NCBI GenBank assembly: GCA_008632985.1
Contig: QPGO01000206.1
Span: forward strand, 1-64,000
Reading direction: 5' to 3'
Length of the DNA stretch: 64,000 nucleotides
DNA from: Psammoneis japonica
Taxonomy: Eukaryota
In this document: positions 1 to 64,000 of the stretch, piece after piece
How positions within the stretch are numbered: position 1 is the stretch's first letter
How the letters are laid out: the number at the start of each line of letters is the position of its first letter
Notes under the pieces: generated by a model
Seen by the model: the letters and a program-made list of their open reading frames with translations, nothing else
Told to the model about the DNA's origin: nothing
The model's database searches: none
Program-made: the position numbers and the translations under genes

Positions 1-8
1 CGAATTCG

Positions 9-431
9 TTGCCTAGAAGCCAAAGGAAGCATATGCTCATTGCACGTCCTCTTAAGCTCTATGGATTTGAGTTGAGCCCTGCTGGCCATGCCTATGGTTC
101 AGCCTTGAAAGTGGGCAAATCGACGAAGTCATCCGAGTACACGGTACAAACTCGTGGGGTGTTCGGGTGGCCTGCCGCCGCAGCCTCATCTGGAAAGAGA
201 CTATTACCGTCATCTGGTCTCGTTGCCACACCCCAGAAGAAGAAGCCCGCCATTATTAGCCAGAAGAGTATGACTGCATTGCAGACATTCTTCAGTTCTC
301 CTCAAGGCAAGGAGATCCAGCATGTGGCCTTAGCCGTTTGCGCCGCTGCCAACACGAGTGAGGACCGCCAGCCACCTGCCGAGGACGACCGCAAGCCGCC
401 TGCCAAGCAGGACGAATGTGCCTTTGTTTAG
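9..431 (+). CDS. Hypothetical protein, probably the 3' part of a gene entering from the left edge
   Basis: 140-aa ORF ending in low-complexity EDRQPPAEDDRKPPAK repeats and followed by AT-rich, 3'-like DNA. No domain recognised. Confidence 0.3.
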   Translation: MPRSQRKHMLIARPLKLYGFELSPAGHAYGSALKVGKSTKSSEYTVQTRGVFGWPAAAASSGKRLLPSSGLVATPQKKKPAIISQKSMTALQTFFSSPQGKEIQHVALAVCAAANTSEDRQPPAEDDRKPPAKQDECAFV

Positions 432-794
432 ATTCATCCATAGCATCTTTGCTTCATCTCGCCCGTGCACTTTGGCAGTGTACATCAGCGAGCAGTCCTA
501 GCTCTATGCACTTTGGCAGCGTATATGAGCACACAGATAGTAATCCTCTAATGTAGACCTTTCTTTCAGAATACCGTATCATATCTAGAGTTCCTAAAAC
601 GCTATTGACGCTTCAACCTCAAAATGGCTACCCTGTTACCTCACGCATAGCGATAGTTAATGAAATTTGCTTTTGTAGACCGCTCAGCATTGCGTAGCTT
701 CTCGACTAATACTCCTTTGTAAATCTTATTCGAATATTATAAAGTTGGTATTCTAACACGTCCAAAGTTTTCTCACAATAAGGTGTTGCTCTCT

Positions 795-1010
795 CTAGAC
801 AACGTTGGCTGGTGGGACGACTACTGCTTCCGCTGTGATAACACTAGACCAAGCTTCACTCCATGTTGCTTGCATCTCCCGGTGCAGATCTGGGTGATTT
901 TCTTCAAACTCGGCCGGAGCCTCACAATACAGTACAACGATGGAGTCGACAGAGCTTCCAACAGCGGTCATCATGATCCCAGACGTGATGATCCCAGTCA
1001 GTATGGATAG
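795..1010 (-). pseudogene. Orphan C-terminal fragment of a choline transporter-like (CTL/PNS1) membrane protein
   Basis: GIITSGIMMTAVGSSVDSIVVLYCEAPAEFEENHPDLHREMQATWSEAW resembles the CTL/PNS1 C-terminus. There is no room for the upstream exons because the FYVE gene abuts it. Confidence 0.5.
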
Positions 1011-1329
1011 ACTTGCCAAGAAAACACACGGAAAAGGCTCGAACGTTAGCAAGCGCAAAAATCCACTACAACAACACTTACACAAACCATGGTCTGAGAA
1101 TCATTGTCCGTGTTTTCATCGTCAGCCGTCGAAGGGCAGTCTTGCGTGGGAATGTCAGCAATGGCGTGGGCAGCTGCCGTTTTCTCAAGTCTCGCTACGC
1201 CACCGTGATAATAATCGATCTAGGAGTAAATGCCCATCGACTATCACCATGCCAAGCGTCTGCACTATCTCATCACGTGCATTTTGTCCAATTAAAGTAT
1301 GTATTAATCCTAGGGCCCTACCTGTTTCA

Positions 1330-3226
1330 TGTTGAGGCTGATTCATTGGCAACACTTTTCCGGCAACAACTCCAACACAGAGGTGTAGTTTTCCAGAGTG
1401 ACTGATATATCCAAGTCACGTTCTTGCCGCCAGCGACATGCCCTTGCTCACGACAAGGTACCGCACAAAATCGAGTCGATGGTTCGACTGCGCAATTCCC
1501 AGCACAGATCGCCCCTTGGACGACACAAGCGGACCGCTCTTGCTTTTGGAAGTTGTTAAAAACAGGGAGCCATCCGATACAATGGGACAACAATGATCAT
1601 CGACCAACCACTTGAGCAGGTCAAGATTTCCGCCCATGACAGCACAATGGACAGGATACAACAGCTCGCCCTTGACATTGCAAAAGGGAGCGCTAAGGTT
1701 GAGATTGCCTGTCTTGTACAAGTCCATCACCTTGGAATAATCCCCTTGAAGCAAGGCGGCATGAAACGACGTGGGACAACCAGTCGCACGCCAAGCATAT
1801 ATTGAGACTGGAGCTGTTTTTTGCTATTGTAGGTTTCCGGCACCATTTTCGAGGACCACGTTGTAGCACACGACGAACAAATGCAAATACCGCAATTCCG
1901 GCAATGACACGGCCGTTTCAAAACGGCAAACATGGCGTGACAGATAAAGCAGGTGGGGTTTTCATCAAAGGGCATCATTCGTGGTGCCGCCAGCTGCAAT
2001 CCGACCCGACCGGCCTGATACTCACTCTCAAAGCTATAATTGATGTTCTGAACGGCACCTTCTTGATTGGTGGTGCCAATAGAGGCAATCCACATTTTGG
2101 TCGTTTTGTTTTGATAAAATTTCCACGGCAAGACCTGTCGTTGTTTAATCGCTTCCGGTGTGGATGCGATATCGATTCGCTTTCGTGGCTTGGAACCAAA
2201 CACTTTCTCCTTGATACCGCCGCCGGCGGCGGTGGATTTGGTCGTCGACTCTGTCGCTGGATAGATGTGTGTTGTTGTAGTACGCACAACCTCAGCGCGG
2301 ACCGCGTTCTGGACCATCGCACTTTGATGCAACTCTTGTTGGGCCGTTTGTTCCACTTGTTGTTCCAACAAGATGCGTTGCCTTATTTCCTGTTCCAAGG
2401 CTTCGTCAGAAACCACCTCGGCAACCACCGTTTGTTGATCCAGTGTAGCCATGTGTTCCTTTTTCTTGTCGTCTGGCTTTTGACTATCGGAAGGAGGACT
2501 CGGTGAAAGGAAACCCGTGTCTTGACGTTCAATAATGTCATCCTCGTCTCGTTCAATCACCGAGTAGGCACCCGGTCTGAAAAAATTCTCCTCGCCTTGT
2601 TCGTTATCGTGACTCTGTTGTCGATCATTAGGTGTGCTGTGAGTCGGCTGTGTAGCTACAACGAGAGCGGCGGTGGTGGCATGAGTAGGAGGAGTCCTAG
2701 GTGCAAGAGGAGGAGAAGGATTAGTTCTTGGATCTGTTGGCCTCCTTGCTGGAACAGAGGGAGGCCTTGTTGCTGTATCAGCACAAGGACGACTTCGACT
2801 CGTCGTGTCAATACGTGTTGGAGGAAGACTGCTTGATGGCGTTGTATCATCCGCGAGTCGCTTCCGTTGAGGAACAGCACGTCGTCTACCACTGCGATGT
2901 GCGAATTTTGTGACTTCGCCGCCGTCCACTTGAGGAGGCGCAGGAGCCGAACGGCGCATGTTGTTGTTTTCTGGACGGTACTTGTACGCCGAAACCTTGT
3001 CGCTCGATGTGGGACTTGCTGTTGCTTTTTGCGGTTGATGATTCCCCGATTCTTCTTCTCCCACATCACGCAACTCGCCACACATGTCGCATCTTAAATG
3101 GAGAGGATCCGAATTGATAAAGGTACAAGTGGAACACGACCATGGGCCCTTGTTCTCGCTCTCTCCCGGCGCGACCAGAGAAGGAGGGCAATTCACGGCT
3201 GCTGATGCCGGATTTTGCAACGACAT
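1330..3226 (-). CDS. RanBP2-type zinc finger + FYVE-like zinc finger + ankyrin-like repeat protein (frameshifted near 1770-1800 and 1420)
   Basis: WSCSTCTFIN..RCDMCG (RanBP2 finger); CFICHAMFAVLKRPCHCRNCGICICSSC (FYVE-like). Continues in the 1416-1754 frame with LYPVHCAVMGGNLDLLKWLVDDHCCP and GRSVLGIA..RLDFVRYLV (ankyrin-like). Confidence 0.7.
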
Positions 3227-3690
3227 AGTAGCACAATCTTATGATGGCGTCCAACTACGAGATGGTGTAAACACAAAAGCACAATCGTAGCTATGCGATG
3301 ATCTTGCTATCTGGGGCTGCAGTCACTCTGAATTCGAATTATGGTGAAGCCAAAGTGCGGGCGGGGAAGAAAGCACCGTCATGGCGTCACGAATGAGGCG
3401 CACAAGTCAGTCGTGTCTGTCTGTCCGTCTGACTGGTTGCAGCATCCAGCATCATGCGCATCGTTCTTCGGTTCTTTGCAAGAGGCAAGAGCGAGCGATC
3501 CGCAGATCGCGATGAAACGGAAGAGAGCCAGCTTCTGTTGCGAAGTTCCTTCTGTAGAGCTCTGCAGGCTCAGAGAGTGTCTGATTCCATCAAACTGGCA
3601 TGAGTCAACTCGAGGGAGCATGGAGATGAATGGCAGGGACACAAAGAAAAGCACTCGCCGTCAACGCTTGATGCGGCAGGTGGTGATCGA

Positions 3691-5199
3691 GTGCTTGCCA
3701 CAGTTAAAACTTATGATGGACACAAATGGGGATCCGAACGAGTGCTAGCGCGTGATGATGGTATCCGCGTCGATATTACACTCGACTCTCGCCAGTGGGT
3801 GCGACAGGCTATTTCGAAGAAAGAAGGAAGCGCCAGAAGTTACCGAGGAACTGCTGGGCCAACCACTCGGAGTCAACATTTTCCGTCAATACAGCATTCA
3901 AGGACTCAATCATGAAACGCGATTCCACTGCCAGTTTCATGAAAGCGCAACGCCCGACTTTGATCAGACACAACCTGGGTATCGATACAACAAACGCACA
4001 ATTGCAAATGCTCGTCCAACGCATTGGTGAGATTGCGGGGGTATCGAGGTGGAATATTGGTGTCACTGCTGTTTTGTGCAGTGGCGGAAATGATAAAATG
4101 GGGCAGCATGCAGGTGAGAAAGCGAGAAAATGTGATGTCTTAACGCGTACTTCGTTGTTGATGTATACGCGAGACCTTACGAGAATTCTAATCGAAATTT
4201 ACAGACGACGATTAAGGAGAGACGAAAATTGTGGCGCTTGTAGCCGATGCTCCTACCACTGAGCCACGTCGAGTCACAATCAAAAGCCGAAACTTGCCAA
4301 CAGGTCACTCCAAATGGGGGATCAGATAATCGAATTGATCCTGCAACCTGGTGATGCCTATATGATGGACGGTGCGTACTAACCCACCCTTCGTGCGCTC
4401 CGTTACTTCCTTGACATTATACCTCGCCATTTGAAACGTGGACACACGGGGTAGCTCGAGTTCTGCAGAAGAAGAAAGAGAAAGATGTTGCGGCTGCCAA
4501 TCGTAGACTTGCCATCATCTTTATGGATGGCGACTACGTAGAATTCGACAAGGATTCAGGTACTCCAAGCCCTGGTTTGGGGCCAATAAAGCCCTACGCA
4601 GGTCCAACATTCGGCCAAGTCGATGGCATATGTGAAGGGCATGATGTGTACACTAGAGCAGAGCTGGTGCGGAAACGCGGGCATTATGGTCATCATCGAG
4701 GCATTAGTGGCAACTCTAAGGCGGGTTGTGACACAATAATTGTCAGTGGGAATCGGAAAGGAGATGATCAGTTTTATCAAAATCATGTACGCCGCGGAAA
4801 CAAGTGTTGAAGCCTTGGCAATGGTCCTTAGCTATGAAAAGCAATTACCTATTCAAGTTTCCAATCCAAAAAGTACCCAAGCTCTTTCGTGTAATCTGCA
4901 GTTCTTGGCCCAAGAATAGTCAAGAAAGTTACCGGTATGATGGTCTCTATCTTATTCAGTCTTTTGTACCAAGCAGGAAGAAGGGTGGGTTGTTTCAGTT
5001 TCAACTCTGTCGTTGTGCTACAACTGCGGCGCCCGGCAAATCGACATGGCGTAATGCTGTTGACAGTTGTGCCTTCTACAAGGATTGTCTTGCCTTGAGA
5101 ACCATTCCGAATCGTGGACTCAACAGTATGGCAAAATATAAGAAGCTGGTATTCTTCTGGAACTTCAACGCGATATCACGGAAGAGACGCTGGGTGTAA
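3691..5199 (+). pseudogene. AlkB-like 2OG-Fe(II) dioxygenase fused to a C-terminal SRA/YDG domain, disrupted
   Basis: HxD motif MGQHA|DDD is split by an intron at 4114-4204 and followed by an in-frame TAA at 4213-4215. Also ELILQPGDAYMMDG, distal His (THGV ~4445) and RRLAIIF. SRA motifs: HRGISGNSKAGCDTIIVSG, YAAE..ALAMVLSYEKQLPIQV, YRYDGLY (4930-4950), FQFQLCR. Several frameshifts. Confidence 0.7.
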
Positions 5200-5414
5200 T
5201 GCAACTTCTGAGTCTAAGGCATTTGCATCCATCTCAATTACACGACTTTTCTGGCGACATCGTGCATGGTGGCGTGAACAGCACTCTTGCTTCTTATCAT
5301 CAATTCCCTCTACGAACCGAACCGGGTGTCGTCTATCAGCAGGTAAGTCGAGACCTTGTCTGTGTCGAGAACCTGATAGACCTCAGTGAGTTGGTTGTGG
5401 TAGCCGTTGATAGG

Positions 5415-5885
5415 TACAGTGGGCTGAATAATATTACAAGTACGCCGTAAAGAGTCTTCCAAACGCATTAAGGAGGAGCCCCGCCTTGCTCGGACCGTAC
5501 GCCGAATACACGGCGTGAACTAAAGAAAAGTCGGTTGCCCCAAACGCCGCCTTGTCGAACACTCCGCGTAGCAATTCGCCGCCTCGAACCAGGACAATGT
5601 GTTCTTGTTGATTCCCACCAAATGCGGTCTCGGGAGTCTTTGCCTTTCACTCTAAGGAAATGCCGGGAAGTTCTTCTTCTTTCCCGTCCACAACTCTCTT
5701 GGCTTCCAAATGGCAGGAGGCACGAGTGTAATGTCGATGTCGGACCGAATCATTTCGATCCCGGAAAGACCCGTCAAGGTGGCAAACAAGAGCTGCATAT
5801 ACTCCCACTTTTCCAAAAAGGTCTCTTTGCAAGTGAGCTTGACACCACTGTCAACGTGGTCTTGAATCAATCCTCGCAGCGGCGA
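5415..5885 (-). pseudogene. RPA1: Internal fragment of the RNA polymerase I largest subunit
   Basis: SPLRGLIQDHVDSGVKLTCKETFLEKWEY..PPAIWKPRELWTGK, then after a frameshift LPGISLE*KAKTPETAFG..EHIVLVRGGELLRGVFDKAAFGATDFSLVHAVYSAYGPSKAGLLLNAFGRLFTAYL*YYS. Contains in-frame stops and lacks both termini. Confidence 0.8.
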
Positions 5886-6249
5886 TCAGTGTTTCGTTTT
5901 TTATTTGAAGCCCTGGCAATCTAACTGATGAAGCTTGGCTTGGCTCGCGGCTGAGTATTGCAGGAGGGGATGCTCTGCGTCTTTTGCAATGCCGTTCACA
6001 CGATGATCAAATGTCATCCAAAACACGACGAGGAAGAACAACTCTAAGTTATTATCATAAAACAAAAAACGAAATTACTTCGACGTCTTCTTTCTTAGTA
6101 TCCGTTGAAATCGTGATGGTTTGGAGCCAACATCTGAGCGGGGTCTCTTTCGCGTAAGGGTGGGTGTCCCCTTCACAGATTTCCATTCCTTCAATGCCTC
6201 CTCGAGGATATCTTCGCAAGCCTCTGAAATCTCTTGGACAGGGCATTTA

Positions 6250-9125
6250 GGCCCTACAAGCTCGACGGTGAAGTCCCGGAGACAGCAGTGTCAGGACAGA
6301 CCGCCGACATTTTGCACATGTGCGAGCTCGGATGGTGTGACTGGGTCATGTTCAGGGACACGGCTGTCTCATTCCCTGAAGACAAGGAGGTCCTGGGGAG
6401 GTGCATGGGCCCCAGCAGGGATGCAGGACCGGCGATGACCACCAAGACACTCAAGGAAAATGGACAAGTCATCCACAGATCCTCTGCCCTGCCGGGCTCT
6501 TGCCCCAGAGGAATGGCATCACAAGACGCACTTGGCGTTACGGAACAAATTTGATGCCAAGGCAGAGGCCAAGCTTTGTCCCAGGATGACCATCAGCGAC
6601 ATTGACAACCCCAATGTGATCACTCCCACCTTTGATCCATGCAAGGACGACTCAGAACAAGACCCATCTGGTGCCCCAGAAGCTGACACGCCAACTGACG
6701 TGGCTCACAACATCTGTGTGAATGCAGAAGTTTTGCTGCCACATGGGCACACATGCCAGACCGGCAAGGTCAAACGGCAGAAGCTGAAGCCGGACAGAAC
6801 ACTGGCAGGACAAGCCAATGCCAAACCCATCCCAGACATGCGCGTCTGTGAGGTGGAGTTCCCCGACGGTCAGGAGGCAGAACTGGCAGCCAACGTCATT
6901 GCTGAGAACATGTTTGCTCAGTGTGACAACAAGGGCGACCAGCTGGATGCTGTCGTGGACCACAAGAGCAATGAGCATGCCATCCAGAAACAAGACGCGG
7001 TCTCCCAGGATGGCAGAGGGCACCGATTCACTTGGAAAACAACCAAAGGATGGCACCTTTGTGTTCATTGGAGAGACGGTGTTGCCTCTTGGGAGCAACT
7101 TGCAGATTTGAAAGAATCAAACCAGATTGAACTGGCTGAGCATGCCAGGGCGGGATCTGTTGAAGATGAGCCCACCTTTGCTTGGTGCATTCCACATGCC
7201 TTCGAGAAGCACACACAGATTGTTGCCGCTGTCAACAAGCGTCAACTCAAGCGGACACAAGTGCAGGACACGTGTTCCCAAGACTTGTGAAGAAGCCGTC
7301 AAGATTGATGAGGGAAATGAGGACCGACAATGGCAAGATGCTGTTGACAAGGAGATGGGCACAGTCAGAAAAGCCTTTGAGGTTGTTGACAATGATGAGA
7401 ATCTGGTGGGATGCCAGCATGTCAGATGCCACTTGGTCTTTGATGTTGAACTCCAAGACTTCAAGCACAAGGCCCGCCATGTGGCAGGGGGGACACACTG
7501 CTGAACCTCCGGCTGTGATGACATGTGCCAGTGTTGTCTCTTGTGAGAGTGCAAGGATTGTGTTCACTCTTGCTGCCCTCAACAACCTTGAGGTTAAAGC
7601 CGCAGACATCAAGAGTGTCTGCATCACCGCTCCCAACAGCGAGAAGATGACTGTGACTCTGGGACCAGAGTTCAGACCTGATGCAGGTGAGAGAGCGATT
7701 GTCCAGCATGCCCTTTGTGGATTGAAGAGTGCTGGCATGTCTTTCAGAAATCATTTGGCCCAATGCATGTGACACTTGGGATGGCTGCTGTGCCTGGTGG
7801 ACCCTGATGTCTGGATGATGGAAGAGGTCCGACCCAATGATGGGTTCCTGTGCTGTGCCTGCGCACTGTTGTGTGTTGATGACATTTTGATGGTGCACCA
7901 CGATGCCACATGTGCTCTAAAGGAGATTGAACAACACCTCAAGATGAAGCCCAGTTAAACGGGTGATCCCAAGATGCATCTTGGAGCCAAGATCCGCAAA
8001 GCAGAGCTGCCGAGTGGTGTCCATGCTTGGGACATGAGTTCCAGCAAGTGCGTCTCCAACAGGCTGTCAAGAATGTAGAGGCACATCTTCATGCAAAGAG
8101 CCTGGGGAGCAAAGACGTTGCCGTGCCGGGCAACGGCCCCTTTCCCATGTGACTGTCAACCCAAGGTTGACACCACGCCTGAGCTGGATGCCAATGAAGC
8201 CAAGTTTTGCCAGTCACAGGTGGGTGTCCTGCACTGAACAGTTGAACTCAGATGTGTGGATCTCATTGCTGAGGTTTCCAAGCTTGCCTCCTTCCTCACC
8301 ATGGCAAGGGAGGGCCACCTCGAGGCTGTCCTGCATGTGTGTGCAGGTGCCTCAAGCAAGAACAGGCACAACACCAGGCTGGTGTTTGATCTGACACATC
8401 CAGACACAGACATGTCTGACTTCAAGGAATGTGACTGCAAGTCATTTTGTGGGGACGTCAAGGAGGCGGTCCCCGGCAATGCGCCAATCCCTCCAGGCAA
8501 GGAGGTTGATCTGCACCTGTTTGTTGACTTTGATCATGCCAATGACAAGTTGACAAGGCATTCACACATGGGCTTTTTCATTTGCTTGAACATGGCTTTG
8601 GTCACATGGTTTTCCAAGTGCCAGAGCACCATTGAGATTTTGGTCTTTGGTGCCAAATTTGTGGCCATGAAGCAGGGCATGGAAGCCTTGCATGGTCTGA
8701 GGTGCAAACTGCGAATGATGGGCACACCATTCTTGTCTGGTCCGTCCTGCATCCATGGTGACAACATGTCTGTCATTCATGACACGCAGAGTCCTGAGTC
8801 TACTTTGAAGAAGTTGAGCTCGATTTGCCACACCATGCTGTTAGAGAGTTGGCAGCAATGGGTGAATCCCTCACTGGACACATCCGACTGGAATGCAATC
8901 CGGTGGACATCACCACTGAGATCATGTGCGGTGGCATGAAACAAGATGGACTTGTGAGCATGATGCTTCACGAGGGATTTGCAAAGTTCAGAAACCACTT
9001 CCCTCATCCCATTGGGTTTGTTGCAGGTCACTGGGGTTTCCTTGTTGCCTTTGTGCAGCCAAACATGACCAGACTGTAAATTGAGTCAAGGTGACTCAGT
9101 GTCTGCCTCATCAACTTGAGGGGAC
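6250..9125 (+). mobile_element. 5'-truncated, hypermutated Ty1/copia (CoDi-like) LTR retrotransposon: end of integrase, reverse transcriptase, RNase H, polypurine tract
   Basis: YKLDGEVPET..GWCDWVMFRD; TTKGWHLCVHWRDG..SWEQLADLKES; CHLVFDV..FKHKARHVAGG; HALCGLKSAG; LLCVDDIL (YVDD, 7872-7883). RNase H: FVDFDHANDKLTRHS, WFSKCQSTIE, GDNMSVI..PESTLKK. PPT-like TTGAGGGGAC at 9116-9125. Confidence 0.92.
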
Positions 9126-10190
9126 CAAACAATTTACCATGTGGAATTGTGATGCAGGAATTTGTGTGTTCAATGTAGAATTTTGTCAACAATGTGGACT
9201 CAATTTGTGTGCCAAGATGAGCTCACTTCTTGAAAACAGCAGCATGATGTCGACTCACACCTTTTCTTTTAGTCTGTTCCCCAGCTCTCACCTTCACAGG
9301 GTGTTTCATTCAGCGATCTTTCACTCATGCTTCCTCCTGTTGCACTCAGCCTCTGCCATGCTTCGTTGCTCACCGTTTCCAAAGCGCTGCTGTTTGTCAC
9401 CCTTGATGCACTCTCGTGCAACAGCAATGTCAAGCAATGCTTCCCACAACAGCACACAGAATGACACATTGTAAATCCATGAGTGGGGGCCAACTGCGCT
9501 TCTAAAAAAGCCTTTTCTTCATCACAGCTTTTCCCATGTGCAGCATGCTCCCCTGATCTGTTGGATGAAGATGACAAATTTGCTCGGTTGGAGGCTCTCA
9601 CAGCATGCCGCAAGGAAGGAGCTCCTCTGTCAGAAACTTGTTCCTGTGCCGTGGAATGGCGAGTCCAACAATCACCAGAGTTGTTCAAATGGCAAATGTT
9701 TGCAGTCCTCATGGGCGCGTCCTGTTGACTTGGAGCAATGTGTGATGACATGAGAGTTTGAAGCATGGAAGGCACAGAGGTCATTTTCATCCTGGTGCTG
9801 TTGTTGCCCTCACTGATGGTTGCAGCATGTCATGTTGTTCAGTGTCAAGCAAGTCACCCTCTGCTGACATCCTGAGCAATGCATGATGGCTTGTGGGCTG
9901 ACAGCAGAGATGGCCCACAGCAACCTTTTTTTGAGAAATTGGCAAGAAGCTGCTGCTTGAGACTGTTTGAGATTGTGCTTGCTGAGCTTTCTTTTGTCTG
10001 AGCTCCACTGCTGGCCAGTCCAGCACAAACGTGGGTGCTCCTGGCTGGCACATTTTTTCAACAACAAGCCGTGTTCTCCTGGCACCTCCCACAGCGGTGT
10101 TTGAAGAGATCGTGAGTGTGTGTGATGAAATTCTCTCATCCTTCAGCTCCCAGTCCACATTCTCATAGAGAGATTGCAGAATTGTAGAGT
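6260..10190. other. TpA-depleted hypermutated block 1 (copia relic plus unidentified decayed sequence)
   Basis: About 13 TA dinucleotides in 6260-10160 by eye, none in 6541-7594. For comparison, the 60 bp at 481-540 alone contain 6. Confidence 0.95.
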
Positions 10191-10475
10191 CGGTGAGAAC
10201 CCGGAGTTTTGCATCGCGCCAATTTCCTGCTCATTCCGGTTCATTCATTTTATAAGTCATCGAATATTTTTAAAAATGCAAAATGCTCTGAGATCGAGCG
10301 CGATATTATTGCGTCCATCTTCAATCTCAGCCACAACGAAGTGATATGCTCATCAAATCAACAGTGGCAACTCAACAAAGTTTGTTTCGCCCTTATATTA
10401 TCATCTCCCGCAGCCATCTCCCATCTCCTCCATCGAGATCTTTTACTTGTCTTTTGATTCTTGTGAAAATCACGT

Positions 10476-12714
10476 ATGAGTGTGAAAGAAGACATTGTTG
10501 GTGCCTTCTCCGATGTCGGTCTCGACGGGGTCGATGATGAAATTCTTAGCAGGTGTAAGTCAACCTCTGAACGTCTCCTATGATCGCTGTGTGTCGCGCT
10601 GTATGCATCTCTCATACTGTAAGTTGCTCCTTGGGTTTCACTATTTTGTGATCAGGCGTTTTATTGGCTTCCTCGCTACACACGACTCCAACGCAAATGG
10701 CAGAAGTATGGGACGCGTACAGTCTCACCAAGAACCTTACAGAGCTGACCGATCACACCTTTCAAGGCTTTCGCAACGAATTATTCAAGCAAATGGATGT
10801 AGTCGACAAAGTATCTCAAAGCGATGGCGCCGTTGTTGCACGTCCGGGATTGGGCAAACGCAACTTACCCATGGTGACACCTCCCTCCAACAAGCGCACA
10901 ACTCCACCCGGCAATGCCCAGTCTTCCTCGGGCGTGGATTCAGTTGCTACTCGAGTATCCGTCAGTCCAACTAAGTCAGTTGTGACGCCAAGTCATATTT
11001 CCAAGTACGACGAACGCAAGGATGCTGACAAGGTGGAGGTTTCCTACCAACCCAACGACAAACTGATGGATGTTACTTCGGAAGATGATGTGTCATCAGG
11101 TCCAAGGTGTGTCGTATCGTATGGCTTTGATACCAACGTGAAAAAGCCTTATCGCCATATGTTTACTACTTTGGAAGAACGGGCGGATGCGTTAGACAAC
11201 CGCTTGGTGAAGATGGGAGACTTGATTGTGGAGCGTTATGGTATTGACAGCGACGACGAGGAGATTGCCTTACAAACTGTTGGGGTACCGGGTGAAGAAG
11301 TAGTTCGTTGTGTAGGAAGGATCTGTAGTGAAGTAAGTCTTCCCAAGAACTCGATCTTTTGCTCTTGCAGTTCTACAATTCTTGATGTTGCGCTTACATT
11401 TCTCTTCGATTTTTATTTGTTCAGGCTCACATGGGCAAGATGAATGACACGTCGGTTGTGCTGGAGGGATGCCGTCACGTGTCGAACGGATGCCGCATCA
11501 GCATCGACTTGTCCAAAATCAAGGAGTCCAAAGCCCCCTTCTCTCTTTTTCCCGGACAGATCGTCGCGATTGAGGGAGTTAACCATTGTGGTCGCGATAT
11601 GGTGGCGCACAAAATTTGCGAGGGCGCTGCGCACGCCGCCAACAAGAGTACAGTGGAGGATTTGATTCGCTATCATTATGACGTGCAGAATGGACAGCCA
11701 CTCAAAATTGTATCGGTTTGTGGGCCTTATACTACAAGCGACAATCTCGAGTACGCACCGCTCTTGGATTTGATGCAGGCGATCCAGAGGGAAAAGCCTG
11801 ACCTTGTCATTATGACCGGACCATTTGTTGATTTGCGACATGAACAAATCAAAGAAGGCGATTTGATGTTGGACACGGAGGATGGTACAAAAATGAACGT
11901 TGACTATGATGCATTCTTTGCTAACAAGGTGGCTGCATATATTGAAAGTTTGTTTGAAGAAGAAGAAATTCACACCCAATTTGTCCTTGTTCCTAGTATG
12001 GACGACGCCAACGCTGAATGGGTGTAAGTCTTGCAGTTACGTTTTCTACCAGATTTTCTTTGCATTGACTTAACTTCTCATTTTATCTTCGTGCATAGGT
12101 ACCCTCAAGCACCCCTGACCGATCGAGTGCCAAATGGAGGAAAGCTTGTGTCTTTCCCTGGCTTGGACGGACTTGAGTTTGGAACCCTTGGGTTGCACCA
12201 TGTCGAGACGGCTGGAGAAACGTCAACGAAAAAGAGTCGCCGGGTTCATTGTGTATCCAACCCTTGTACCCTCAAGGTGAACGAGATTGTGATTGGCGTT
12301 GGCTCTGCAGACGTTCTCTTTGATATGAACAAGAATGCCACCAACGGAAACCTTGTTCCTGGCACCACCATTATGCGCATGGCGCAGCACTTGCTTCTTC
12401 AGCAATCTTACTATCCTCTCTTTCCGTCCGAAGAAGCAAATTTGGACTTGAAGCATATGCAGCAGTGTGATATGCCTTGTCAACCGGACGTGTTGATTGT
12501 TCCATCCAAGCTCCAGCGCTTTGCTCGTACCGTGTTGGAGCATACGGTCGTTGTGAACCCCGGATATTTAAGTCGGGGCCCTACTGGCGGGACGTACTCG
12601 ACCATGAACATTCATCCGATTCCCCGCGAGACACTTGAAAACGCCGCTGACGGTACCGTGGAGATGGAGCATAATGTTCATGATCGAATCCAAGTGGAAA
12701 TCAAACGTATCTAA
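10476..12714 (+). CDS. POLA2: DNA polymerase alpha subunit B; exons 10476-10554, 10656-11332, 11425-12023, 12099-12714
   Basis: GT-AG introns restore the frame. Motifs: YRHMFTTLEERADALD, VGRICSEAH, FSLFPGQIVAIEG, GPYTTSDNLEY, PDLVIMTGPFVD, VSNPCTLKVNE, QSYYPLFP, PDVLIVPSKL, VVNPG. Confidence 0.95.
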
Positions 12715-13622
12715 TGCCTGTCAATAAATGTTACGGAGAGCGGGAAATGGAAGGGATCTGGGAACACTGTGGATGTGTAGGATAAAGCAAAGTACTAGCA
12801 ACAATTGCGTTACCAGCATTGCGAAAAAGGTATTCATGGTCTCTTCGATGGACATAGAATTCAAGGTTTTGTCCTAATTTCTAGAAGTACTCTGGTAGCC
12901 AAGTCCGATTTCGCTCTTTCTTCTCGTCGTATTCTAGATTACTACCGGTATGGTTTATCTTCCAAAGCACGATTCAGAGCGTCGTCTCCAGCTTCCTACT
13001 TCTCCACTCTTCAGTGTTCCAAGATGCTGTTGTTGTTGGATGCATGTGACACCCGAAACGTTGGTTAATGCACCCTGAGGACGTACAACGAAGAGAACTT
13101 GTTCCTTCCCTGATTTTTCTTGCTGGAAACGTTAGAAAAGGTCAGTGGGTATGGCCGATAGATTTCTAAGGCAGCAAGGCGCTCCTATCAAATGGCTAGA
13201 CCATACTGTACTACAAAGAACGAGCGCTGCCTTATTTTTCTTCTTGCCTTGGTTGGTTGTTTCGGCCTCTGCATTTTGTGGCGAAAAATCTTTTTATACA
13301 AAAGCTCTGTGCTCGTATGTTTATTACGTTCAGGGCAGTATGATTTCTTATCTAGTTCTAATAAACCTCAATTTCATATATCAAATGAATATCGTTGAAA
13401 AAAATTCTCAACGGACTATTAGGATCTCCATTCATTATATACCTATAAAATTTGATGTTCGATCCAACGATCACGCAACGTCACCCGCCTCTTTCTTCCG
13501 TCTCGTTTCGTCCTCCACACGCAATGATCGGCAACACAGACTGACGGTTTTGGTGGCTTTGTCCGTCTTGTCCTGGCTGAGAAAAGTCTACAGCTTCTGA
13601 TATCGTGAGTGTCATTTCTAGA

Positions 13623-15217
13623 ATGGGAAATCGAAGAGCACTGAAACAGTCTCGAACAATCTTGAGAAAGGGGAGAATACGAAATGACCGACGCGAGGGA
13701 ATGACTACAGTTCAAAAGGTGTGGCTTTCACTTGCTGTGCTTTTGTTTCTTCAATTGATTGGATGGTTGTTTGTGATCTTTGTGTGGAGGCAGGGAGGCA
13801 GCAATGAGGCCAGTTCTGTTCCTCCCCATGATTTGCTCAGCCGTGGAGGACTGAGACGAATGTACGCGAGCAACAGGTTGAATCATCTGCTCGGCGCAGC
13901 CTACACCGTGGGCGGAGTCGACGATCTTTTGAAACTTGGATATGGCGTACGCCCCAGACTTGTGATCTACACCAATCATATTCTGGATGAGATCCTTGAG
14001 CCTGACAGACCGTCATTTCAGCGACTTCCCGACGACTACCCGGTGTATCCAAGCAAGAGGGAAATGAATATTTCCGCTGACGATTTGGAACGACGGAATG
14101 ACATTGTGAACAACAGCAAGCATTACGTCAGGCATGCGAAATATGCAGTTTACGAAGAATATCCAGAGTGCAACCAATGTACGAGTGGCAGTCCAAGTCT
14201 TTTCCGGCTTGCAACAATGTGCATGAGATCGACATGTCTGATTTTAACTATGAACGGAACAAGTATCATCGGCAGATTTACTACAAAGCACATGGATACT
14301 TTCGTGATGTCTTTGTGATTCGAGATATCAACCAGGAAAAGCGTGTATTAAAAACGCTGCGCTATTGGCACACGTTTGACGAATTGAATTTCGATCGACA
14401 CCGAAAAGATGCGGTAGCCATGGAGCGTTTGACGGCTTCGCCATATGTTATGGATATTTATGGATTTTGTGGGCAAACGGCCATCTTTGACTTTGGTGAG
14501 GAAGGCAATATCGATACGGCTCTCTGGGAATCGGACCACACCATGACGTATATGGAGCGACTCAAGGCAGCAACGCAGGTGTCTCAGGCTGTGACGAGCC
14601 TTCACACTTTCTTCGACAAGGCCCCTGCCATTGCACACACTGATATTATGACCAACCAATTCATTTATTCGAATGGAATGTACAAGCTCAACGACTTTAA
14701 TCGCTGTATCTTTCTCTATTGGAACACAACAAGCAACAGCGGCAACTGTCCTTTCAAGTTTCCTGACGAGAATGCTTGGACGTTCAGGTCTCCCGAAGAA
14801 TATATCTACGGGTTTCAATCGGAAAAGATTGATGTGTACAGCATGGGTAATATCTTTTTCACTTTGCTAGAAGACGATTTTCCTTTCCATGAAGTTGGTG
14901 ACGACATAAGCACCGAAACCGTTCAAACGTGGGTCAAAGAAGGGAGGCGCCCCGACTTTGTGACCAATGCTCACATTCGAAACACCACACACCCAGCGGT
15001 GCTTGCAGTCAAGCATGCAATGTATATGAGCTGGAAGCACGATTGGCGAGAACGAGCTTCTGCAAAGGAAGTGCAGGATTATTTGATTGCAGAGCTAGCC
15101 CGGATTGAACAATTTGAGTTGGACAAGAAGTGGCAGGAAGAACACCAAGAGACGACGATGCAGGTAGCGGCCAAAGACCAACAGAGCGACGAGGAAAAGG
15201 ATCAATCAGTAAAGTAG
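13623..15217 (+). CDS. Type II membrane-anchored protein kinase-like protein (PKDCC/VLK-like); 1-nt frameshift near 14172
   Basis: N-terminal TM helix VWLSLAVLLFLQLIGWLFVIFVW. Kinase motifs: VLKTLR, DAVAMERLT, IAHTDIMTNQF, KLNDFNRC, FRSPEEY, EKIDVYSMGNIF. Confidence 0.8.
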
Positions 15218-15662
15218 CATCTCTGCACTCAATCACGCTTACAGTTTCATTCTTGCGTTGGATTTCTTCCCTACGTACTAGTCTACCAAGGGATGATTCC
15301 AGCCAAGAGAGGCTGCTCTACCCAGTTTCTCCAGAAGATTCGTTGACACACTTGTGAGATCACACGAATCTTTCTAACACAGCATAAAGTAGATAAGACT
15401 TTAGAGATCACGGATATATACTAAAACTAAAACACACAACAAACGAGAAGGAGCGACTGTTTCCAAGACAACAGTAGACTTTTCGAAAAGACACGTCAAA
15501 AAGCTTATCGGCTGCGCCGTTTTGCTAACACCCATAACCTTTTATTTTAAATGCATGCCCTATCGCCGCGCCGGGCGCCGGGTACCGGTATCCATCATGC
15601 AGCACCAAAAATCGATGGCCATGAGGAATTCATCCGCTGAACGGGATCGTTCCATGACGCTA

Positions 15663-16618
15663 ATGAAAGTAGCCATGTTGATTGCTTTGCTGGGCAGATT
15701 TCGCGTGTTTCATCATTTGCAGGTCCACGTGGCAAGTCGTCTTTTCTTCCCGCTTGTTCGAGAATGTATGCCACTCCCCCTTCTGGCAGTAGTTGTACTG
15801 AGGAGGTAGCACATCATGAATCAAGCCCTTTGATAGTGGAGGAACCTCTTTTAAGATCAGAAGGCCTCCTTGCCGTCGTCAAGCCTCTAGAGTGGACCTC
15901 ACAAGACGTTGTAGCGTATGTTCGACGCATTTTGGAAAGCGATGCTCGTAAGCGGGGACTGAAGCCTGCCCGGGTGGGTGCACGAGGAAGAAACAAGAGC
16001 AGGATTGTCAAAGTGGGCCATGGCGGTACATTGGATCCTCTTGCAACTGGATTATTGGTCTTGGGGGTCGGGAAGGGAACAAAGCAGCTACAAAATTATT
16101 TGACAGGATCCAAGCAATACGTTGCCACTGCTGAGCTCGGGTTCGAAACCACAACTCTTGACATGGAGGGAAATGTGACCAAGAAAGAATCGTTCGATCA
16201 CGTCTCTCTTGATACTATTGAGAAAGTGCTTCCGAACTTTACCGGGACCATACAGCAAGTCCCTCCAATCTTTAGTGCCATTCGTAAGGGTGGGAAAAAA
16301 CTATATCAGGCGGCAAGAGAGGGCAAGACTCCAGATGATTTGAAGATCGAGCCGCGAGAGGTCGAGGTACACCGCATTAAAATATTGCACAGTGAAAACC
16401 TATCACTGCCGCATTTTGGGATGGAAATAGAGTGTGGAAAAGGCACATATATCAGGTCACTAATTCGTGACATTGGCCACAAAATAGACACCGTCGCCAC
16501 CATGACGGGTTTGGAAAGAACAAAACAGGGACAATTCACTCTGGAAACAGCCCTTGTTAAGGAAGAGTGGACAGCTGACAACATTTATGCTGCAATCGAT
16601 GCATTCAATGTTGACTAA
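15663..16618 (+). CDS. truB: tRNA pseudouridine(55) synthase, probably organelle-targeted (presequence joined across an apparent frameshift near 15695)
   Basis: VVKPLEWTSQDVV, KVGHGGTLDPLATGLLVLGVG, QVPPIFSAIRKGGKKLY, CGKGTYIRSLIRDIG, LERTKQG. Confidence 0.93.
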
Positions 16619-16687
16619 ATACTTTTGGAATTTTAGACTACATTTCAAACCAAACTTCAGTCAGACGAAAGCAACTCTGAGTAGATA

Positions 16688-19600
16688 TTAAGTTCGAGTC
16701 AAGCTCTTATAGGCTTCCGTGACAGCCTGGAATCTCGTCGCCGTGTCTGGCAACTTTGATTTGTCCGGGTGGTAGGCCAAGGCGAGTCTACGGTATTGGG
16801 CTTTGATGACGTGGACCGGGCAACCGGGTGGTAAACCGAGCCTTGCGTACAAGTTTGGCCACTTGTAATGATCCCAGCGTAGCTTGGAAATATCTTCAAC
16901 TGGACGAGTGAAAACTGGTTGTCTGCCGGTACTAGCGGCTGCGCCGCGTTGAACAGCTCGTGCACGTGCTTCTCTGATAAGTCGTTCCTGCTCCTGCTGT
17001 GCAGCGCTTTGAGAATAGTTGTAGTTGTACGCGGTATCGTTGGGAAATTTCGCCGCGCTTTGAGAATAGTTGTAGCTGTACTCGGTATCGTTGCGAAATT
17101 TTGGCTTTGAAAACACAAAATTAGTGTTCTGTGAGTTGGGTTTTGCGGCATTTTCGGGTCTTGCTGTGCGAAGATTAGGAGGTACGTTCGCCTTTGCTGC
17201 TTTCCGCTTGGCAGCCCCGGGTTGCGGACACGGCTTCGCAGCACTCGCACCATACACTTGCTGAGCCCGCGGTGCTCCTGAACAGAAACTTCGAAGTGGC
17301 CTTTTTGTGGGCGGGATGCTTTCTGATGAGGAGTGCAACGATCGCTTATCGCAATTGTCGTTCTCGCTCAAATCAATGACAGCAGCTCGTTTTGGTGCCT
17401 TCGGCTTGCTTTCGGTACATCTGGATGCAACATCATCAACGTCTTCACTCAAATCAATGATAGTCTTCTTGGTCTTCGAGGAACGATGTTGGGTACTCGT
17501 GACTTTGGGCTTCTTAAGCGTTGGTTTTGCCTTTTTGAGAACAGGAGAAATTTCGTCATCGCTGCTGTCGATCACGATTGGGTCATTGGGACCTACTCGT
17601 GCACGTTTTAATGCTGATGGTTGAGTCCCAGGGACTTCCCGTTGTTCCAACCTCGCTCTCTCTCCCTCGCTCTCAAGACGGCAGTCGCTCACAATGTGGC
17701 TGTCAATGTTGCAAGAAGTTTCTTTCCCATTCGCTTGATCAGTTGCGCTCGCTTTCTTGTTATCAGACACCTGCTGGCGGCCTGTTCCAATTTCGCGTAA
17801 CGACTTCGACCTCTCAGGGCCATCGTCGCATGCACTGCTATCCTTGGCATGCGCTGACGACGTCGTAATACGATCCATATTGTAATTTTGCTTCATTGGC
17901 ATTTCACTTCCTTTCATTTCTGTTGTTTGTCGTTTCATTTCTGTTGTATGTTGTTGCGGCTGTGCAATAAGATCGCATTCAACATCTCCCGCACTTCTGT
18001 CGAAAGTATGCTCCTTTGAACCCTCGCCGTTGGCAACACCAATATTGTGGCTCAGCGGGTGTGTCATCTGCTCCGCTGAATCTAAACCCTTGCTCGTCTT
18101 TCTAGATTTGGCAATGCAATCGTCTACATGCACTCGAATACCCATAGGTTCCCTGGAAGGCGCCAACGGCGAACTACTCCCATGGCCGACACCATTCGTC
18201 TGAAGTTCGGCCACGCTGGCTAGATCCACATCGCTAAACTTGGCTGTATCTTTGCACTCCCCGCTAGGTTTCTTTGCGACTTTGTCCATCTCTTTACATT
18301 CGAGATCTGTATTCTGGGAGGAGGGTGCGCCTGACGACGGAGACGCACGTTCGCTGGCCATTTCCGTGTCCTTTCTTAACCCCGCACCGCTGATGTCAGT
18401 CAAGATAGCGCGTGACGGTCTTTCGTTGCAATAAGTGTCCGAAGATAGTTTCGAGGACTTGACAAGCTCACCATCTGACGAAGCATCTCTCGTTGTGTAA
18501 CGAGATGACAAATTCTTCTGCATCTGATTTTCTCTTGGCGCTGCTTTAACTCGAGAGCTACCGGGATCAGAAGTTTGAATTTCTCCTAGTCGGGAGAACG
18601 AGGCACTTTCTCCGTTGTTTCCTTGATCCTCAGACTTGTTTATATCGATGCCGTTTTGATCTGCCGCCAGAGGCAGAATCTTTTCTCTCGATCCTTCGGT
18701 GGAGCTGACAGCCACCGAGCAACGGGCGCGTTCGCTGCCTATATCGACCACACCCGCGGATGCCACGTGCAGCCCTTCAGCTTGAGCCGGAAGTTTCGCA
18801 GAAATACTGAATGGTTCTTCTGCCGCTTTCGTATTTCGTGCAGCCAATGGATGCTGGGTCGTGTCTTCCGCATTAGCACCATCACCTTGCTTCTCATTCA
18901 CATTTCTCTCCGGCGTTTGCTTTGCGTTCGGTTTATCTAAAACTGGTCGATCAACGCTGCGCTTGTCATCCTTCTGCACAGTGTTAACATCATTCTGCTG
19001 TTTCTCTTCAATCACTGCTGCAAACGGACCTTCTCCCGCATCCATTCCCCGTGCATCTATCGGCTTTGCCAGTACTGGCTTTTCAGAACATCGGTCGGTA
19101 CTGACTGGCTTCCCTTCCTCGTCGATGCCTCTTTTTCCTGTTAACCCTACAGCATCTTCCTTTGCAGTTGCTTTGGGTGGAGCCTTGAACGCCACATCTC
19201 TCTTTTCACCGAATATTGCCGCACCCGGTGCTATGCGTAAGCCCTTTTCAGTATTCGGTTGGGCTGTACTCTTCGAACTCTCGGCTTGACCTCCGCTACT
19301 GTAGGATCCTCTGTTACCTTGTCGACTAGATCGCTTCGTTGAGCTAGTCTTTTGTTCGGCTTCGGGTTTCTTCTTGGTCTTTTCTTCCGCCCGAGACCAT
19401 GTTTTGTTGGGGAATAACTTCTTCTGTCGCCGATTCTTGGGCGATTGCTTTTTCCGTTTTTTTCCTTCGATACGATCCGGGTGATCCTTCCTAACCTCTT
19501 TACGCCTGCCAACGGCGCGCCTTTTATCAGTCAGCAGCACTTCTCTTTCTTTCGCTCGAGTCGTCTGTTGTTGTTTCCCTAACGTTCTCGAGACATATGC

Positions 19601-22331
19601 CGCACTGGCTTTCATGCAACTTTCCGCTGAACTCTTGTCTTCGGCCCGCACCATAGGCCGTGTCGTCTGCTCGACGGAATCTACACTTTCGCTCGTCTTC
19701 GTAGAGTCGGGAGTGCAATCGTTTACGTGAAATGGAGGACCCACAGGCTTCCTCGAAGAAACCGGCGGTCCCTTTCTGCCCAAAGCACTTCTCCCGTGAG
19801 CGTTGCCATTCTTGTGTAGTCTAGACACGTTGTCCTCCAGATCTACTGTGCAAGCCAATGCTGCCTTTCTACACTCCCTGCTAGGCTTCTCTGATATGCC
19901 GTCCACCTTCTTGCCTTCGATATCTGTACTAAGGGAGGCGGCGCCTGACGACTGAACATTAGACATACTTTCGCTCGCTCTCTTTGAGTCATCATCCTTG
20001 AGGCAACCACTTCTGGTCTCAGCCAACATCGCATGTTTCCCTTGTTCACTGCTGTAATTGTGAACACTCTGTCTCAGAAAGCTGACAGTCGCTGCCCCCG
20101 ACGAAGCCTTTCCCGTTGTAAAAGGAGGTGAAACGCCAACTCTAACACATGCAGGATTCCTTTGTATTTCGTTTTCTCTCGACGTCTCCTGCTCTCGAGA
20201 GCGACCGGGATCGGGCGTTTGAACTTCTGGAAGACGGGAGAACGAGGCACTTTTCCCCTTATTTTCTCGATCCTCGGACTTGCCGACTTCGCAGCCGTTA
20301 TGTTTGGCTATCGTAGGAAGTTTGGTTATCGTAGGAAGACTCGTTTGTTTCGGTCCTTCGGTGGAGCTGACAGCCACCGAGCAAGGGGTGCGTTCACTGC
20401 CCATAACGATAACCTCTGCGCTTGCAACGTGCAGCGCTTCAGTTTGAGCCGTATGGTCCGCAGAAACATTAATTCGCTCTTTTCTCGTTTCCTTTTTGCG
20501 TACAACAAAGGATTCTGGGATGCGCCTTCCCCGATGGCACTAACCGTTTGCTTTTTCGTTGCACTTTTCCACCTCGTTTGCTTTCCGTTCGCTACATCCA
20601 GACATGGCTGATCAACACCGCGCGCGACATTCTTCTGCATACTCCCGGACTGACTCTTTTGTTTCTTTTCAACCATCACTGGTGCCAATGGACCATCCCC
20701 TGCATCCGTTTGCCCTGTACCCATTGGAGTTGTGATCGCTGGCTTTTCAGAGCAATCGTCGGCATTGATTGGCTTCCCTTTCTGGACCGCTTTTGGAGGA
20801 GCCTTGAACACAACATCTTTCTTGTCACCAAATATTGCCGCCCCCGGTGCTATGCGCAAGCCCTTTTCAGCCGTCGTTTCGGTGATATTCTTGGAAGTCT
20901 TGGCTTGATCTCCGCTCTCGAGTGGTCCTCGTTTAGCATGACGAGGATGGCTCGTTCTAGCTGTGAGTTTTTGTTCGTGCTGGGGATTTTCCTTGGCATT
21001 CTCCTTCGCTCGAGACCACGTTTTGTTAGGGAACAACTTTTCTTGCGTCACATTAGATGACGACTGCTTTTTCCGTCTTTTCTGTACACTGTTATCTTGC
21101 GGTTCCAGTCGGCTTCGCTTTCCCCCCCTTTCGGTACTAGCTCTTTCCCGCTGATAATCTCCCCTGAAATTAGCATGGCTCTGATGATTCTTTGTTGAGA
21201 GCAAACCTCCTCTCCGTCTGACATCCCCACGACCTTCACTACGTACGCCATCTGCATTTGACCCGAGATTAGGAGGAAGCCGCCGTTGTTGTTCTCGAGG
21301 GAGACGCCTATCGATATAGAACGACTCTCTTCTTCTCATTTCATCAGTCTCATGTTGCATGCGTGTAGGAGGCGTCCCCAAGGGTTGTCCGTTGTCGTGA
21401 CGGAAAAAGTGGTGGGCTTGATTGTTACCCCTGTAATCGTTTCTTCCCAAGTCTCGTCGTATTGGAGGCAAATGACAAGGCCGCTGGAATTCTCGGCGAA
21501 AGCCGCTTTCTTTTGCTTGAAACCCGTTGCTGTTTCGTTCTCTTTGTGTATTACCTGCCCCTCGTTTATCGACTCTTTGTTTCTTTTGTTTCTTTGTTTC
21601 TTTCGCTTCTTCTTTTTCTTCTTCTGAGTAGAATGATCACCACCCGAATCTTTTTTTTCACATCGTGAATCAGATGCACCGAGCGACTTATCCATAATAT
21701 TATTTGTGCTATGATCCGTTTTTTGAACAGGAGGAGTGGCTTTAGTAGATGCCGCAGCAGCTGACTGAATTCGGTTGATATTTGCTTCATTCTTCTGCTT
21801 CTTCAGTTTCCGTTGCATACGTTTCTTTTTTCTCTTAGAAACTGGTGAGTCAGTAGATTTTGCGTCATGATTCCGAGGCTTGCTTGGTATTTGCTGAAAC
21901 GCATTGTCGCATGGGAGAGCGTCCAAGTCAACGCAGTCCCAGAAATCTCCGTGATTCTGTGGCAACTTTTGTGGCTTTGCGCTTCGTTCGTCGGTTTCTC
22001 CCTCCCAGTAAATATCAACGACGTCAGGCATATAGTTCGCACCAATAGGTTCATACTGATCCATATGCGCAACACCACCTGGCCGGGTTGGCTGCGTCGA
22101 TTTAGTTTCGCCTGTCAAGTCAATGACATTATGTTCACTCCGGTTCGCATCTGCCTGTATCGCTCCATCAGGACCAGAGAGACTGCGCCCTGGAACGACT
22201 GTCTCTCCACTTCCAAACGTCTTTTGGGTTATTGCCTCCATTTCATGTCTCCACGTTAACGTAAGACCACTGTCGTTTCGTCGTCGCCTTACTACTTCTA
22301 TGATAGCGGCACTGCTTGACAGCGTCGTCAT
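16688..22331 (-). CDS. Very long low-complexity protein with a C-terminal DnaJ (J) domain; frameshifts near 21470 and 20450-20520
   Basis: C-terminal LYARLGLPPG..IKAQYRRLALAYHPDK..RFQAVTEAYKSL. Three consecutive overlapping ORFs (21336-22532, 20326-21471, 16688-20404) share repeated peptides. Confidence 0.7.
18070..21050 (-). repeat. Diverged ~1.6-kb intragenic tandem duplication in the J-domain gene (about 19660-21050 and 18070-19430)
   Basis: KLFPNKTWSRA, EKGLRIAPGAAIFG.K.DV.FKAPPKA, GSER..CSVAVSSTEG and SASFSRL.E.QT.DPG each occur twice, about 1.6 kb apart. Confidence 0.85.
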
Positions 22332-22758
22332 TGAGCGAACAGAACACACGTGCAGAAAAACAAGCGGACGCACGGCAACGGACAGGCGCGCATTGAAACT
22401 GGACGGATGATGGACGGGCGATGGAGCTTTCTCGTGCACGCGCGCGCGCCTTGCGCACGCGAACAATGAATGGCCTGAGCAACATCCAACTTCAACATTT
22501 GCATGAATATCTTCATGATTGAGTAAAATCAATACTTATCATGATAGATTTGCCTCCACGTGAAACCAAAACTTGTTGGAGGGACATCATCCAACATCAA
22601 CCATCACCGATCGATCAGCGTGTGTGCATGTGTGCAATCTGTGTGGCGTACGCATGTTGTTTGTCGATACTACTGCATTACCAAAACCATTGCGAGAGTT
22701 GACGCTCTGTGGTTGGCATTGAGAGTGACGAGTACAGTACAGGATTATTGTAGAAAAC

Positions 22759-24225
22759 ATGGGAAAGAAGGCAAAGTCATCAAGTGGTATTGCAAAGGCC
22801 GCGAGTCGCAAGCTCGACAAATCAACTCTGCCAGAGCCGCCGCCTCCACCAGAAGAAGAAGTAAGCAACTTGCATTGCGTTTGGATTTTCTTTGTGCCGT
22901 GCAGTTCGATGACTGTTTTGACTGACTTCGAGGTGGCTCACTGAAGCTTTGTTATTACGCTGCAATCTCTCGTTCATCAGCACGGTTCATCAAAGCCTTT
23001 GGAAAAGCCTTCGCTTCCCGGTACCGGTTTTAAGGTTTTGGGTGAAGAAGCTTACGATGACGGCGGAGTGGCTGATTTAAGTCTGCTTATTGATTTGGAC
23101 GACAAAGTCCAGAGACGCCGGCGTGGAGAAAACGAGTACTTTACTGCGCTCAAGGCGGATCTGTTGCCGCGTGCCACTCGCGGTCCGATGGCCAACATGC
23201 CTCGTCGCGAACAAAAGGTCAGTCTTGCTCAGTTGTTATTTTCGGAAGACGACGGTGCAGAAGACAGAGGCCCATCCGAGGTTTACTATGATCAAGTGGA
23301 CGGAGAAGAAGATGAGGCCACGATGAAACAAAGAGCGGACCGCTTGACTCAGGCGAGGTCTGCTCTTCGATTGTCGCTCTTGTTGCGAGAGGCTGCTTGT
23401 GCCAGTCTCAGTCTTTCAGAGCTTTGTAAGAGGAGGCTAACTTTTTACGGCAAGGCGGGAGCCCCTGATGCTATGCGATGCGCAGATAAGGCCATTGAGA
23501 TTGCCGGAGATGGTTTCTGGGATGGAGATGAGATTGCTATTGAGGTGAGAAGAACGAGAAATTTCGCCCGTCCAGAATTAATTTCGTGCCTTGTTTGTTG
23601 GAACAGGATTCACGCGTGTTGCTGCGGATGCAAAATATAGGCCGAAGAAGAAGTAGTGGTGGATCCAAAGTACGAGAAGAACGCCACAACGCCTGGACTG
23701 GCGCATCCTTCAACTCTGAAGCTGCTTCCCATGCGCGTGTCGCACTTGTGCATGCGCTCCGCACTCCTGCAGCGAGGAAATGCTTTGGCTGCCCAGGGCA
23801 AGGAAGAAGAAGCTCGCGAGTCGTATGAAAAAGTTTTCCCGCTTGTTGAGAACGAACCCCGCTGTGCACGCGTCGATTGGGAGCGTCATTCGCTCTATAT
23901 TAACATTGGGAATACCTTTTCCAGGTCGGGTGATTACGACCTTGCTAATGAGCAGTATAAGATTGCTGAATCCATGGGCCAGGATCATCTGAACGAGGAG
24001 GGCGGCAGTGTTAATGACGGAAAAGGTATGATTAATGCTGCAAAACGCGCGAGAGCCTTCGCCCTCAGGAGAGCTGGTAAAGACGATGAAGCGAAAGCCC
24101 TTTTGAAGGAAGTTTTGGACGCGCAGATTAAGCAGGATCTTGAACAGGCGCAGAAGAAGAAAGAGGAAGCAGAGGCTGCTGCAGCAGAAGCTGCTAAAGA
24201 AGGTGCTACGCCTGAGGCATCTTAG
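22759..24225 (+). CDS. TPR-like repeat protein; exons 22759-22860, 22981-23544, 23641-24225
   Basis: Canonical GT-AG introns restore the frame. Helical repeats [25 protein letters not shown] and [25 protein letters not shown]. Confidence 0.8.
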
Positions 24226-25136
24226 GATTCTAGTAACGTGTCTTGGCATTCAATCCGTTGGTTAAATTATAGCGTAGGTTTTTCATCACGATTGAGCTTG
24301 AACGGGTTTGGAACCTGTGATGAGTTTTGTTCACCAAGACCTTCCGTTCTTTTAAACCAGTGGGAACAAACGCAGCGCATCGCCCTCCTGCCAGACATGA
24401 AACTAACTATAGAAACGCATCAAAGGTCGAAATGCATTCGAACAGTGTCGGGTTACTTTTCAGACGTTTCAAATGCTGATCCCGCACGCTCATCTTGCCT
24501 GACGACCCGCGCCCCAGTAATGCAACTGGCGGACAACATAGGATGTCGCATTCTTGCACTGCTGCATCCTGCAACTACGATGTTCCATGGCGAGTGTCCT
24601 GTGAACTCGAATGTACTTGTATCCGATGACCCCAGCGCTGCACGTCTCCGTCGACACTTCGGGCATCAGATGTGCTAATGCGACGAACCGTTGCGAGCGA
24701 AAATTGATTCACGGAAGAAAAACAGATTACTTCGATCATGGTTCAAACATCAATAAAATCTGGCAGCGGTCTCACACGATTTGGCTTGTTACTACGATAC
24801 AGTTAGGCTACTTCTCGTCTCACTCTTGGTAGACTTGCGTGTATTGAGTCAACGTTTAGCAAATACCAAATTCAGGGGGATGATTCATACCAGTACTAGT
24901 AGACCACATATAACACCATACAGCAATCAAGCCGTCTCTAGTTTGCAAGGGCAACTGTATTCCATAGTCATCGTTTGGGTGGCACACTTGTTGATTGAAC
25001 CACGTCGGTAGCATAGTATGTAGTTTTTTGCGCTTCGATTGGTCAGGAATCTGATTCATATGTCCAAACCAATTTTTCAAAGCAATACCCGTCAGAGTCA
25101 GATGGTTCCACCAAAGGCTAGAAAAATGATACGCTC

Positions 25137-25709
25137 TTAAAGATTTTTTTCAAGGATACGCCAGGTGGCCTCCTCGTTCCAAGGCAGCGGTTCCAATCGT
25201 TCCGGAGTAGTTTGTTTTTCGACTTGCATCAATTTCGCGTGAGTCATGGTTGCATTTTTGCAACCGTTCTCTTCATTTTTCACCTGCTTCTTGTACGATA
25301 TTGTCTGTTCAAACATAGCATGAGCCAACAAAGCAAGTCGCGATTGAGAGCTTGAGAGCGCAGCCGATCCAGAAGAAAAAAGGTGCGAAAGCGCTTAGTC
25401 GAAAACGTTATCGGAGCATTCTAATTTCTAACTTACGTAGTATGGGTCGTCAGGTCCATCGTCAAAGTGAACTCCTATAACAACTGCATCACAAGCTTTA
25501 CCGGTGGTCCGATTGAAATATCTCACACGTTGGTTCTTGACAAATCGATTGCATGCAGACGCCTCTGCTTCTCGTGCTCGTTGACCATTCAAGAGCTTCT
25601 CTTTTCGTTTCTGCCTTTCTTCCTCGCTATCTGTCCCCTGATGACTTTCCACTCGAGGAGCTACTTTGTCAAGAATACCAATGCGCTCAAAAAGCCTTGT
25701 GAGTACCAT
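25137..25709 (-). CDS. Hypothetical protein, two exons (intron about 25436-25304)
   Basis: MVLTRLFERIG..VIGVHFDDGPDDPYY|TISY..VEKQTTPERLEPLPWNEEATWRIL, with a GTAAGT donor and CAG acceptor. Confidence 0.65.
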
Positions 25710-26005
25710 GGTAATGAATGTGAATGAGCATGGTTGGTTTTTTGCTGCGTCGGCGGCACGACGTTTTTGTACTCTGTACTTTGATGCACAAGTAGAATTT
25801 CTACGCATGTCAGACTCCGGCCGATCGAAATTCCGCGATTTCGGACAGCACACGCACCAAAGAAGGAAAGAACTGACTTCAGAGCGAGACGATGAAGATT
25901 TCAGATTTCAAAGCAGCGCGAGGAGCGAGGCAGGTTCACAAGAGTTGGTTGCCGTATTCATAATAGAAATAGGCCTATGATAGAGGTATTTTCGAAAAGT
26001 AGAGT

Positions 26006-27019
26006 ATGAAATCCGTTGTACCAATTTCATTCCTTGCCTTGTGCCTTCTTTTAACATCGGAAATCGACGCCTTCATCGCCGGTTGCCGTGTTCAGTCGAT
26101 TGTCAAGACGCGTACACGCCACGGTTTCTTGTTTCAGACGTCGCCACCACCTACCAAGTCAGATCCACGAGGATAGCAAGCACGGCGTTGTTTGACAGTT
26201 TTGGTGGCAAGTACGTCGGCTTGGCTCTGACACCCATAAAGAAATTAACCGCTGTGGCTGTGTCGTTAGTTTCATGGGTATTTGAGGAAATCGTCTATGG
26301 GCTTAGCAAGAAGCAGAAACTTTTATTTGTTGGTGCTTTTCTTACTGGGTTGCTGTTTGGTCGAGTTCGTCCCTTCTGGCAACGGTTCTTATCGACTTTG
26401 GAAATACCCGCCCCATACTTTGATGCCTCGGGCAGCGCAACAGCACTCAAGGGCCGAGTTGCTTCTGTCAGTGACGGCGATACCATTCGCCTGCTTCACG
26501 TCCCAACCATGTTTCATCCCAAGGCGATTAACAAGAAGAAGCAAAAGCTTTCAGAGACAACACTACCTGTAAGAGTGTGTACGATTGACACACCTGAAAC
26601 GGCAAAGTTTGGTAAGAAAGGCCAGCCGTTTGGTGTAGAAGCCAAAGAGCATTTAGCAAGCATGTTGGAAGACAAGACGATCTTTGTCAAGCTTCTTCAG
26701 AAAGACCAATACGGGCGCATTGTTGGCCAGGTTTACACCAAGAATTGGGGGCGAAAGAAATATGTAGATGAAGAAATGCTCAAAGCTGGCTTTGCTGAGG
26801 TGTACCAGGGGGGTGGTGCAGTCTACGGGCCAAAAGGAAAAGAGTATTACGAAGAATTGGAGGCGGTAAGTGATTACATTCAAATCGATGCCTTCTCGTG
26901 CCTGTCGAAGAAAGCTAACCCATGGCTTGGCGTCGAAGGAAGCGAAAGGCAAGAAGATAAACATTTGGTCTCAAGGAAAGCGAGAATCGGCGGCGGAATA
27001 CAAGAAGCGAAACAAATGA
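26006..27019 (+). CDS. Staphylococcal-nuclease (SNase/LCL3-like) protein with a signal peptide
   Basis: MKSVVPISFLALCLLLTSEIDA-F presequence. Motifs: GRVASVSDGDTIR, IDTPET, GQPFG.EAK, KDQYGRIVG, MLKAGFAEVY. Intron 26866-26938; a possible intron at 26082-26137 would join the presequence. Confidence 0.85.
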
Positions 27020-27177
27020 TTGCTTTTGACGAGATAGAGATGCTTGCACCAAGAGTAAATTTACACTGCAGTACTCGAGCTAGAACACATAAAGAGAGGC
27101 AAACACAAAAACAAGCATAAGTAATAGTTCTTACTAAAGCCGCTCGAGAGCAAGAACAATTATCGTAACAAAGAGTA

Positions 27178-29050
27178 TTATCCATCATAACTCAAAACAA
27201 GCTTTCGGTTGTAGAAGAACTCATCCGAGTCCTTGACGATGTGCCCATGAGGCTTGCCTTGAGTCAGGGCAATGATGCGCAACTGCTCGTGGAAGCCGGA
27301 CATTTTCCCACCAATCACAACAATGGGATCGCCCTCTTGCAGCATGCCGGACTGGTACAACTCATAGTTCACCTCCTCCAAGAGTTCATCAGGATCGGAG
27401 AGCGAATCGACAACAATCGTGTGCATGCCCAATAGCAGCCCACTCGCTTGACGAGCAGAGGTGATGGTAGGCGTGAGACACATGATTCGAATTCCGGGAC
27501 GAAACTTGGCCACGTACTTGGCCATTTTCCCGGTATCACTCAACACAATAATGACCTTTGCTCCAATGTCAATACTTGTCTTGACAGCACTGCTTGCCAC
27601 AGACTCTCCCATGGTGAGTTTTCCGTATGTGCTGACAATAGAGTTGCGAACGGCATGGTACATTTGGTTGTAGTTTCGGCTCTGCTCAGCTTCACAGCAA
27701 GTGCGGGCCAAGACTTCCACAGCGTTCTGAAAATAAGCTCCATTGGCTGTTTCTCCAGATAGCATCACAGCCTTAAGGTAGGCAAAACAAGTGAGTGGAA
27801 GACTGATAATTTTGGTCAACACACACATCATAATTATCATGATAACTTACATCCGTTCCGTCGTAAACGGCGTTGGCGACATCGCTACACTCGGCCCTTG
27901 TAGGGCGGGGGTTGTTGATCATGCTTTCCAGCATTTGAGTGGCGGTAATGACGGGTTTCCCTGCGATGTTAGCACGGCGAATCATCATCTTTTGGGCCAA
28001 GAAAACCTTCTGCGGCGGAATCTCCATACCTGAACAAGAAGTAGAACAAACGAAACCAGATTGGTTGAAACGTAATCATTACATGGTAGATGCTCTCGTG
28101 CACTTGTTGAATCACCTACCCAAATCGCCACGGGCAACCATGACACCATTGGTTTCCTTCAGGATCTCGTCGTAGTTCTGCAAACCCTGGAGGTTCTCAA
28201 TCTTACTAATGATTGAGATCTGGGACCCGCCATTGTCAGTCAAGAGCTTACGAAGATTCTTAACATCTTGCGCGGTCCGGATAAAACTCGCCTAATGTTG
28301 AATGTTTAAACAAAAGATGTTGGCGTTCTTTGATACATGCTCGTGCTGAATGTGGGAACCACGTGATTCGCTGAAACTTACCGCGATGAACTCCACCTTA
28401 TTCTTGATTCCAAAGTTGACAATGTCATCGACATCCTTATCCGTGAAAGTTGGGAGGTCCACAACGACGCCGGGTAGATTCATATTTTTTCGCTCCCCAA
28501 TCACGGCATCGTTCTCGATGCGACACTCCACTTCGCCAGCATCCTCATCGACAGAAAGCACCGTCAATACCAGCGAACCATCCGCGACGAGAATCTGCTG
28601 ACCTTGCGTGACCGACTTGGCCAAGGTCGCGTAAGAACACGCGAGCTTCTTTTCATCACCTTTAAAGTCGTAGTTGGAGGTGAGCGTGATCATTTCGCCC
28701 TTCTTTAGGGAGATCTTACTGACCCCGTCAGCGAAGAAGCCGGTACGAATCTCCGGGCCCTTCGTATCCAACAGAACTGCAATGTTGCGAGACTTTTCAG
28801 CTGCAACCTTGCGGAGCCTCGCTAACGTCTCACCGTGAGTCTCGTGGTCGCCGTGAGAGAAGTTGAAGCGAGCCACGTTCATTCCGGTGTTCATGAGGGT
28901 GGCAAGTCCCTCTTCACTCCAGCATGCAGGCCCGAGAGTGCAAACGATTTTTGTACGGCGACTTTCGGTGGACGGCAACACCTTCTTGACCTTATCGAGA
29001 GTGATGAAGCCACCATGGAGAGTCGGGACGCTTGAAGTGTTGGAGATCAT
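27178..29050 (-). CDS. PK: Pyruvate kinase (multi-exon)
   Basis: [89 protein letters not shown]. Confidence 0.97.
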
Positions 29051-30371
29051 CGTCACGTACCTGGAAAACCCGTGTGGAAAGGTTAGCTTCGTGACTTGAC
29101 AATAACAACTGTAGCACGTTCCTTTTGCAACGTCGGAGGCAAAAGCAGTACTGTACAGAAGTGGAAGCCAACCTCCAACCGCTTCTTCCCTCTCGGTCAC
29201 GGAATTTTTGGAAAAAATGAGAAAGATGCAAAAAAGATCCGGATCTTTTTGTAGCACTATCGCACTGTACGTACAATGCTTACGTATCAATGTAGGGCGA
29301 GCCTGCCAGCCACGTGGACTGTTTACAGCAGGGCCTCTACTCTAGCTACCGTAGCTAGAGGGCCCTACATATTACGATTGATCCTACGTACGTCGATCCA
29401 TACCACCATCGACGTCAACAATTCGGCAATTTTTTCATATTCGTGGCCGGTTAACGGAAAAGGGAAAAAAGGAGGGGATTCAACCATTCGATGCACACAA
29501 AAATTGACCATGCAAGCAGGGCCAGAGATTCATTGGCTTCTTCTTTGTGGTCTGGGGTGGTTGCCGCAGGGGCAAAAGCTGGGTGCACATTGCAACTTCA
29601 GGGTGACCATTGGCTCAAAGGCTGCATCTGGGGAGGGCCAGGGAGAAGAAAAACACGCAAGCTTGGCTGCTTGCTTTTCAAACCCTGGTGTGTTGTCCTG
29701 AGCAAGCTCTTGAGAGAAGAGTGAGAGAGGTTCTGGCTGCATTGCTGTGCAGAGAGTTTTGTTGCTGGCATGTCTCAGGTTGTGCACTCAGCATGCTCAA
29801 TGACTCTTGGGCCCAACCTCACTCAGAGCTTTTTTGTGCCAACAGCAAGCTCAAAGTTGTTCTGCTGTGCCAACAAATGACAAACACGAGCTTGAGGAGG
29901 CTTGTGTGCAATTTTGCAGCTGTGGCATTGGGGGTGCCAATGACACAAGCTCCTGCCAGCTCCAACCTTGGCTCAGGGTTTTGGAGACACTGGTGTCTCT
30001 TGCTCAGCTGTGAAAAGCTGTGGCATGTGGGGTCAGCATGCAGCCCAGGAGCCAGGCTGCCTGCACTCCTTTTGCAGATGGTGCAAAGTGCTGTTGTGAC
30101 TGCACAAGGAGGGCAACTCTTGTGGTTGTGCTGGTGTTCTGAAGGTGTGGGTGTGCCCCTGGGAAGCTGCAAATGAAGAGCTCAGCATTGCCGCCAGCAC
30201 CAGATGTGCATTGCTGCCCTCTGTGTCTTGTGGTTCTGGGAGCCTGCAAACTCAAGTTGGGCATCTCAGCTGGTGCAGCTTGGCAGACCATCTTGATTGG
30301 AGCCTGGCATGGAGGAGGGAAACATGCAGAAAAGTTTTGCAGGAGCTATTCTGTCAATGGTGGCTGGGGCA

Positions 30372-30972
30372 GCCTGGGTTGTGGGAACTTTCTTTTGATG
30401 GAAGCCAAGCAGCCACAGCAAAAGAAGATGTTTTTGTGACTGAGCATCTGACAGACATGGTTTGCACACAGAGAGCTGTCCTCTGCTCAAGCTCCAGTGA
30501 GCAGCGTGCTCCAAAGGTGACATTGCACACGTGCTTGTGCATCAAAACATGTGCCTCTTGCTTCAGACCCCATGTGCAGCACGGCTGTGTGGAGAGGCTT
30601 GTTGCAGGCACATCTCACAGGAGGTCTCATGCTTGGCTCTCAACCTTGGTTTTAATTTCTCAGCTGGCAGCTCAGCAAACAGTCGTGACTGCAGCTTGGT
30701 TTGTGGGTGGCGCTGTTGCCAAGAACCACTCTGGGGGGGAGGGGACAAGCAGAAGGGTTTTGCAGGAGAGCTGTTTTGTCACGAGTGCTCAGGATGGCCT
30801 GGGCTGCTGCAGATTTTGTTGATGAAAGCCAAGCAGCCACAGTGCAAGAGAAGATGATTTTGTGATTGAGCATCTGAATGACAAAGCCCAGGCATGTGGA
30901 GAGCTGTCCACATGATCTCAGCTCCAGCAAGCAGCAGGCTCCAAAGGCAACATTGCACGGGCGAGCTCGTGT
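30372..30972. repeat. Diverged ~170-bp direct repeat pair (30372-30540 and 30797-30972)
   Basis: Both copies share TTGATG(G/A)AAGCCAAGCAGCCACAG, GAGCATCTGA, GAGAGCTGTCC and CTCCAAAGG..ACATTGCAC. Confidence 0.8.
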
Positions 30973-31436
30973 GCCAACAAGAAGCCTCAAGCTGTGAGTC
31001 ATGAAAAAGCCATCAACCTCCCAACCAGCTGCAGAGCCAGCCAAACCATGTGCCACTTGAGGGCCCAAGGTTCAAAACAAGAGGGGCGCATCAACTGTGT
31101 TCTTGTTTTGTGTGCTCAAGAGCCTTTTGTTCTCTCTGCAAGTCTTTGGCGTGTGCTCGCCTCTGTTGAGTGTGGATTGAAAGGATGCTGCAATGCCAGA
31201 TGGGTTGATTTGTCTTTGCTGCAAAAGGTGTGCATTGTCCACTTTGATTGGATGCCCATGCAGAGATCTGAAAACCAGCATTGTTGCGAGCATTGAATGC
31301 ATGGAGAGAACACCAATTGACGTTTCCAAATGAACATGTAAATGCTGCAGTCAACTGGTGCAGAAAACACATGATGATTTTGCATTTGACATCCTGTTTT
31401 GTCTGTTCGATTTTACTTGTGCCCACAACTCTACAT

Positions 31437-31560
31437 CGTCAACCATTTAGCTGTCTTTGTGCCGAAGTAGAAATTTTAATCAGGGGATTTCGTCAACCAT
31501 TTAGCTGTCTTTGAGCCGAAGCAGAATTTTTAATTGTGGAATGTCGTCAACCATTTGGCT
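31437..31560. repeat. 54-bp tandem repeat, about 2.3 copies
   Basis: CGTCAACCATTT at 31437, 31491 and 31545. Confidence 0.85.
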
Positions 31561-34470
31561 CACTTTGGCTCAAAGTAATTTGTCATGTGGGTCATGGGCT
31601 TGTCATTGACCAGCCACCATCATGAAATGACCAATGTTGCTGTTGCTCCAATGCAGCTGTTGCTGTTTGGTGTGTTGTTGCAACTTCAACACGGCACTTG
31701 CCATGGCAGATTTGATGCCTTTTCCACAAATGTCACACTTGACATGTCAATTTTGGAATGCAAGTGCTTTTTGGAAATGTGCTGTTGAGTGCTGCACTGC
31801 AGTGCAAGCAGCAGCATGTGCAAAATTGCTGCCGGTGCATCGTGGCTGATTTGAGAGCCGACGCACTCCCAAAAAAGATGGCAGTCCCCACACACTCACA
31901 AGAGCCACAGGTGCTGCTGCAAAACATGCAGCAATGTCCGTTGGAAATGAAAAGGAGCCTTGCAGCATTCTCAGCCTCACTTGCTTGTGCTGTGAAAGGT
32001 CTTGTTCATCATTGTTGTTGACATCATCCACAGCTCCATTGTTTGTTGAAAGAGCAAGCGACTCTTTTCCCACAAGCACACAGTGGCCAAGACAGCTCTC
32101 ACATGCAGGTCAGTCCATGGCATCAAAACTTCTGCAAGGTGTCACTTCTTGGTCACACCTGTTGCCTTGCCTCCATGAAAGTTGTTGTCCTTGCGCCTCC
32201 ATCATTCATGCCCTTGGTCATGGTTTTCTCCTTTTTCAAGTCAAACTTGGGTGGGACCTGGCACATTTGAAAGTTGAGTGCCAGGTGATCCTGAAGGTCT
32301 TGAAGCTGTTTCAAGAGTTTCTTCTGGATTGTCCCCAAACTTCTGCAAAATCCATGTGTTCACAACAAAGAACAGAACATGAGAAGGTTTGCTCAGCAAC
32401 AACTGCACACGTCCAGAGCAACAACAAGTGTGTGCATGGAGCTTCTTGCTCTGTTGCATTGAAATTCTGTTGTGGTGCTGGTTTGATCAACAGTGATTGT
32501 GGGGGCATCATTGGAATCTCAATGCCTCTCATGCTTGGCAAGGAGACAGCAACAGTTTGCACAGTCTCAATGCTGACAACGCCATCATGTTTTTTAATGC
32601 CGGTGATGGCAGAATGCAGAATTTGCTTTTTCATTGCACATGTTCAATGTCACAAACATTTTCACACCCTGGCAGTGAAGTTCATGCCACTGAGATCACT
32701 TGTGGACTCTTGCTCTGACTTGCTGTGAAAGACAGCACCAATTGTGGTGCACACTTTCTGCTTGCTTCACCTGCTGCATGCAGACTGCAAACTGCAGGTG
32801 CAAGAACAGGTCTGTGCATGTGGACCAGTGCCAGGAAAATGTTGCACAGACAGTTGCTGTGCAACAGCTTTGTTGCACACTGTTGCTCCACCCACTTGCT
32901 TGTGTGTTGCTGACTTTCTGGCAACACAGAATGTCTTCTCTTTCTTGCATGGTTGGACTCTGTCATCTTTGTCACAATGCCTGCATGGGCACCATGTCCA
33001 AGATTCTGACAGAACAGCAAATGACTGGCTGGTCTGGCACAACCTCAAGTGCAATGCAATGTGCCAAAAATTTCACTGTGCATGTCTGCCATGATGACAT
33101 GATGCACACATCCCAGACCCTTCCAGTGTGCTGAATGCAGCAAGATCAGCAGAGATGAATGACCCGGCATTGGCTGCATGCCCCACGCAAATTTGTCAGG
33201 TGTTGGCTCATTGCCTCATTGTTCATGAGAAGATCATTGTGCAAGCACTCCTCATGACGAATGATTTACTGTCAAAGTTGAGCAGGATTGGCTGTTTGTT
33301 GACTCTGCACTTTCACACATGGTTTTTTCATTTTAGATGCATCCTTGCATTCAGTTGGATGAGTTGGCGTTGTCACGTCATGCAACATTCATTGCCTGTT
33401 GTGTGTGTGTTGAGCCATGTCTTGGTCACAGAAATTTCTGGCAATCTGCAAACTGCAACAGCTGACACCAACAACTGTGCCATCCATCACAGACCCCACT
33501 CTCTGCTGTTGTTGTCCCTGTTGCAAGGATGTGGCGCTCCATTGCACCCTCTGTTCTCCCTCTCTTTGTCACAATTGACAAGCGTGGTTGCTGTGTGAGA
33601 AGTCATCCCAGAGGCTGTTTCAATTGTTGGAGTTGTGAAGCCACAGATTTGCTTTGGACTCTCAGAGGATTGGACATTGCCAGTGCTGAGATCCTTGGAA
33701 CTCACATCAATTGCATTTTCAGTGCTGGCAACAAAGAAGCCACCTGTCACTCTGTCCTGTGAAGCTTTTCCCCACATTTGGCTCATTTGAGGAGGTCCAT
33801 GGGAGGCAGGTGGCTTCAGTGGAGAAGAGTGACACATGTCCTCTTGGCCAAATGACGCTGGTTGTGGAGTGTCCCAGTGTTGATGCTCACCTGGGAAACC
33901 CTCTTTTGGAGTTGTTCTCTGTGGAAGTTGTCAAGAGGGCACTTCAGAATCCCTTGTTGGTGGATCCCCAAAGCCCCTAGACAGAGCTGACATTTGGCTC
34001 CTCAATTTTGCTTGAATGCACCACCTGCATGTTGTTTGCAGCTTTGGCTGCCTTTCCCAGACAAGGCATTTTGGTTGATGACACTGAGTTGTGCCTTTCA
34101 TTCTTGTGTGGCTGCAACTGCATGGAGTTTGTTTGTTCTCATCTTGTCCAGATGGACCATGAGTTCATGCTCAAGCTGCAATGTGGCATGAATCAGCTTG
34201 TTTTTTTCTTGCAATGTGTTTCCCTCCTTTTACAGACAGGGTCACTCTGCTGCAAAATCTTGTCATCACATGCAGCATCTGCAAAGTCACATTTGGCATG
34301 CCATCAAACTTCTTGCTGCCAATCTTCCTTGCTGCTGATCCCTTCAATTTGTCAGGTTCCTGCACCTCCATCATTGAGTTCTTGGTCACCAAACACCTCA
34401 AATTAAAGTCACTCACATCATCCAGCTTGGTGTTGTCACACAGGGCATTCCACCATCCATTTGCATGCTT

Positions 34471-34783
34471 TCTCTCTCTCTCCTCTCTCTCTCTCTCGAA
34501 CAACGAATGATCAAAATTGGCAAAGCCAATTTTCTGTCAAATGTGACAAACAACAGCAACACAAGTGGCCAAGGTGGAGCTGCTCAATCAGACATTCATC
34601 CAACCATTTCAGCAAATGGCAGGCACAACAATGTTGGCTGAAGTCAGGAGAATGAGACTTTTGTGGTGGCTTCATCAGCGGCCGGCTGTTGTTGTCATCG
34701 TGCGGTGGGCATTGTTGCATTAAAAAGATCCAAAGAAGGACAGACAGGTTGATCAAATCGATTCAATTCAAGTCAAGTTGTCA

Positions 34784-34817
<34 letters not shown>
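34471..34817. repeat. Two (CT)n microsatellites (34471-34497 and 34791-34817)
   Basis: Read directly from the sequence. Confidence 0.9.
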
Positions 34818-37516
34818 CAATTCTCTGGTTGGAAATTCCCTCATGTGCTCTGGTGCCATGTGCAGCCCCTCATGGCTTCTGTCCAAGTTGATGGAAGAAT
34901 GGTTGATTTTGCAGTCATGTGGAGCCTTGGGCCTGTGATCAACATGTCCATGGAGTGCTGTCCTTCAACAGGAGTCTTCTGATGCCTTGCAGGTTTCCCC
35001 ATGCTTTGTGGTGGCCTTGAACACCAAGCACTTTTTCTCTGCCTGCACAGGAACCACCATTTGATTGTTGCTGTTCATAAAAGACCTTCTGAAGTTGTGC
35101 AACTGGATCAAGAAAGACATGGGCATGCAACCATGCTTCTCTCCCACAGCTCCTGGTGTGCAGGACTGTTTGCAAAGTCACCAAACCTGCTGGCATCCTG
35201 ATGAGTGAGCTGGTGCACAGGTGCTTTGGTGTCTTCCAACACTGGGTGTCCACCAAACAGTGCAAAAATTCCATCAAACCCCAAGTGGTGTTTCTCAGGA
35301 ACCACTTGGAATCTGTCCAACCACCTGATGTCAAAGTTGCTTTCTTTGAAGGCTTTGTAAATCTGTTTTTCATCTGGCCAGTGTGGAGCTTGCTCCTCAC
35401 TCATGCTCAATGCATTTGACATGTGCAGCAGGGATTGTCTCATCAGCAGCACTGCTCTCCAGTGTTCCCTCTTGCTCTTTGCAGTTGTCCAATGGCAGAA
35501 ACTCACAAGCTCTGCTGTTGTCAGTCTTCACCTGTTGGACTCCAAAGTTGATGTGCTTTCCTGGTGATTGTGCTGCCAAATTCATGGCTTTGCACCTTGC
35601 AACTGGTTTGTCACAAGTGTCCTTCAGAATCTCATCTTTGTTGCATGGCATCACTTCACAACCATGGTTTTGCATGCTGGCAGATTGCTTCTTGTCACAG
35701 CAGAGTTTTTGTTCATTGCAAAATGCCTGGGTGGCCTCAATCTCTGCTGTGCTTTCTTTGTGATTGAACCTGTCACCAGCCACAAAAACCAACTTGGCAT
35801 GTTTCACCCTGGACTGCACATTTGCAAAGCACTGCATTGTCATCTCTCCAGGTGTTGCTGGGGAACCATTTCTCCTTCTCCTTGCAAGGGTCATTCTGTG
35901 AAGTGTGTTTGTGACAATGTGAACACCTTGGTGTGTGCTTCTTGGACAACGCAGCTGCGCAGTTGTGAAAGGACAATTGCTCAGCAGCAATTTCTTCTGC
36001 TGCCAACATGCACACCAATTTCTCACTTGTCTTTTTGTTTTGTTGCAACTTCTTCACCATCCAATTGCAAACAAACTCCATCACCAAATGTGGCTTCTGC
36101 CATGTCTGAAGCCACAGCTTTGCCCCAATTGGGAGCTGCATTTTCTTCAGCAGCAGCCACAGAAAATGCAGCCACACCCAATGCTGGGTCAGCAGCTTCT
36201 GCTGCATTCTCTGATGCCATTGTTTGTTGTGCACGCAACTGCACTTTGCTCCCTCACAGCAGCGGGTGGTGCTGCTTCCTTCCTCAGTTGTGTTTTGTGT
36301 GGTGGCAGTGAGTGCCAGTTTGTCTCTTGTTGGTGGTGGGTTGCTGAAACATTTTTTGTCAGATCAGGCCATTGCTGATCTGGCATTCAAGCACGCACAT
36401 TCCACTGCCAGTCATTTGTAAAATGATTTGTGGTCAACACCAGATCAGCCTTTTGCTGGTCTGGTGCTCCACTGTGGTTGCCCCCCAATCAGCCTTTTGC
36501 TGATCTGGTGCTTTCACTGTGCAGCACCAGCTGTGGGTCTCATGGAAGAAGATTTTTCATGTGGGTGAGCATGGCCTCTTCAACAGAAAACCCAGCTCAT
36601 TGCTGCTTGGGAAGAACCCCACTGCAGAAGAGTCCCATTGTCTCTTGGACAATGGCCATCTCTGGCTGTGTCTTTGTTTGACAATTGAGCTGATGCAAAG
36701 CACAATGCAAGGCAGCAGCACAATTGAGGCAGGAGTTGAGATTGCCATTGCCAACATGAACTTGGAAACTCCAGCTTGCAAAACATTCACAGCAAAACTG
36801 GGAAAACTTGCATTTTGAGTGCAAGGTGGTGTGGACTGCCCTCCTTGGCAAAAACTGACCAAGACACAGTTTTGTTGAGCATTTTGTTGTTTCCATCTTT
36901 CTCATTGGCCCAAACTCTGTCAGCACCTTCTGCCAACACTTTCATGAACCACAGTTGCCCCATTGTCACTGGAAGTTGCTTTCCATCATGGTGCTCATGT
37001 GCAAGATGATGCTGAAGAACCGCGGTTGAGTTGAGAGCTGCTTCCCCAACTCCTTTCTGTGAGCAAACACATGTTGCCTGTGAGTCTCTCCCATGCCTCA
37101 ACAACTCTCCTTGAACAGCAAACAGTGTGTCATTTGTCCTTTCAGAGGGGAAGATGAAATCACACATGACAATTGCCAACCTGTTGGAACACTCCAAACA
37201 GACACAGTGGAGTGAACTTCTTCTTGGGTTGATTTTAAGACCACACAAAGACATCCACCACAAAAAGGGCCATGTGGATCTGAGGGTCAATTGGAAGATG
37301 ATGATTTTCAAACAACAATTGTGTTTCTTGTGCTTCCTGAGGGTGAGCCTGGTCACAGTTTTTCTTGGAGATCAGCTTGAGTTCATTTGTGCTTGTTGGC
37401 AGTTCATGTGATTTAATTGCAAGCTTGTTTGCAATCTCTTTGTGCTGAAAACATGGAAGTGAAAACAATGACTGGCCTCATCTGCTTGCCAAAACACCGC
37501 TGCAAATGCACTTTGT

Positions 37517-38441
37517 GTTTGTCACATCCTCAGATGGCTGGCCCAGGAATTTCCTCATTCTGGCAGAAGCGTTGTGGTGCAAAAACAGACAACATCACAC
37601 CCTCCAAACATGCTGGGTGCTTTTAAAGTGTGTCCAAGGGATGGGGTGAGCCAGCCAAAGTCAAAAGAAGTCAGCTGCACATGTGTCCTTGGTGGCCCAA
37701 TGGGTGTTCATCACATCCTTGATGGCTTGCCAGGAATTTCCTCATTCTGGCAAAAGCACTGTGGTGCAAAAACAGGCACACTCTCCAAACACACTGAATG
37801 CTTTCAAAGTGTGACCCAGGGATGGGGTGAGGCAGCCAAGGTGGAAAGAAGCCAGCTGCACGTGTCCTTGGTGGCCTGATGGGTGTTTGTCAGATGCTCA
37901 GATGACTTGCCAGGAATTTCTTCCTCATTCTGGTGGAAGCATTGTGGTGCAAAACAGACAAGGTCACACTCCCCAAACACACAGAATGCTTTCAAAATGT
38001 GCCACAGAGATGGGGCAAGACAAACAAAGCAGAAAGAAGCTGACTGCTGTGTGTGTCCTTGGGGTGGCCTGATGGGTGTTCATCACATCTTCAGATGGCT
38101 CACCAGGAAATTCCTCATTCTGGTGGAAGCGTTGTGGTGCAAAAACAGACAAGGTCACACTCTCTGAACACACTGAATGCTTTCAAAGTGTGCTCCAGGG
38201 TGGGGCAAGTCCACCAAGGTAGAAAAAAGCCAGTTGCATGTGTCCTTGGTGGCCCAACTGGTGTGTGTTTGTCAGATCCTCAGATGGCTTGGCCAGGAAC
38301 TTCCTCATTTTGGCAGAAGTGTTGTGGCACAAAAACAGACAAGGTTGCACCCTCCAAACACACTGAATGCTTTCAAAGTGTGCCCCAGGGGTTGGGTGAG
38401 TCAACCAAGGTAGAAAAAAGACAACTGCATGTGTTCTTGGC
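37517..38441. repeat. Satellite-like tandem array: 5 diverged copies of a ~180-193-bp unit
   Basis: The CCAGGAA..TTCCTCATT anchor lies at 37543, 37730, 37910, 38103 and 38293. Copies also share TGTGGTGCAAAA(A)CAG, GAATGCTTTCAAAGTGTG and TGTCCTTGG. Confidence 0.92.
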
Positions 38442-41231
38442 ATCACAAGCAGTTGGCCATTTCAGTTTTTGGCAGGCAAAAGTCTGTCTGTCACCAAATG
38501 CACCCATTGCAAAGACCTTTGGACGTGCAGACTTTTTGGTGACACACAATGAATGATGCTTGCCAAACACAATGTGACAAGTCTGGCAAGGAGTTGCCAT
38601 TTTGGCTTTGACTGGAGAGCCACAGAAAACCACTTAAAGCCAACATTTAAAGCAAAAATTGTGGACAAGGTGATGACAAATGCAATCAAGCATTTTTTCT
38701 GGTCTGCTGTTCTGAAGCAAGGCAAATGTCATGATTAATTTTTTCCCTGAGGTTGAGCTTTTGATGATCCAGGAAACTTGCAATGGACAAAGAGCAACAG
38801 CTGAGAAAGCACTGGTGAAATTTGTTGCAGCTCTTCCTTCTGTTCCTGTGAAATGACTGAAACCAAACCAAGTCATTGGCTGGTGGTCCATCCCAATGGG
38901 TTGGAAGAACCAACCTGTGCAATGTCCATTGCCAGACCCTGCAACTCAATGGTTTTGTTGTGAAATTTCTGGCTGCTGAGTTGGCGAACCTTTTCCTTGT
39001 CAAGAGTGCAAGAACCTGCAAAGCTTTGCAAAAGAAAAAGGCTGCCTTGCACCACAAGTCAGGCCAGGTCCAGCCAACTGTTGTGCACCAACATTCGCTG
39101 GGAAAACATTGGGCAGAAAGGATCCTGGTGCCTGCAGGGGAAGGGTTGCAGGATGAGGTGCAGCAGCAATGATGTGAGGGCTGCATTGCACTGCAAGAGA
39201 TTGTTTGCAGCCAACTGCACTGCATCAATCCTTGGACAAGCAGTTTGATCACCCAATGACTGCACAAAGTTGAGAAGCTCAGCACAATGGGATGGATCAG
39301 CCCAATCTGTTGCCAGAAAAAACCTGCAGTTGGTTTTCAACAGTCTGACTGGAAAATGACATTGTGCAGCTTTTTTGCAAAAGGCACTTTGGATTTTTGC
39401 AGCTTGAATCACATGACAAAACAAGAAGCATCTCCTCCTCAAAGTGCTTCGCACACACCAGAAGAGACTCCTTTCATCAACCCTGTTGGTCATCTTGCTG
39501 TTTAGAAGGCTCTTGCTTTGTGCTCTGCTCTAAATTTGGTTGTCCACACACATCCATGTCTTGTTCCTCTGCCTGAGATGATGGTCATCCAAAATGTCAT
39601 TGGCAGTGCTTGCAGAGTTCTTCGGTGTGCTTCTCAGATGCACGCTCCTTCATGTCAGTGACAGGCAATCATTTTTGTGTCCTCTCTTTTGCCACCACCA
39701 ACAACAACTCACATGGGAAAGGCAAGTCTGGCTGGGAGAGTGACACCCAATGTCTGCTTGTTCACCTCTTCCACAATTTTCTTCTGGCCTTTCCACAAGC
39801 CAGTGTGAGACAGAGAGGTGCAAGCGGCAGGAACTGGAGGAGTGAGCTCCATGGTTTTTTCATGGACTGTGGATTGCCCAAGTTTTGCCAAAAAATGCTG
39901 TTGAATCTGCATCACAAGGGAGCAGGTGAACTGAGTCAATCCCTGTGACATGGGCACAAACCAGCAAGAGGTGCTGCAACAAATGAAGTTGTCACAAATC
40001 TCATCTTTGAACCCAGCCAAATGATGAAACCAACCACCATTGGTCTTTCCTTTGACTCTGAAAGCAAGACTCTTGTTCATGGAAAAGCGAGACAACATCC
40101 TCCAATCTTCAAACAAAATTTCAAAGTCTTCCACATGAGTGTCTTGGCAACCATCAAACAGGCTGCAACATGAGTTGCTGCAAAGACCTGCAGTGTGCAT
40201 CTGGCCAAACCATGAATGGCATGATTGACAGTTTTGCTCAGGACATGACGCGTGTGTCCCAAAGATCAGAAGAGAGCAAAGGTGGCTTGGAGTTGGCCTG
40301 ATGCCCACTGGCAGTGCTTTGTTGCTCAACCCATTTCACAAGGAGGTCTTTGTGTTTCTGCGTCAACATTGCAAGTTCAGTGTTCCAGCATTGTGGCATG
40401 AACTGGTGAAGGACACAACCCTTCCCCTGCTCTGACAAGTCAAGACAAGCTTTGCACTGGTCTCTGCAATTGCTGTTGTTTCTGAGCTTTCCAAACAGGA
40501 TTGAAAGAGCTCCTGCACAAATGTCAGCAAACCCCTTCTTGGTGGTGTTAGTGCAGCCCACACACTGAGCAGGATCACTGCTTGTGGTGTCAAGGACAGG
40601 TCACAAGAGATGTTGTCCACAAAAGAAGATTGCAAAGGCACTTTGAATGCCCTTCAACGATGAAAAACAAATCCTGGAGGGAGGGCTGTGAAACTGTGGG
40701 ACACTTGCTGCCACCTGGAGGGTGTGCCATGAAAATCACCATGGACTCACAATCACCCTTCATGGACAAAACCTGCCACAGCTTCTTGCACCAAACCTCA
40801 CAATTTTTCTCAGATGTGGGGGCACCTGAAAAAGCAAACCTGGGGAAAGCACAAAGCCTCCAAGATTTGTTGCCGGCTGCTGAGGATTCATTGACCTCAA
40901 CAAGTGAATCCCCAATGCAAGATTTGGCCCTGCAAAAGGTGTTTGCATGAGAGGAGCTGGGGTTGAGGAACATCTCATGATTGCCACCACAAGAATCAAG
41001 CCATTCCAAATCAAAGGGATAAAGGGAAAAACTGCACTTGGAGGCAACAGCTTGGAGGCCTTCCTTGACTGCATGCAAAAAGTCTGGAAGGCAAGAAGGA
41101 TTCCCATCATGAACAGACCACTTGCAACTGGGGTCATTTTTCCAGGGATGACCAGCCTGACATGCGATGGTTCCTTGGCATTGCAAATGCTGCTGCAGGG
41201 AAAGAGAACTTGCCTTGGTGTGCAGAGGAAG

Positions 41232-41235
<4 letters not shown>

Positions 41236-41269
<34 letters not shown>
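41236..41269. repeat. (AG)n microsatellite
   Basis: Read directly from the sequence. Confidence 0.95.
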
Positions 41270-41271
<2 letters not shown>

Positions 41272-41739
41272 GTGAAAGAGGAAGTGTGACAAAAGCAATT
41301 GGATCAGACATTCACTGATCTGGCACAAACAATCAGTGGGCTGCAACCGCATTAAAAAAAGAAGAGATCATCAAACCTCATGCATGGGTGATTGCACATG
41401 CAAATTGCCGTTGAACAAGAACACCAGTGCTTTTGTGCCAGACCGGAAGATTGCCAACTTGGTGCAACTCCATACGAAAATATCCACCTGTGCCAATGCC
41501 ACCATCGACGTCACCAATTCTCACTTGTCAGAGATTGGTCTTTGCCCCACTCAGTTCTTAGTCAAGACAGTGCGATGGGCCCAATCTCTAGAGTAGAGGG
41601 CCTGCAGAGAGTAGGGCCTCTAGAGCGAGTATTCTCTAGAGCAGAGACCAGAGCTAGAGAGATTGCCCCATACTGTATCATAGCTACTTGCTACAGTATC
41701 TCTAGCTACGAGATGTGGATGGATGAATCAAGATATGTG

Positions 41740-42163
41740 AAGTGCAATCTGAGCTAGAGCTGCTAGCATCGGTCCGATAGAGCAGAGAGAGTACCTCATC
41801 TTCTCTATTACAGGTAGAGACAGAGAGTTTTTGATCTATTGCCTAAAGGTAGCTGCTCTCTATTAGCTTCTTCCATCCGCGCTGCATGGCCCAACGCATG
41901 ACGCATCATGACGAGCAAAACGTGTGCAAAGTGAATTTATCACCAATACCATAACTAATCTCATCAGCCGTAGACAGTCATGAGCTCATCACATCGCTGC
42001 TGAATATCCAAGGAATTACACACTCACCACACACCAGTAATTTTCCGAACGTCCTTGAGCTTTGCGGCTTCCTCCAGGGCTCGATCCCACATGCTAGCCT
42101 CGCAAAACTTTCTTCGACCGAAATCACGTGGTCGATAAAACGCGTAGTGTAAGACACGTCTTG
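41740..42163 (-). pseudogene. Diverged duplicate of the VPS16 last-exon end and 3' flank (source 54242-54681)
   Basis: Colinear with the source; for example AACTAATCTCATCAGCCGTAGACAGTCATGAGCTC and SMWDRALEEAAKLKDVR occur in both copies. Small deletions. Confidence 0.92.
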
Positions 42164-42324
42164 AAAAGCAGCAAAGGGCTTCCCTCACCATTTTTGCTTG
42201 TGAAATGCTATTACAGGTTGGAGGTGACGGCATCTAAATTCTGACAGGAATACAGGTACAAAATACCCTGAAGTGCATAGAGTACCGCTGGCAACCCTAC
42301 CACCCCACTAGAGACAAAGAGAAT

Positions 42325-42790
42325 TACCAATGTCGTTGCTGCTCCAACGCAACTGCTACTTTTTGGTGTGTTGTTAAAATTTCAACATGGCACTTATGGT
42401 AGATTCGACGACTTCTTCCACGAACGTCACCCTTGATTTGTTAATTTTGGGATGCACATTCTTCTGAAAATGTGTGGTTGCGTGCTGTATTGTAGTGCGA
42501 GCGGCAACATGTACACAACCGCCATGGGCGTTATCGTGGCTGACTTGAGAGCCAAAGTACAAAGACGGCAGTCCCCGCACCGACAAGAGCCGTGGGTGCT
42601 ACTGCAAAACACGTAATGATTGTTGGAAAAAATGAGGAGACTTGTAGTATTGCCGGTCTTGCTTGCTTGTGCTGTGAAAGGCCTTGTTCATCGTTGTTGT
42701 TGCCATCATCCAGGCCTGAAAGTGCACACAATTCTCATCCGCCAAGCGCACCAAAGCCAAGATGGCTCTTGCATGTGGAAACATAGTTGT
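42325..42790 (-). pseudogene. Fragment of an unidentified, probably membrane-protein gene; unmutated paralogue of 31625-32110
   Basis: Colinear nucleotide similarity with 31625-32110. Peptides NNDEQ.LSQHKQ and CFA.AP.ALV occur in both copies. Confidence 0.6.
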
Positions 42791-43106
42791 CGGTGTTGTA
42801 GTACTGTACGGTCGTAGTTTGTGGAAAGGATGATAATAATGCATGCACAGCGAGAAATGAACAGGTCGTTGGTCGTTGTTATCCCCGTTTTTGTACATTG
42901 AGCCCTCATCTGCAAGTTCAGTTCAATCTGCAAAAAAGCAAAACAATGTACAGGAAGGTCCATGCACAGCGCTTCACAGTCAGTCTCTCCATCCTGTAAC
43001 GCGTTCCGTTGTTGTTAGCTGACAGAAACAACAAGCCTCCCTGCATTCGACACGGCGGCGTTCAGAAAGACGGGCCTCTGACATACAAGTTTTTCTCTGC
43101 CATATA

Positions 43107-43634
43107 CTATATTGGTTCCCTTGTCATAATTACGGCAGGAAACATCAAATCTGGTCCCATCGGCACATTATACTTTTCTTTTACCTCAAATCCGAGCGAA
43201 GTATAAAAGGTTTGTCCATTGAGGCTGGACCAGCACTCAAACTTGTAAACGCCGTCTTTCTTGGCGTCGTTGCAACAATTTTCAAAAATCAATCGCCCCA
43301 CGCCTCGTCTTGTGTAATTGGGATGAACTCCAAAATGACGAATGTGCCCAAGCCCAGATTCCATCTTGTTTGTCAGTGGATGCTCGTGCGTCCATCCCCC
43401 GCATCCAACAATGTTATCATCGTCCGTTGTTGCGACATAAAAAGTGTTGGTATCCAGTAGCTTTGGCTGTGCCTTTGTCATGGATGGCAAGGCTATTTGG
43501 AGAACCTTTTCATCATAGTGGCCAGCCATGAACTTTGGGTAACACGCTTCGAGCACTTTGTTGATTCCGGCCGTGTCTTGAGACGTTGCTGGTCTCACTG
43601 AGAATGCTGCTGCTGCTGCCATAGGAGGGACCAT
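43107..43634 (-). CDS. GNAT-family N-acetyltransferase
   Basis: Intact 175-aa ORF: FSVRPAT..D, IVGCGGW, HIRHFGVHPNYTRRGVGRLIF (motif A), SSLNGQTFYTSLGF. Confidence 0.92.
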   Translation of the reverse strand: MVPPMAAAAAFSVRPATSQDTAGINKVLEACYPKFMAGHYDEKVLQIALPSMTKAQPKLLDTNTFYVATTDDDNIVGCGGWTHEHPLTNKMESGLGHIRHFGVHPNYTRRGVGRLIFENCCNDAKKDGVYKFECWSSLNGQTFYTSLGFEVKEKYNVPMGPDLMFPAVIMTREPI

Positions 43635-46600
43635 TTTAAATTTTTATTTGAAAGATACTCTTTCGTTTTGTCTTTTTTTTGCCAGACGTGAGCCTTCTTC
43701 TTCAACCTTGCTTGCACACCTCGTTCAGTGTGATCATCGAGCGAGAGCGAAGAAGTCAAAAATTCTATTGACGCATGGACAGACCGTGTTGGAGGGAGTT
43801 TCTGAATTTTCGAAATCTTTAGTACGAATGCCTCTGTAGATTGTACGCGCGAGGTGTTTTTCATTGTGTTCGCCGTGCATCGAAACGCGTCTTTGATCGC
43901 TCTCGCAAATCGCAGAAACAGCGTTGCTCTCAGCTACGGCATCGTCTGAGCCCCAAAATAAAATACATCACAACAAACCAACAAGTGCACTGACATGATG
44001 TGCCTGGTCCCTTCTGTGGACTCGACTGACTGCTGTTGCAGTGACAAGCCTCGAGAGTCCACAAATGCGGTCACACCTGGCACATTGTTGACACACGAAA
44101 AAGGGCTCCAGTCCGATGAATTGATCACCCGTTGTTGCACGATTTGCCACATTGTAGACGAATCCAGTGTTGATGTTGAATTCTTTGTCAGTGGCTTCTT
44201 CCCCAACAAGGGACCAAGGATTGCTGCAATTCAAAAAAATTGTGAGGGATCAAAAGATGGAAGCGCTCACGCAATTGGGACCTGGACCTGACTTGTCACC
44301 TTTGGCGCGGGCTGCTTTAAAGGTGTTTTCAGTGCTTCTGAGCTGGGCACAATGAGGAGAAGTGGAGACTCCACAAGAAAGCAGAGGTTCAAATGTGTGC
44401 ACACACCTTTCCAAGGAATGACCATGAGCAACTGCAGCACACTTTGGCCACAGCCGGGCTGCAAAGAATGAACTCCATGCCGCAAAATTATGTTGCAGTG
44501 ATGCCTCATGTGGATCAAGCAGAAATGAGCAACATGCCAGCTTGAGCATTGCATCAAAGAACAGAAGGATTGGCGCTCCCCACCTCTGTTGTTGATTTTT
44601 CCTCTTGGTTGTTGCAGGGCTGACCCAGGAAGAAGAGTCACCAGAATGGGTTGTGGCCACTGTCTGTTTGGCTCACATTGATCCTTCAAATTTGCACCAC
44701 CAGTGTCTTCTGTTTTCAAAGAGGTGTTCAGGTCCTTGGCAAAAAGATGTGGACACAGAGATTGCAGCTGTGGTGCATCAGCTGGAAACTTGTCTGCAAA
44801 ATTTGTCAAAGGATGAGCCACAGACTCAGTGTGCAGTCATGCACCCCACTGTGACAGATTTGGGCTTCACAGTCTCATGGCAGGAGGATGCAATTGCTGG
44901 CTGCCATGCTGTCAAGTGTTGCATCATTGTGCACCCTGGGTGATGCCCGCAACCCACACATTCACAGGTGGCAGTTTCAAATTGATGCTTTTCAAACAAA
45001 CCTCATTTCACGCAGCAAAAATTTTTTGCACCTGTCTTGCAGCAACCCACTTTTGGTGAGGGTTGAAATGGAGGGCAAACCTCAAGCTTCAAAAAATCAC
45101 AATGCAGAAATGCACAGAATCAGTGCCACAAGTTTTCCATCACAGGAAAATCAGCTCTGCTGTGCTGAACTGCCAAGCCCTCACAATCCTCATGCTCTTT
45201 GCAGAGTTCCCCCCCTTGGTGCCATTGCAGCCATGCTTTTTGTGCCATCAACTCAACACATGCGCTCTTGCTCATGTGACCAACCCACCACCCAGCTTTG
45301 TTCAATGCATGATCTGAAGATGTTGTTGCGCATGATTGACGTTCATTGTCAAGGGTGTCTGTAAGAGCATCTAACAATGAGCACTTTTGTGGCAGGCGTG
45401 TTTGTCAGCCAATGTGCACATGCTTCAAACAACCTGCTTCTTGTTCCCATCACATTGTTCTTGACCAATGGTGACAGCGAGGGTTGAGTGTGGTGCATGT
45501 GACTGTGCAGCATGATTGCAAATGTGCTGTGTGTGCAACACACACAGGTTGGCAATGACTGATCACATGATTGCATGAGCTGCTGTGTGCAACATTCTCA
45601 CTCAGCAACCTCACAAATCGCCCACACATCTGCCTTCTCCAAGATGACATCAGCATGGAAACTGCACCCCAAATCCATTGGCAGTGCTCTGTGTTTGCAC
45701 ATGCATGATGCAAAACATGTCAGAATGGCAAGTGCTGTGGTCGTCAATGAGTGTCAAACTCAAGCTGATTCTGGGGGCATCTCACTCATCAAGCATGAGC
45801 ACATTTTGTGCTTGCAGATGTTTGCTGGTCATCCCTGACTCTCAGTTGGATGAAAACAGATGTTGCACATCTTTTGTGGACAAAGCCATTGGCACTGTCT
45901 TTGTCTCTGCATGCAGTGACAGCTCTGACAAAGTGAGCAAATTGTCCCATGGTGGCTGCACATGCTGGAGTGAGGCTGAAAGAAAAGCTGTGACAATGAG
46001 CTGCCGTTTTTCAAGAAGTGAGATCCCTGCAAGCCTCCTTGTGTGCAGAGCTGTGTCTCCAATGCACCATGCACATGGCCTCAACATCATTTTGTGCAAA
46101 GTTGTTTTTTCATGAATGTCGCGCAATCACATGGCAAACTCTTCAATTTTTGAAAACATGGAAAAGCCACATGAGCTGGTTTCTTGCCTGGCACATGGGT
46201 CCACTGTGTTTGATTGGTGCTGTCTCAATGCCAAAGATTTCCTCACAAGCATTGCACCACATTTGCTGCAAACCCACTTTTTCTTGCAGGTTGCTTGAAG
46301 CAGCTCCCCGCCCACCTCTGAAGAGAGCAGCACACTGAAATGAGCTGTTGCAGCAAGAAAATCACACTCTCTAGTCAGAGCTGTCTCCAGCTGCCATGTG
46401 CACTTCATCTCCCATTTCAGCTTGAACAGCAGCACTGCTTTTCTCTCACACAGAGCCTGGCTGCACTTCCAAGAGAAACCTTGCTGGAGGTGGCTGGAGG
46501 AGCGCATCATCACCAAACCATGAAAGAATGGCAAGAACTGCTGAAAACCCTTCTTGCTCTGTTTGGCAATTGCCTCTGACTGGTGTTCACAAATGAGCTC

Positions 46601-47309
46601 AAACAATTTGAGCACCAATTCAGCTGCTGCCTGGAATGCTGACAAAAAAGCCAATCTGGTCACTTGTGCTGGAACCTTGGAGAGGAGTTGCTGTGTGGCA
46701 CCACCCAAATTGCTGCCACAGTGTGGCCACATTTTGCCATCGTTTTTCCTGGGTGACACATTTCACCTGGCAGCATCCATGGTCACCACATTTTGCACAT
46801 CAGGCCACATTTGGAAACGTGTGTGAAATTGCACAATGGCAGTTCCTGTCATGCAGCAACTGTGTGGACCACACCAGATCTTGATCTTGTTGAAGTTGAA
46901 CTTCGGATGCATGATGTCATCATCTGCTTTGTGCCTTGTGAGTGGTGACACAGATCTGGTCAAATCCATGTGATCTCAGGGCATTTTTTGTTGCCCAACA
47001 AATGCCCCAATGCACAAGTTTCCTGATTTGCATTTGCTGCAGAAATCAAGCAGCATGGTGGCAAAACCAATGCAACATCAAACCAACAACATCAGCTGAC
47101 ACAACACACCAAGACACCATGAGTGTGAAGACCAGGAAGATGGTCTGGCAAAAGTCACAGACAAGGTGTCATCAGCAGACAAGCACTTCCGCTGCAACTG
47201 ACATGCTGCCAGATGTCTCCAGTGTGTGGGTGGATGAGTGCCTCTCCAAGGAGGGGTGGATTGGTGGTGTGGCTGGCACAACTCTCATTGAATGCCACAA
47301 AAGTCATTG

Positions 47310-47510
47310 CTGATTTGACAAAGGTGAAGGGCACGCACATGTTGCTGTGCAAGGCCAAGACACATGCCATGTTCTTTGATGGGGTGGCGAACATTCAGAA
47401 GGCCACAAGAATTGTCGAGGTGGAGTTTCCCTGGGTTTCCTGTCCACATGGTGCCAAGCATTGCATGGCACTTTTCTTTGAAGATGTGGCTTGGCTGAAA
47501 CCCGTTGATG
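47310..47510 (+). mobile_element. hAT-superfamily transposase fragment (DUF659-like)
   Basis: MFFDGVANIQKATRIVEVEFPWVSCPHGAKHCMALFFEDVA resembles the DG-A-N-x-K ... H-x-x-x-H-x-x-x-L-F-F-x-D segment of hAT/DUF659 transposases. Confidence 0.65.
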
Positions 47511-50500
47511 CAAGTGAAACAGTCTTTTCTTCATCCACCATGTCTTTCCCAGTTGTTCTTTGCACCACAGATGCTCACACCAAGGTGCAAGAGACAAAGT
47601 TCTGCTGAGCAACAAGGTGACATGCAAGAGTGTGCTTGTTTTGCAAAGCCACACAAAAGAGCACAGCAGCAAAGCAAGGGCAGATTGAAAGCCAACAATT
47701 GTGTGAAAACATGGAAAAGCACCAACATGAGTTAATTTCTTGTCTTGCACATGTGCACCAGCAGCACTGAAAATCTTTGACAGAGCAGCTGCACTGACAC
47801 ATCATTCATTGCAAACCCACCCTGTCAGCACAAGTTGAAACAACTCTCTGCCCACCTCCAAAAACCAGCGGTGCACCATGCAAAGCTGTTGCAGCAAGAA
47901 AGTGTCCTCTCCAGCCAGAGTGCTCCTTCTCAGCTGCCATTCAGGGGCTCCATCCCCTGTTTGCTTGAAAGCAAACCATGCTGCTTTGCATTTTCCATCT
48001 TTAAATGATGGTCTTCCTCTCTCAATCATTGAGTCTGGCTTCTGATCTGAAAGGATCTTGGAGGTGGAGCACTGTCAAACCAAGAAAGAATGACATGACA
48101 AGAATGCCCATCATGCAAAGACCCTTGCTCTGCTTGGCAGTTGCTTCCAACCACCAGCACCAGCTCTGGGGCAGCTTGAAGCAACAAAGAGGAAGGGGCT
48201 GCAGAGAAGCACTGCACACAATGAGAGGTGCTGGTGGAACATCTTGTGTGAGCCAAAGCTCAGCAAAAAATTGCCAAGTGACTGCATTGTTGAGCAGCTG
48301 ATGCACTGTTGCAGAGCAAAACCTGTGTGCCCGAATGAGCTGCAATTGAAACTTTTCTCTTGCATCTTTTTTGAAGCATCCCTTGCAAACATGATTTTGG
48401 GTTGTGTGTTTGGGCTGATTGTTTTGAGTGGCAGCTGCCACAGCACATGATGTGGACCTGGCATTGTTGGAGGCCATTTGTGGCATGAACTTGCTGACTT
48501 GACATGCTTGTGCTGCCAACAATGAAGGTTTCACCACTTTGAAGGATGTCAGAAGTTTGTGAATCTGGTGCTGACATTGCCAAGAGATGGCAAAGTGGTG
48601 CCTGTCAGCTCATGCAAGCAGTGCAAAAGGGAGGGCAAATCTTGGCACTGCCTGGAGCAGCTCTGGTGGGGGCCAGCAGCCACAGCCCATGCCGGTTAAA
48701 ATCAAAAGGGGCATCTTGGAGGCTTTGGCTGGTGGCTTGAATGTTTTGCATCCTTGGTGACTGTGGTGCACATGAAAGTGCATTCCTGCACTTGTTGTTG
48801 CAGAAAGTGGGGGAAATGGAGGCACCATTTGCAGTGTGTTGTGTGAACCCAGGCTGGTGCAATGGTGTTCACAAACAATGGGGAGTGTGGCATGGTGTCA
48901 GTTGCCACTTGCCAGCATGGTGGCATTTGATGGGGGTGCTTGTCAGGAGTGCTGTGTGCTGAAGAAGGGTTTTTGGCTGGTGCTCCAGGTTTTATGCCAC
49001 AGACTCATGGCTGAGAATGAAGCTGGCTGACACAACACAGCACAGCATCTGAAATGTCAAAAGATGTGTCATGCCTCCTGGAGTTTCACAGTCAATTGTT
49101 CTTCAGTGACTTGGAGAATGCTCACAATTTTTCTGTCATGGAAACAGCAGAAAGCTTTGCTGTTCTTTGCTGCAGCAGTTTCTGTCATAGACAGGGAAAG
49201 TCCAACCCAATTTGTTTGGAAGAAGACATGGAACTCCAGGCTGCTCTGTTCTGCAATTCACTGGCACTTGAGCATCAGCCCTGGACTTGGTTGGTGGTGC
49301 TGCAGCACTGCCCCAAATGACTCTGACAGAGTGTCCATCATCATTTGAGGATGATGTCAATGTGCTTGTGACTGAGCTGCCCCAGCGAAGCATTTGCCAA
49401 CAAGGTTCTGAGAGCAAGCTGTGCTGTGTGGGCAGCATGCACACCAAGCTTGTCACAGGATGAGCTCCTTGAATGGGCTGGCCACCATGTCATGTTGCTC
49501 ACAGTGGCTGCTGTGGTGCAAAACAATGTCAGTTGTGTCTCGGAAGCAACAAAGATGTGCAAGAGAAAAACAAGCACAGCCACACAACTGGCAAGTCACA
49601 CCATGGCTTCACTGTAGCCAACCCAAACTGAAGCTGTGAAATGTGAGATGTGTTTGGGTTGGTCTGTCTCAAGAAAACAAAAATGCAAAGGTTTGTGACT
49701 TGTGAATCTTGTTTCTCTGTGTGCTTGGGCAGTGGCAGAGATGGGGCCCTGAGCCTTGGTGCAGAGCTGGTTTTGCAATGACAAAAGGATCATCACTTTC
49801 TCTGGTGTGTTGCAACAAGGGGACAAAATGTTGCCTGGCCAAAATGAAATGGAGTGTCCAGCAACTGAAATGTTTGATGTTGTGTTCAAGCAAATGACGC
49901 AAAACCAGAAATCACACAAGCCAGCAACAATGATGGCTCCATTCCAAATGACAAGGTCCTGACTTAGAGACCATGTCAAAACAAGAGCAGGAACCTTTTG
50001 TGCAGCCCAGCTCTCATGCTGTTCAAGAGCAGAGGTGGCACCTTTGACTGTGGTCAGCAGAGAATCAACACCTCCACCTCTGGCAAGGGCATGAGCCATC
50101 AGTCAATGAAGTTGACAAGGTGCATGCTTCCCATCTGCAGCCTCCCCAAACCCATCTCCTGGGGTTGTGTTGGGAATTGAGAGGATGGTCATGACAGCTG
50201 TGCCCTTGCTCTGGCTCAATTTTGGGGTCTCCATTGATTGTGAGCATGCTGCTTGCATCAAGAGATGTGTGAATGTCTCTGGTTGATGAGCACCACTCCA
50301 CCACAGGCCAGTGTCCAGGACAACTTGGTCAAACCAGTGTCTGCTGGCAAACATGCAGCACTTTCTGAAGCCTTGCCCTCTCTTCCTGAAGTTCCTCTTC
50401 ATTTGTGAGTTGGAGATTTCTTTGGTCTTTGTCAGCATCACAACACACTCCTGCCCATTGTCAAATTCTCATGGCTCAAATTTCATGTTGAAATGGTGCA

Positions 50501-52544
50501 TCAGAATCCAATCCTCTTCAGATTCTTGCCTCCAAAATGAAGCTGGCCTCACACTCACACTTGATGTCATCTTTGGAGCCATGGGTGCATGTGACCTGTG
50601 GCTTGACACTGATGGTGTGAGAGAGCTGGGTCTCCAGCATTGAGTGCTTGGCAAGAAGCTGCTTGAGCCTTTCAGTGCGTGGGTGTGTCATGGTGGCAGT
50701 CCTCTCCCTGCCACACAGCAGCATCCACTCGTTTTTGCTCAACACCAGGCCTGGATTGGTGGGCCACATCACCACATCTGCAACCTTTGGGAGCAACTCT
50801 TGGTCAGCTGGTTCAACAAATTGAACAGCCACATCTTTTTCTTTCATGACTTTCTTGACCAACTCAATGGAACCAGACAGACAGGCAGCTCTGAGAAGAG
50901 CAGCTTTCAATCTTTGCTGTTTTGCAAAACTTTGAGCCCACCTTTGACCAATCAATGCAACTGCAGTTGAGAAGACTGACTTTGAACAACTCAGTTGTTG
51001 CACAATCAACCTCCTTGGAATGAAAAAAAAGCAGCTTTGATTGCCAAATCAATGACTTCCTTTGACTTGAGGCACCGGCAAAGTCTCACAATTTTGATCA
51101 GTTTTCCTTTTTGAAATGGTTTTGGAATGTTTCATCTGGTCTTGAATGAAAAGAGTTAATTTTGGCGACCAGCATTTTGACAAAAGTGTTCTGGCATGAC
51201 ACCCTCACAAGCTTCTGCAACAAATCTGCAGTTGTGAAAAGCAAACCTTGCTTGGCACCAAACAAAATCTCAGCAATGCACAGCTCATGATGGTTTCACA
51301 ATCAATCACATCCATGATGTGCAAACAAACAATGAGGTGCAATCACTCCGCCCACACCATTCCAATGGAAGCCATGGGCCAAGCTTGAATGACATGGAAG
51401 ACTTCCAAGGGGAAGAAAAAAGCAGGCAGCTGACGGGTGCGGAGCTTGAATGCAACATGCAGCTTTCAAGAACATCTCCAATGGCATCTGCTTGTTCAGG
51501 TGGCTGCCATTCCAAACAAACATGGTGCCCCCAACGTGTGTTTGCTTGACGAGTTGACAGAGTTGACTGGTGCCTTGGGACCACACACACCATGCAAAGG
51601 CATTTTGAGACTGTCACATTTGCCAGTTTTGCCGGAGCTTTCTGGATGGTTGCCAATTTACATGCATTCAAATGAATCAAGACTGCTCCAGTGGTGTCAG
51701 GGTGAGTGCTCCCAGCACACTCACTGCACAGGTGCCATGCAACAGATTGCCAGCCAGTCTTCAAATGAGTGGCTCTTCGTCAATGAGTGCTCAGGTGACA
51801 AGAGAAAACATCCAAACAACAGGGAGTGCAATTCTTGGAAGTGCCGTTGCACATCCTGCTGTCACATTGTTCCCAATGTTGTGGAGAGCAGTGGCCACAG
51901 AGAAAATCATCTTTCTTCCATGTTGGGTTGCAAGCATCAGAACCTCCATCCAAAGACCATTTGTGGTGCTCCAAGGAAAAGTCGAACGAATGTTCACTCC
52001 AAACCCGGTCATTCCTTGCACTTTTTGGAACACTTTGCAGCACAGGAACCTTCAGATGGACATTTCACAGACCTGTTTTCTGGCATGACAAGAAAATCCT
52101 CAAACCAAATGCTGCATCCTTGGAAATGACACCCAGTCACATGTGACAAAGCTGATGTGAGTGATGGCCTTGGACTCAACTCTGGTCCTGTGAGGGGCAG
52201 TTAGAGAGTGAGTGTTTTTTTTCATTCTCAACATTTTTCATCCAACGTCTGTTGGCAATTGACTCATGTTGCTGCTTTTGCTCTGTGATTGTGGCATGCA
52301 CCTGAGCAGTCCATTCAACATGAGGCATCTGCCATTGGATCCACAACTGCGAGAGAGATTCCTTCTGATGGGAGAAATGCGTTCGTCTCAGATGAGGATC
52401 ACGTCCAAGGCAACGGCACCCAAGGTGGCCTCTGCATTGCAAGATGCCTTTTTCAACTCTGATGCATTTGCTTCAAATCAACACAGCGAGGTGTGTGCAC
52501 AACAACTGGAGGAGGATCATGCAAGTGTTTCCATCCCAGATGAT

Positions 52545-53175
52545 CCCACTCACGAAACGGCATCAGCCATGGTGCCTGTGGCACAAGAGACTTGTTCCAA
52601 TGAAGAAACTTCTGCACCAAAACAATGCATTGGCTGGCATGGTTGAAGAGTGCATGCAAGCACGAGAGTCCCTCATTGCAGGTGCCAGTGCTGCTGTTGT
52701 TCTTGTCATTGTTCCAAGGCAGTCCACTCAGATGGGAAGTGGTGCACTCAACAATGATGCCATTCAGAAGAGGGCATCAGCCGTGGCACCTTTGGTGCAA
52801 GAGATTCCTTCTGATGATGATGCTTGCACTGGTGTGGTTGAATCGTTGGCGGAAGAATGGGTGGGTGAAGAATGCGTGCAAGCACGAGGATCCTTCATTG
52901 TGGATGCCAGCGTTGCTGTGGCTGCTGTCGTGGTTCCAAGACAGTCCCCTCTGCTGGGTGATGGTTCCTTCAACAACCATGAGACGGCATCAGCCATGGT
53001 GCCGTTGGTGCAAAAGGCTTGGTCAAACAATGGCGCTGCTCTTCCAAATCAATGCAGTGGCTTTGCTGAAGCATTGGCAGCAGAGGAACAGGTGGAAGCA
53101 GAAGGCATCCAAGTGCCTGCATCCCTCATTGCAGATGCTGGTGCTTCTGTCATTCCAAGGCAGTCTGCTCAGCTT
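52545..53175 (+). repeat. About 3 diverged ~220-235-bp coding-type tandem repeats
   Basis: EEC.QAR.S.I...S.....VPRQS at ~52645, ~52867 and ~53101; ETASAMVP occurs twice. A separate 108-bp-period duplication (GGSDVEAFKQ.QECFQ) lies at 53420-53575. Confidence 0.75.
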
Positions 53176-54471
53176 GGGGAAGCTCTTGGCAGTGTGCATC
53201 TTCTTGCCACTGATGGGCAAACTGTTCAAAGGTTGGCCAGAATCTTGAGCTGTCGGGGAAGAGTCATGCGGCAGTTGGAGTGCTTTCGGGAGTTTAGAAA
53301 CAGGAATGCTTTCAAGCTTGGTGGGCAACTCAAGGTGCACCCAAGGAGTTGCAAATGGTTTCCAAAGGCAAGAAACTTCTCAAGCTTTGTGTGTGTCTTA
53401 ACAACTCTGATGCCCCATGGTGGCTCTGATGTTGAAGCTTTCAAGCAAAAACAGGAATGCTTTCAAACTTGGCTGGCAACTCACAACTGCCATGATGCTT
53501 CAATCCACTTGCCCCACATGCACTGTGGGGGCTCTGATGTTGAAGCTTTCAAGCAAAGACAGGAGTGCTTTCAACACATGTTGCAGATTGTTGCAAACAC
53601 CAAAATCAGTGCTCCTGCACCCCTTTTGTTGAAGCTTTCATGCCAAAGGCAAGAAGGTTCTCAAGCTTGGCAGGAAATCCAAACAACTCTGTTGTCCCAA
53701 TCAGACCATTGTCATCATGAAGAGCTGTCTGACGTTTTGTTTGTGAGGAAAGGCGGTGCAATCATCCAAAAAGGTCATTTTTTGTTGAAATCTTGCGATG
53801 CGTCGGCATGAGTTGCTGTCACGAGAAGGCAATTTCCTTTGAAAACAAGGATTTCTTGTCATTTCTCGTGCATCACATCTTTTCTTAATCGAAGTAGAAA
53901 GAACGCCTGCACCTTGAATTGCACCAGAGGATGTTGGCCGCGTCGCAAAGACGATCTTGGAGGGTGACAAGGGTCGTTTCTCGACTCGCCGCGCGATGAT
54001 TGTGCGGGGATTCGGAATTTGTCGCAAATTTTGACATGTCGCAAATTAATTTTTCGATTCGGTAGCTAGCTCTCTACTACCTACTAGCTAGTAGAAGTAG
54101 CTACTACTAGCTAGAGGGCCCTACATGACTCACCTCCGGCCGTTCCGCCATTGCCCCGCGTCTGTCCCTCCCCCCGCGCCACTACCGGTACATAGGTGAC
54201 GTTGCACGTGAACTTCTCACGCGCGCGTACTGCTACATGTCAAGTGCAATTCTGTGCTAGAGCTGCTAGTAGCGGCCCGATAGAGCAGAGAGAGATACCT
54301 CGTCTTCTCTATTACTGGTAGAGACAGAGAGTTTTCGATGCCAATAATGTGACTAAAGTAGCTTCTCTCTATGAGAATCTTCTATCCGCGCTGCATGGTA
54401 CCACGCAGTACGAACATGACGAGCAAAACGTGTATAAAGTGAATTAACCACCAATACCAAAACTAATCTCA

Positions 54472-57400
54472 TCAGCCGTAGACAGTCATGAGCTCGTCAC
54501 ATCGCTGCTGAATATCCGAGGAATTACACACTGACCGCACATGAGTCATTCTCCGAACGTCCTTGAGCTTTGCGGCTTCCTCCAGGGCTCGATCCCACAT
54601 GCTAACCTCGCAAAACAGATCATATCTTTCTTCGACCGAAATCACGCGGTCGATAAAATGCATAATGTAAGACACGTCTTGCTTTCCACGAATGGCAGCA
54701 ACAGCGAACGGCTTGTACCCGATTGGAGGCTTTGTCTTGGAATCAGCAAGAGCTCTGAGGTGGTCCCATTGTCCACTTTGTGCCAAGGCGCGCACCTTGA
54801 TGTGCCACAAAATCTTTTCCGGTACTCGAAACTTCTTTGCCAGCTTGTCAGCATCACTCAAGAGCCGATTCGACTCGCGCTGGTTCACTGAAGCGTGCTT
54901 GATTACAGAAATAATGGTGGACGAAACCGACGAGCTTTCAGGAAGAAAGTCACTGGAGCCATACTTTTTTCGCAGTATCTACATACAACAGCAGCAAGAA
55001 TTAAACGTGAGCATACTGGTCCGTGACTGCTGGAAAACAGCGGCTGCCCTTACCTCTTGATCGTTTCTTAACTCAAGGTAATCGTCGGTGCATGACTTGT
55101 GGAATGCGGTTTCTTTTCCAAGACCAAAGACACGGGAGGCTTCCTGGAAACAAAAGATTGCAGAAATGAAAACAGCTGTGAGGACAGAGTTCTAACGCAA
55201 ATGCCCGCCACCATGCATGATCGTCGAATGCTTACAATTAACATGGCTTGCTTTGCTCTTTTGTCGTCTTTCGATTCCAAAGCTCGTTGCACCACAGCTA
55301 TCCCCGCATCTCCAAACTTTTGTCCCCTCAAGAGCAAAGCCTTGACACTTGCGACATCAGGGAGTGTGGCTAAATACTGCCTCTGCAGATTGAAGGCTTC
55401 GAACGTAAACTTCGAAACGACAGTTCCCAAAAAATTAGTTGGACCGAGATCCATCGATGAAGCCATGCACACTTTTTCGTATTCCATGAGGGCGTAAAAA
55501 ACAAAATCACCATCCCTAAGAGGAGAAGCAAAACATTTGTGCGAGTTGTATGAGCAAACGAGAGTAATTCATTTCCCCCTTTTGAGAAAGAAACGTACCT
55601 TGCTGCCGTCGCAACAGCCACTGCATCAGCGTATGATCCAATCGAAACCAATGCTCGAACCTTGTCGGCAACACTCGACTCTAGCATGAGCAAAAGTTTA
55701 GCTACACCAGGACGACCTGCAGCGTTGGCAGCCAGAGCTACTGCCGCGTACCCACCGCGAGTTTGTAGAGGACTACCGCTTATGTCGACATTTGCATTTT
55801 CATTGATAATTTTGATGGCGTTTTCAGCAGTTTCCGCGTCGCTGTGTGACTTGTCATTGGAAACGAGGGCTATGGCCTTGGAGGAGCGAGCCACCAGTTG
55901 CACTGACTTGGGAAGAGAAAGGTATTTACTAATGCAAGTTGCAAGTGCAGGGCGTTTCATGGCGATTAAGCGAGCCACGACGCCAGTGCGGTAATCGCGT
56001 CGTGCTGAGAAGCCGTAAGAACAAACCCGACAGCTGGATGTCTCAAAGCATTCAAGATTCGTAGTTTCCTCGCCGCTGCAACAAACTTTATGGCCGTGGG
56101 AGACGGCATGGTTCGCCCGTCGCTTGCAGTGGTCGATCCACCCATGATTTTCCGCTGCTCTGCAGTGTCCTTGTAGCTAAAGTGCATCCCATACGAAGCA
56201 GCACGCAAAAGTCGCTTCTGCGTTAAAATGTCAAACTCCAGCGTTGCAGCCTCTGTGCAAGTTTCAATGGCTTCCAACAACATACCCGTCTTTGTAATCG
56301 CCCGGGCGGCTTCATCGGATGATGGCGACCCTGCTGCAAACGCATCCGAAGCGTCAAGCAACATTGCCGACGGTTCGATTGAACCAATCCGCATAAGTGC
56401 CGCAGTGGAAGGTGGGACTCGCTGCAAAAGCTCAACGGACGAATCTGTGACAACTCGACAGCAATCAATCTCTGGCACAATATACAAGTGATCGGCATCT
56501 TCAAAGGGGAATCGAAGCCAGTCACCATAAGGTCCGACCATTAAAACGCCCAAATTCTTCCAATGCAGCACAACACTGTCTTCCCCACACCATTTCATTT
56601 CAGCAGGAGGTGCCGATGATCCTTCGGATGTATCAAAGTCCAATACCTTGGTTTCAAAAGACGTGGAAATGACTGTTAGAATGGATGCCTGTGTAAAGCA
56701 TGCCAAGAACCGTCCGTTTGGAGCAAAGGTCATCGATACAATCGGAGATGAAATGCGTGACCGACAGTCCACGTCAACAATATCCATATTGACACTGTTT
56801 ACAACCACGACGGAATTATCCGACGTTGAAAGAAAGATCTCAGGGTGTCGGGAGTTTGTGTGAAACCGGGGTAGCACGGCCAAGGCGACATAGGAATAGT
56901 AATTCTCACTAAAACAAGCATTATAGCGAAAGAGGGCGACGCGTTCAGTTCAAGAGCAATGACGACAACCGACCGAATGTCCACACGATTTACCTTGCAT
57001 GAGCCGCCGTCGCCAAGGGCGTCACAATAGCATAATGCGGGGGCAAAGTGTCCGTTTGACTGGACGCGGAACCAAACATTTCGTCGCTGACCGCCGCGCC
57101 ACCAGCATTCGAGACTATTTTTCGAGAAGCCAAATTGGCGCTGTCTGCATAGCTGGCATCATCGTGGTCGTCAAAGAGTTCGACAAGCGCACACTGCATT
57201 GACGATGCCAATACGGCGACTCCACCTTCATACACACATGCCTGAAGCAACTCGGTGCCTCCACCCTTTTTCCCGGAAGGAATAATGTAGAATGGTGGCA
57301 GCACCATGGCACCCCGCAAATCGTAAGTTATACAAAGTGAATCACGCATGACCACGACAATGGTCATTCGGTCGGTAAAGCCGAGAGTCAATACATTGGA

Positions 57401-58060
57401 CGCCAGCACATTCTTTTCCAACAATTCCCTAGGAGGAAATTCGACTCGTGCCAAGGGTCGACCGGCATTGGTAGCAATGCGCAATTCAGTACAAGCCATG
57501 GCTCGCGTGGTGGTATCTGCACCTAGAAGCGGGATAGTCATGGCGCATATGGGACCACCATGAGGACAACCAGCCACCTTGGTCGTAGTTGTTGTATTCA
57601 ACAATTCGCGAATGTCTCGGGCATCTAAGAGACTTGAACGATGCTGACTGACAAAAGCAGGAGGAAAGGCAGCCAATCCGTGATTGAGCGAGTCCATAAT
57701 CCTATCGTCGTGCTCTTTTTCTTCCTTATCAGTCTCTTGCTCTCTGTGGTTCCAGCTAATGTTGGAGTAAACAGGGACCCGGCGGTACGGCAAATCTCCA
57801 AGGTACTGCCACGAAGCCTCAACCGGAATGTCATCCTGCGGTGTTTCATCCAGATCCACCTCCTCGTCGTCATCTGGTACGTCATAATCGTCTTTTGTTT
57901 CCTCGAAGTAATCGTCGCTGTCGGTCTCGAACGGATTTGTCGTTGCGGCTGCAAAGGGTTTGCTGTCAGATTCCATCATGGGCGACGCAGAAACATCAGG
58001 ACTTGCCGCTGCTGGATCGTCGTCGAACGAGTCCTCAAACGGATTCGTCCCACGAGGCAT
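54472..58060 (-). CDS. VPS16: Vacuolar protein sorting 16 (HOPS/CORVET subunit), multi-exon; 1-nt frameshift near 55989
   Basis: VAGCPHGGPI, FAPNGRFLACFT, WCGEDSVVLHW, PEIDCCRV, QKRLLRAASYG, LRILNALR, KKFRVPEKILWHIKVRALA..GQWD, PPIGYKPFA. Confidence 0.93.
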
Positions 58061-58480
58061 AGTGAATAAGGTCAATTAGGTAATAATAAATACAGAGAGA
58101 GCGTCTTTGTGATGTTGGCGAAACGTTCCGCATAAACTGAAGCAGTGACAGCAACGGTGCGTTCTGCGGCGACTTCCAGGCAGAAATGAAATCGCCATCG
58201 CGCAATGCAATCACAAGAGCACCGGTAAAAACGACGTGCTGGTTCGGCCGCCCACCCGTCATCGAGTTCGGGCCGCAGACCGCAGGTTTCGATTTCGAAA
58301 GATTTTCATTCTGGGGGAAGTCTCCAGCTGAGCTCTCTGCAGTCGGCTCCACTGTGGAAACAATGAAAAAAGAAACACGCACGCGGAACCAACTCTCATC
58401 ATCAAACAAAACTGGAGGCCGTATGATGGTCAAGAAGGGACCAATTCCCGCATCGGAACTCGAGTTCGGCACAGCACAAC

Positions 58481-59150
58481 TTGACCCGGAAGAGCTCAGT
58501 GCCATTGCTTGACAACCAAGGAACAATGATCAATGGCTTTTGCACAACCTTGCACTTGAACTCATTGGCAAACAAGCATCATGACAGCGGGGTGCAGTGC
58601 AGTGCGGATGACTTTGTTCGCTCTCTCCATGTTGAGCTAAAAAGGCATGGCCCGGAAGGGGGTTGGGCATCATTCCTGAACAAACTGCAGGAACAAGAAA
58701 AAGTGGAAACAGATGTTGAGAAAGACAAATTTAATCTTCACACAAGTCTTCCACAGACCGCACGAAGCTGGCCATTGGGCTTTGTTGGTTGTTGACCGAG
58801 CCAGACCTGGACAGGATCTGTTTTTGTGTTTGTTGACTCGGTGCCAAATTTCCACAAACGGTCGCTGCTTGACCTGCAGAACATGGTCACCTCTGCACCT
58901 TTCATCAACACCCAGGCCAAGCAGATGAGGGCTCAAATGTCTTGACAAGCAAGGCACACAAATGATTGTGGCACACGGATGTGTTGCACTGCGGCAGCTC
59001 ACACGAGAACTCTGAAGCTCCAAGGGTTTGCAAGCAAAGAATCTGCTGGAGCAAGAAAGGGCATGACAGAAACAGTGAGCAGCATGTCTGTGTGGCATGC
59101 ACCTGACATGTCAACAAAGGATTTGGGTTGTGCGGGGCAGAAGCACATTT
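58481..59150 (+). pseudogene. Ulp1/C48 cysteine protease relic (a domain often carried by DNA transposons)
   Basis: TMINGF; LIFTQVFHRPHEAGHWALLVVD (His 58773); VFVDS (Asp, ~58835); Q..TNDCG (Cys 58967). Frameshifted and hypermutated. Confidence 0.7.
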
Positions 59151-60148
59151 TGGATTGCCTCAAGCATGACAAACTTGCCGTTTCTTTTGATTGACAAGTC
59201 TGCAAACTTGCCATTCTTCAGCTTCAAAGCATCACAAGCCACTGTGGCTTGCTTGCATTGTTCTAATCTGCAAGCATGACTTGCTCTCATGTCTTCAGTT
59301 TCATGGCACCACATGAGATGAGCCCGTCTCCTCCATGCTTGCTCACCTGGCCCGTGCAAAGCGATGGAGATGAGTCCGCTCCAACCTGAAAACAGAATGG
59401 GAAGTTACGGATGATGAGGAAGATGCTGCTGCTCCCAATGAAGAGGCTGAAGGCAATGTGGAATTGCCCAGCGATGTTGAATGAATGCTCAGATCAATGC
59501 AGTCATGTTGGACTCACAGTTGACACCGAGGATCATTGCAGAGTTGCAATCAATCTGAATCAACAACAGCTTGTGGCATGTCAATCAACACCTCAACACC
59601 TGCCGGCAGCTCTCTGACATTTGATCAGAACACAAAGATGTTCTCTTTCACCGTTGTAAAGTCACTGGCCATGTTGTTGTTTGACAAGTTCATTGTTGAT
59701 CCTTCCTCTCTCGCGACAACTTTTCGAAATGCCCTTTCATTCAACTGACAAGCGTGAACAAAGGCCCATCAATGGCGAAATTGCCATCCACGTCACTCTT
59801 GAGTGCCAGTGTGAGGACTGTCTGGCAGATCTTTTCAGCTGTCGATTGTTTCATCTGACCTGTTGAACTCACTCTCATGTCTTAGAAGCTTTTGAGAACA
59901 TCACAAATTGTCCAATGGCAGTGCCTCGCATTGTGATGGCAACTGTCAAGAAGAATCGGCGTGCGACAGAGGTTTTTGGGCCTGCTGTCGTTGTTCACCT
60001 GCAATGGGGACAGCAACAGTTCGATCTTGAAGGTGTGAGGGACTCAACAATGGAGCACCATGGTTTGGGATCAAACAATGCCCACATGCTTTGTGCTTCA
60101 TGCCAATGCTAACTTGTTGCTGCAGATTGGCACCTCCAATGACAGCAC

Positions 60149-62460
60149 TCAACACCCGTTGCTTGCAACAATCTCCCAGAAAAGAGACTGCGCAATGCAC
60201 CTCACAATCCCGCCCCTCAATGGAGTGTTTGAGAATTGTTCATCCCCAGAGCCCTCTTCGGTGCACTCGCAGCAGTCGAACCTCCAAAAAGGGCAAACTG
60301 TCGGTGCGGCTCGAATGAAATCGAACAGCAGACAACTTTCATTCAAACTCGCCAACCGGAGATTTACAATCTCCTCCAGCACCTTAGAGGACGACGAATT
60401 TTTGACATCCTTCAACCACTCCCAATGTCCGACCTTGTTCCTTTCACAGAGACAACCAATTTCGTTGCGCACCTTGGTCATCTCGGCAAGAGCGTAGTTC
60501 GGATGCCCAAGCCAAACTTTGCAGAGGGAGCGATTTCGACCCTCACTCAACAAGGTCTTGATTTCTTCGGCGGTGCCAAACGTGTCGAAAGCACTTCCGA
60601 ACCCAAGAATCAGGGTTTTCAATGTCGAATTGTCCGTCAATGCTTTGACAATCACATGGGCACTCTCTTCCAACATTTTACATTCCAGCTGGAGTTCCTC
60701 AATTGCATCGTTTGCCAAAAGCATCGCCTTGAAGCAATTTGCCGCTTCCAACCCAATCGTGTCACCCGGGGTGTCCTGAACAATTTGCAAAGTCTTGAGA
60801 GTCCTGTTGTGATGTTCAAGAGCTGTCGCAATGAGCTCAAGATCAACACTGCAAGAGTCTTCCATGTAGAGATTCAGACGCAGCTCAGTGAGAACCGCGT
60901 TGTCCGCAAGTCCCTCGGCAATTGCACGACAAAGTTCAATGGTCCACTCACTGTTGACAAAGAGAGCAAGTTTCTTGATGGACCTGCTGGCCAGCAGAAT
61001 TGATCTCAAGTGAGTTGCGCCCACAGGCCCAACTTGTTGGTCACAATCGATCTCCAATGTCTCCACAGTTTGATTGTCTCGAAAGGCCGTAGCGATCTGT
61101 TGACCTTGATTCCATTGAAGAACTTTATCTTGCCCTCTTCATTGTTGCCCTCGACAGCAACATCAGCGTGCACGTCCCCAACTTGTTGGTCACAATCGAT
61201 CTCCAATGTCTCCACAGTTTGATTGTCTTGAAAGGCCGTCGCAAATGCCTCAAACCCTTCCATTTGGAAGGGATCAAATCCAAGCACGAGGTGCCACAAT
61301 GAAGTGTTGTGTCAAAGACCTCGTCCCACCGGATGCAAGAATCGATCGTGAAGACTAACTTCATCATGTAAAAGCTCGAGCCTTTCGAGCGTTCCATTCT
61401 CAGCAATGGCATCACCCAATGCATCTGCTGCATTTGGGCCACAAGCAGCGTACGAAATCATCAAGTTCTTCAGCGATCTGTTGACCTTGATTCCATTGAA
61501 GAACTTTATCTTGCCCTCTTCATTGTTGCCCTCGACAGCAACATCAGCGTGCACGTCCCCAACTTGTTGGTCACAATCGATCTCCAATGTCTCCACAGTT
61601 TGATTGTCTTGAAAGGCCGTCGCAAATGCCTCAAACCCTTCCATTTGGAAGGGATCAAATCCAAGCACGAGGTGCCGCAATGAAGTGTTGTGTCGAAGAC
61701 CTCGTCCCACCTGATGCAAGAATCGATCATGAAGACTGACTTCATCATGTAAAAGCTCGAGCCTTTCGAGCGTTCCATTCTCAGCAATGGCATCACCCAA
61801 TGCATCTGCTGCATTTGGGCCACAAGCAGCGTACGAAATTGTCAAGGTTCTTCAGCGATCTGTTGACCTTGATTCCATTGAAGAACTTTGTCTTGCCCTC
61901 TTCATTGTTGCCCTCGACAGCAACATCAGCATGCACGTGCAGTTCCTGCAACCTGCGACAGCTGCCCATTCCATCCCCGAGACCATGCCACCCTTCCTGC
62001 ACATGAGCCCACACCAACCATTGGTCAGTTCCCAGTGCTCGATCCAACACAGAAGCGCCGCCAGGGCTCAAAGCGGAAAAACATTTCAAACGGGGCACTT
62101 TGCAATGCTCCAGAAGTGTGGACAGAGCCACCACGGCCACGTCGTCAAGCCGTGCATTATCGCCACTGTGTTCGCGCAGGTCGATCGTGACAATTGTTTT
62201 GGGGGTCGCATCGCTGTGGACAATGTCCACCATGTCGCAGAGCACTTTCGTGGTTTCCTGGATTTGGTCCTGAGGGTTGTCTCCGAGGGCAATCCAAATG
62301 GTGCCGAAACAACGCGCGTTTCTGAAGGCATCAAGAAACACTTCTTTGCCATCTGGACGACGCAACACCAAATCCCATTTGCTCGCGTCATCCTCTGTTT
62401 GATGAATCTCAAAAGAGGGAGGATCGGGCCCGAAAAAGTGTCTCACCAAATGAGTCATGT
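60149..62460 (-). pseudogene. RNI-like leucine-rich-repeat protein gene (NLRC3-like, diatom-type), disrupted
   Basis: Repeated L..N..L..L.L units (GLADNAVLTELRL, LEHHNRTLKTLQI, LTDNSTLKTLIL, IAENGTLERLEL, LRHNTSLRHLVL) and a C-terminal LLFDFIRAAP. TGA at 61312-61314, frameshift near 61846, and an internally deleted repeat copy. Confidence 0.8.
61028..61938. repeat. Young 381-bp tandem duplication: two full copies (61177-61557, 61558-61938) plus one internally deleted copy (61028-61176)
   Basis: The ORFs at 61125-61442 and 61506-61823 are near-identical. The two full copies differ by about 9 substitutions and 1 indel. Confidence 0.95.
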
Positions 62461-62819
62461 TTGCAAAGTGACGGAACTGAAGCAGTAACAACTGGGGGAA
62501 CGACGACGGTCTAAAGTGAACGACTAACTTCAAACTGTATGTCGATAGCTTCGAAGGTACAGCACAGGGCGCCGCCGTAATGTTACCGGTGCTACCGGGA
62601 CTACCGGTAGGTGCAGCGCGCTGTGCTGCTGTCCGCTAGCTGAAGATTTTTGATGAACGCTGGACAGACACGTCTTCTTTTGCAGCAGGCCAGCGCGCTG
62701 GCTGGAGACTTCCCAGTCTTCTTCCGTACCACTTACAGACCTCCCAGAAGGGAGTGGAGATCTCGAGACGCTTTACTTCCCCAATTCCATACCGGTACAT
62801 CCAACAAACTTTCACCACC

Positions 62820-64000
62820 ATGACGCCGAGACTTGTGTATTCGTCGACGTTGCAACGATTGGCACGTAGTATCCATGTTTCTCGCTCTCGTAGCGTGAAT
62901 GTGAGAGCACTGAGTGCAGTTAGTCCGAGTTTCAGTTTCACGGGCCAAGAAACGAACTCCGTGCTTGAGGATGCAACCTACCGCTACTATGCGAAGCAGT
63001 GTTTCTCGACCGCAAAGGACGACAAGAACGAGCAGACGGAAGCAAAACCCGATAAGGAGGTAGCCCCCAACACCAACACGACATCCATGGAGTTCCAGGC
63101 AGAAACTCGACAGCTCTTGGATATTGTGACTCATTCTCTCTACACGGAGAAGGAAGTTTTTCTACGTGAATTGGTGAGCAACGCGAGCGATGCTCTGGAG
63201 AAACTCCGACACCTCCAATCAGGAGACCAAAGCACCATTGAGGCAGACTTGCCACTGGAGATTCATATTGAAACCGATGAAGTGAACGGAACTGTCACCA
63301 TTCGTGATACAGGAATTGGATTGACTCGCGACGAAATGATGACGAATCTGGGAACAATTGCAAAGTCAGGTTCAAAACAGTTTGTGCAGGATATGGCGCA
63401 ACAAGATACCGACATGCTGGGTGGAGGCATTATTGGAAAATTTGGTGTGGGCTTTTATTCTGCATTTATGGTCGGAGATTCAGTTGAAGTACGTTCCAAA
63501 TCGGCTCTTGCAGAGAACAATGACGAAACAACCGTGCCGCAAGTGTGGACGTCCACGGGCCACGGAAAATACGATGTTTCAGACTTGTCACCTGATATCC
63601 GCCAAGACCGCGGATCTTCTGTTGTGATTCATCTCAAGGATGATCAGCTTCAATACAGTGACGAGAAAACAATCGAGAACATCTTGAAGAAGTACTCAAA
63701 CTTTGTCGGCTTTCCAATATTCCTTAATGGGAAACGCGTCAACACCATGGAGGCAATCTGGACGAAAATGCCATCCGAAGTCAAGGATGAAACATACACA
63801 GACTTTTACAAATTTGTCGCTCACGCCTATGATGAGCCGCTGGACAGGCTGCATTTCCGTGCAGACGCTCCTTTGGAAATTCAAGCACTGCTCTTTATCC
63901 CATCGTTTCATTCGGAAAAGTATGGAATGAACCGTATGGAACCGGGGGTTTCGTTGTACAGTCGCAAAGTGCTGATTGAATCCAAAAGTCCGGATATTTT
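62820..64000 (+). CDS. TRAP1: Mitochondrial Hsp90 (TRAP1/Hsp75), 3' part runs beyond the window
   Basis: Arg/Ser-rich presequence MTPRLVYSSTLQRLARS; MEFQAETRQLLDIVTHSLYTEKEVFLRELVSNASDALEKLR; DTGIG; NLGTIAKSGS; IIGKFGVGFYSAFMV; KKYSNFVGFPI. Open to the window end, which is why it is absent from the ORF track. Confidence 0.95.
   Translation, partial: MTPRLVYSSTLQRLARSIHVSRSRSVNVRALSAVSPSFSFTGQETNSVLEDATYRYYAKQCFSTAKDDKNEQTEAKPDKEVAPNTNTTSMEFQAETRQLLDIVTHSLYTEKEVFLRELVSNASDALEKLRHLQSGDQSTIEADLPLEIHIETDEVNGTVTIRDTGIGLTRDEMMTNLGTIAKSGSKQFVQDMAQQDTDMLGGGIIGKFGVGFYSAFMVGDSVEVRSKSALAENNDETTVPQVWTSTGHGKYDVSDLSPDIRQDRGSSVVIHLKDDQLQYSDEKTIENILKKYSNFVGFPIFLNGKRVNTMEAIWTKMPSEVKDETYTDFYKFVAHAYDEPLDRLHFRADAPLEIQALLFIPSFHSEKYGMNRMEPGVSLYSRKVLIESKSPDI

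What the first reader, a model, noticed from the sequence alone, without database searches (positions are those of the whole stretch)
3691..5199. AlkB-like dioxygenase fused to an SRA/YDG methylcytosine reader next to a hypermutated block
Seen: HxD...H...R-type 2OG-Fe(II) motifs followed by an SRA domain (GISG, IIVSG, YRYDGLY), disrupted by a TAA and frameshifts. Established: SRA domains bind methylated cytosine (UHRF1, SUVH) and AlkB/TET-JBP enzymes oxidise DNA bases. Inference: a reader-plus-oxidase architecture could direct base modification to methylated TE domains. For example, T oxidation would give T->C, so intact paralogues are candidate effectors of the TpA hypermutation. Proximity is weak evidence, and this copy itself keeps normal TA.
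Basis: partly seen in the sequence, partly recalled or inferred. Interest (0 to 1): 0.72.

Follow-up and report, generated by a model that had tools for sequence, protein, structure and literature searches.

The report
Dead diatom AlkB-SRA fusion gene copy
This is a broken copy of a diatom gene that joins an AlkB-type DNA repair enzyme to a domain that grips methylated DNA, and nothing found here suggests it causes the TA-erasing mutation seen next door.

Summary
Window ~3649-5199 (+) encodes, across three reading frames, an AlkB-like 2OG-Fe(II) dioxygenase followed by a SAD/SRA domain. It is broken by a TAA at an invariant Gln, at least five frameshifts and a second intron with no acceptor.

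The family is real. 28 of 40 scanned relatives carry both domains, and every named one is a raphid pennate diatom. A modelled intact relative matches human ALKBH3/ALKBH2 and TagI/UHRF1 SRA. The AlkBH3-SAD fusion in stramenopiles was catalogued by Iyer et al. 2016, and this scan found intact copies in another diatom genome.

Aiming an oxidase at modified DNA is plausible. But this is an ALKBH3-type dealkylase, not a TET/JBP thymine oxidase, and this copy is dead. The only paper found on TpA hypermutation proposes an adenine deaminase.

Most likely reading: a pseudogene of an SRA-tethered alkylation-repair (3mC/1mA) enzyme. A second genomic copy differs from this one mainly at TpA sites, so the gene looks like a victim of the mutator rather than its effector. 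Ordinary, modest interest.

The parts
3341..3704 (.). TA-void patch that overlaps the 5' end of the gene. It has 1 TpA (o/e 0.05), with TG o/e 1.32, CA 1.52 and CpG normal at 0.90.
   Evidence: The 215-nt TpA-free gap 3340-3555 is the longest of 1243 gaps in the non-erased parts of the window. The adjacent 150-nt gap ranks 9th.
3649..3807 (+). N-terminal region in frame 1 (..DRVLATVKTY..). It resembles the N-termini of P0009 and P0012. No in-frame ATG lies upstream; a possible start at ATG 3630 is in another frame.
   Evidence: One search gives only a weak profile match (-2.9 bits). Searches support it by comparison with relatives.
3821..4027 (+). First part of the AlkB domain in frame 2 (profile positions 107-169, FRQYSIQG..QPGYRY). 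The frame change from the previous piece falls around 3790-3835.
   Evidence: 55.0 bits; tblastn with five relatives.
3999..4113 (+). AlkB core, end of exon 1, in frame 0 (profile 172-207). It reads WNIGV..LCSGG..GQHA, with His of the HxD triad at 4107-4109. LYRDG has become LCSGG (invariant Y181>C at 4077-4079, R182>S). A frameshift against the previous piece falls within 3999-4027.
4114..4204 (+). Intron 1, 91 nt, GT..AG, phase 1. Its removal gives H-A-D-D-D.
   Evidence: a contig of run X2 skips 91 nt (4110>4202, cut +3, GT..AG) at depth 249. The X2 depth in the intron bin is 27.8, against 122-474 in the neighbouring bins. The position was predicted independently from the family consensus HADDDQGE.
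4205..4293 (+). Start of exon 2 in frame 1 (profile 208-238): DDD*GETKIVALVADAP..RRVTIKSRN.
   Evidence: (13.7 bits).
4213..4215 (+). Premature TAA at the family-invariant Gln (Q196 of P0009). A single C>T in CAA would give it.
4308..4373 (+). Rest of exon 2 in frame 0 (profile 243-265): GDQIIELILQPGDAYMMDG. A frameshift against the previous piece falls within 4293-4308.
4372..4426 (+). Remnant of intron 2. The donor G|GTGCGT is at the same codon and phase as the intron of metagenome locus L002 (MDG|EMQ). No AG lies before coding resumes, and reading through hits TAA at 4380-4382.
   Evidence: L002 has GTACGT..CAG at the same place. (X2 contig 4343-5006 runs through unspliced).
4427..4774 (+). 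AlkB C-terminus plus the first half of SRA in frame 2 (profile 270-380). The second iron His is at 4445-4447 and the R277 equivalent at 4505-4507. The invariant R283 equivalent is Met at 4523-4525. GISG and IIVSG lie here.
   Evidence: 95.2 bits; SAD_SRA E 3e-4.
4770..4859 (+). Middle of SRA in frame 0 (profile 379-408): MYAAE..LPIQV. A frameshift falls at about 4772.
4885..5199 (+). Second half of SRA and the tail in frame 1 (profile 418-501), with YRYDGLY at 4930-4950 and the stop at 5197-5199. One or two more frameshifts fall between 4859 and 4920.
   Evidence: 37.6 bits; SAD_SRA E 1.4e-6; the three frames read by eye.
6300..10200 (.). It is not part of the gene.
   Evidence: 300-nt windows hold 0-4 TpA, with CpG o/e 0.11-0.67.

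Best explanation
The stretch is a pseudogene of the raphid-pennate-diatom family that fuses an ALKBH3-like Fe(II)/2-oxoglutarate dioxygenase (N-terminal) to a SAD/SRA domain (C-terminal).

Shown:
- It belongs to the family and has the two-domain order AlkB then SRA.
- It has one real intron, a nonsense codon, at least five frameshifts and a second intron with no acceptor.
- It has lost the invariant 2OG-binding Arg (R283>Met) and Y181/R182.
- So no enzyme can be made from this copy.

Inferred:
- The locus is still transcribed and intron 1 is still spliced. This rests on my reading of run X2 as RNA-derived.
- Intact family members most likely work as direct-reversal repair enzymes. The SRA domain docks on methylated (or otherwise modified) DNA. 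The AlkB domain then oxidatively removes N-methyl lesions there (3mC, 1mA), in particular the 3mC that C5-DNA methyltransferases make as a by-product.

The gene is not the TpA mutator. The evidence suggests duplicated copies of it are targets of that process.
For: Family and architecture:
- HMMER with the 4415-4810 piece gives 104 hits at E<=1e-3 and 21 at E<=1e-10.
- Of the 40 hits scanned with Pfam, 28 carry both PF13532 and PF02182. The other 12 are 179-328 aa models with SRA only.
- Named members are Nitzschia sp. Nitz4, Cylindrotheca closterium (two), C. fusiformis, a Bacillariaceae MAG, Epithemia and Amphora. The three whose taxonomy I looked up (Epithemia, Amphora, Cylindrotheca) are Bacillariophycidae.
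- H191, D193, H254, R277 and R283 are invariant in 35 members.

Clade:
- The profile search against PDB gives ALKBH3 at 1e-5 and ALKBH2 at 0.33. The SRA part gives TagI at 8e-18, then SUVH5 and UHRF1.
- The AF2 model of P0009 has pLDDT 88.3 and pTM 0.80.
- Foldseek gives ALKBH3 TM 0.75-0.80 and ALKBH2 0.73-0.78, normalised by target; TagI 0.38; UHRF1/UHRF2 SRA chains 0.53-0.63.

Pseudogene:
- Neighbouring profile segments abut or overlap in nucleotides at about 4010 and 4772, so no intron can explain those changes.
- The window copy keeps 27 of 38 invariant and 32 of 42 near-invariant residues.
- No insertions or deletions against the window appear in contigs of two runs that cover all 30 bins.

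Intron 1: the 91-nt GT..AG joint appears in X2 only, with the intron-bin depth at 27.8.

Repair rationale, from the introduction of bioRxiv 10.64898/2026.01.24.701492 (read), which cites Rosic 2018 (not itself read):
- DNMTs introduce 3mC.
- ALKB2 co-occurs with DNMTs across species.
- Loss of ALKB2 lets 3mC accumulate.

Victim reading: variant contigs of X1 over 4919-5227 differ from the window at 21 listed places, 12 of them T>C or A>G. Nine of those 12 fall on a window TpA.
Against: - No activity or binding was tested, so the repair role is inferred from family likeness.
- The SRA pocket is divergent. By HMMER's alignment the UHRF1 GGYEDD tyrosine is mostly Arg here, and the TGSGG loop is not matched. 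Reading of 5mC is therefore not established.
- Iyer et al. 2016 (PMC4738411, passages) suggested m6A recognition and demethylation. They said it of the divergent SAD fused to AlkB in fungi and of the AlkBH3/AlkBH5 clades in general.
- Run X2 is labelled 'DNA?' by the tool. If it is DNA, the joint means an intron-less copy exists as DNA and does not show transcription.
- The runs probably come from the sample the window was assembled from, so they do not independently exclude strain-specific lesions.
- Whether an intact paralogue exists in this genome is unknown.
Confidence: 0.75

Rival explanations
1. One reading: intact paralogues of this reader-plus-oxidase are the effectors of the TpA hypermutation. 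They would oxidise T (or another base) in methylated TE DNA so that it is copied as C.
For: - The gene lies about 1.1 kb from a TpA-void block.
- The same blocks are CpG-poor (o/e 0.16), so probably methylated, which an SRA could read.
- The family's iron and 2OG residues are invariant, so intact members are probably active oxidases.
Against: - The domain is closest to ALKBH3/ALKBH2 by profile and by fold. In the Pfam scan of 40 relatives the families listed were PF13532, PF02182 and, in two proteins, PF07039; no TET/JBP family was among them.
- From established knowledge, AlkB enzymes remove N-alkyl groups and restore the normal base, and 5hmU still pairs with A.
- The only description found of TpA hypermutation proposes an adenine deaminase.
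- Proximity means little in a window where TpA-void blocks make up nearly half of the sequence.
- This copy is dead.
Confidence: 0.03
2. The family is an eraser of a regulated mark, not a repair enzyme. It would be a reader-guided demethylase of N6-methyladenine (or an oxidase of 5mC) in DNA or RNA. The window holds a dead copy of it.
For: - Iyer et al. 2016 propose that AlkBH3/AlkBH5-clade proteins fused to DNA-binding domains, SAD/SRA among them, could demethylate m6A in DNA.
- The SRA pocket is divergent.
- Two of the 40 scanned relatives add an SGF29 Tudor domain, a chromatin-reader context.
Against: The closest solved relatives, ALKBH3 and ALKBH2, are 1mA/3mC repair enzymes. No data on 6mA in these diatoms were examined here.
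Confidence: 0.2
3. The gene is intact and functional. The apparent breaks would then be unrecognised introns, assembly errors or recoding.
For: - One apparent frameshift did turn out to be an intron.
- The copy keeps 59 of 80 conserved residues.
- The locus may be transcribed.
Against: - The TAA sits on an invariant Gln, three codons after the splice junction.
- Profile segments in different frames abut with no room for introns at about 4010, 4772 and 4860.
- Contigs of two runs show no insertions or deletions against the window.
- Intron 2 has no AG acceptor.
- The invariant R283 is Met.
- There is no in-frame start codon.
Confidence: 0.03

Closest known systems
Human ALKBH3 (and ALKBH2), AlkB-family direct-reversal repair dioxygenases for 1mA/3mC
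   Same: The fold of the N-terminal domain of the intact relative P0009 matches (Foldseek E 1.4e-10, TM 0.78-0.80 to 8jnk; ALKBH2 0.73-0.78). The profile match to ALKBH3 has E 1e-5. The HxD..H triad and RxxxxxR are invariant in the family.
   Different: Sequence identity is only 13-20%. The human enzymes carry no SRA domain. The substrate of the diatom proteins is untested. The window copy is broken.
Stramenopile AlkBH3-related proteins fused to SAD, catalogued by Iyer, Zhang and Aravind 2016 (PMC4738411, supplement)
   Same: [quoted passage not shown] Clade and architecture match what is found here.
   Different: I could not see which two species they meant, so identity with this diatom family is likely but not shown. 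No function was tested there either.
Fungal SAD+AlkB group (Iyer et al. 2016)
   Same: It combines the same two domain types and was proposed to act on modified bases.
   Different: The domain order is reversed: SAD is N-terminal, often with a zinc ribbon. The authors call the stramenopile fusion independent.
SRA domains of TagI (bacterial modification-dependent nuclease), UHRF1/UHRF2 and SUVH5
   Same: Profile E-values are 8e-18 (TagI), 7e-9 (SUVH5) and 1e-8 (UHRF1). Fold TM, normalised by target, is 0.38 for TagI and 0.53-0.63 for the UHRF1/UHRF2 SRA chains. The YRYDGLY motif is shared.
   Different: By HMMER's alignment, one of the two base-stacking tyrosines is not kept and the loop after the second is shorter. 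The labels of the UHRF1 pocket residues are recalled, not computed.
Annotated diatom proteins of the same family (Nitzschia sp. Nitz4 NITZ4_004860; Cylindrotheca closterium 'Fe2OG dioxygenase / YDG domain-containing protein')
   Same: Same family. The best local identity to the window's translation is 41-45%.
   Different: Those are intact open frames of 549-834 aa. The window copy is interrupted.

Membership tests
AlkB-like 2OG-Fe(II) dioxygenase (Pfam PF13532; ALKBH3/ALKBH2-like) | Double-stranded beta-helix fold like solved AlkB homologues | tested here: met
   Tested on the intact relative P0009, not on the broken copy. The AF2 model has pLDDT 88.3. Foldseek gives ALKBH3 TM 0.78-0.80 at E 1.4e-10.
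AlkB-like 2OG-Fe(II) dioxygenase (Pfam PF13532; ALKBH3/ALKBH2-like) | Iron triad HxD...H | tested here: met
   Invariant in 35 members. The window keeps His 4107-4109, the Asp codon split across intron 1 (4113 + 4205-4206) and His 4445-4447.
AlkB-like 2OG-Fe(II) dioxygenase (Pfam PF13532; ALKBH3/ALKBH2-like) | 2-oxoglutarate-binding RxxxxxR | tested here: not met
   The family has R277 and R283 invariant. The window has R...M (RLAIIFM), with the second Arg replaced at 4523-4525.
AlkB-like 2OG-Fe(II) dioxygenase (Pfam PF13532; ALKBH3/ALKBH2-like) | Pfam model matched above the gathering score | tested here: not met
   No PF13532 hit on any window piece at E<=1. Of the 28 two-domain relatives among the 40 scanned, 25 score 45-81 bits, above the cut-off of 31.2; three short models score 22.8-28.8 bits. 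The window matches only the family's own profile.
AlkB-like 2OG-Fe(II) dioxygenase (Pfam PF13532; ALKBH3/ALKBH2-like) | Open reading frame able to give the enzyme | tested here: not met
   TAA at 4213-4215, at least five frameshifts, a dead intron 2 and no in-frame ATG.
AlkB-like 2OG-Fe(II) dioxygenase (Pfam PF13532; ALKBH3/ALKBH2-like) | Oxidative dealkylation of N-methylated bases | not testable with these tools
   Needs an enzyme assay on an intact member.
SAD/SRA domain (Pfam PF02182) | Profile match | tested here: inconclusive
   The two halves score 21.0 and 28.6 bits in different frames, each below the 30.7 cut-off. The SRA match clears that cut-off in 34 of the 40 relatives scanned (30.8-64.5 bits) and falls below it in six (24.0-30.6 bits), four of them short gene models, one a 603-aa protein and one a 343-aa model that carries the full AlkB domain.
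SAD/SRA domain (Pfam PF02182) | SRA fold | tested here: met
   Tested on P0009. TagI, UHRF1 and UHRF2 SRA chains match at E 2e-9 to 1e-7.
SAD/SRA domain (Pfam PF02182) | 5mC pocket (two stacking Tyr plus Asp, as in UHRF1; residue labels recalled) | tested here: inconclusive
   In HMMER's alignment the first Tyr aligns with Arg or another residue. The second Tyr (Y373 of P0009) is nearly invariant. The TGSGG loop is not matched. No residue-level structural alignment was available.
SAD/SRA domain (Pfam PF02182) | Binding of methylated DNA | not testable with these tools
   Needs a binding assay.
TET/JBP dioxygenases (the family that oxidises thymine or 5mC) | TET/JBP-type catalytic domain | tested here: not met
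   In the Pfam scan of 40 relatives the only families listed were PF13532, PF02182 and, in two proteins, PF07039 (SGF29 Tudor). The listed Foldseek matches to the dioxygenase domain are all ALKBH3 or ALKBH2 chains.
Stramenopile AlkBH3-SAD fusion (Iyer et al. 2016) | AlkBH3-related dioxygenase and a SAD/SRA domain in one polypeptide of a stramenopile | tested here: met
   The window copy qualifies only as a pseudogene of this kind.
Fungal SAD+AlkB group | SAD N-terminal to AlkB, often with a zinc ribbon | tested here: not met
   Here AlkB comes before SRA in all 28 two-domain relatives. The fungal listings read SAD+AlkB.

The most novel reading that the evidence does not exclude
SRA-tethered AlkB normally protects methylated DNA from a DNMT-linked A:T>G:C mutagenesis, and its decay in this lineage contributes to the erasure of TpA in methylated repeats.

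Grounds:
- In E. coli made to methylate CG, AT>GC mutations appear only when alkB is deleted (bioRxiv 10.64898/2026.01.24.701492; abstract, introduction, one results section and discussion read).
- Here the blocks that lost TpA also lost CpG.
- The copy of the tethered AlkB in this window is dead.

Against:
- Diverged paralogue contigs are present in the runs.
- The change is strictly at TpA, nearly complete and sharply bounded. That looks like an active enzyme more than failed repair.
- The preprint's effect was strain-dependent and unexplained.
Probability: 0.05. Interest if true: 0.8.

Novelty: new member of a known kind. Interest (0 to 1): 0.3.

Why it matters
- It removes a tempting but unsupported candidate from the search for the TpA mutator in this diatom.
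- It shows that duplicated host-gene copies, not only transposons, bear that mutator's mark.
- It points to an untested enzyme family: an ALKBH3-like dealkylase tethered to a modified-DNA reader, found so far only in raphid pennate diatoms among named sources.
- That family would be a direct test of the idea that cytosine methylation carries an alkylation-damage cost that needs local repair.
- This copy itself has no function to study.

Tried and rejected
- **Own-genome search for paralogues:** no genome is held.
- **Close paralogue in the 5.8-billion-protein set:** the 4415-4810 piece with lengths 'longer' gave 94 candidates, none at E<=1e-8. This is weak evidence.
- **Earlier scan notes by sequence:** nothing.
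- **Pfam on window pieces for the AlkB domain:** no hit.
- **Single-sequence phmmer of P0009 against PDB:** it found only SRA chains. The profile was needed to reach ALKBH3.
- **ESM Atlas with P0009:** it gave only leads, fungal PF13532 clusters at 0.84-0.85 and no structure search.
- **'Present without TA loss' test on relatives' DNA:** the metagenome scan gave only 4 loci of 1.2-5.7 kb, with TA o/e 0.58-0.79. These are too short and too genic to say anything about their transposons.
- **Sequencing runs:** no RNA holder is listed.
- **Literature on AlkB-SRA fusions:** three searches gave only Iyer et al. 2016. I could not find in its supplement which two stramenopiles carry the fusion. Rosic 2018 itself was not read.
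- **Two readings I dropped:** that 4372-4426 is a working intron (no AG acceptor, and the contig runs through it), and that the tactaac at 4377 is a branch point (it directly follows the donor).
- **Error:** a first Pfam call failed because one read-through piece still held a stop. I dropped that piece.
Full report
**What is there**

Three-frame translation of 3300-5400 shows recognisable pieces of one protein scattered over all three + frames. I built a profile from 35 intact relatives (alignment A1). It matches the frames in strict collinear order:

| Frame | Window coordinates | Profile positions | Score / note |
|---|---|---|---|
| 1 | 3649-3747 | - | weak, -2.9 bits |
| 2 | 3821-4027 | 107-169 | 55.0 bits |
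| 0 | 3999-4113 | 172-207 | |
| 1 | 4205-4293 | 208-238 | |
| 0 | 4308-4373 | 243-265 | |
| 2 | 4439-4774 | 270-380 | 95.2 bits |
| 0 | 4770-4859 | 379-408 | |
| 1 | 4885-5145 | 418-501 | 37.6 bits; frame closes at 5197-5199 |

tblastn with five full-length relatives gives the same path.

Pfam sees the two SRA halves, at E 3e-4 and 1.4e-6, each below the gathering score. It does not see the AlkB part in the fragments. No other copy lies in the window.

**The family is real and already catalogued**

- The piece 4415-4810 spans the end of the dioxygenase and the start of SRA. It finds 104 proteins at E<=1e-3 among 1.84 billion representatives, 21 of them at E<=1e-10.
- I scanned 40 of those 104 with Pfam. 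28 carry both PF13532 and PF02182, always in that order. The other 12 are 179-328 aa gene models with SRA only.
- Several of the short models start near the MDG|EMQ intron position, so they look like last-exon fragments.
- Two of the 40 also carry an SGF29 Tudor domain.
- Named members are Nitzschia sp. Nitz4, Cylindrotheca closterium (two proteins), C. fusiformis, a Bacillariaceae MAG, Epithemia and Amphora. I looked up three of these genera and all are Bacillariophycidae. The word-indexed searches scored only 8000 candidates, so absence elsewhere is not shown.
- In A1 the iron triad (H191, D193, H254) and both 2OG arginines (R277, R283) are invariant.
- The A1 profile hits human ALKBH3 (E 1e-5) ahead of ALKBH2 (0.33). 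For the C-terminal half it hits TagI (8e-18), SUVH5 and UHRF1.
- An AlphaFold2 model of P0009 (pLDDT 88.3, pTM 0.80) matches ALKBH3 at TM 0.75-0.80 and ALKBH2 at 0.73-0.78, normalised by target. It matches TagI at 0.38 and the UHRF1/UHRF2 SRA chains at 0.53-0.63.

In print, Iyer, Zhang and Aravind 2016 (PMC4738411; passages and supplement passages read) say three relevant things. AlkBH3 shows fusions to SAD/SRA. [quoted passage not shown] There is also a separate fungal SAD+AlkB group with the reverse domain order. Earlier notes of this scan describe intact AlkB-SRA genes in another diatom genome. I treat those as leads that agree, not as evidence.

**This copy is a pseudogene**

- *Intron 1 is real.* The shift from frame 0 to frame 1 at 4113/4205 is an intron. 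Removing 4114-4204 (91 nt, GT..AG) yields H-A-D-D-D, matching the consensus HADDDQGE. A contig of run X2 skips exactly these 91 nt at depth 249. The X2 depth in the intron bin falls to 27.8, against 122-474 beside it.
- *Nonsense codon.* The next codon but three is TAA (4213-4215), on the invariant Gln.
- *Frameshifts.* The other frame changes cannot be introns. At about 4010 and 4772 the neighbouring profile segments abut or overlap in nucleotides. At about 4860 the frames, read by eye, overlap by a single T in a T-run.
- *Intron 2 is dead.* The donor G|GTGCGT at 4372 sits at the same codon and phase as the GTACGT..CAG intron of metagenome locus L002 (MDG|EMQ). There is no AG before coding resumes at 4427, and reading through meets TAA at 4380.
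- *Conserved residues.* The copy keeps 27 of 38 invariant and 32 of 42 near-invariant residues. Losses include Y181>C, R182>S, R283>M and R395>Q.
- *Start codon.* There is no in-frame ATG upstream of the first homologous piece.
- *Assembly check.* Contigs of two public runs cover all 30 bins and show no inserted or missing letters against the window, so the breaks are not artefacts of this assembly. The runs are probably from the same sample as the window.

**Is it transcribed?**

The tool labels X2 'DNA?' as a guess. I read it as RNA-derived for two reasons. The joint and the intron depth dip occur in X2 only. The larger run X1 from the same sample covers the intron at full depth and has no joint. 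If that is right, the locus is transcribed, intron 1 is spliced and intron 2 is retained (X2 contig 4343-5006). If X2 is DNA, the joint instead shows an intron-less DNA copy. Either way the intron is validated.

**Relation to the TpA-erased blocks**

- About 25 of the window's 64 kb lie in 1-kb windows with TpA o/e of 0.12 or less, and most of those also have low CpG.
- Pooled values for the erased blocks are TA 0.04 and CG 0.16 with TG 1.84 and CA 1.85. The baseline is TA 0.57 and CG 0.99.
- The nearest block starts at about 6300.
- The gene body is normal: 70 TpA, o/e 0.68. Nine of 11 conserved Tyr codons are kept.

Two things tie the gene to the process as a target.

- 3341-3704 holds a single TpA (o/e 0.05), with TG and CA raised and CpG normal. 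Its 215-nt TpA-free gap is the longest of 1243 gaps in the non-erased parts of the window.
- Variant contigs of X1 over 4919-5227 come from another copy, since their upstream sequence is unrelated. They differ from the window at 21 listed places, 12 of them T>C or A>G. Nine of those 12 fall on a window TpA.

Diverged paralogue contigs also appear at 3665-3713 and 4059-4113. Earlier notes on this genome describe the same mutator hitting repeats and gene copies.

**Why it is not the mutator**

- The catalytic domain belongs with ALKBH3/ALKBH2, which restore alkylated bases.
- Thymine oxidation is TET/JBP chemistry, and 5hmU pairs with A (established knowledge, not tested here).
- The only description of TpA hypermutation that I found is in Bigelowiella natans (bioRxiv 10.64898/2026.01.13.699255; passages read). 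It proposes an ADAT2-like adenine deaminase and never mentions AlkB or SRA.

**What the family most likely does (inferred)**

DNMTs make 3mC as a by-product, and ALKB2 co-occurs with DNMTs. This is stated, citing Rosic 2018, in the introduction of bioRxiv 10.64898/2026.01.24.701492; I did not read Rosic 2018. A dealkylase tethered by an SRA domain to methylated DNA would put the repair where that damage arises. The rival is a reader-guided eraser of 6mA or 5mC, along the lines of Iyer et al. The SRA pocket differs from UHRF1's at one stacking Tyr and the following loop by HMMER's alignment, so which base it reads is open.

**The boldest reading left open**

That same preprint reports that CG methylation in E. 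coli causes AT>GC mutations only without alkB. The effect was strain-dependent and its mechanism unknown. A decayed tethered AlkB, in a genome whose methylated repeats lose TpA to TpG/CpA, could therefore be cause rather than bystander. I put this at about 5%, because of the strict TpA context, the near-complete and sharply bounded erasure, and the presence of paralogue contigs.

**Verdict**

This is a dead member of a catalogued but untested family. Interest is modest.

Noticed in passing
window 6300-10200, 29500-41000, 44000-53900, 58200-62000: In these blocks nearly every TpA is gone (pooled o/e 0.04) and CpG is low (0.16), with TG and CA at about 1.85. ORFs inside them have no Pfam hit. 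Earlier notes describe the same thing in this genome.
   Followed up: partly
window 3341-3704: A 364-nt patch with one TpA and normal CpG lies between the FYVE gene and the AlkB-SRA pseudogene. It looks like a small, TpA-only erased patch in otherwise genic DNA.
   Followed up: partly
window 4919-5227 (variant contigs of run X1): A second genomic copy of the pseudogene's 3' end differs mostly by window TpA reading CpA or TpG in the other copy (9 of 12 T>C/A>G changes). A duplicated host-gene fragment has therefore been hit by the TpA process.
   Followed up: partly
window 3665-3713 and 4059-4113 (X2 contigs): Short contigs with 4 differences each and unrelated flanks point to a further diverged paralogue of the gene. 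It may be expressed. I could not tell whether it is intact.
   Followed up: no
L002:1775-1873 and window 4372-4426: An intron at the same codon and phase (MDG|EMQ) occurs in a metagenomic relative and in the window copy. Locus L003 instead has its intron a few codons upstream.
   Followed up: partly
proteins P0035, P0046; P0053, P0125: Some family members are longer and add an SGF29 Tudor domain or PF20710. This suggests links to histone-mark reading.
   Followed up: no
window 1727-3238 (-), 12028-29341, 55370-64000: The TA-normal parts hold ordinary host genes: FYVE zinc finger, DNA polymerase epsilon subunit B, a protein kinase, TruB, a DnaJ protein, SNase, pyruvate kinase, Vps16 and Hsp90.
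   Followed up: partly

Follow-up and report, generated by a model that had tools for sequence, protein, structure and literature searches.

Four blocks depleted of TA and CG

How did long stretches of a diatom nuclear genome, lying beside ordinary genes, come to lose nearly every TA dinucleotide? The question is raised by the window analysed here, 64,000 nt of Psammoneis japonica DNA (contig QPGO01000206.1, positions 1–64,000). A preliminary description had reported four sharply bounded blocks poor in TA and rich in TG and CA, and all four were recovered where it had placed them. Block 1 (6260–10190; 3931 bp, 15 TA, 88 CG) was a fragment of a copia-type retroelement; block 2 (29460–41470; 12,011 bp, 34 TA, 79 CG) was repeat DNA scored as TA-free and CG-free; block 3 (43970–53880; 9911 bp, 18 TA, 88 CG) was TA-free and CG-poor; and block 4 (58135–62485; 4351 bp, 23 TA, 180 CG), TA-poor and mildly CG-poor, had a minus-strand gene of the LRR_6 family. 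The four blocks contained 90 TA, whereas the host density (38.2 per kb) would give about 1154 (Poisson P printed as 0); their own density was 3.0 per kb, an approximately 13-fold depletion. The observed/expected ratio (o/e) of TA was 0.05 in the blocks, far below the 0.58 of host DNA. In sliding windows it was 0.00–0.12 within blocks and 0.4–0.86 outside, in agreement with the normal TA reported for nearby host DNA.

The o/e of TG and CA in sliding windows within blocks was 1.4–2.2. Overall, TG/CA o/e rose from 1.16 in host DNA to 1.79 in the blocks, and the density of TG plus CA from 144.9 to 223.2 per kb. This much of the earlier dinucleotide picture was correct, but a parallel depletion of CG had been overlooked: its o/e in the blocks was 0.24, and its overall density was 14.4 per kb, compared with 58.8 per kb in host DNA; block 4 had lost the least, with 41.4 per kb remaining. 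The losses of TA and CG (79.6 per kb) balanced the gain of TG and CA (78.3 per kb), and total YR was 241.9 per kb in host and 240.6 per kb in blocks. Only the four YR dinucleotides were altered; the other 12 were within about 10% of host (AA o/e: host, 1.17; blocks, 1.21), and GC content was 0.487 in blocks and 0.485 in host. The TA-free state was common to four unrelated sequence types.

The block borders were sharp to tens of bp; for example, a TA at 29452 was followed by the next only at 30347. A 22-nt direct repeat flanked block 2 (29403–29424 and 41499–41520). Among the host ORFs ending near block borders were several with ordinary Pfam domains, namely pyruvate kinase (ending at 29341), GNAT (43107–43643), and Vps16 (54472–54978 and 56990–58075). 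hAT and Ulp1 relics had also been listed among the affected elements; neither was recovered when two sets of ORF pieces (124 and 80) were searched with Pfam.

Direction of change

The ancestral state was tested directly in block 1 and in a 400-bp part of block 2, and blocks 3 and 4 were assessed by composition and tandem copies. Block 1 (TA o/e 0.02–0.10, CG o/e 0.23–0.43) contained a copia RT-RNase H reading frame (7170–8936, plus strand) that formed a single frame with four in-frame stops and no Tyr codon. It had 260 relatives with RVT_2 at E ≤ 1e-5 (best 7e-165), which bears out the copia element as a target. None of the 17 conserved Tyr columns kept Tyr: 12 were Cys (TGY), four His (CAY), and one Gly (GGT). 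Among 22 conserved Arg, six had become His (CAY) and two Cys (TGT). Tyr made up 4.3% of residues across 35 homologues versus 0% in this copy, and none of 120 homologues had less than 2.3%. For 80 environmental loci belonging to this family, TA o/e was 0.44–1.19; one of them, L016, combined a CG o/e of 0.01 with a TA o/e of 0.44.

No credible Pfam match was obtained among the ORF pieces of block 2. A segment of this block (31626–32030, plus strand) showed 76% identity to a paralogue with normal TA and CG (42322–42712, plus strand) that lies between blocks 2 and 3 in a region of TA o/e 0.55–0.82. The 19 TA sites of the normal copy were read in the block-2 copy as TG (5), CA (9), TA (1), or other (4), and its 22 CG sites as TG (9), CA (9), CG (1), or other (3). 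TA had therefore become TG or CA at 14 of the 19 paralogue sites, and 16 of the 17 copia Tyr columns were TGY or CAY, as had been proposed for positions with an inferable ancestor.

Block 2 also contained a 190-bp satellite found by TRF (37515–38440, 4.9 copies), in accordance with the listing of satellites among the targets. In 10 of its 36 YR-only columns some copies had TG and others CA, a dimorphism that, like CA↔TG doublets, can stem from ancestral CG as well as from TA. At one position, compared by eye, two copies retained TA, one had TG, and another had CA.

In block 4, a 329-aa ORF (60152–61138, minus strand) had 244 remote relatives, and all eight that were checked were LRR_6 proteins. 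The assignment of an LRR gene to this block was thus supported indirectly, at the level of remote relatives; Pfam on the block-4 ORFs themselves gave no match. TRF detected a 381-bp tandem duplication (61091–61938, 2.2 copies) whose copies were 97–98% identical, and these were used as an internal clock. They differed by one indel and eight substitution events: five CG↔TG/CA, two TA↔TG, and one CA↔TG doublet. All eight fell on TA/CG sites and none was of another type.

Summed over the blocks, TG (3447) and CA (3295) were similarly frequent, and the two were not clustered by strand (runs-test z −0.4 to −1.1, blocks 1–3). The change was therefore strand-symmetric, as the preliminary description held, and it acted at the level of DNA within bounded domains, on copies that had already been amplified. 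Differences between the tandem copies, together with a few polymorphisms, suggest that the activity may be ongoing.

Sequence context and two separable processes

The loss of TA depended on its flanks. Counts in blocks versus host were 0 versus 95 for ATAT, 1 versus 185 for ATAC, and 22 versus 60 for TTAA; loss was strongest at T-A-Y and weakest at T-A-A. CG survival was flat across all ten contexts (0.18–0.35). On the assumptions that the ancestral composition resembled that of host DNA and that CpG decayed equally to its two products, TG made up 0.63–0.68 of the products where a C or T followed and 0.14 where an A followed, which points to a preference for T-A-Y far above T-A-A.

TA loss and CG loss were separable. 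At the left margin of block 4 (58135–58490), two TA were present versus 13.6 expected, and 29 CG versus 20.9 expected; at the right margin (62130–62485), the corresponding values were 1 versus 13.6 and 25 versus 20.9. The margins were thus TA-poor with CG intact, and the copia-family locus L016 was CG-decayed with TA kept.

Read support, expression, and an unmutated repeat

Block 3 was compared with contigs of high depth from a public sequencing run (X1) and with one RNA-like run (X2). No Pfam match was found in its ORFs, and a search for relatives of its 471-aa ORF (52396–53808) found none. One X1 contig (5323 bp, k-mer depth 127.7; host contig depth, 124.3) matched 44175–49490 with 21 differing letters and seven gaps. 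Since the high-depth X1 contigs carry the same TA-free sequence, the depletion is not a basecalling artefact; X1 may come from the same sample as the assembly and is no independent biological replicate. Two of the listed differences were TG in the window and TA in the reads, one of them (43926) just outside block 3. At 11 sites the window had TG or CA and the reads CG, and at two sites the opposite (binomial P 0.02).

The X2 depth was 0 over 45168–49836 and 50504–51837, and 0.67 in the bin between, and X2 did cover host genes; over block 4 it was 7–38. The gap over most of block 3 speaks in favour of silencing.

A repeat with normal TA lay beside two of the blocks, with one copy (41735–42163, plus strand; local TA o/e 0.82) 265 bp to the right of block 2 and the other (54237–54681, plus strand) 357 bp to the right of block 3. 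The copies were 87% identical over 447 bp. The summed X1 depth was 1157 in the bin 53839–54505, which starts about 400 bp before the second copy, versus about 124–128 for single-copy sequence. Because this repeat is unmutated beside two blocks, repeatedness alone would appear insufficient for targeting.

Proposed mechanism and alternatives

We consider it probable that a TpA-specific mutator, together with CpG decay, rewrote mobile and repeated DNA in place. The blocks would be mobile or repeated DNA of the nuclear genome, comprising a copia element, repeats with a satellite, and a duplicated LRR_6-family gene, on which two dinucleotide-specific transition processes would have acted. The first would turn the A:T pair of TpA into G:C on either strand, yielding TG or CA; it would favour 5'-T-A-Y-3' (the duplex site 5'-R-T-A-3'), act poorly on T-A-A, run close to saturation, and halt within tens of bp of adjoining host genes. 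The second would be ordinary CpG to TpG/CpA decay, for which deamination of 5-methylcytosine in methylated repeats is the simplest cause, and would be slower and cover a somewhat smaller area. Targeting may follow silencing, or DNA may be targeted once it is recognised as foreign or repeated. The outcome would be irreversible inactivation, with all Tyr codons gone and Arg CGN codons decaying. As for the chemical step, enzymatic deamination of adenine in DNA by a TadA/ADAT2-like enzyme is a tentative proposal, which we regard as possible rather than probable.

Among the alternatives, the one that survives best differs only in the chemistry, with the same targeting and outcome: a TET/JBP-type dioxygenase would oxidise T in R-T-A to 5hmU or 5fU, and 5fU:G mispairing would give T→C. 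The sequence does not reveal whether the A or the T of the pair is the point of attack, since T-A-Y is R-T-A on the other strand. Thymine hypermodification is known in other SAR protists, the dinoflagellates, which favours this chemistry, and thymine oxidation was among the candidates first put forward. The fixed mosaic of TG and CA is, however, explicable without a modified base, and adenine deamination is the sole proposal published for the TpA signature in the available text of a preprint on Bigelowiella natans (Mettrop et al., bioRxiv 10.64898/2026.01.13.699255, 2026). We regard a thymine-first route as unlikely.

Editing before integration is less probable still. Here the elements would have been edited as RNA or cDNA by an ADAR-like enzyme with a U-A preference and would have arrived TA-poor, so that the block borders are insertion edges. 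The sharpness of the borders, the direct repeats around block 2, and the retroelement in block 1 are as this reading would have them. It does not account for the effect on a satellite and an LRR_6-family gene, for satellite and tandem copies that differ from one another at exactly the TA- and CG-derived sites, or for differences between window and reads at such sites of the same locus. Furthermore, TG and CA were nearly equal and unclustered, which means that no single strand was edited, and ADARs are not known outside animals.

Inherited composition, in which the donors or families always avoided TA and CG and no mutation took place here, is very improbable. Blocks 2 and 3 are without identifiable relatives, which places their ancestors beyond inspection; yet the copia relatives have ordinary Tyr and TA, the normal paralogue has TA or CG where the block-2 copy has TG or CA, four unrelated sequence types are in the same state, and the mass balance is exact. 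A sequencing or assembly artefact, in which base modification at TpA or CpG was misread as a transition, merits equally little credence. The 11-to-2 asymmetry could be due to occasional miscalls of 5mC in an assembly of long reads, but the TA-free sequence stands in X1 contigs at full single-copy depth, a misread modified base predicts two versions, each coherent by strand, one with CA throughout and the other with TG throughout, where one fixed interleaved mosaic was seen, and conserved codons show that same mosaic. Error-prone or biased repair recruited to methylated DNA, either Pol-eta-type WA→WG synthesis as suggested in the preliminary description or T:G-mismatch repair biased to G:C, is just as improbable: CpG decay does accompany TA loss in most of the blocks, but the near-constant AA o/e does not fit WA as the target, TA was lost at the block-4 margins where CG is intact, and the fully CpG-decayed L016 keeps TA.

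Rewriting in place by a TpA mutator and CpG decay would bear on genome annotation. The rewriting of Tyr, of many Arg, and of several Ile, Leu, and Val codons hides such blocks from Pfam and repeat finders, and long spurious ORFs arise because TGA is the only remaining stop. Tyr-less, Cys/His-rich transposon reading frames together with TA-free blocks would provide a simple genome-wide marker.

Comparison with known systems

Fungal RIP likewise introduces domain-restricted, dinucleotide-specific transitions and scatters missense and nonsense changes throughout mobile elements. It works in the opposite direction, however, converting C to T mainly at CpA and so making TpA, which is the dinucleotide lost here. 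RIP also lowers GC content, which was unchanged in the blocks, and is triggered by duplication before meiosis; here the 87%-identical repeat, for which read depth was raised, kept normal TA, as did the paralogue at 42322–42712. Decay of methylated CpG resembles the second process, as CG went to TG and CA regardless of flanks, but it cannot remove TA, and TA was lost with CG intact and CG with TA intact. ADAR and APOBEC enzymes also disable mobile elements by deamination-based hypermutation, and ADAR favours a 5' U; their action is on RNA or cDNA, strand-asymmetric, and limited to reverse-transcribed elements. Such editing was rejected here, given unclustered TG and CA without strand bias and changes in satellite and tandem DNA copies. 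The earlier view that the process is distinct from RIP, plain 5mC decay, and strand-asymmetric editing was thus upheld.

TadA/ADAT-like enzymes convert A to I, which is read as G, at an A that follows U or T; domains of chromosomal double-stranded DNA would be only a putative substrate. The native target of bacterial TadA is U-A-C, which fits the apparent T-A-Y preference. The natural substrates of TadA and ADAT have a pyrimidine before U33, which counts against an enzyme of this kind.

The closest known system is that of B. natans, in which integrated NCLDV and virophage DNA undergoes TpA→TpG/CpA hypermutation (Mettrop et al., 10.64898/2026.01.13.699255, April 2026). According to the preprint, 230 of 231 mutations in two viral regions of mutation-accumulation lines were A→G or T→C, the GC-biased mutations in viral regions were all on TpA, and 124 TpA-poor, CpA- and TpG-rich clusters were enriched in reverse-transcriptase and transposase domains. 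The claim of a new kind of system therefore does not stand, as the same signature had already appeared in these lines. We found no report of TpA hypermutation from a diatom in the literature; what would be new is its occurrence in a diatom, where islands of transposons and repeats next to normal genes show it at a saturated end point.

The two systems share A:T→G:C change at TpA only and on both strands (here, 17 of 17 Tyr columns altered; 5 TG and 9 CA in the paralogue), confinement to certain regions beside normal DNA (here, TA o/e 0.00–0.12 versus 0.4–0.86), and a TpA-poor, CpA- and TpG-rich footprint. They differ in host, a chlorarachniophyte (Rhizaria) there and a diatom (stramenopile) here, and in target: integrated viruses there, and here a copia element, a satellite, repeats, and an LRR_6 gene, with viral genes not recognised. 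Depletion has reached saturation here (TA o/e about 0.05), compared with a Rho of 0.45 in the NCLDV region of B. natans. De novo mutations were measured in B. natans; here the process is read from fixed sequence and indirect clocks only. CpG is co-depleted here, and a 3' pyrimidine preference is suggested; the terms 'CpG', 'trinucleotide', 'flanking', and 'diatom' are absent from the main text of the preprint, although its figures and supplements may contain data on flanks. The separability of TA and CpG loss, a probable flank preference that any candidate enzyme must reproduce, and the genome-wide marker go beyond the preprint text.

If our reading is correct, TpA-specific hypermutation, described so far in a single rhizarian alga, is at work in diatoms too, a separate lineage that is ecologically dominant. 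Diatoms and chlorarachniophytes might even share one ancient, homologous genome-defence system, a sequence-guided T-A-Y mutator faster than and independent of cytosine methylation that acts on newly recognised mobile or foreign DNA and would abolish all Tyr codons in a domain bounded to tens of bp. We offer this as a speculation, about as uncertain as the deaminase itself; if true, RIP-like irreversible silencing would be widespread in SAR algae and overlooked in their genomes.

Depletion of TA and CG in four blocks

Four TA-poor blocks had been proposed in the preliminary description, and a sliding-window count together with exact counts confirmed all of them (blocks 1–4 at 6260-10190, 29460-41470, 43970-53880, and 58135-62485, respectively). 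In the sliding-window count, the observed/expected ratio (o/e) of TA was 0.00-0.12 in the blocks versus 0.4-0.86 in the flanks, and the o/e of TG and CA inside the blocks was 1.4-2.2. The blocks together contained 90 TA in 30,204 bp, versus approximately 1154 predicted from the 38.2 per kb of the host DNA. CG was also depleted: its density was 22.4 per kb in block 1, 6.6-8.9 in blocks 2 and 3, and 41.4 in block 4, compared with 58.8 in the host. The mass balance between blocks and host was almost exact (TA −35.2, CG −44.4, and TG+CA +78.3 per kb), and the total of pyrimidine-purine steps was 241.9 per kb in the host and 240.6 in the blocks. GC content was near-constant (0.485 in the host and 0.487 in the blocks). 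TA, CG, TG, and CA were the only dinucleotides that differed; the other 12, strand-symmetrised, agreed within about 10%. The compositional account given initially was therefore correct as to the TA loss and the TG/CA excess, but it had not stressed the parallel depletion of CG.

The TA edges of the blocks were sharp to tens of bp, and ORFs of the host carrying ordinary domains were located near them. That of pyruvate kinase ends at 29341, that of GNAT lies at 43107-43643, and two with Vps16 domains lie at 54472-54978 and 56990-58075. The Vps16 N-terminal ORF ends approximately 60 bp before the start of block 4. As a side observation, TAA and TAG were gone from blocks 1–4, leaving TGA as the sole stop; 241 stop-free pieces of at least 70 aa were present over all six frames, including many long spurious ORFs, which could mislead gene callers.

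Direction of change

Tyrosine codons (TAY) require TA. The copia copy of block 1 was compared with 35 homologues at the 319 columns where at least 80% of them agree, and it was identical at 207. Tyr was kept at none of the 17 conserved Tyr columns, which were occupied by 12 Cys (TGT/TGC), 4 His (CAT/CAC), and 1 Gly; Cys also replaced Tyr in the stretch aligned with the family consensus L-L-Y-V-D-D. At the 22 conserved Arg columns, 9 were kept, 6 had become His (CAY), and 2 Cys (TGT). The Tyr content was 4.3% in the homologues, and the block-1 copy had none. No Tyr-less protein was found among the 120 relatives listed from the protein database, the lowest Tyr content being not less than 2.3%. 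Eighty environmental copia-family loci showed a TA o/e of 0.44-1.19 and none was TA-poor, although both scan patterns contained Tyr and TA-free copies were thus unfindable.

A 400-bp segment was present in two copies, one at 42322-42712 in normal-TA DNA and the other at 31626-32030 in block 2. At the 19 TA sites of the normal copy, the block-2 copy had 5 TG, 9 CA, and 1 TA; at its 22 CG sites, 9 TG, 9 CA, and 1 CG. Sites that were TG or CA in the normal copy were retained at 43 of 56 and 28 of 39, respectively. The homologue Tyr columns and the paired copies therefore excluded an inherited composition for these two cases, the block-1 copia and the 400-bp block-2 segment. The mutational reading proposed at first, TA to TG or CA, was supported by the complete loss of conserved Tyr and by the 14 of 19 TA sites that are now TG or CA.

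Agreement with sequencing reads

If a modified base had been misread in copying, each strand would be expected to yield its own coherent version, one with CA throughout and one with TG throughout; this candidate is disfavoured, as the blocks are one fixed interleaved mosaic. Strand-coordinated mutation tracts were sought in the blocks by a runs test on the order of TG and CA, with a negative result (z −0.4 to −1.1 in blocks 1–3 and +2.3 in block 4).

An artefact of the assembly was addressed with X1, a public run containing 84% of the sampled words from a test stretch. A 5323-bp X1 contig with a mean k-mer depth of 127.7 aligned to 44175-49490 in block 3, from which it differed at 21 letters and by 7 gaps; the depth of a host-region contig was 124.3. 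Agreement this close at such a depth implies that the reads, whose platform is unrecorded, are accurate. TA at the block positions in other reads had been named as a sign of artefact; the X1 contigs carry the TA-free sequence and so confirm it, with X1 possibly being the same sample as the assembly source.

The listed window-versus-X1 differences numbered 40, with a further 982 beyond the list, and most of those listed in block 3 were CG↔TG/CA. Among these listed differences, the window had TG/CA where X1 had CG at at least 11 sites, and the reverse was observed at at least 2 (44046-52334; P 0.02). The list also held at least 3 CA↔TG doublets and at least 2 sites with TG in the window and TA in X1, one of which, 43926, is just outside block 3. 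The 11:2 asymmetry may be due to a few 5mC-related miscalls in the assembly or to an allelic difference, or the assembled haplotype may have undergone more CpG decay.

Two processes acting in place

TA loss and CG loss are two processes, not one. TA was depleted more completely than CG in every block. At the two margins of block 4, TA numbered 2 and 1 versus 13.6 expected each, and CG was intact (29 and 25, with 20.9 expected at either margin); blocks 1 and 3 were intermediate at their left margins. One of the environmental loci, L016, showed a CG o/e of 0.01 with an ordinary TA o/e of 0.44, which is pure CpG decay without TpA loss.

The survival of CG was flat across flanking contexts (0.18-0.35). 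That of TA was uneven, with block versus host counts of 0 versus 95 for ATAT, 1 versus 185 for ATAC/GTAT, 2 versus 115 for GTAC, and 22 versus 60 for TTAA. In a rough product analysis, in which the ancestors are taken to resemble the host and CpG to yield its two products equally, the TG share was 0.63-0.68 for TA followed 3' by C or T and 0.14 for TA followed by A. Roughly, the context effect sits 3' of the mutated A. Tyr codons pointed in the same direction (12 TAY to TGY versus 4 to CAY), without significance (P 0.08). Judging from these sequence contexts, it is probably the A:T pair of T-A-Y (= R-T-A) that was converted, and either base may have been attacked.

Repeated DNA within the blocks carried related marks. 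Among five copies of the block-2 satellite, 10 of the 36 YR-only columns varied between TG and CA from copy to copy, and one position inspected by eye was TA in two copies, TG in a third, and CA in a fourth. Independent mutation of an ancestral TA or CG in each copy would produce such TG-versus-CA columns, the two ancestors being indistinguishable here. Between two 381-bp tandem copies in block 4, which are 97-98% identical, 8 substitution events were counted; CG↔TG/CA accounted for five and TA↔TG for two, and the remaining one was a CA↔TG doublet. The copies also differed by one indel, and no other substitution type was present. Since this duplication, the TA and CG processes have far outrun all other change.

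Contents and surroundings of the blocks

The named best relatives of the TruB ORF, a conserved host protein, were all diatoms, including Seminavis, Nitzschia, Mayamaea, Fistulifera, and Attheya, and none exceeded 66% identity; the window is accordingly diatom DNA and not that of Bigelowiella natans. In block 1, a copia RT-RNase H region was located at 7170-8936 on the plus strand in a single frame with four in-frame stops; it had 260 relatives at E ≤ 1e-5 (best 7e-165), including annotated reverse transcriptases of Fragilaria crotonensis. Block 2 contained the satellite, whose unit is 190 bp. The minus-strand ORFs of block 4 read like RNI-type repeats, and a 329-aa ORF there had 244 remote relatives, of which all 8 checked were LRR_6 proteins. 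A Pfam search with 124 ORF pieces of blocks 1 and 2 gave one weak RVT_2 match (E 0.008) and four chance-level matches, and that with 80 ORF pieces of blocks 3 and 4 and flanks gave, in the blocks, a sub-threshold DUF294_C alone. A lenient rerun with 5 ORFs detected no LRR, hAT, or Ulp1 domain. Beyond the satellite, the ORF pieces of blocks 2 and 3 showed no recognisable Pfam domains, and a 471-aa ORF of block 3 had no relatives among 8000 scored candidates. Hence, of the targets listed in the preliminary description, the copia element and the satellite were recovered; the LRR gene gave no Pfam match but had LRR_6 proteins as its checked relatives, and the hAT and Ulp1 relics were not found.

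A second run, X2, was taken as RNA by inference from the spliced joints that it shows in Vps16. Host genes were covered in X2. In block 3, the X2 depth was 0 at both 45168-49836 and 50504-51837 and 0.67 in the bin separating them; in block 4 it was 7-38. In the region 54575-57353, X2 contigs skipped 54978-55598, 56908-56994, and 57273-57353, which are probable Vps16 introns; the latter two have GT..AG ends on the minus strand. A diverged second form with indels was observed in X1 at 57086-57627, which suggests heterozygosity. Elsewhere in the host DNA, a long minus-strand ORF at 16688-20539 has a C-terminal DnaJ domain. Within this ORF lies a 1.4-kb internal duplication of 66% identity (18061-21081), a region with strong AT skew (−0.28 to −0.30).

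A repeat with two copies, 87% identical, was located at 41735-42163 and 54237-54681 in normal-TA DNA, 265-357 bp outside blocks 2 and 3. Its TA o/e of 0.82-0.86 was the maximum in the window. The summed X1 depth was 1157 in the bin 53839-54505, covering the start of its second copy, and reached 3693 at 53778, within the right end of block 3. Since this repeat keeps its TA at raised X1 depth, repetition alone is probably not sufficient for targeting; the repeat is either too young for mutation or exempt. The sharp edges would fit sequence-guided targeting or a chromatin domain halted by active promoters. No tRNA genes that might serve as boundary elements were found within the window. Immediately beyond the blocks, DNA of normal TA content and rich in CTAG contained short shared motifs (29328-29424, 41499-41605, and 54108-54126): a 19-nt identical stretch (29352-29370 and 54108-54126), a 22-nt direct repeat flanking block 2 (29403-29424 and 41499-41520), and an 18-nt inverted match (29328-29345 and 41588-41605). 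They may be insertion ends, a preferred target sequence, or a boundary element.

Comparison with known systems

RIP was rejected because it runs in the opposite way and would lower GC, whereas the GC content of the blocks is unchanged. ADAR/APOBEC-type editing was also rejected, as there was no strand bias and satellite and tandem copies were affected. Pol-eta-type WA→WG change, one of the mechanisms suggested in the preliminary description, is disfavoured, since AA is unchanged in the blocks.

A literature search for the TpA signature found one description (April 2026), a preprint on Bigelowiella natans (bioRxiv 10.64898/2026.01.13.699255). According to its main text, the mutation rate of two integrated viral regions in mutation-accumulation lines is ~1000-fold above that of the remaining genome; of 231 changes in these regions, 230 are A→G or T→C, and every GC-biased change is on TpA. 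The main text also reports 124 TpA-poor, CpA+TpG-rich clusters in the genome, enriched in reverse-transcriptase and transposase domains, and proposes an ADAT2-like adenine deaminase working on DNA; it makes no use of the words 'CpG', 'trinucleotide', 'flanking', and 'diatom'. The full-text search, run outside subscription journals and the supplements of bioRxiv preprints, found no diatom description. This preprint has thus overtaken the claim of a new system. We consider that the blocks are the product of a process of this kind operating in another lineage. Here it is observed at saturation, in transposon and repeat DNA, and is accompanied by CpG decay.

Follow-up and report, generated by a model that had tools for sequence, protein, structure and literature searches.

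Residual TpA sites in a diatom-like genome as the probable slow tail of a TpA-directed hypermutation

The few TpA dinucleotides that are left in four depleted blocks of a diatom-like genome lie mostly in one context, TARA or its reverse complement TYTA, and this bias is real and specific to the process by which TAs were lost. The residual sites are probably (at a likelihood of roughly 70%) the slow tail of a hypermutation that is directed at transposable elements, acts at the DNA level, turns TpA into TpG or CpA and is governed by flanks read on each strand. It is most likely the same kind of hypermutation as the one reported for Bigelowiella natans in 2026.

Blocks depleted of TpA and CpG

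The window, a 64-kb stretch of DNA, contains four blocks in which TpA is down by about 93% and CpG by 77%. TA falls from 3.8-4.2% of dinucleotides to 0.29% in the blocks, and TpG and CpA each climb from about 7.3% to 11.2%. No other dinucleotide falls except CG and none rises except TG and CA, and the mass balance holds; TG and CA are about equal in number, block by block, in all four. AA, AG and the remaining dinucleotides shift by no more than about one percentage point, and among the NA dinucleotides TA alone is depleted, AA, CA and GA not. GC content remains at 0.46-0.54. The features are as follows.

6256-10165, + strand: block 1, TA- and CG-depleted copia-type element, 5'-truncated; 13 TAs in 3910 bp, CG O/E 0.34
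6255-8968, + strand: copia polymerase homology (integrase C-terminal part, RT, RNase H), frameshifted; tblastn, 17 full-length homologues
29456-41472, no strand: block 2, depleted of TA and CG; TARA/TYTA at 30 of its 34 TAs; CG O/E 0.11
31626-32030, + strand: mutated copy, in block 2, of a sequence also present unmutated; 76% identity to 42322-42712
37515-38440, no strand: 190-bp tandem array within block 2, 4.9 copies
42322-42712, + strand: unmutated counterpart of 31626-32030, outside all blocks
43965-53885, no strand: block 3, depleted of TA and CG; TARA/TYTA at 12 of its 18 TAs; CG O/E 0.15
58423-62485, no strand: block 4, TA-depleted with CG partly lost; 21 TAs, 13 of them TARA/TYTA; CG O/E 0.64
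60152-61138, - strand: open frame in block 4, 329 aa
61091-61938: 381-bp tandem repeat in block 4

Judged from their sequence, the blocks appear to be transposon-derived DNA, with a family assigned for block 1 alone (copia). The TA-free zone of block 1 begins where the copia homology begins, to within a few bases; the block's right edge is uncertain, lying between 10165 and about 10250, and the TAs at 10166 and 10185, directly beyond the border, are both TAGA. Pfam gave a sole match in the 146 stop-to-stop frames of at least 90 aa in the blocks, a weak RVT_2 in block 1; in blocks 2-4 no family reached the Pfam threshold in frames of that length. Four further sub-threshold matches in block frames were taken as chance. 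For annotation, such blocks hide transposons: Tyr turns into Cys or His, TAA and TAG stops are lost, and Pfam barely detects the elements.

The direction of change can be read from conserved residues. The 18 conserved Tyr positions of the block-1 copia polymerase now hold Cys (14), His (2), Gln (1) or Gly (1) and Tyr in no case, which argues that the TAs were lost by mutation. The block-1 RT reads 'CVDD' where the usual copia motif is YVDD. Two metagenome copia protein fragments from other assemblies, P0224 and P0239, contain 0% Tyr and likewise exhibit the Tyr-to-Cys/His pattern. At the nucleotide level, 14 TAs of the unmutated sequence at 42322-42712 align with CA (9), TG (4) or GA (1) in its mutated copy and none is kept, while its 19 CGs became TG in nine cases and CA in seven, with one kept; TAAA>TGCA and TAGA>CAGA both occur in this pair. 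The substitutions are A>G/T>C at TpA, with TpG and CpA as products. A global strand bias of the kind that sense-strand editing would leave was raised by the 14:2 ratio of Tyr>Cys to Tyr>His; it was discarded because the flank-dependent gains are equal on both strands of block 1 and TG matches CA in every block.

Context and flank rule of the residual sites

A sequence-only reading had placed 12 of the 13 TAs of block 1 in TAAA, TAGA, TTTA or TCTA, with 6539 as the exception, and all of these positions were confirmed within 6256-10165.

6539-6540, no strand: residual TA, exception (TACG)
7595-7598, + strand: residual TA in TAAA
7916-7921, no strand: residual TA (at 7918) in TCTAAA, slow flank on both strands
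7956-7959, + strand: residual TA in TAAA
8076-8079, + strand: residual TA in TAGA
8799-8802, - strand: residual TA (at 8801) in TCTA, TAGA on the - strand
8842-8845, + strand: residual TA in TAGA
9077-9080, + strand: residual TA in TAAA
9133-9136, - strand: residual TA (at 9135) in TTTA, TAAA on the - strand
9176-9179, + strand: residual TA in TAGA
9268-9271, - strand: residual TA (at 9270) in TTTA, TAAA on the - strand
9472-9475, + strand: residual TA in TAAA
9501-9506, no strand: residual TA (at 9503) in TCTAAA, slow flank on both strands

The contexts given there for six sites of blocks 2-4 (33978, 35358, 38220, 38411, 49188 and 59657) hold as well, and its estimate that about a quarter would be expected from base composition was right, because TARA/TYTA makes up 22.9% of the TAs outside the blocks (299 of 1308) and 21.7% under a TE-based null (2090 of 9612; range per locus 14-32%). 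This null was built from metagenomes and comprises 50 related copia loci, all without TA depletion. The share among residual TAs is 12/13, 30/34, 12/18 and 13/21 in blocks 1 to 4, or 67/86 in total. Five in-block sites are copies of other sites in tandem repeats; with these dropped the count is 63/81 (Fisher odds ratio 11.8, p = 1e-23), and every block is significant alone, with p from 4e-14 to 6e-4. Among the 50 related loci no hypermutated copy was found, in that none has a 500-bp window of TA O/E <0.2, and TA O/E is uncorrelated with the TARA fraction across them (Spearman 0.15, p 0.31). The nearest relative, L001, has a TA O/E of 0.52 and a CG O/E of 0.41, with an ordinary TARA fraction (41/230).

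Survival by context was computed on the window and the 50 related loci, with a family-matched null for block 1 only and with ancestral TA counts that are estimates from proxies. Where the other flank is not RA, survival by 3' flank is 0.32 for AA, 0.16 for GA, 0.10 for AC, 0.06 for CG and 0.05 for AT, and at most 0.03 for all remaining flanks. The difference between TAAA (0.32) and TAAG (0.02) implies that the +2 base is read specifically. Grouped by the base 5' of TARA, survival runs T 0.62, G 0.28, C 0.18 and A 0.08, an order that, with C and G exchanged, roughly mirrors the +1 order of the other strand; one-sided TARA sites survive at 0.24 and two-sided sites at 0.48-0.62. TARA is slow, not immune: around three quarters of the expected one-sided sites are gone, apparently through the other strand, as CARA.

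The products point the same way. Next to an RA flank the TG gain is 0-6/kb and the CA gain 5-17/kb, and the TA-derived part of this TG is about zero, since the gain amounts to at most half of the local CG loss. A YY flank is accompanied by a TG gain of 14-31/kb against a CA gain of 6-18/kb. This pattern is stable whichever null is used and appears on either strand of block 1, and it assumes that CG loss splits evenly into TG and CA, a split that is not secure because the conserved Arg positions of block 1 read His or Gln eight times against Cys twice. The flank effect is per strand: TAYY is converted to TGYY, whereas hardly any TGRA arises from TARA, whose loss takes the form of CARA only.

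The fit of an additive model, computed per strand for four flank classes, is poor (deviance 30, df 6, p 4e-5). One-sided RA survivors number 57 against about 24 in a two-class additive estimate, or about 33 were RA fully refractory. Because a single RA thus protects somewhat more than the model allows, a duplex-level or 5'-side effect, or the re-creation of TAs, may add to the bias. It is nevertheless improbable that recognition or protection of the duplex, by a rigid TpA step or by a bound protein shielding both strands, is its cause. Such an effect would suit both the over-protection by one RA flank and the survival of 0.48-0.62 at two-sided sites, but lost TARA ends as CARA and not as TGRA, so the strands are not equally protected, and the gap between TAAA and TAAG is not predicted by simple purine stacking. 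The per-strand reading is retained despite the additive misfit because the products are asymmetric.

CpG loss and other origins of the bias

The loss of CpG is a separate, slower and flank-independent process, explained most simply by 5-methylcytosine deamination. Dependence on the flanks is strong for TA (chi2 171, p 7e-31) and not significant for CG (chi2 16.9, p 0.11). TA loss is ahead of CG loss, because block 4 still has a CG O/E of 0.64 while its non-TARA TAs have dropped from about 30/kb to 1.97/kb; the lag of CpG decay in blocks 4 and 1 marks it as a process of its own. Deamination of 5-methylcytosine in methylated repeats accounts for CG>TG/CA in the same blocks, and CpG decay of this type differs from the TA loss in being without flank dependence and behind it in those two blocks. 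TARA density is 3.20, 3.07, 2.50 and 1.21/kb at CG O/E values of 0.64, 0.34, 0.11 and 0.15, respectively. It is lower where more CpG has decayed, the direction expected of decay rather than accumulation.

This trend bears on an unlikely alternative, in which the residual TAs are not survivors but were newly made in the blocks by context-specific G>A at TGRA (equal to C>T at TYCA). Few TG tetramers in the blocks are enriched less than TGAA and TGGA (1.30 and 1.18, others about 1.4-1.9), and a conversion of TGRA to TARA would produce such a depletion just as well as a refractory TARA does. One column of the 190-bp array also has TTTAAA in one copy and TTCAAA in four. Random re-creation of TA from TG or CA, however, puts only 25.5% of the new sites in a TARA context, so that a second, context-specific process would be needed; the drop of TARA density with CpG decay over four blocks speaks against it, and the excess of TGYY products is left unaccounted for. 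Another column of the array reads TA, TA, TG, CA, CA, both TAs being the TAGA sites 38220 and 38411. It fits an ancestral TA that survives in part, which takes fewer steps than new creation, and is the sole column that shows ancestry directly.

Editing of the RNA or cDNA of a retroelement copy before integration, by an ADAR-like or APOBEC-like activity, is a still less probable source. The coincidence of the TA-free zone with the start of copia homology in block 1 would be natural if the copy had been edited before insertion. Against this, both block-1 strands gain equally, TG and CA balance in every block, and editing would have had to be nearly saturating to remove about 98% of ordinary TAs. 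ADAR flank preferences are weak in the account available (PMC11156358), in contrast to the blocks, where the 5' T is strict and TAGA disfavoured, and the B. natans mutations, as the preprint describes them, arise in integrated DNA in culture (bioRxiv 10.64898/2026.01.13.699255).

There is very little likelihood that the pattern is an artefact of assembly or base-calling at heavily modified bases. In block 3, contigs of run X1 differ from the window at 40 listed places; at 19 of these the window has TG or CA and the contig CG (14) or TA (5), and only three go the opposite way. This 19:3 ratio, from contigs of one sample, has the direction expected of mutation arising in resident DNA but may reflect alleles, paralogues or errors. 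The X1 contigs nonetheless match the window over the blocks: a 5323-base contig covering 44175-49490 has 21 other letters, far below the number of TA and CG sites missing from a block. X1 may be the assembly's own data. Contigs of X2 span genes and almost none of blocks 3 and 4, where absent cover is not the same as silence. Repeat copies carry TA, TG or CA in one local context, unlike a systematic miscall, and the Tyr-to-Cys/His pattern recurs in P0224 and P0239 from other assemblies.

Error-prone patch repair by Pol eta, whose errors favour A>G at WA, triggered by 5-methylcytosine deamination in methylated repeats, would explain why TA and CG losses share the same blocks, but it can hardly be the source, since TA loss in block 4 is far ahead of CG loss and the process is confined to TA rather than WA, AA standing at 6.29% in block 1 against 6.27% in related elements and AG at 6.46% against 6.05%.

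Proposed mechanism and related systems

In the proposed slow-tail mechanism, a mutator would convert A:T to G:C at TpA, on either strand, in transposon-derived DNA, and its putative catalyst would read at least four bases on the attacked strand. If adenine is the target, a 5' T would be obligatory, a pyrimidine at +1 would make a good substrate (YY at +1/+2 especially), and A at +1, or G-A at +1/+2, a very poor one. If thymine is the target, the equivalent rule would make RR-T-A good and TY-T-A poor. TARA would decay more slowly because the TGRA route is closed, leaving CARA on the opposite strand as the only exit, and once about 98% of ordinary TAs had been lost the leftovers would be mostly TARA/TYTA. 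The pattern suggests a dedicated enzyme behind the TA loss, either an adenine deaminase or a thymine-modifying enzyme, which would act on integrated DNA and might serve genome defence. The sequence-only reading had proposed that the flanking context could identify such an enzyme; the signature is indeed TA-specific and strand-resolved, as a base-flipping enzyme would give, but it does not single out an enzyme.

A comparable process is described in the chlorarachniophyte B. natans, where mutation accumulation revealed de novo A>G/T>C changes in integrated viral DNA, and only at TpA (bioRxiv 10.64898/2026.01.13.699255, Mettrop et al.). As reported in the same preprint, these mutations arise in integrated DNA during culture, at a de novo rate in resident DNA about 1000-fold over background, and 231 of them in two hypermutable regions have been published. 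The likeness lies in transitions at TpA only, to TpG and CpA; in B. natans they are confined to foreign-derived regions, as they may be in the window. The difference is that B. natans provides de novo events and the diatom-like genome a fossil signature only. The main text of the preprint does not contain the words 'CpG', 'flank', 'context' or 'trinucleotide', and describes neither the flank rule nor the joint loss of CpG. This 2026 preprint is the sole description of TpA-specific hypermutation that the literature searches yielded; it covers one chlorarachniophyte and names no proven enzyme, and its main text gives no context beyond the dinucleotide. The blocks show the same loss of TpA in a diatom-like genome, so the process may be common in SAR protists, and they add a strand-resolved flank rule. 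The flank rule is a falsifiable fingerprint that can be checked against the 231 B. natans mutations and by which candidate deaminases or TET/JBP enzymes could be judged in a simple expression assay. A natural enzyme for A:T>G:C in double-stranded chromosomal DNA, if there is one, would be of interest to both genome defence and base editing.

Fungal RIP, which is C>T mainly at CpA and makes TpA (PMC2621366), is similar in its regional, near-saturating transitions in repeated or transposon DNA, its dinucleotide preference and its sharp borders. The difference is that in the blocks TpA is destroyed and CpA and TpG are made, which keeps the GC content, unlike RIP: neither a gain of TpA nor a rise in AT content was found, since TA falls, CA and TG rise and GC stays at 0.46-0.54. 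It is conceivable, and put forward only tentatively, that diatoms and chlorarachniophytes share a RIP-like defence that is chemically reversed, in which a dedicated enzyme acts on the chromosomal DNA of silenced mobile elements and converts A:T to G:C at TpA with four-base specificity. The enzyme would then either be a natural adenine deaminase of DNA or oxidise thymine to a mutagenic product; it would require a 5' T, prefer TAYY and find TARA nearly refractory.

Known signatures of candidate enzymes, with which a comparison had been proposed from the sequence alone, agree in part. Pol eta fails at WA because AA is unchanged, and TadA/ADAT agrees at the obligatory 5' T and disagrees at +1. The known substrates of TadA/ADAT are RNA loops, not chromosomal DNA. 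In the account available, U or T lies directly 5' of the target adenine in 100% of cases at tRNA A34 and in >70% in fungal mRNA editing, and editing by fungal Tad2/Tad3 shows a preference for A or G at both +1 and +3, with UAG and UAA often edited (PMC11156358). The 5' T is shared, TA alone being lost among the NA dinucleotides, but the +1 preference is opposite to that of fungal mRNA editing, with a pyrimidine favoured and A or G-A poorest. ADAR, according to the same text, has weak flank preferences only, namely a shortage of G at -1 and a slight excess of it at +1 (PMC11156358); no imprint of this type is found in the blocks, where the 5' T is strict, TAGA is among the poorest substrates and the strands are equally affected.

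In dinoflagellates, 5-hydroxymethyluracil (5hmU) made by TET/JBP on transposons prefers TA and TC and marks and silences repeats, and the available text reports no mutational outcome of 5hmU (PMC11572971). Compared by sequence only, the preference for TA is shared and TC is not visibly depleted in the blocks. Read on the thymine, T>C at TpA is geometrically equivalent to C>T at CpG, and it is A>G at TpA seen from the other strand.

TA-depleted blocks and their ancestral composition

The window is eukaryotic, with FYVE, DnaJ, SNase and Vps16-like domains in its open frames. Every one of the best named relatives of the SNase-domain frame (25984-27120) belongs to a diatom (Seminavis, Nitzschia, Epithemia, Fragilaria and Cylindrotheca; ~47-60% identity), on which basis the window was taken to come from a diatom or close kin. 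In 500-base windows, the observed/expected ratio (O/E) of TpA is 0.00-0.16 in four regions vs ~0.4-0.9 elsewhere. CpG O/E in these regions is mostly 0.0-0.4 (reaching 0.87 in block 4), and that of TpG and CpA is ~1.3-2.3. Block borders were placed by TA and CG positions.

Blocks, with CG O/E and density of TARA, i.e. TA-(A/G)-A (TYTA on the opposite strand)
Block 1: 6256-10165; CG O/E 0.34; TARA 3.07 per kb
Block 2: 29456-41472; CG O/E 0.11; TARA 2.50 per kb
Block 3: 43965-53885; CG O/E 0.15; TARA 1.21 per kb
Block 4: 58423-62485; CG O/E 0.64; TARA 3.20 per kb

Strand-symmetrised dinucleotide percentages in flanking DNA (the window outside the blocks), 35 related elements and the blocks
TA step: 3.83%; 4.17%; 0.29%
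CG step: 5.94%; 5.56%; 1.37%
TG and CA steps (each): 7.20%; 7.39%; 11.20%

The remaining dinucleotides shift by at most ~1 percentage point in the blocks, where the losses of TA and CG (~7.7-8.5 points) balance the gains of TG and CA (~7.8 points) and GC content is unchanged.

Block 1 represents a copia-type element truncated at its 5' end, matched at 6255-8968 (+ strand, three frames, tblastn) by 17 full-length homologues from a profile-free search. Where 60% or more of the aligned homologues agree on Tyr (18 positions), it encodes Cys (14) or His (2), with codons TGY or CAY, Gln (1) or Gly (1), and never Tyr. Copia reverse transcriptases carry the motif YVDD, which reads CVDD here. Val now stands at 10 of 18 conserved Ile positions, a replacement that a T|ATH to T|GTH change would fit if the preceding base is assumed. 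A block 2 copy (31626-32030) shares 76% identity with an unmutated copy outside any block (42322-42712). The 14 aligned TAs of the unmutated copy became CA (9), TG (4) and GA (1), none being retained, and of its 19 CGs nine became TG, seven became CA and one is still CG. Together, the Tyr replacements and this pair of copies establish that ordinary TA and CG content was ancestral in the blocks and was removed by transitions. The unmutated sequence is a 400-base relative of block 2 in normal DNA; the mutation process apparently spares copies that are short or isolated.

Several repeats accompany the blocks. A 240-base patch within 31251-31700 carries 10 of the 34 TAs of block 2 and a 54-base tandem repeat, forming a locally less depleted island. 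A 447-base repeat (41735-42163 and 54237-54681, 87% identity), TA-rich and not depleted, lies 260-350 bases beyond the right-hand borders of blocks 2 and 3, and CTAGAG/TCTAGA units fill 41540-41860. An intact frame of 329 aa in block 4 (60152-61138, - strand) by eye resembles leucine-rich repeats and matches no Pfam family at E <= 0.01. The block further contains a tandem repeat of 381 bases (61091-61938, 97-98% identity) whose copies share residual TAs, so this duplication is younger than the TA loss.

Flanking context of residual TA steps

The sequence-only reading had proposed that the TpAs remaining in the blocks share a TA-R-A or T-Y-TA context, implying enzyme-like specificity. Its list for block 1 proved exact: 12 of the 13 TAs in 6256-10165 lie within TAAA, TAGA, TTTA or TCTA, the exception being 6539. 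The bias extends, as claimed, to blocks 2, 3 and 4 (30/34, 12/18 and 13/21), giving 67/86 over all blocks vs 299/1308 (22.9%) outside. Removal of five in-block sites that duplicate others through tandem repeats leaves 63/81 (odds ratio 11.8, p = 1e-23), and the bias is significant in each block separately. It also holds against transposon sequences, for which we used 50 metagenome-contig loci encoding relatives of the block 1 polymerase (2090/9612, 21.7%). These loci show no TA depletion, with whole-locus TA O/E of 0.52-1.09 and no 500-base window below 0.2. Their TA densities with no, one and two RA flanks (R then A 3' of TA) are 33-35, 8-9 and 0.5-0.6 per kb and those of the host flanks are nearly the same; the two nulls thus agree. 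The context bias is confirmed, far beyond chance.

Expressed as survival, i.e. block density relative to null density, TAs persist at 0.02 with no RA flank, 0.24 with one and 0.48-0.62 with two. For TAs whose other flank differs from RA, the 3' flanks have survival values of 0.32 for AA, 0.16 for GA, 0.10 for AC, 0.06 for CG and 0.05 for AT, and at most 0.03 for all others (~0.006 for TT, TC, CT and TG). The +2 base is read specifically (TAAA 0.32 vs TAAG 0.02; TAGA 0.16 vs TAGG 0). The base 5' of TARA also matters (T 0.62, G 0.28, C 0.18, A 0.08), and on the opposite strand this order approximates the overall +1 order (A slowest, T fastest; C and G swapped). Only TA shows flank dependence (chi2 171, df 11, p 7e-31, vs chi2 16.9, p 0.11 for CG). 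TACG ranks fourth in persistence among contexts, at 0.06; two of the non-TARA survivors, at 6539 and 59406, share the octamer GTTACGGA.

The best explanation, at a probability of about 0.7, is a sequence-specific mutator for which TARA is a slow context. To this extent the proposed specificity stands, with TARA being slow and not immune, and with a signature that names no enzyme. It is improbable that the residual TARA sites were instead newly created by a context-specific process. Were TAs created at random among the blocks' 6701 TG/CA steps, 25.5% would lie in TARA/TYTA vs the 78% observed, so unbiased creation is no explanation. In a 190-base tandem array of block 2, the TAGA-site column (38220, 38411) reads TA, TA, TG, CA, CA over five copies. 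Since no single step leads from TG to CA or back, an ancestral TA explains this column most briefly; a second column, with TTTAAA in one copy and TTCAAA in four, is ambiguous between survival and creation. Across the four blocks, TARA density drops with advancing CpG decay, which on these four points fits decay better than accumulation.

Products, strand rule and CpG loss

Mutation products were estimated from tetramer densities in the blocks vs each null, with both strands counted and CG loss assigned half to each product. Given this 50:50 split, which is insecure as conserved Arg positions give His+Gln 8 vs Cys 2, a 3' RA flank yields approximately zero TA-derived TG (-1.3 to +0.4 per kb), all loss going to CA (6-11 per kb), and a YY flank yields TG at 13-23 vs CA at 4-5.5 per kb. 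For block 1, measured against 19 homologous, identically oriented polymerase regions, the YY gains on the + and - strands are 14.3 and 17.5 (TG) vs 5.9 and 8.5 (CA) per kb; the RA gains are 0.0 and 3.1 (TG) vs 4.9 and 6.2 (CA) per kb. Since both strands behave alike and TG approximately equals CA in each block, there is no global strand bias and a clear per-strand flank effect: the specificity acts per strand. The 14:2 ratio of Tyr>Cys to Tyr>His is an instance of this effect, because a Tyr codon is TA plus a pyrimidine. When the CG-derived Arg products of the block 1 polymerase (6255-8968) are added to these Tyr changes, the changed base is the + strand purine in 22 of 26; this excess may reflect context or chance, as strand-resolved tetramer gains lack a global bias.

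Centred on adenine, the rule is an obligatory 5' T, with a +1 pyrimidine good and +1 A, or G-A, poor; centred on thymine, RR-T-A is good and TY-T-A poor. As far as sequence can tell, the two chemistries are indistinguishable. The fit of a four-class additive per-strand model is poor (deviance 30, df 6, p 4e-5). One-sided TARA survivors number 57, vs ~24 from a two-class additive estimate and ~33 if RA were fully refractory, and unequal exposure of the blocks would shift the count the other way. The excess may reflect either a slight 5'-side effect, or partial duplex reading, or a little TA re-creation.

TA loss and CpG loss are two processes. The latter is without flank dependence, and block 4 retains a CG O/E of 0.64 with its non-TARA TAs already down to 1.97 per kb vs ~30 per kb expected; CpG decay lags, and TA loss is faster with its own specificity. 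Most simply, we infer that CpG decay is 5-methylcytosine deamination in silenced repeats.

Authenticity of the blocks and known systems

X1, a public run with 92% of sampled words of the window and possibly the assembly's own data, has contigs that match across the blocks (e.g. 44175-49490, with 21 other letters in 5323 bases), an agreement that lends weak independent support to the block sequence. Stronger support comes from copies of one tandem repeat, among which TA, TG or CA occurs within an unchanged local context, and from two metagenome-derived copia protein fragments of other assemblies (P0224 and P0239), which have 0% Tyr, 5.7-6.2% Cys, and Cys or His at conserved Tyr positions. In both, DPTHP and FCG/FCS replace the DPTYP and FYG of relatives, and in P0239 only, LRCKLRMMG replaces LRYKLRMMG; such hypermutated copies therefore exist beyond the window.

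The window and X1 contigs differ by ~0.4% in block 3 (44000-53885) vs 0-1 differences per 0.8-2.3 kb contig in genes. Among 40 listed block 3 differences (93 more lie beyond these), window TG/CA faces X1 CG in 14 (the reverse in 3) and X1 TA in 5 (the reverse in none); the other 18 involve no TG/CA interconversion with CG or TA. This asymmetry could stem from alleles, paralogues, ongoing (hyper)mutation or residual assembly errors. Contigs of another run, X2, omit 75-92-base stretches at 54575-57353 (- strand) bounded by CT..AC, equivalent to GT..AG introns on the - strand, and X2 thus looks like RNA. Its contigs cover the genes between blocks, with blocks 3 and 4 almost wholly uncovered.

RIP is rejected as it creates TpA, which the blocks lose, and Pol eta WA mutagenesis since AA steps in the blocks are unaffected. 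ADAR, with flank preferences described as weak and slightly in favor of +1 G (PMC11156358), is unlike the pattern of the blocks. TadA/ADAT enzymes resemble it in the obligatory 5' T; however, fungal Tad2/Tad3 mRNA editing is described as preferring A or G at +1 and +3, opposite to the blocks (PMC11156358). Dinoflagellate TET/JBP enzymes produce the transposon-silencing mark 5hmU, with a preference for TA and TC (PMC11572971). This is a precedent for the thymine-centred alternative, although a mutational consequence is not among the effects reported in the part of that paper drawn on here (PMC11572971).

In a full-text literature search for TpA-specific DNA hypermutation, the sole description was a 2026 Bigelowiella natans preprint (10.64898/2026.01.13.699255); searches with a diatom term gave no description in diatoms among the matches listed. 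According to the main text of the preprint, 231 of 302 nuclear point mutations in B. natans mutation-accumulation lines fell within two integrated viral regions, where with a single exception they were A>G or T>C, each of these GC-ward changes being at TpA (10.64898/2026.01.13.699255). The words CpG, flank, context and trinucleotide are absent from that main text (10.64898/2026.01.13.699255). The Psammoneis japonica case is most likely TpA hypermutation of the B. natans type in another SAR lineage, and it extends that type by the flank rule and the joint CpG decay.

Follow-up and report, generated by a model that had tools for sequence, protein, structure and literature searches.

The window, which is the whole analysed stretch of 64,000 nucleotides (64 kb) of Psammoneis japonica DNA, contained four tracts depleted in the dinucleotides TA and CG that together made up 29.8 kb. 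The observed/expected ratio (o/e) of TA was 0.03-0.08 in the tracts compared to 0.58 outside, and that of CG was 0.11-0.64 compared to 1.01. The tracts were as follows:

6256-10165, unstranded: depleted tract 1 (TA o/e 0.06, CG 0.34, TG 1.78, CA 1.72)
29453-41352, unstranded: depleted tract 2, unclassified (TA o/e 0.04, CG 0.11)
44100-53885, unstranded: depleted tract 3, unclassified, start approximate (TA o/e 0.03, CG 0.15)
58300-62485, unstranded: depleted tract 4, start approximate (TA o/e 0.08, CG 0.64)

The edges of the tracts were sharp and lay beside normal genes. At the edge of tract 2, TA occurred every ~10 bp up to 29452 and the next 895 bp were TA-free, while at the start of tract 3 the last dense TA at 43964 was followed by sparse TAs at 44155, 44318 and 44489. 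Tract 1 started within a copia fragment and ended ~1.2 kb beyond its pol, and its limits are not those of the repeat. The 5′ ~120-200 bp of the copia homology (6075-6255) kept TAs that were lost in other copies, and 9500-10165 was TA-free, yet no other contig of sequencing run X1 was found there at ≥80% likeness. Compared to the background, TA and CG together were lower by 80.7 per kb and TG and CA together higher by 78.9 per kb, with the ancestral composition of tracts 2-4 taken as that of the background. The GC content of the tracts was ~48-51%.

Tract 2 included ~190-bp tandem repeats at 37515-38442, and tract 4 included a minus-strand LRR-like ORF and a young tandem duplication. Tracts 2-4 may be classed as repeats from their internal tandem repeats and a single paralog pair. 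A Pfam search produced no informative match for the 81 ORFs of at least 110 aa and none for the 30 six-frame read-through translations of tract 2 (X at stops), and two marginal matches (E 0.002 and 0.009), taken as chance, for the 127 ORFs of 70-109 aa. The tract 4 ORF (60152-61138, minus strand) was compared with 2215 candidates similar in length, none of which was homologous at E ≤ 0.001, and a protein atlas gave a lead to diatom LRR_6-type clusters (score 0.92, with recognition below the usual level). In addition, a transition-blind self-comparison in a purine/pyrimidine alphabet added no inter-tract homology to the ordinary blastn pairs.

The repeat in tract 1 was identified as a retrotransposon remnant with the following features:

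6255-8974, plus strand: 5′-truncated Ty1/copia pol pseudogene (integrase C-terminal region, RT and RNase H), from colinear tblastn HSPs at 40-56% identity to 88 diatom RVT_2 polyproteins
7851-7883, plus strand: RT active-site stretch, CCACALLCVDD compared to YYAYxLLYVDD in relatives, from the homolog consensus and per-codon counts

The pol homology was interrupted by frameshifts and four in-frame stops, some of which were derived by transversion. The fragment was colinear with its homologs from residues ~350-450 to the C-terminus of diatom RVT_2 polyproteins of 1250-1370 aa, and the integrase core, protease and gag were lost by the 5′ truncation. The 88 homologs carrying PF07727 were 50-56% identical to the fragment over ~455 residues, and the best named relatives, from Nitzschia and Fragilaria, also carry PF07727. 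By homology, the fragment is thus assigned a predicted RVT_2-type reverse transcriptase of the Ty1/copia superfamily; its membership in the CoDi clade is a putative one, taken from an earlier reading of the sequence alone (hereafter the sequence-only reading). The Pfam RVT_2 score on the read-through (X at stops) was 22.3 bits (E 1.1e-4), below the gathering score of 31.6, so that even a copia RT sharing 50% identity with its relatives goes unrecognised by Pfam. Ordinary and purine/pyrimidine-alphabet self-comparison of the window detected no flanking direct repeat pair that could represent LTRs or a target-site duplication; absence of an LTR pair is expected for a truncated copy. The family is multi-copy, as run X1 has 192 contigs that match 5500-10500 at ≥80% likeness.

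Nearly all Tyr codons (TAY) of the copia element had become Cys (TGY) or His (CAY), and many Arg codons (CGN) had become His, Gln, Cys or Trp. The window had Cys at 16, His at 6, Tyr at 1 and other residues at 3 of the 26 codons where at least 60% of the 88 homologs have Tyr (8829 and 8831 being a single Tyr site read in two frames). In the same columns, the homologs had Tyr in 1892 of 2097 cells, His in 14 and Cys in 6, so that replacement by Cys or His stood at 22/26 in the window and 20/2097 in the homologs (Fisher P = 6e-37). The Cys and His fraction in these columns was 0.85 in the window and at most 0.29 in 156 homologs, none of which exceeded 0.3 in a set biased to intact copies. The short fragments P0172, P0181 and P0150 were nearly Tyr-free and span too few conserved Tyr columns to judge. 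The sequence-only reading had proposed that conserved Tyr became Cys or His and that a Tyr codon survived at the very edge. Both proposals held, TAC at 6255 being the sole Tyr among the 26 sites, and intact relatives, which were searched for Cys or His at these sites, carry Tyr.

The individual motif changes listed in that reading were compared with a 30-sequence consensus and per-codon counts. Clear agreement was obtained for WYEW to WCDW, TYASVVSRES to TCASVVSCES, RALYGLK to HALCGLK, KYYAYxLLYVDD to LCCACALLCVDD (7851-7883), AEYA to AEHA, YIYGDN to CIHGDN and KILK to KTLK. Two others were plausible: for GRY to GRC, Tyr was present in 28 of 85 homologs, and for DVGPA to DAGPA, the site was Ile in 46 and Val in 24 of 85. 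Codons 7851, 7854, 7860 and 7872 were TGC or TGT where 87-99% of the homologs have Tyr. The copy is considered dead because its YxDD box reads CVDD and because of the stops and frameshifts, as had been supposed from the altered RT active site.

The changes were specific to two dinucleotides. Among 156 mismatches at conserved codons there were 31 TA>TG, 12 TA>CA, 26 CG>CA and 11 CG>TG changes, and the rest were 19 other transitions, 27 transversions and 30 mismatches that no single change explains. Hence 80 of the 99 single transitions inferred at conserved sites were TA>TG/CA or CG>TG/CA, an enrichment at ancestral TA and CG that the sequence-only reading had anticipated. Its view that A>G and T>C both occur on the sense strand also agreed with these counts. 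Over 6256-10165 (3910 bp), TA was found 13 times compared to 231 expected from base composition and ~134 expected at the window background o/e (Poisson P = 5e-41), and CG was found 88 times compared to 258 expected. TG and CA gained about equally (446 compared to 250 expected and 409 compared to 238 expected, respectively). The pol loci of 80 metagenomic relatives, a set biased to intact copies, had a TA o/e of 0.46-1.24 (median 0.685) and none showed the depletion signature; one of the patterns by which these loci and the 156 homologs were searched contained Tyr. One of these relatives (L027) had a CG o/e of 0.0. Overall, the signature ascribed to copia was confirmed there, but that view was partial since the signature covers four tracts and 29.8 kb rather than copia alone.

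Direct comparison of mutated and unmutated sequence was possible with repeats inside the window:

31624-32109, plus strand: mutated copy of a short repeat, paralog of 42320-42779
42320-42779, plus strand: unmutated paralog of ordinary TA and CG content, within the spacer with genes that separates tract 2 from tract 3
61091-61938, plus strand: overlapping tandem copies 61091-61556 and 61472-61938, 97.9% identical

In the mutated copy, 12 of the 14 TAs of the normal copy were converted (CA 8, TG 4), as were 16 of its 19 CGs (TG 9, CA 7), and the remaining sites were ~5-13% different. The ~450-bp repeats 41735-42163/54237-54681 and 42320-42779 had normal composition, so some repeats escape. The tandem copies in tract 4 differed at 10 places (CG/CA 4, TA/TG 2, a TG↔CA pair at 2 places, T/G 1 and one indel), at least seven of which were CG/CA, TA/TG or TG/CA alternatives. 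Conversion thus took place after this stretch of genomic, non-copia DNA had been duplicated.

Sister copies of the copia element gave a similar picture. Contigs of run X1 on the element differed by transitions at 522 and by transversions at 182 places. In the 40 best supported of these 704 differences, which are not a random sample, 26 were TA or CG against TG or CA, including five adjacent TG↔CA doubles, and no copy within the tract had a plain TA opposite TG or CA here. At 7447/7448, where the ancestor had T|A (consensus Val-Lys), T|G is seen in this copy and C|A in others; each copy thus had its own outcome. CG decay was gradual and polymorphic among copies. By comparison with the homolog consensus, the unmutated paralog and the sister copies, the direction of change is fixed as TA to TG or CA. 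Since the same ancestral TA was resolved differently per copy and both strands were hit, the DNA itself is changed in place and each copy separately.

Strand choice along the element showed no significant clustering, with 28 runs among the 80 inferred events compared to 33.8 ± 3.6 expected (P = 0.07). The efficiency of TA loss depended on the flanking bases. The 86 surviving TAs were YTAR in 43, mixed in 40 and RTAY in 3 cases, compared to 232, 661 and 414, respectively, for the 1307 background TAs (chi-square 64, P = 1e-14). As survivors are mostly YTAR, a preference for TAY (or RTA) is implied. The TG excess before Y was 26.3 compared to 14.7 per kb, and the CA excess after R was 21.3 compared to 16.6 per kb. 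Within Tyr codons the TAY rule was not detected (His after R 3 and Y 2, Cys after R 7 and Y 9; P = 0.64). Inside pol there were seven TAs, four of them in agreement with ancestral residues. TA was lost to a uniform extent and CG to a varying one, a pattern suggestive of a rapid process at TpA alongside a slower decay of CpG. We infer that the TpA step is fast and active, proceeding ~60 times as fast as change elsewhere in tract 1, and that it is kinetically separate from the CpG decay, the latter fitting ordinary 5mC deamination.

These results probably reflect a RIP-like, DNA-level hypermutation of silenced repeats in a pennate diatom. Such a process would work in place on particular genome tracts of repeated, probably silenced and methylated sequence, selected by repeat or chromatin state. 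On either strand TpA would give way to TpG or CpA almost completely, and the CpG of these tracts would decay to TpG/CpA. The copia element would thereby have lost nearly all its Tyr codons and its RT active site, in effect a genome defence comparable to fungal RIP.

The alternative that keeps some, though clearly minor, probability is a modified base at TpA in silenced tracts (for example 5hmU or 5fU, oxidised forms of thymine, made by a TET/JBP-type enzyme, or N6-methyladenine at symmetric TA) that mispairs at replication, with no deaminase and no RIP-like episode. TpA would then decay continuously like methylated CpG, only faster. TA and CG are self-complementary, so a mark could be maintained on both strands, and both were lost in identical tracts; outcomes were strand-random site by site and the CG decay was gradual and polymorphic among copies, as such an account would have it. 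5hmU prefers TpA in dinoflagellate DNA. However, in the youngest-looking tracts TA was already ~95% lost but CG only 36-66%. Moreover, the 40 best-supported of the 704 inter-copy differences included no copy that keeps a plain TA inside the tract, which a fast saturating step fits better than slow decay.

It is very unlikely that copia RNA or cDNA was hyper-edited before integration in an ADAR-like (A to I) or APOBEC-like manner, so that insertions arrive mutated. The element is a retrotransposon, its copies have their own outcome at the same ancestral site, and ADARs prefer A-to-G change after U. However, the changes were neither confined to one strand nor limited to retroelements: A>G and T>C as well as C>T and G>A occurred on the sense strand with equal TG and CA gains, and the signature was present in 26 kb without retroelement features and distinguished two tandem genomic duplicates. 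Furthermore, tract 1 ended inside the copia homology on the 5′ side and overran the repeated part on the 3′ side, and a 5′-truncated copy is not a fresh integration product. To our knowledge, ADARs are restricted to animals.

A sequencing or assembly artefact, in which base-callers misread modified CG and TA in heterochromatin as TG and CA, is slightly more improbable still. Systematic consensus errors at methylation motifs occur in nanopore-only assemblies, and no library type is recorded for runs X1 and X2. Nevertheless, Logan contigs of run X1, which is possibly the assembly source, reproduced the window letter for letter in pieces of several hundred bases to 5 kb (in the copia region exactly over 6217-6822, 7353-8085 and 9215-10500), and such exact matches at a word depth of ~114 imply accurate reads. 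A motif-specific miscall would not produce paralogous contigs of which one reads TG and the next CA at a given site, and the pseudogene also has frameshifts and transversion stops. Finally, native composition, with TA and CG always avoided by a foreign or viral source or a TE lineage through selection or the mutational bias of the donor, has a negligible probability and is refuted for copia by the TA o/e of at least 0.46 in the 80 relatives, the replaced catalytic and invariant Tyr, and the conversions seen directly in the unmutated paralog and sister copies, even though UpA and CpG are under-represented in many viruses and retroelements and one metagenomic relative lacks CG.

The favoured hypermutation is RIP-like: as in Neurospora crassa and other fungi, transitions approach saturation only within tracts of repeated DNA, have a dinucleotide context, strike both strands and stop sharply next to intact genes, while copies mutate independently, TEs lose their coding capacity and short repeats escape. 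With regard to the length threshold of RIP, copia was multi-copy, ~450-bp repeats escaped and tract 1 overran the repeated part. However, RIP is a C-to-T change mainly at CpA that makes TpA and raises AT content, and its host is a fungus and not a diatom. C-to-T at CpA/CpG with a gain of TpA was not the pattern found in the tracts: TpA was destroyed, TpG and CpA were the products, GC content stayed at ~48-51% and half of the changes were A:T to G:C, for which neither cytosine deamination nor a DNMT can be the source. DNMT4, which is related to the RIP factor RID and has an unknown function, is encoded in diatoms apart from Phaeodactylum, and CG methylation of diatom TEs has been described (both in PMC9998398). 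The CG changes resembled the decay of methylated transposons, being CG to TG/CA on both strands of TE DNA (CG>CA 26, CG>TG 11), gradual and polymorphic among copies, but 5mC decay accounts for the CG half only and TpA disappeared sooner and to a greater extent. ADAR and APOBEC3 also inactivate retroelements through clustered transitions, but their substrates are RNA or single-stranded cDNA and their traces stay on one strand within the element, whereas the diatom tracts were symmetric, changed in place and included non-retroelement DNA. Diatom Ty1/copia elements of the same superfamily as the fragment were described as CoDi groups (Maumus et al. 2009, PMC2806351), and the main text of that paper contains no mention of deamination, hypermutation, dinucleotide or point mutation. 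The literature searched, which comprised main texts largely from outside the subscription journals, yielded no account of repeat hypermutation from TA to TG/CA.

Given the rest, our guess for the chemistry, which we hold at somewhat below an even chance, is enzymatic deamination of adenine to hypoxanthine in 5′-TAY-3′ by a CDA-fold deaminase that could also deaminate C in CG. According to PMC10354150, amphioxus ADAT2/3 (TadA family) carries out both C-to-U (5′-TCG-3′ preferred) and A-to-I conversion on DNA, the same reaction pair as would be needed in the diatom tracts, although its adenine context is GAA and not TA; the likeness is one of biochemical plausibility only. More tentatively, and with a lower probability, a defence system may deaminate adenine at 5′-TAY-3′ in double-stranded or transiently opened DNA of silenced repeats, with the same or a partner enzyme possibly acting on C in CG.

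Defence by tract-confined point mutation is known almost exclusively in fungi, always with cytosine as its basis. If true, a TpA-erasing process would extend such defence to a major algal lineage and would involve an unfamiliar DNA mutational chemistry, either adenine deamination or a mutagenic T/A modification. If the adenine reading is true, a natural A:T to G:C equivalent of RIP would have been met for the first time, and a naturally occurring adenine deaminase that acts on DNA in a short, defined context would be implied; a TA-specific enzyme of this kind would be of interest to base-editing research. The process would also account for the half of the region that escapes domain and homology searches, and TE dating and annotation in diatom genomes would be biased. 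As the signature is easy to screen (TA and CG near zero, TG and CA ~1.8), it is directly testable in other diatom assemblies.

The copia pol pseudogene of the window was delimited by homology as follows:

6255-8974 (+), copia pol homology, in the same order as the C-terminal ~2/3 of diatom RVT_2 polyproteins

The matching polyproteins (1250-1370 aa, Pfam RVT_2) were from Nitzschia inconspicua, Fragilaria crotonensis and Nitzschia sp. Nitz4, and the window copy showed 40-56% identity to diatom polyproteins, spread over three frames with 4 in-frame stops. Gag, protease and integrase core were absent from the copy and self-comparison in the ordinary and purine/pyrimidine alphabets showed no LTR pair at it; the copy is 5'-truncated. 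A phmmer search against 1.84 billion representatives produced 3013 relatives, the closest at ~50%. In run X1, a sequencing run of the same sample, 192 contigs aligned to 5500-10500 at ≥80% likeness, 30 near-identical and 110 <90% alike, which indicated that the copia family is multi-copy.

A total of 88 homologs of ≥900 aa were aligned to the window and residues common to ≥60% of them defined 564 conserved codons, at 408 of which the window retained the consensus residue. The 26 Tyr columns read Cys at 16, His at 6 (two of the six being a single site read in two frames), other residues at 3 and Tyr at 1 (TAC at 6255). The sequence-only reading, that conserved copia Tyr turned into Cys or His by TA and CG transitions, was borne out: 22 of 26 Tyr columns had changed in this way compared to 20 of 2097 homolog cells (Tyr 1892, His 14, Cys 6; Fisher P = 6e-37), and Cys plus His at conserved Tyr columns reached a maximum of 0.29 among the 156 homologs tested for already carrying them. 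The window had R 18, H 8, Q 4, L 3, C 2, W 1 and P 1 at 37 Arg columns, and I 13, V 8, T 4, M 1 and L 1 at 27 Ile columns. Sorting of the 156 mismatches by the single base change giving back the consensus residue resulted in 31 TA>TG, 12 TA>CA, 26 CG>CA, 11 CG>TG, 19 other transitions, 27 transversions and 30 with no single-change explanation. Substitutions were concentrated, as claimed, at ancestral TA and CG, which held 80 of the 99 single transitions at conserved codons. More purine than pyrimidine changes on the sense strand are expected because third-position T>C and C>T are silent; raw counts in tract 1, the depleted stretch around the pseudogene, were nearly equal (TG 446, CA 409). Against a 30-homolog consensus, the motifs cited in that reading held except 'GRY' and 'DVGPA', which are minority residues. 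Three short database protein fragments related to the copia ORF (P0172, P0181 and P0150) were almost without Tyr and enriched in Cys; with few conserved Tyr columns covered, they may represent copies in other places that mutated in a similar way.

The depletion far exceeds copia in extent, and four tracts were found:

6256-10165, tract 1, 3910 bp, TA o/e 0.06, CG o/e 0.34
29453-41352, tract 2, 11900 bp, TA o/e 0.04, CG o/e 0.11
about 44100-53885, tract 3, 9786 bp, TA o/e 0.03, CG o/e 0.15
about 58300-62485, tract 4, 4186 bp, TA o/e 0.08, CG o/e 0.64

TG and CA o/e were 1.5-1.9 in each tract; the gene-bearing remainder (34.2 kb) showed TA 0.58, CG 1.01, TG 1.15 and CA 1.17. Per kb, the tracts had lost 80.7 TA+CG and gained 78.9 TG+CA relative to background, a near-equality that conversion would predict for ancestors of background composition. 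Tract edges were abrupt; at the left of tract 2, TAs spaced ~10 bp apart continued to 29452, adjoining the pyruvate kinase gene, and were followed by 895 TA-free bp. The left limit of mutated tract 1 fell inside the copia repeat and not at its end; at this 5' edge (6075-6255) the TAs at 6075, 6097, 6155 and 6210 were kept and other copies had TG/CA. At its right, 9500-10165 shared the lack of TA seen across tract 1, had no other run X1 contig at ≥80% likeness and dropped to the single-copy depth of 113.8; it is either a repeat of greater age and divergence or flanking DNA into which the process has spread.

Tandem arrays were present in depleted tracts at 37515-38442 (period ~190 bp, ~80% identity, ~91% in the purine/pyrimidine alphabet), 30311-30977 and 52539-53150. 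Short GA/TC-rich simple repeats at 34782-34817 and 41237-41272, towards the right side of tract 2, matched each other in inverted orientation and translated to ERER or SLSL runs. A direct repeat of ~440 bp (41735-42163 and 54237-54681, 86.8% identical) was placed ~350-380 bp right of tracts 2 and 3, with normal composition and differences consisting of ordinary transitions, transversions and indels. In tract 4, a 329-aa open frame at 60152-61138 (-) resembled a leucine-rich-repeat protein and had no homolog at E≤0.001; a protein atlas pointed to diatom LRR_6-type clusters with a score of 0.92, below the usual recognition level, which serves as a lead only.

Flanking ORFs carried the eukaryotic domains FYVE, SAD/SRA, DNA polymerase alpha subunit B, protein kinase, TruB, DnaJ, SNase, pyruvate kinase, GNAT, Vps16 and HSP90, and the pyruvate kinase had 73-80% identity to proteins of raphid pennate diatoms (Fistulifera, Craspedostauros, Nitzschia, Seminavis); the window is evidently nuclear DNA of a diatom. 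An uninterrupted 1283-aa ORF at 16691-20539 (-) with a C-terminal DnaJ domain had an internal repeat of ~1.4 kb (18061-19462 vs 19660-21081, 65.6% identical). SRA domains bind and flip methylated cytosine; the two neighbouring ORFs at 4415-5196 (+), ~1 kb upstream of tract 1, had weak SAD/SRA matches (E 3e-4 and 1.4e-6, neither reaching the Pfam cutoff), and their position is probably a coincidence.

Ancestral states were taken from three independent comparisons: homolog consensus, run X1 sister copies and a 460-bp repeat pair:

42320-42779, normal-composition member
31624-32109, member inside tract 2

In the tract 2 member, 12 of 14 TAs of its partner read CA or TG and 16 of 19 CGs read TG or CA, with other bases 5-13% different. 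Differences among the run X1 copia copies comprised 522 places with transitions and 182 with transversions. Among the best-supported 40 of these 704 differences, 26 were TA/CG vs TG/CA; ten were five adjacent TG<->CA doubles, six were sites with CG still present in other copies, five had CG in the window copy and TG or CA in others, four at the 5' edge had TA in the window copy and TG/CA in others, and CA at 8407 was read as TA, adjoining a second change at 8408. At 7447/7448 the window had T|G (Lys to Glu) and other copies C|A, with the ancestor T|A from the consensus Val-Lys. These differing outcomes at the same sites indicated that each copy mutated on its own, starting from an ancestor that had TA and CG. 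The two young tandem copies of tract 4 were 97.9% identical and at least 7 of their 10 differences were CG/CA, TA/TG or TG<->CA alternatives, so the process acts also on duplicated non-retroelement genomic DNA. Short repeats escaped depletion.

TA loss was uniform over the tracts (o/e 0.03-0.08), CG loss varied from 36% to 89%, CG was polymorphic among copia copies, and no plain TA was retained in another copy inside the tract among the best 40 of 704 differences. We infer that the TpA step is fast and nearly saturating and CpG decay slower; with only ~5% divergence at tract 1 non-context sites, the rates there are estimated as roughly 60-fold (TpA) and 20-fold (CpG) higher than at other sites. 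In L027, a metagenomic copia relative, CG o/e was 0.0 over 124-4079 with a normal TA o/e of 0.48, which showed that the two depletions are separable in other hosts. The 86 surviving TAs were YTAR 43, mixed 40 and RTAY 3, compared to 232, 661 and 414 of 1307 background TAs (chi-square 64, P = 1e-14); of 7 inside pol, 4 matched ancestral residues and 2 were new transversion stops. TG excess was greater before pyrimidine and CA excess after purine. The pattern fits a target of A in 5'-TAY-3' or, equivalently, T in 5'-RTA-3'; the small sample of Tyr codons did not confirm TAY preference (P = 0.64), and outcomes along copia formed no strand runs (28 vs 33.8 ± 3.6 expected).

The simplest route for A to G would be adenine deamination to hypoxanthine, with a mutagenic modification at TpA, on either T or A, as the main alternative. 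PMC10354150 describes natural ADAT2/3 as acting on DNA both by C-to-U (TCG preferred) and A-to-I. DNMT4, a relative of the RIP factor RID, is encoded by diatoms other than Phaeodactylum according to PMC9998398; it could play a part in targeting or in the CG half, but would not account for A:T to G:C. Several observations disfavour RNA or cDNA editing: the strand-symmetric changes, the affected but unclassified tracts 2-4, in which no retroelement features were found, the tandem genomic duplicates distinguished by the same changes and the tract limits that coincide with neither repeat start nor end. Miscalling of modified bases is also disfavoured, as Logan contigs were identical to the window at word depth ~114 (run X1 may be the assembly's source) and paralogs showed alternative outcomes at the same sites. 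Native composition for copia was refuted by the Tyr columns and by 80 metagenomic relatives, whose pol regions had a TA o/e of 0.46-1.24; TA depletion is thus not a family trait.

A full-text literature search, covering few subscription journals and no supplements, found no description of TA to TG/CA repeat hypermutation, and none was found in the consulted parts of the CoDi paper (PMC2806351) and a 2025 diatom-TE preprint. The proposed process would act on DNA in place, tied to repeat or chromatin state, with a RIP-like logic but the opposite effect on TpA.

Follow-up and report, generated by a model that had tools for sequence, protein, structure and literature searches.

Loss of TA and CG dinucleotides from sharply limited intergenic blocks of a diatom genome, with a homologous pair inside and outside a block

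In a window of 64 kb (the whole stretch of DNA that was analysed), which comes from an intron-poor diatom, four intergenic blocks totalling about 30 kb are depleted of the dinucleotides TA and CG and are abruptly limited. An earlier note on this DNA had described a hypermutated block around one of two copies of a sequence. Counts in 500-base bins confirm that block, which is one of four. With a probability of roughly 0.6, the blocks are silent intergenic DNA that has been mutated in place by a local process hitting TA and CG. Features of the window are collected in Table 1.

Table 1. Blocks, sequence copies, genes and repeats in the 64-kb window
Feature	Position	Strand	Description
Block B1	6255..10166		depleted of TA and CG; practically TA-free core from 6539
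Block B2	29452..41353		34 TA and 78 CG in 11902 bases; contains the inside copy
Block B3	43964..54047		21 TA and 104 CG in 10084 bases
Block B4	58226..62486		TA almost absent (23), CG partly lost (172)
Putative Copia-type reverse transcriptase remnant, protein P0123	7170..7769	+	inside B1; Pfam RVT_2 E 0.0079
Pyruvate kinase gene	27178..29290	-	Pfam PK 2.3e-64, PK_C 8e-24; normal DNA
Small island of normal density in B2	31339..31576		54-base tandem repeat; immediately left of the inside copy
Inside copy	31622..32105	+	homology by blastn and MAFFT; about 470 bases shared with the outside copy
190-base tandem array in B2	37515..38440		4.9 units, 79% matches; mostly TG-versus-CA flips
Normal island between B2 and B3	41354..43963		patchwork of X, outside copy and GNAT gene
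X	41735..42163	-	decayed copy of the Vps16 gene 3' end and downstream sequence
Outside copy	42318..42790	+	no long ORF; a 1551-base X2 contig covers it and the GNAT ORF
GNAT acetyltransferase gene	43107..43643	-	Pfam Acetyltransf_7 1.3e-12
P0121	52396..53808	+	open frame of 471 codons at the right margin of B3
X'	54237..54681	-	true Vps16 3' end (stop codon near 54472) and downstream sequence; normal DNA
Broken gene in B4	61091..62533	-	381-base tandem repeats, frame change, in-frame TGA codons

Composition of the blocks

From 29501 to 41500, bins of 500 bases contain 0-6 TA and 0-9 CG, compared with about 10-36 TA and 18-44 CG in normal bins. Block DNA as a whole (29,875 bases) has 91 TA and 429 CG, with observed/expected (o/e) ratios of 0.05 and 0.24, versus 1300 TA (0.57) and 2007 CG (1.0) in the 34,125 bases outside. 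CG o/e values of 0.0-0.2 are reached over 10 kb, and the 3628-base core of B1 holds 13 TA and 75 CG. TG and CA both stand at 1.79 in the blocks, versus 1.15 and 1.17 outside. Scaled deficits of 1047 TA and 1328 CG add up to 2375, and the surplus of TG and CA together is 2341; nearly all of the TA and CG loss has thus been by transitions to TG or CA. The blocks are symmetric between strands (3416 TG, 3251 CA). Base composition is the same in and out of the blocks, where G+C is 0.48-0.51, and the remaining dinucleotides are little altered; AA is undepleted.

The depleted sequence of B2 is reproduced by contigs of the public DNA run X1 (at most 3025 bases, 2-10 differing letters each), and a 5323-base contig spans 44175-46000 of B3 with no differences, a confirmation that would be non-independent if the run came from the same sample as the assembly. 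X2 contigs behave like RNA, though no run is on record as such, and their sparse cover in the blocks has been left unused as evidence.

Block borders lie 150-500 bases upstream of neighbouring genes. For example, 162 bases separate the start codon of the pyruvate kinase gene from B2 at its left end. This gene has diatom homologues of up to 80% identity, and two 90-base CT..AC stretches in it, skipped by an X2 contig, are read as introns. No tRNA genes or Rfam families were found as border elements, and tblastn with 21 gene ORFs of the window detected no decayed paralogues of its own genes in the blocks.

The pair inside and outside B2

Two homologous copies, one inside and one outside B2, lie 10.7 kb apart. 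When the window is compared with itself by blastn, 31626-32030 matches 42322-42712 (75.7% over 407 bases, E 2e-73), and MAFFT widens the homology to about 31622-32105 and 42318-42790. Over MAFFT alignment columns 77-562, from which the pair statistics are taken, 456 bases are aligned; 348 of these are identical (76%), 81 differ by transitions and 27 by transversions. None of the 14 TA of the outside copy is retained in the inside copy (nine are CA, four TG and one GA), and a single CG out of 21 is (nine are TG, eight CA and three other). Retention of the 14 remaining dinucleotides ranges from 37% to 77%, with 263 of 412 kept overall versus 1 of 35 for TA and CG together (Fisher p = 2e-13). The strings quoted in the earlier note are found at 31789-31821 and 42482-42514 and its other two examples are present in the alignment. 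As it stated, a single partner is depleted; the outside copy, near-normal in both dinucleotides, keeps its 14 TA and 21 CG.

A control is provided by X and X', which both lie outside blocks and share 447 bases at 89% identity. They represent the 3' end of the Vps16 gene, identified by a Vps16_N match in ORF 55966-56883 (Pfam 8.5e-43). Here TA is kept at 18 of 24 sites and CG at 20 of 22, so that the two together (38 of 46) do as well as other dinucleotides (304 of 376; p = 1). X has been within 400 bases of the edge of B2 through about 11% divergence and has retained TA and CG. With 1 of 35 kept in one pair, and TA and CG kept in the control, the view that composition is tied to place and not to sequence family is borne out.

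By blastn and by comparison of 28-mers reduced to purine and pyrimidine, the pair at B2 is the only inside/outside pair of homologues in the window, and the window holds no third homologue of it. A metagenome scan with a 21-base stretch common to both copies returned one locus, L001, a chance match of low G+C with no further similarity by blastn or tblastx. For polarity at the protein level, searches with ORF 60152-61138(-) and with P0121 gave no homologue down to a threshold of E 0.001, and ORF 61796-62533(-) of B4 has one weak match (E 9e-4) among 1.84 billion representatives. Within the pair, 30 of the 115 TG or CA of the inside copy are matched by TA or CG outside, versus a fraction of 0.24 expected if all divergence were on the outside lineage (binomial p 0.33); the pair by itself cannot set polarity.

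For the pair only, the order could be reversed: the shared sequence would have been born in depleted DNA and copied to the island, where the outside copy regained TA and CG through ordinary mutation. The figure of 30 in 115 is compatible with this history, the island has been pieced together from copied segments, and TG and CA are somewhat frequent in the outside copy (52 and 34 in 447 dinucleotides). However, the rates speak against it. Divergence at the other sites of the pair is 12% transitions, and regain by the outside copy would have reached at most 45% of equilibrium, or at most 19.5 TA and CG, versus the 35 seen, which is 81% of normal density (P about 0.001). If divergence is shared evenly by both lineages, the same model gives P 1e-8. 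The reverse order is therefore considered improbable. From this rate argument and the changes seen within the blocks, the outside copy is taken as the preserved one and the inside copy as the decayed one. The description of the pair as 'before' and 'after' implies a direction, which depends on the two lines of evidence just given, no third homologue having been found.

Order and context of the loss

TA borders of the blocks are very sharp, and CG loss lags at the margins. At the left border of B2, TA and CG both stop within 5 bases (29452/29455). On the left of B1, on both sides of B3 and throughout B4, the CG borders are hundreds of bases inside the TA borders. For example, CG loss lags over 6255-6900 at the left margin of B1, and on the right side of B3 CG is back from about 52000 while TA is missing up to 54047. 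In B4, TA is at 14% of normal density and CG at 69%. TA loss is more complete than CG loss in every block; it runs ahead of CG loss.

TA loss also depends on the flanking base. Relative to normal DNA, residual TA density is 0.48 for TTAA, which is largely spared, and 0.00-0.06 for most contexts. In a strand-symmetric product model, retention is 0.71 for TAA, 0.29 for TAG, 0.20 for TAC and 0.065 for TAT (LR chi-square 109.7, 3 df). Residual CG shows no context effect.

Differences between repeats within the blocks fall chiefly on TA or CG sites or are switches between TG and CA. In B4 the 381-base tandem repeats are 97-98% identical, and in their well-aligned part all eight differing sites involve target steps (two TA~TG, four CG~CA, one CG~CT and one adjacent CA~TG double). 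When the five 190-base units of B2 are compared, the dinucleotide columns that vary are most often {CA,TG}, with nine columns and one more of {CA,CG,TG}; only one double transition of another type ({AA,GG}) occurs. Sister repeats have reached TG or CA independently. The small island within B2 has a high summed contig depth (411 in its bin) and loose contig ends; either it is young, or the domain has not been hit throughout.

Coding remnants

Compared with the genes of the window, block ORFs have little Tyr (0.11% versus 2.52%) and more His (4.7 versus 2.4), Cys (5.5 versus 1.8) and Trp (2.2 versus 0.8). Domain searches with 120 block ORFs of at least 100 amino acids gave three weak hits below cut-offs (RVT_2, RhaT and DUF294_C), and 137 of the 188 ORFs of 60-99 amino acids gave one weak zf-FCS hit; of the four hits from these 257 ORFs, none is at its family's curated cut-off. 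The RVT_2 hit is protein P0123 of B1, which scores 16.3 bits, under the curated cut-off of 31.6. RVT_2 clusters make up 27 of its 30 feature hits in a protein atlas (best score 0.96), which is a lead only. P0123 has no match among solved structures better than E 1.5, no LTR pair was found, and Cys stands at what we take to be the place of the conserved Tyr in the Copia 'LYGLK' motif. In B2 and B3 the ORF search found no transposon domain, and 'transposon-derived' is supported for B1 only.

P0121 contains internal repeats of 74 residues and no Tyr. In translation, the repeats of the broken gene in B4 seem to resemble leucine-rich repeats as in ribonuclease inhibitors; this gene gave no family hit.

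Proposed explanation

TA and CG are self-complementary pyrimidine-purine steps, and each would become TG or CA through a single transition, with either strand equally likely to be hit and the action ending at sharp borders. The DNA of the blocks would come partly from transposons and partly from dead genes, and the process, local to the domain, is probably still active. Two coupled activities may work in one domain. CG loss would reflect deamination of methylated cytosine in methylation-silenced DNA, and TA loss a separate, faster reaction. The simplest candidates for the latter are deamination of the A in TpA, giving hypoxanthine that is read as G, and a modified T in TpA that pairs wrongly with G. 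Chromatin state might define the target, or else guide RNA or homology might do so. Coding capacity would be lost as Tyr codons turn into His or Cys and CGA into TGA. The pair would then consist of one copy decayed in a block and another safe in a transcribed island.

As a more specific and tentative version, diatoms may possess a defence that marks silent DNA and enzymatically converts the A of TpA to G, by adenine deamination in double-stranded DNA, and the C of CpG to T, with no second copy needed. Such a pathway would strip Tyr codons and the stops TAA and TAG from engulfed DNA. No enzyme with such an action on TA is known to us, and full-text literature searches gave no description of combined TA and CG loss in stramenopiles, diatoms included.

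Two observations sit less easily with mutation of a silent domain. The 5-base-sharp left border of B2 suggests a sequence junction or a homology-defined target, not spreading chromatin, and 240 bases within B2 (31339-31576) are of normal composition.

Comparison with known systems and alternative explanations

Most of what is known of locally targeted DNA hypermutation concerns fungal RIP and CpG decay. RIP in Neurospora and other fungi resembles what is seen here in producing dense, dinucleotide-specific transitions in DNA itself, within sharply limited segments; its victims are transposons and engulfed genes, and mutation may spill over into adjoining DNA. However, RIP converts C to T mainly at CpA, which makes TpA and lowers G+C, whereas the diatom blocks are nearly devoid of TA (o/e 0.05) with G+C unchanged, and half of their changes are A:T to G:C. 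RIP, whose targets are duplicated sequences above a threshold of length and identity, also mutates both duplicates; here the outside copy and the X/X' pair are untouched. The phrase 'unlike RIP' in the earlier note is apt for chemistry and one-sidedness. A process set off by repeats above some length threshold may nevertheless be at work. In such a RIP-like defence with a new specificity, duplicates above the threshold would be recognised through their homology and mutated at TA and CG with some leakage, the blocks would be former repeats, and the outside copy and X would have been spared as short fragments of about 450 bases. The inside copy would belong to a long repeat, the outside copy being a fragment of about 470 bases. 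This would account for the razor-sharp B2 border where both dinucleotides end, for B4 repeats that differ at target sites only and for the putative Copia remnant in B1; high summed contig depth in 29202-31605 and 34010-35211 implies similar copies elsewhere. Diatoms have DNMT4 enzymes, described in PMC9998398 as related to the fungal RIP factor RID and of unknown function. Several results point the other way. One partner only of the 470-base pair is mutated and the 447-base X/X' pair is intact. Over the larger share of B2 (31606-34009 and 35212-41822) the contigs reveal no extra copies at 90% likeness or above, a setting at which older copies would be missed. The multi-copy island at 31339-31576 is free of mutation. 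TA near zero where CG is undecayed, and changes between near-identical sequences, suggest that the process goes on acting after DNA has ceased to be repeated. Overall we regard a repeat-triggered origin as doubtful, though a serious competitor to mutation of silent DNA in place.

The other alternatives fare worse. ADAR (A to I, in double-stranded RNA) and APOBEC (C to U, in cDNA) likewise yield clustered deamination-type transitions and inactivate mobile elements. A retroelement hyper-edited by enzymes of these kinds could have been inserted already mutated, as the putative reverse transcriptase remnant in B1 and borders resembling insertion junctions might suggest. Such editing acts on RNA or cDNA before integration and is strand-asymmetric, whereas the blocks are symmetric and changed in place, B4 is a broken cellular gene and not a retroelement, and CG loss is graded at block margins. 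Contrary to what edits before insertion would give, tandem units show TG versus CA at the same dinucleotide, and their divergence at target sites came later than their duplication. A 5' G is disfavoured by ADAR and a 3' G preferred, unlike the order TAT > TAC > TAG > TAA for TA targeting in the blocks. We give editing before integration hardly any credence, and the same applies to a sequencing or assembly artefact, for instance errors of a long-read base-caller at modified bases. Misreading of A as G and C as T that follows modified domains would be of the right kind. Misreads on two strands, however, would conflict, and sites would not come out cleanly as either TG or CA; the surplus of TG and CA matches the deficit of TA and CG, and X1 contigs, possibly from the assembly's own sample, carry the same depleted sequence, with no differences over 44175-46000. 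Selection against TA and CG, through avoidance of a nuclease, TA-targeting transposons or a binding protein, would suit an almost total and sharply limited depletion. Block DNA is non-coding or dead, so thousands of sites in junk DNA would need selecting, and the random outcome of TG or CA in sister repeats and the lagging CG loss better suit mutation pressure; selection is very unlikely. Two narrower candidates have been ruled out: error-prone repair by polymerase eta at WA motifs, the loss being almost purely transitions (2375 versus 2341) with AA undepleted, and modified A read as G per strand, TG and CA both being raised on the same strand and the B3 contig having no differences.

If the blocks were mutated in place, the closest relative of the CG part is CpG methylation decay. 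In vertebrates this changes CG to TG or CA on both strands in silenced DNA, while CG o/e stays near 1 in adjoining genes. Here too CG has gone to TG and CA in equal parts (nine and eight in the pair, with a symmetric surplus in the blocks). However, CpG decay is limited to CG, and the blocks lose TA faster and more completely; their CG o/e over 10 kb is also more extreme than is usual for CpG decay. The CG part of the process appears to resemble methylation decay, and the TA part is without a known counterpart. Thymine hydroxylation at TpA occurs in dinoflagellates (5-hydroxymethyluracil) and kinetoplastids (base J). Like the process in the blocks, it is aimed at TpA (at its T, on either strand) and associated with silent or repeated DNA, and the product could mispair to give T to C. 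To our knowledge no genome has been found to lose its TA in this way, and no report of the modification in diatoms was found in the literature. Methylation of transposons by DNMT5 has been described in diatoms (PMC9998398).

Significance

Homology searches fail on depleted DNA, as the 257 ORFs with four weak hits illustrate, and this bears on the annotation of intergenic regions. If a DNA adenine deaminase were responsible, base editing could profit from it directly; current adenine editors, as far as we know, are laboratory-evolved, no natural one being at hand. The pair, the tandem repeats and the graded margins form a natural time series for measuring the process. If the proposed explanation is true, a major group of primary producers in the sea would have a new mutational chemistry, in which TA is removed through A:T to G:C transitions; it would be more efficient than CpG decay, have borders sharp to the base pair and need no second copy. 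Such a process would be relevant to how diatoms tame their transposons and to the death of genes adjoining silent DNA.

Loss of TA and CG in four blocks

The earlier note described a single hypermutated block, but the window holds four (B1 to B4, see the table). Together they cover 29,875 bases and contain 91 TA (observed/expected 0.05) and 429 CG (0.24); the 34,125 bases of non-block DNA contain 1300 TA (0.57) and 2007 CG (1.0). TG and CA are both raised in the blocks (observed/expected 1.79 for each), while base composition and the twelve other dinucleotides hardly differ between block and non-block DNA. After scaling to length, the blocks are short of 1047 TA and 1328 CG (2375 together), and they have 2341 TG and CA in excess. 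Single transitions that turn TA and CG into TG or CA, in DNA that began like the rest of the window, predict such a balance, which allows for almost no transversions. Since TG (3416) and CA (3251) are about equally abundant in the blocks, both strands have been struck alike.

Features of the window; densities are relative to normal DNA
Feature	Position	TA density	CG density
Block B1	6255-10166	0.09	0.35
Block B2	29452-41353	0.075	0.11
Block B3	43964-54047	0.055	0.175
Block B4	58226-62486	0.14	0.69
Inside copy of the pair (in B2)	31622-32105
Outside copy of the pair	42318-42790
Stretch of normal TA and CG density adjoining the inside copy on the left (in B2)	31339-31576
Island of normal DNA between B2 and B3	41354-43963
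X, decayed copy of the Vps16 3' end	41735-42163
X', true Vps16 3' end	54237-54681
Open frame of 471 codons at the right margin of B3	52396-53808 (+)
Two 90-base stretches in the pyruvate kinase gene	28027-28116; 28291-28380
Duplication in the DnaJ-domain protein gene	18061-19462; 19660-21081
ORFs spanned by that duplication	16688-20404 (-); 20326-21471 (-)

At the block borders, TA density drops in a step. On the left side of B2, successive TA lie 5-30 bases apart as far as 29452, the next 895 bases have none, and CG stops at 29455. In B3 the CG borders lie inside those of TA, at about 44308 on the left (TA border 43964) and about 52000-53733 on the right (TA border 54047), and in B4 partial CG loss extends over the whole block. 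TA density is lower than CG density in all four blocks, so TA is lost ahead of CG. Block ends lie 150-500 bases upstream of the starts of genes for pyruvate kinase (29290), a GNAT acetyltransferase (43643), HSP90 (62754) and DNA polymerase alpha subunit B (near 10495-10664).

TA loss is faster than CG loss and has a flanking-base preference. Residual TA relative to normal density is 0.48 in TTAA, 0.29/0.15 in TTAG/CTAA, 0.19/0.12 in GTAA/TTAC, and 0.00-0.06 in most other contexts. A strand-symmetric product model fits well (likelihood-ratio chi-square 109.7, 3 df), with retention factors of 0.71 for TAA, 0.29 for TAG, 0.20 for TAC and 0.065 for TAT. No comparable context effect was found for residual CG in the blocks.

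Change in place

Repeats within the blocks show that loss occurred in place, after duplication. The 381-base tandem repeats of B4 are 97-98% identical, and in their well-aligned part all eight differing sites touch target steps (two TA~TG, four CG~CA, one CG~CT and one adjacent CA~TG double); at two of these, one repeat has TGA and TGG in place of Arg codons. Among five 190-base units in B2, the commonest difference is {CA,TG} at one dinucleotide (nine columns, plus one {CA,CG,TG}), with just one further double-transition type. Two histories would produce such a pattern: an ancestral TA or CG was resolved separately in each unit, or ordinary mutation created TA or CG that was quickly driven on to TG or CA.

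A control is provided by X and X', a duplicate of similar size lying wholly outside the blocks. With 89% identity (22 transitions, 24 transversions), it retains TA at 18/24 and CG at 20/22, comparable to 261/315 for other dinucleotides. X is less than 400 bases from the edge of B2. Duplication and age alone are therefore not the cause of the loss. X comprises the last coding part of Vps16 (minus strand) and downstream sequence, 12.5 kb to the left of the original, and X and X' each have a depleted block immediately to their left. X, the GNAT gene and the outside copy together make up a 2.6-kb patchwork island between B2 and B3.

Where block DNA is compared, transitions are more numerous than transversions even away from TA and CG. 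The ratio is 50:12 in the B2 190-base units (37515-38440) and 22:24 in X/X'; in the inside/outside pair, sites outside pyrimidine-purine steps give 22:3. The blocks may also be under a weaker pressure towards transitions that is independent of context.

The inside/outside pair

The pair that the earlier note had put forward as a before/after comparison consists of the sole inside/outside homologues within the window, and the strings it quoted lie where it placed them. Identity is 76% over 456 aligned bases (81 transitions, 27 transversions). None of the 14 TA of the outside copy survives inside (nine are CA, four TG and one GA) and only 1 of 21 CG does (nine are TG, eight CA); the remaining dinucleotides are retained at 263/412 (Fisher p = 2e-13). 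Five of 52 outside TG appear inside as CA, a double transition. At 32059-32060 each source has its own state: the outside copy has CA, the window's inside copy has CG and a contig of the DNA run X1 has TG; this would be a path CA>CG>TG via short-lived CG.

No outgroup was found in the window itself or in a metagenome scan, and the pair by itself cannot decide polarity. Inside TG/CA are TA/CG outside at 30/115, compared with transitions at 12% of the sites that belong to no pyrimidine-purine step; the binomial probability is 3e-5 if divergence was shared evenly, and 0.33 if all of it fell on the outside lineage. A regain of TA and CG by the outside copy fits the density less well. It would give the outside copy at most 19.5 TA and CG, yet 35 are present (P about 0.001), or 81% of normal density. 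With the evidence from within the blocks, this makes loss by the inside copy likely but not proven.

Comparison with sequencing runs

Run X1 contains 74% of sampled words from 29000-33000. Its contigs over B2 are at most 3025 bases long and each differ from the window by 2-10 letters, and a contig of 5323 bases matches 44175-46000 of B3 without a difference. As X1 may be the assembly's own sample, this agreement rules out consensus error but does not amount to independent biology. X1 departs from the window at 113 places over 18 kb (86 transitions), which may reflect alleles, differences between strains or errors of assembly. Among the 40 listed, seven have TA/CG in the window and TG/CA in X1, six are the reverse, and four make up two adjacent CA>TG doubles. 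Contig depth is about 53-65 over most of B2 (32229-41935) and about 124-128 over the island and the first part of B3 (42067-46000). B2 may exist on a single haplotype, or the two haplotypes may diverge strongly over this stretch.

Contents of blocks and normal DNA

In B1 lies a putative remnant of a Copia-type reverse transcriptase, and the repeats of a broken gene in B4 are read from the sequence as putatively leucine-rich. The 471-codon frame in B3 has 74-residue repeats, a 36-residue module repeated twice and no Tyr; it matched no Pfam family and no homologue, and its protein atlas scores did not exceed 0.76; this may be a gene engulfed not long ago. A domain search of ORFs in B2 and the remainder of B3 recognised nothing. 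Tyr makes up 0.11% of block ORFs versus 2.52% in the window's genes, and His, Cys and Trp are about twofold or more. The 240 bases adjoining the inside copy have normal TA and CG density and a 54-base tandem repeat (2.4 copies). In X1 they show high summed contig depth, loose ends and several length variants, and are probably a young multi-copy insertion.

Long ORFs in normal DNA encode ordinary eukaryotic proteins: pyruvate kinase, HSP90, Vps16, TruB, a DnaJ protein, a FYVE protein, DNA polymerase alpha subunit B and a GNAT acetyltransferase. The closest relatives of the pyruvate kinase are from diatoms; top matches (MMETSP transcripts and other sources) reach at most 80% identity, and named matches at 70-77% are mostly raphid pennates, e.g., Fistulifera, Nitzschia, Seminavis and Craspedostauros. 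Its two CT..AC stretches, read as minus-strand introns of the GT..AG type, are absent from a contig of run X2, which suggests that this run is RNA despite its record as 'DNA?'. An X2 contig of 1551 bases (42067-43616) takes in both the outside copy and the GNAT ORF, which is not proof of a single transcript. The 1.4-kb internal duplication of the DnaJ gene (66% DNA and 42-45% protein identity) has normal TA and CG content.

Mechanism and comparison with known systems

TA and CG have been lost in bounded domains, in place, symmetrically and by transitions only. The CG half would be methylation decay in its ordinary form at an extreme, arising as methylated cytosines deaminate in silenced DNA. 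In another diatom, DNMT5a-dependent CG methylation restricted to transposons has been described (PMC9998398).

For the TA half, the transition-only outcome points to adenine deamination or a thymine modification that would mispair with G. This outcome speaks against error-prone synthesis, which would add transversions and deplete AA. Targeting by chromatin state would suit the margins, where CG lags, and the transcribed island, which is spared; targeting by homology or guide RNA would suit a border sharp to 5 bases.

Fungal repeat-induced point mutation, or RIP, is likewise a local, dinucleotide-specific storm of transitions that kills whatever lies under it, and a RIP-like trigger by repeats is a serious rival. 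Absent here are the hallmarks of RIP, namely change of CpA to TpA, lowered G+C and damage to both copies, the last of which the earlier note had pointed out.

We know of no counterpart to the TA half, and a full-text literature search found no report of joint TA and CG loss. The process is classed here as hypermutation targeted at silent DNA; on a bolder view, the diatom would possess a natural defence that deaminates adenine in DNA.
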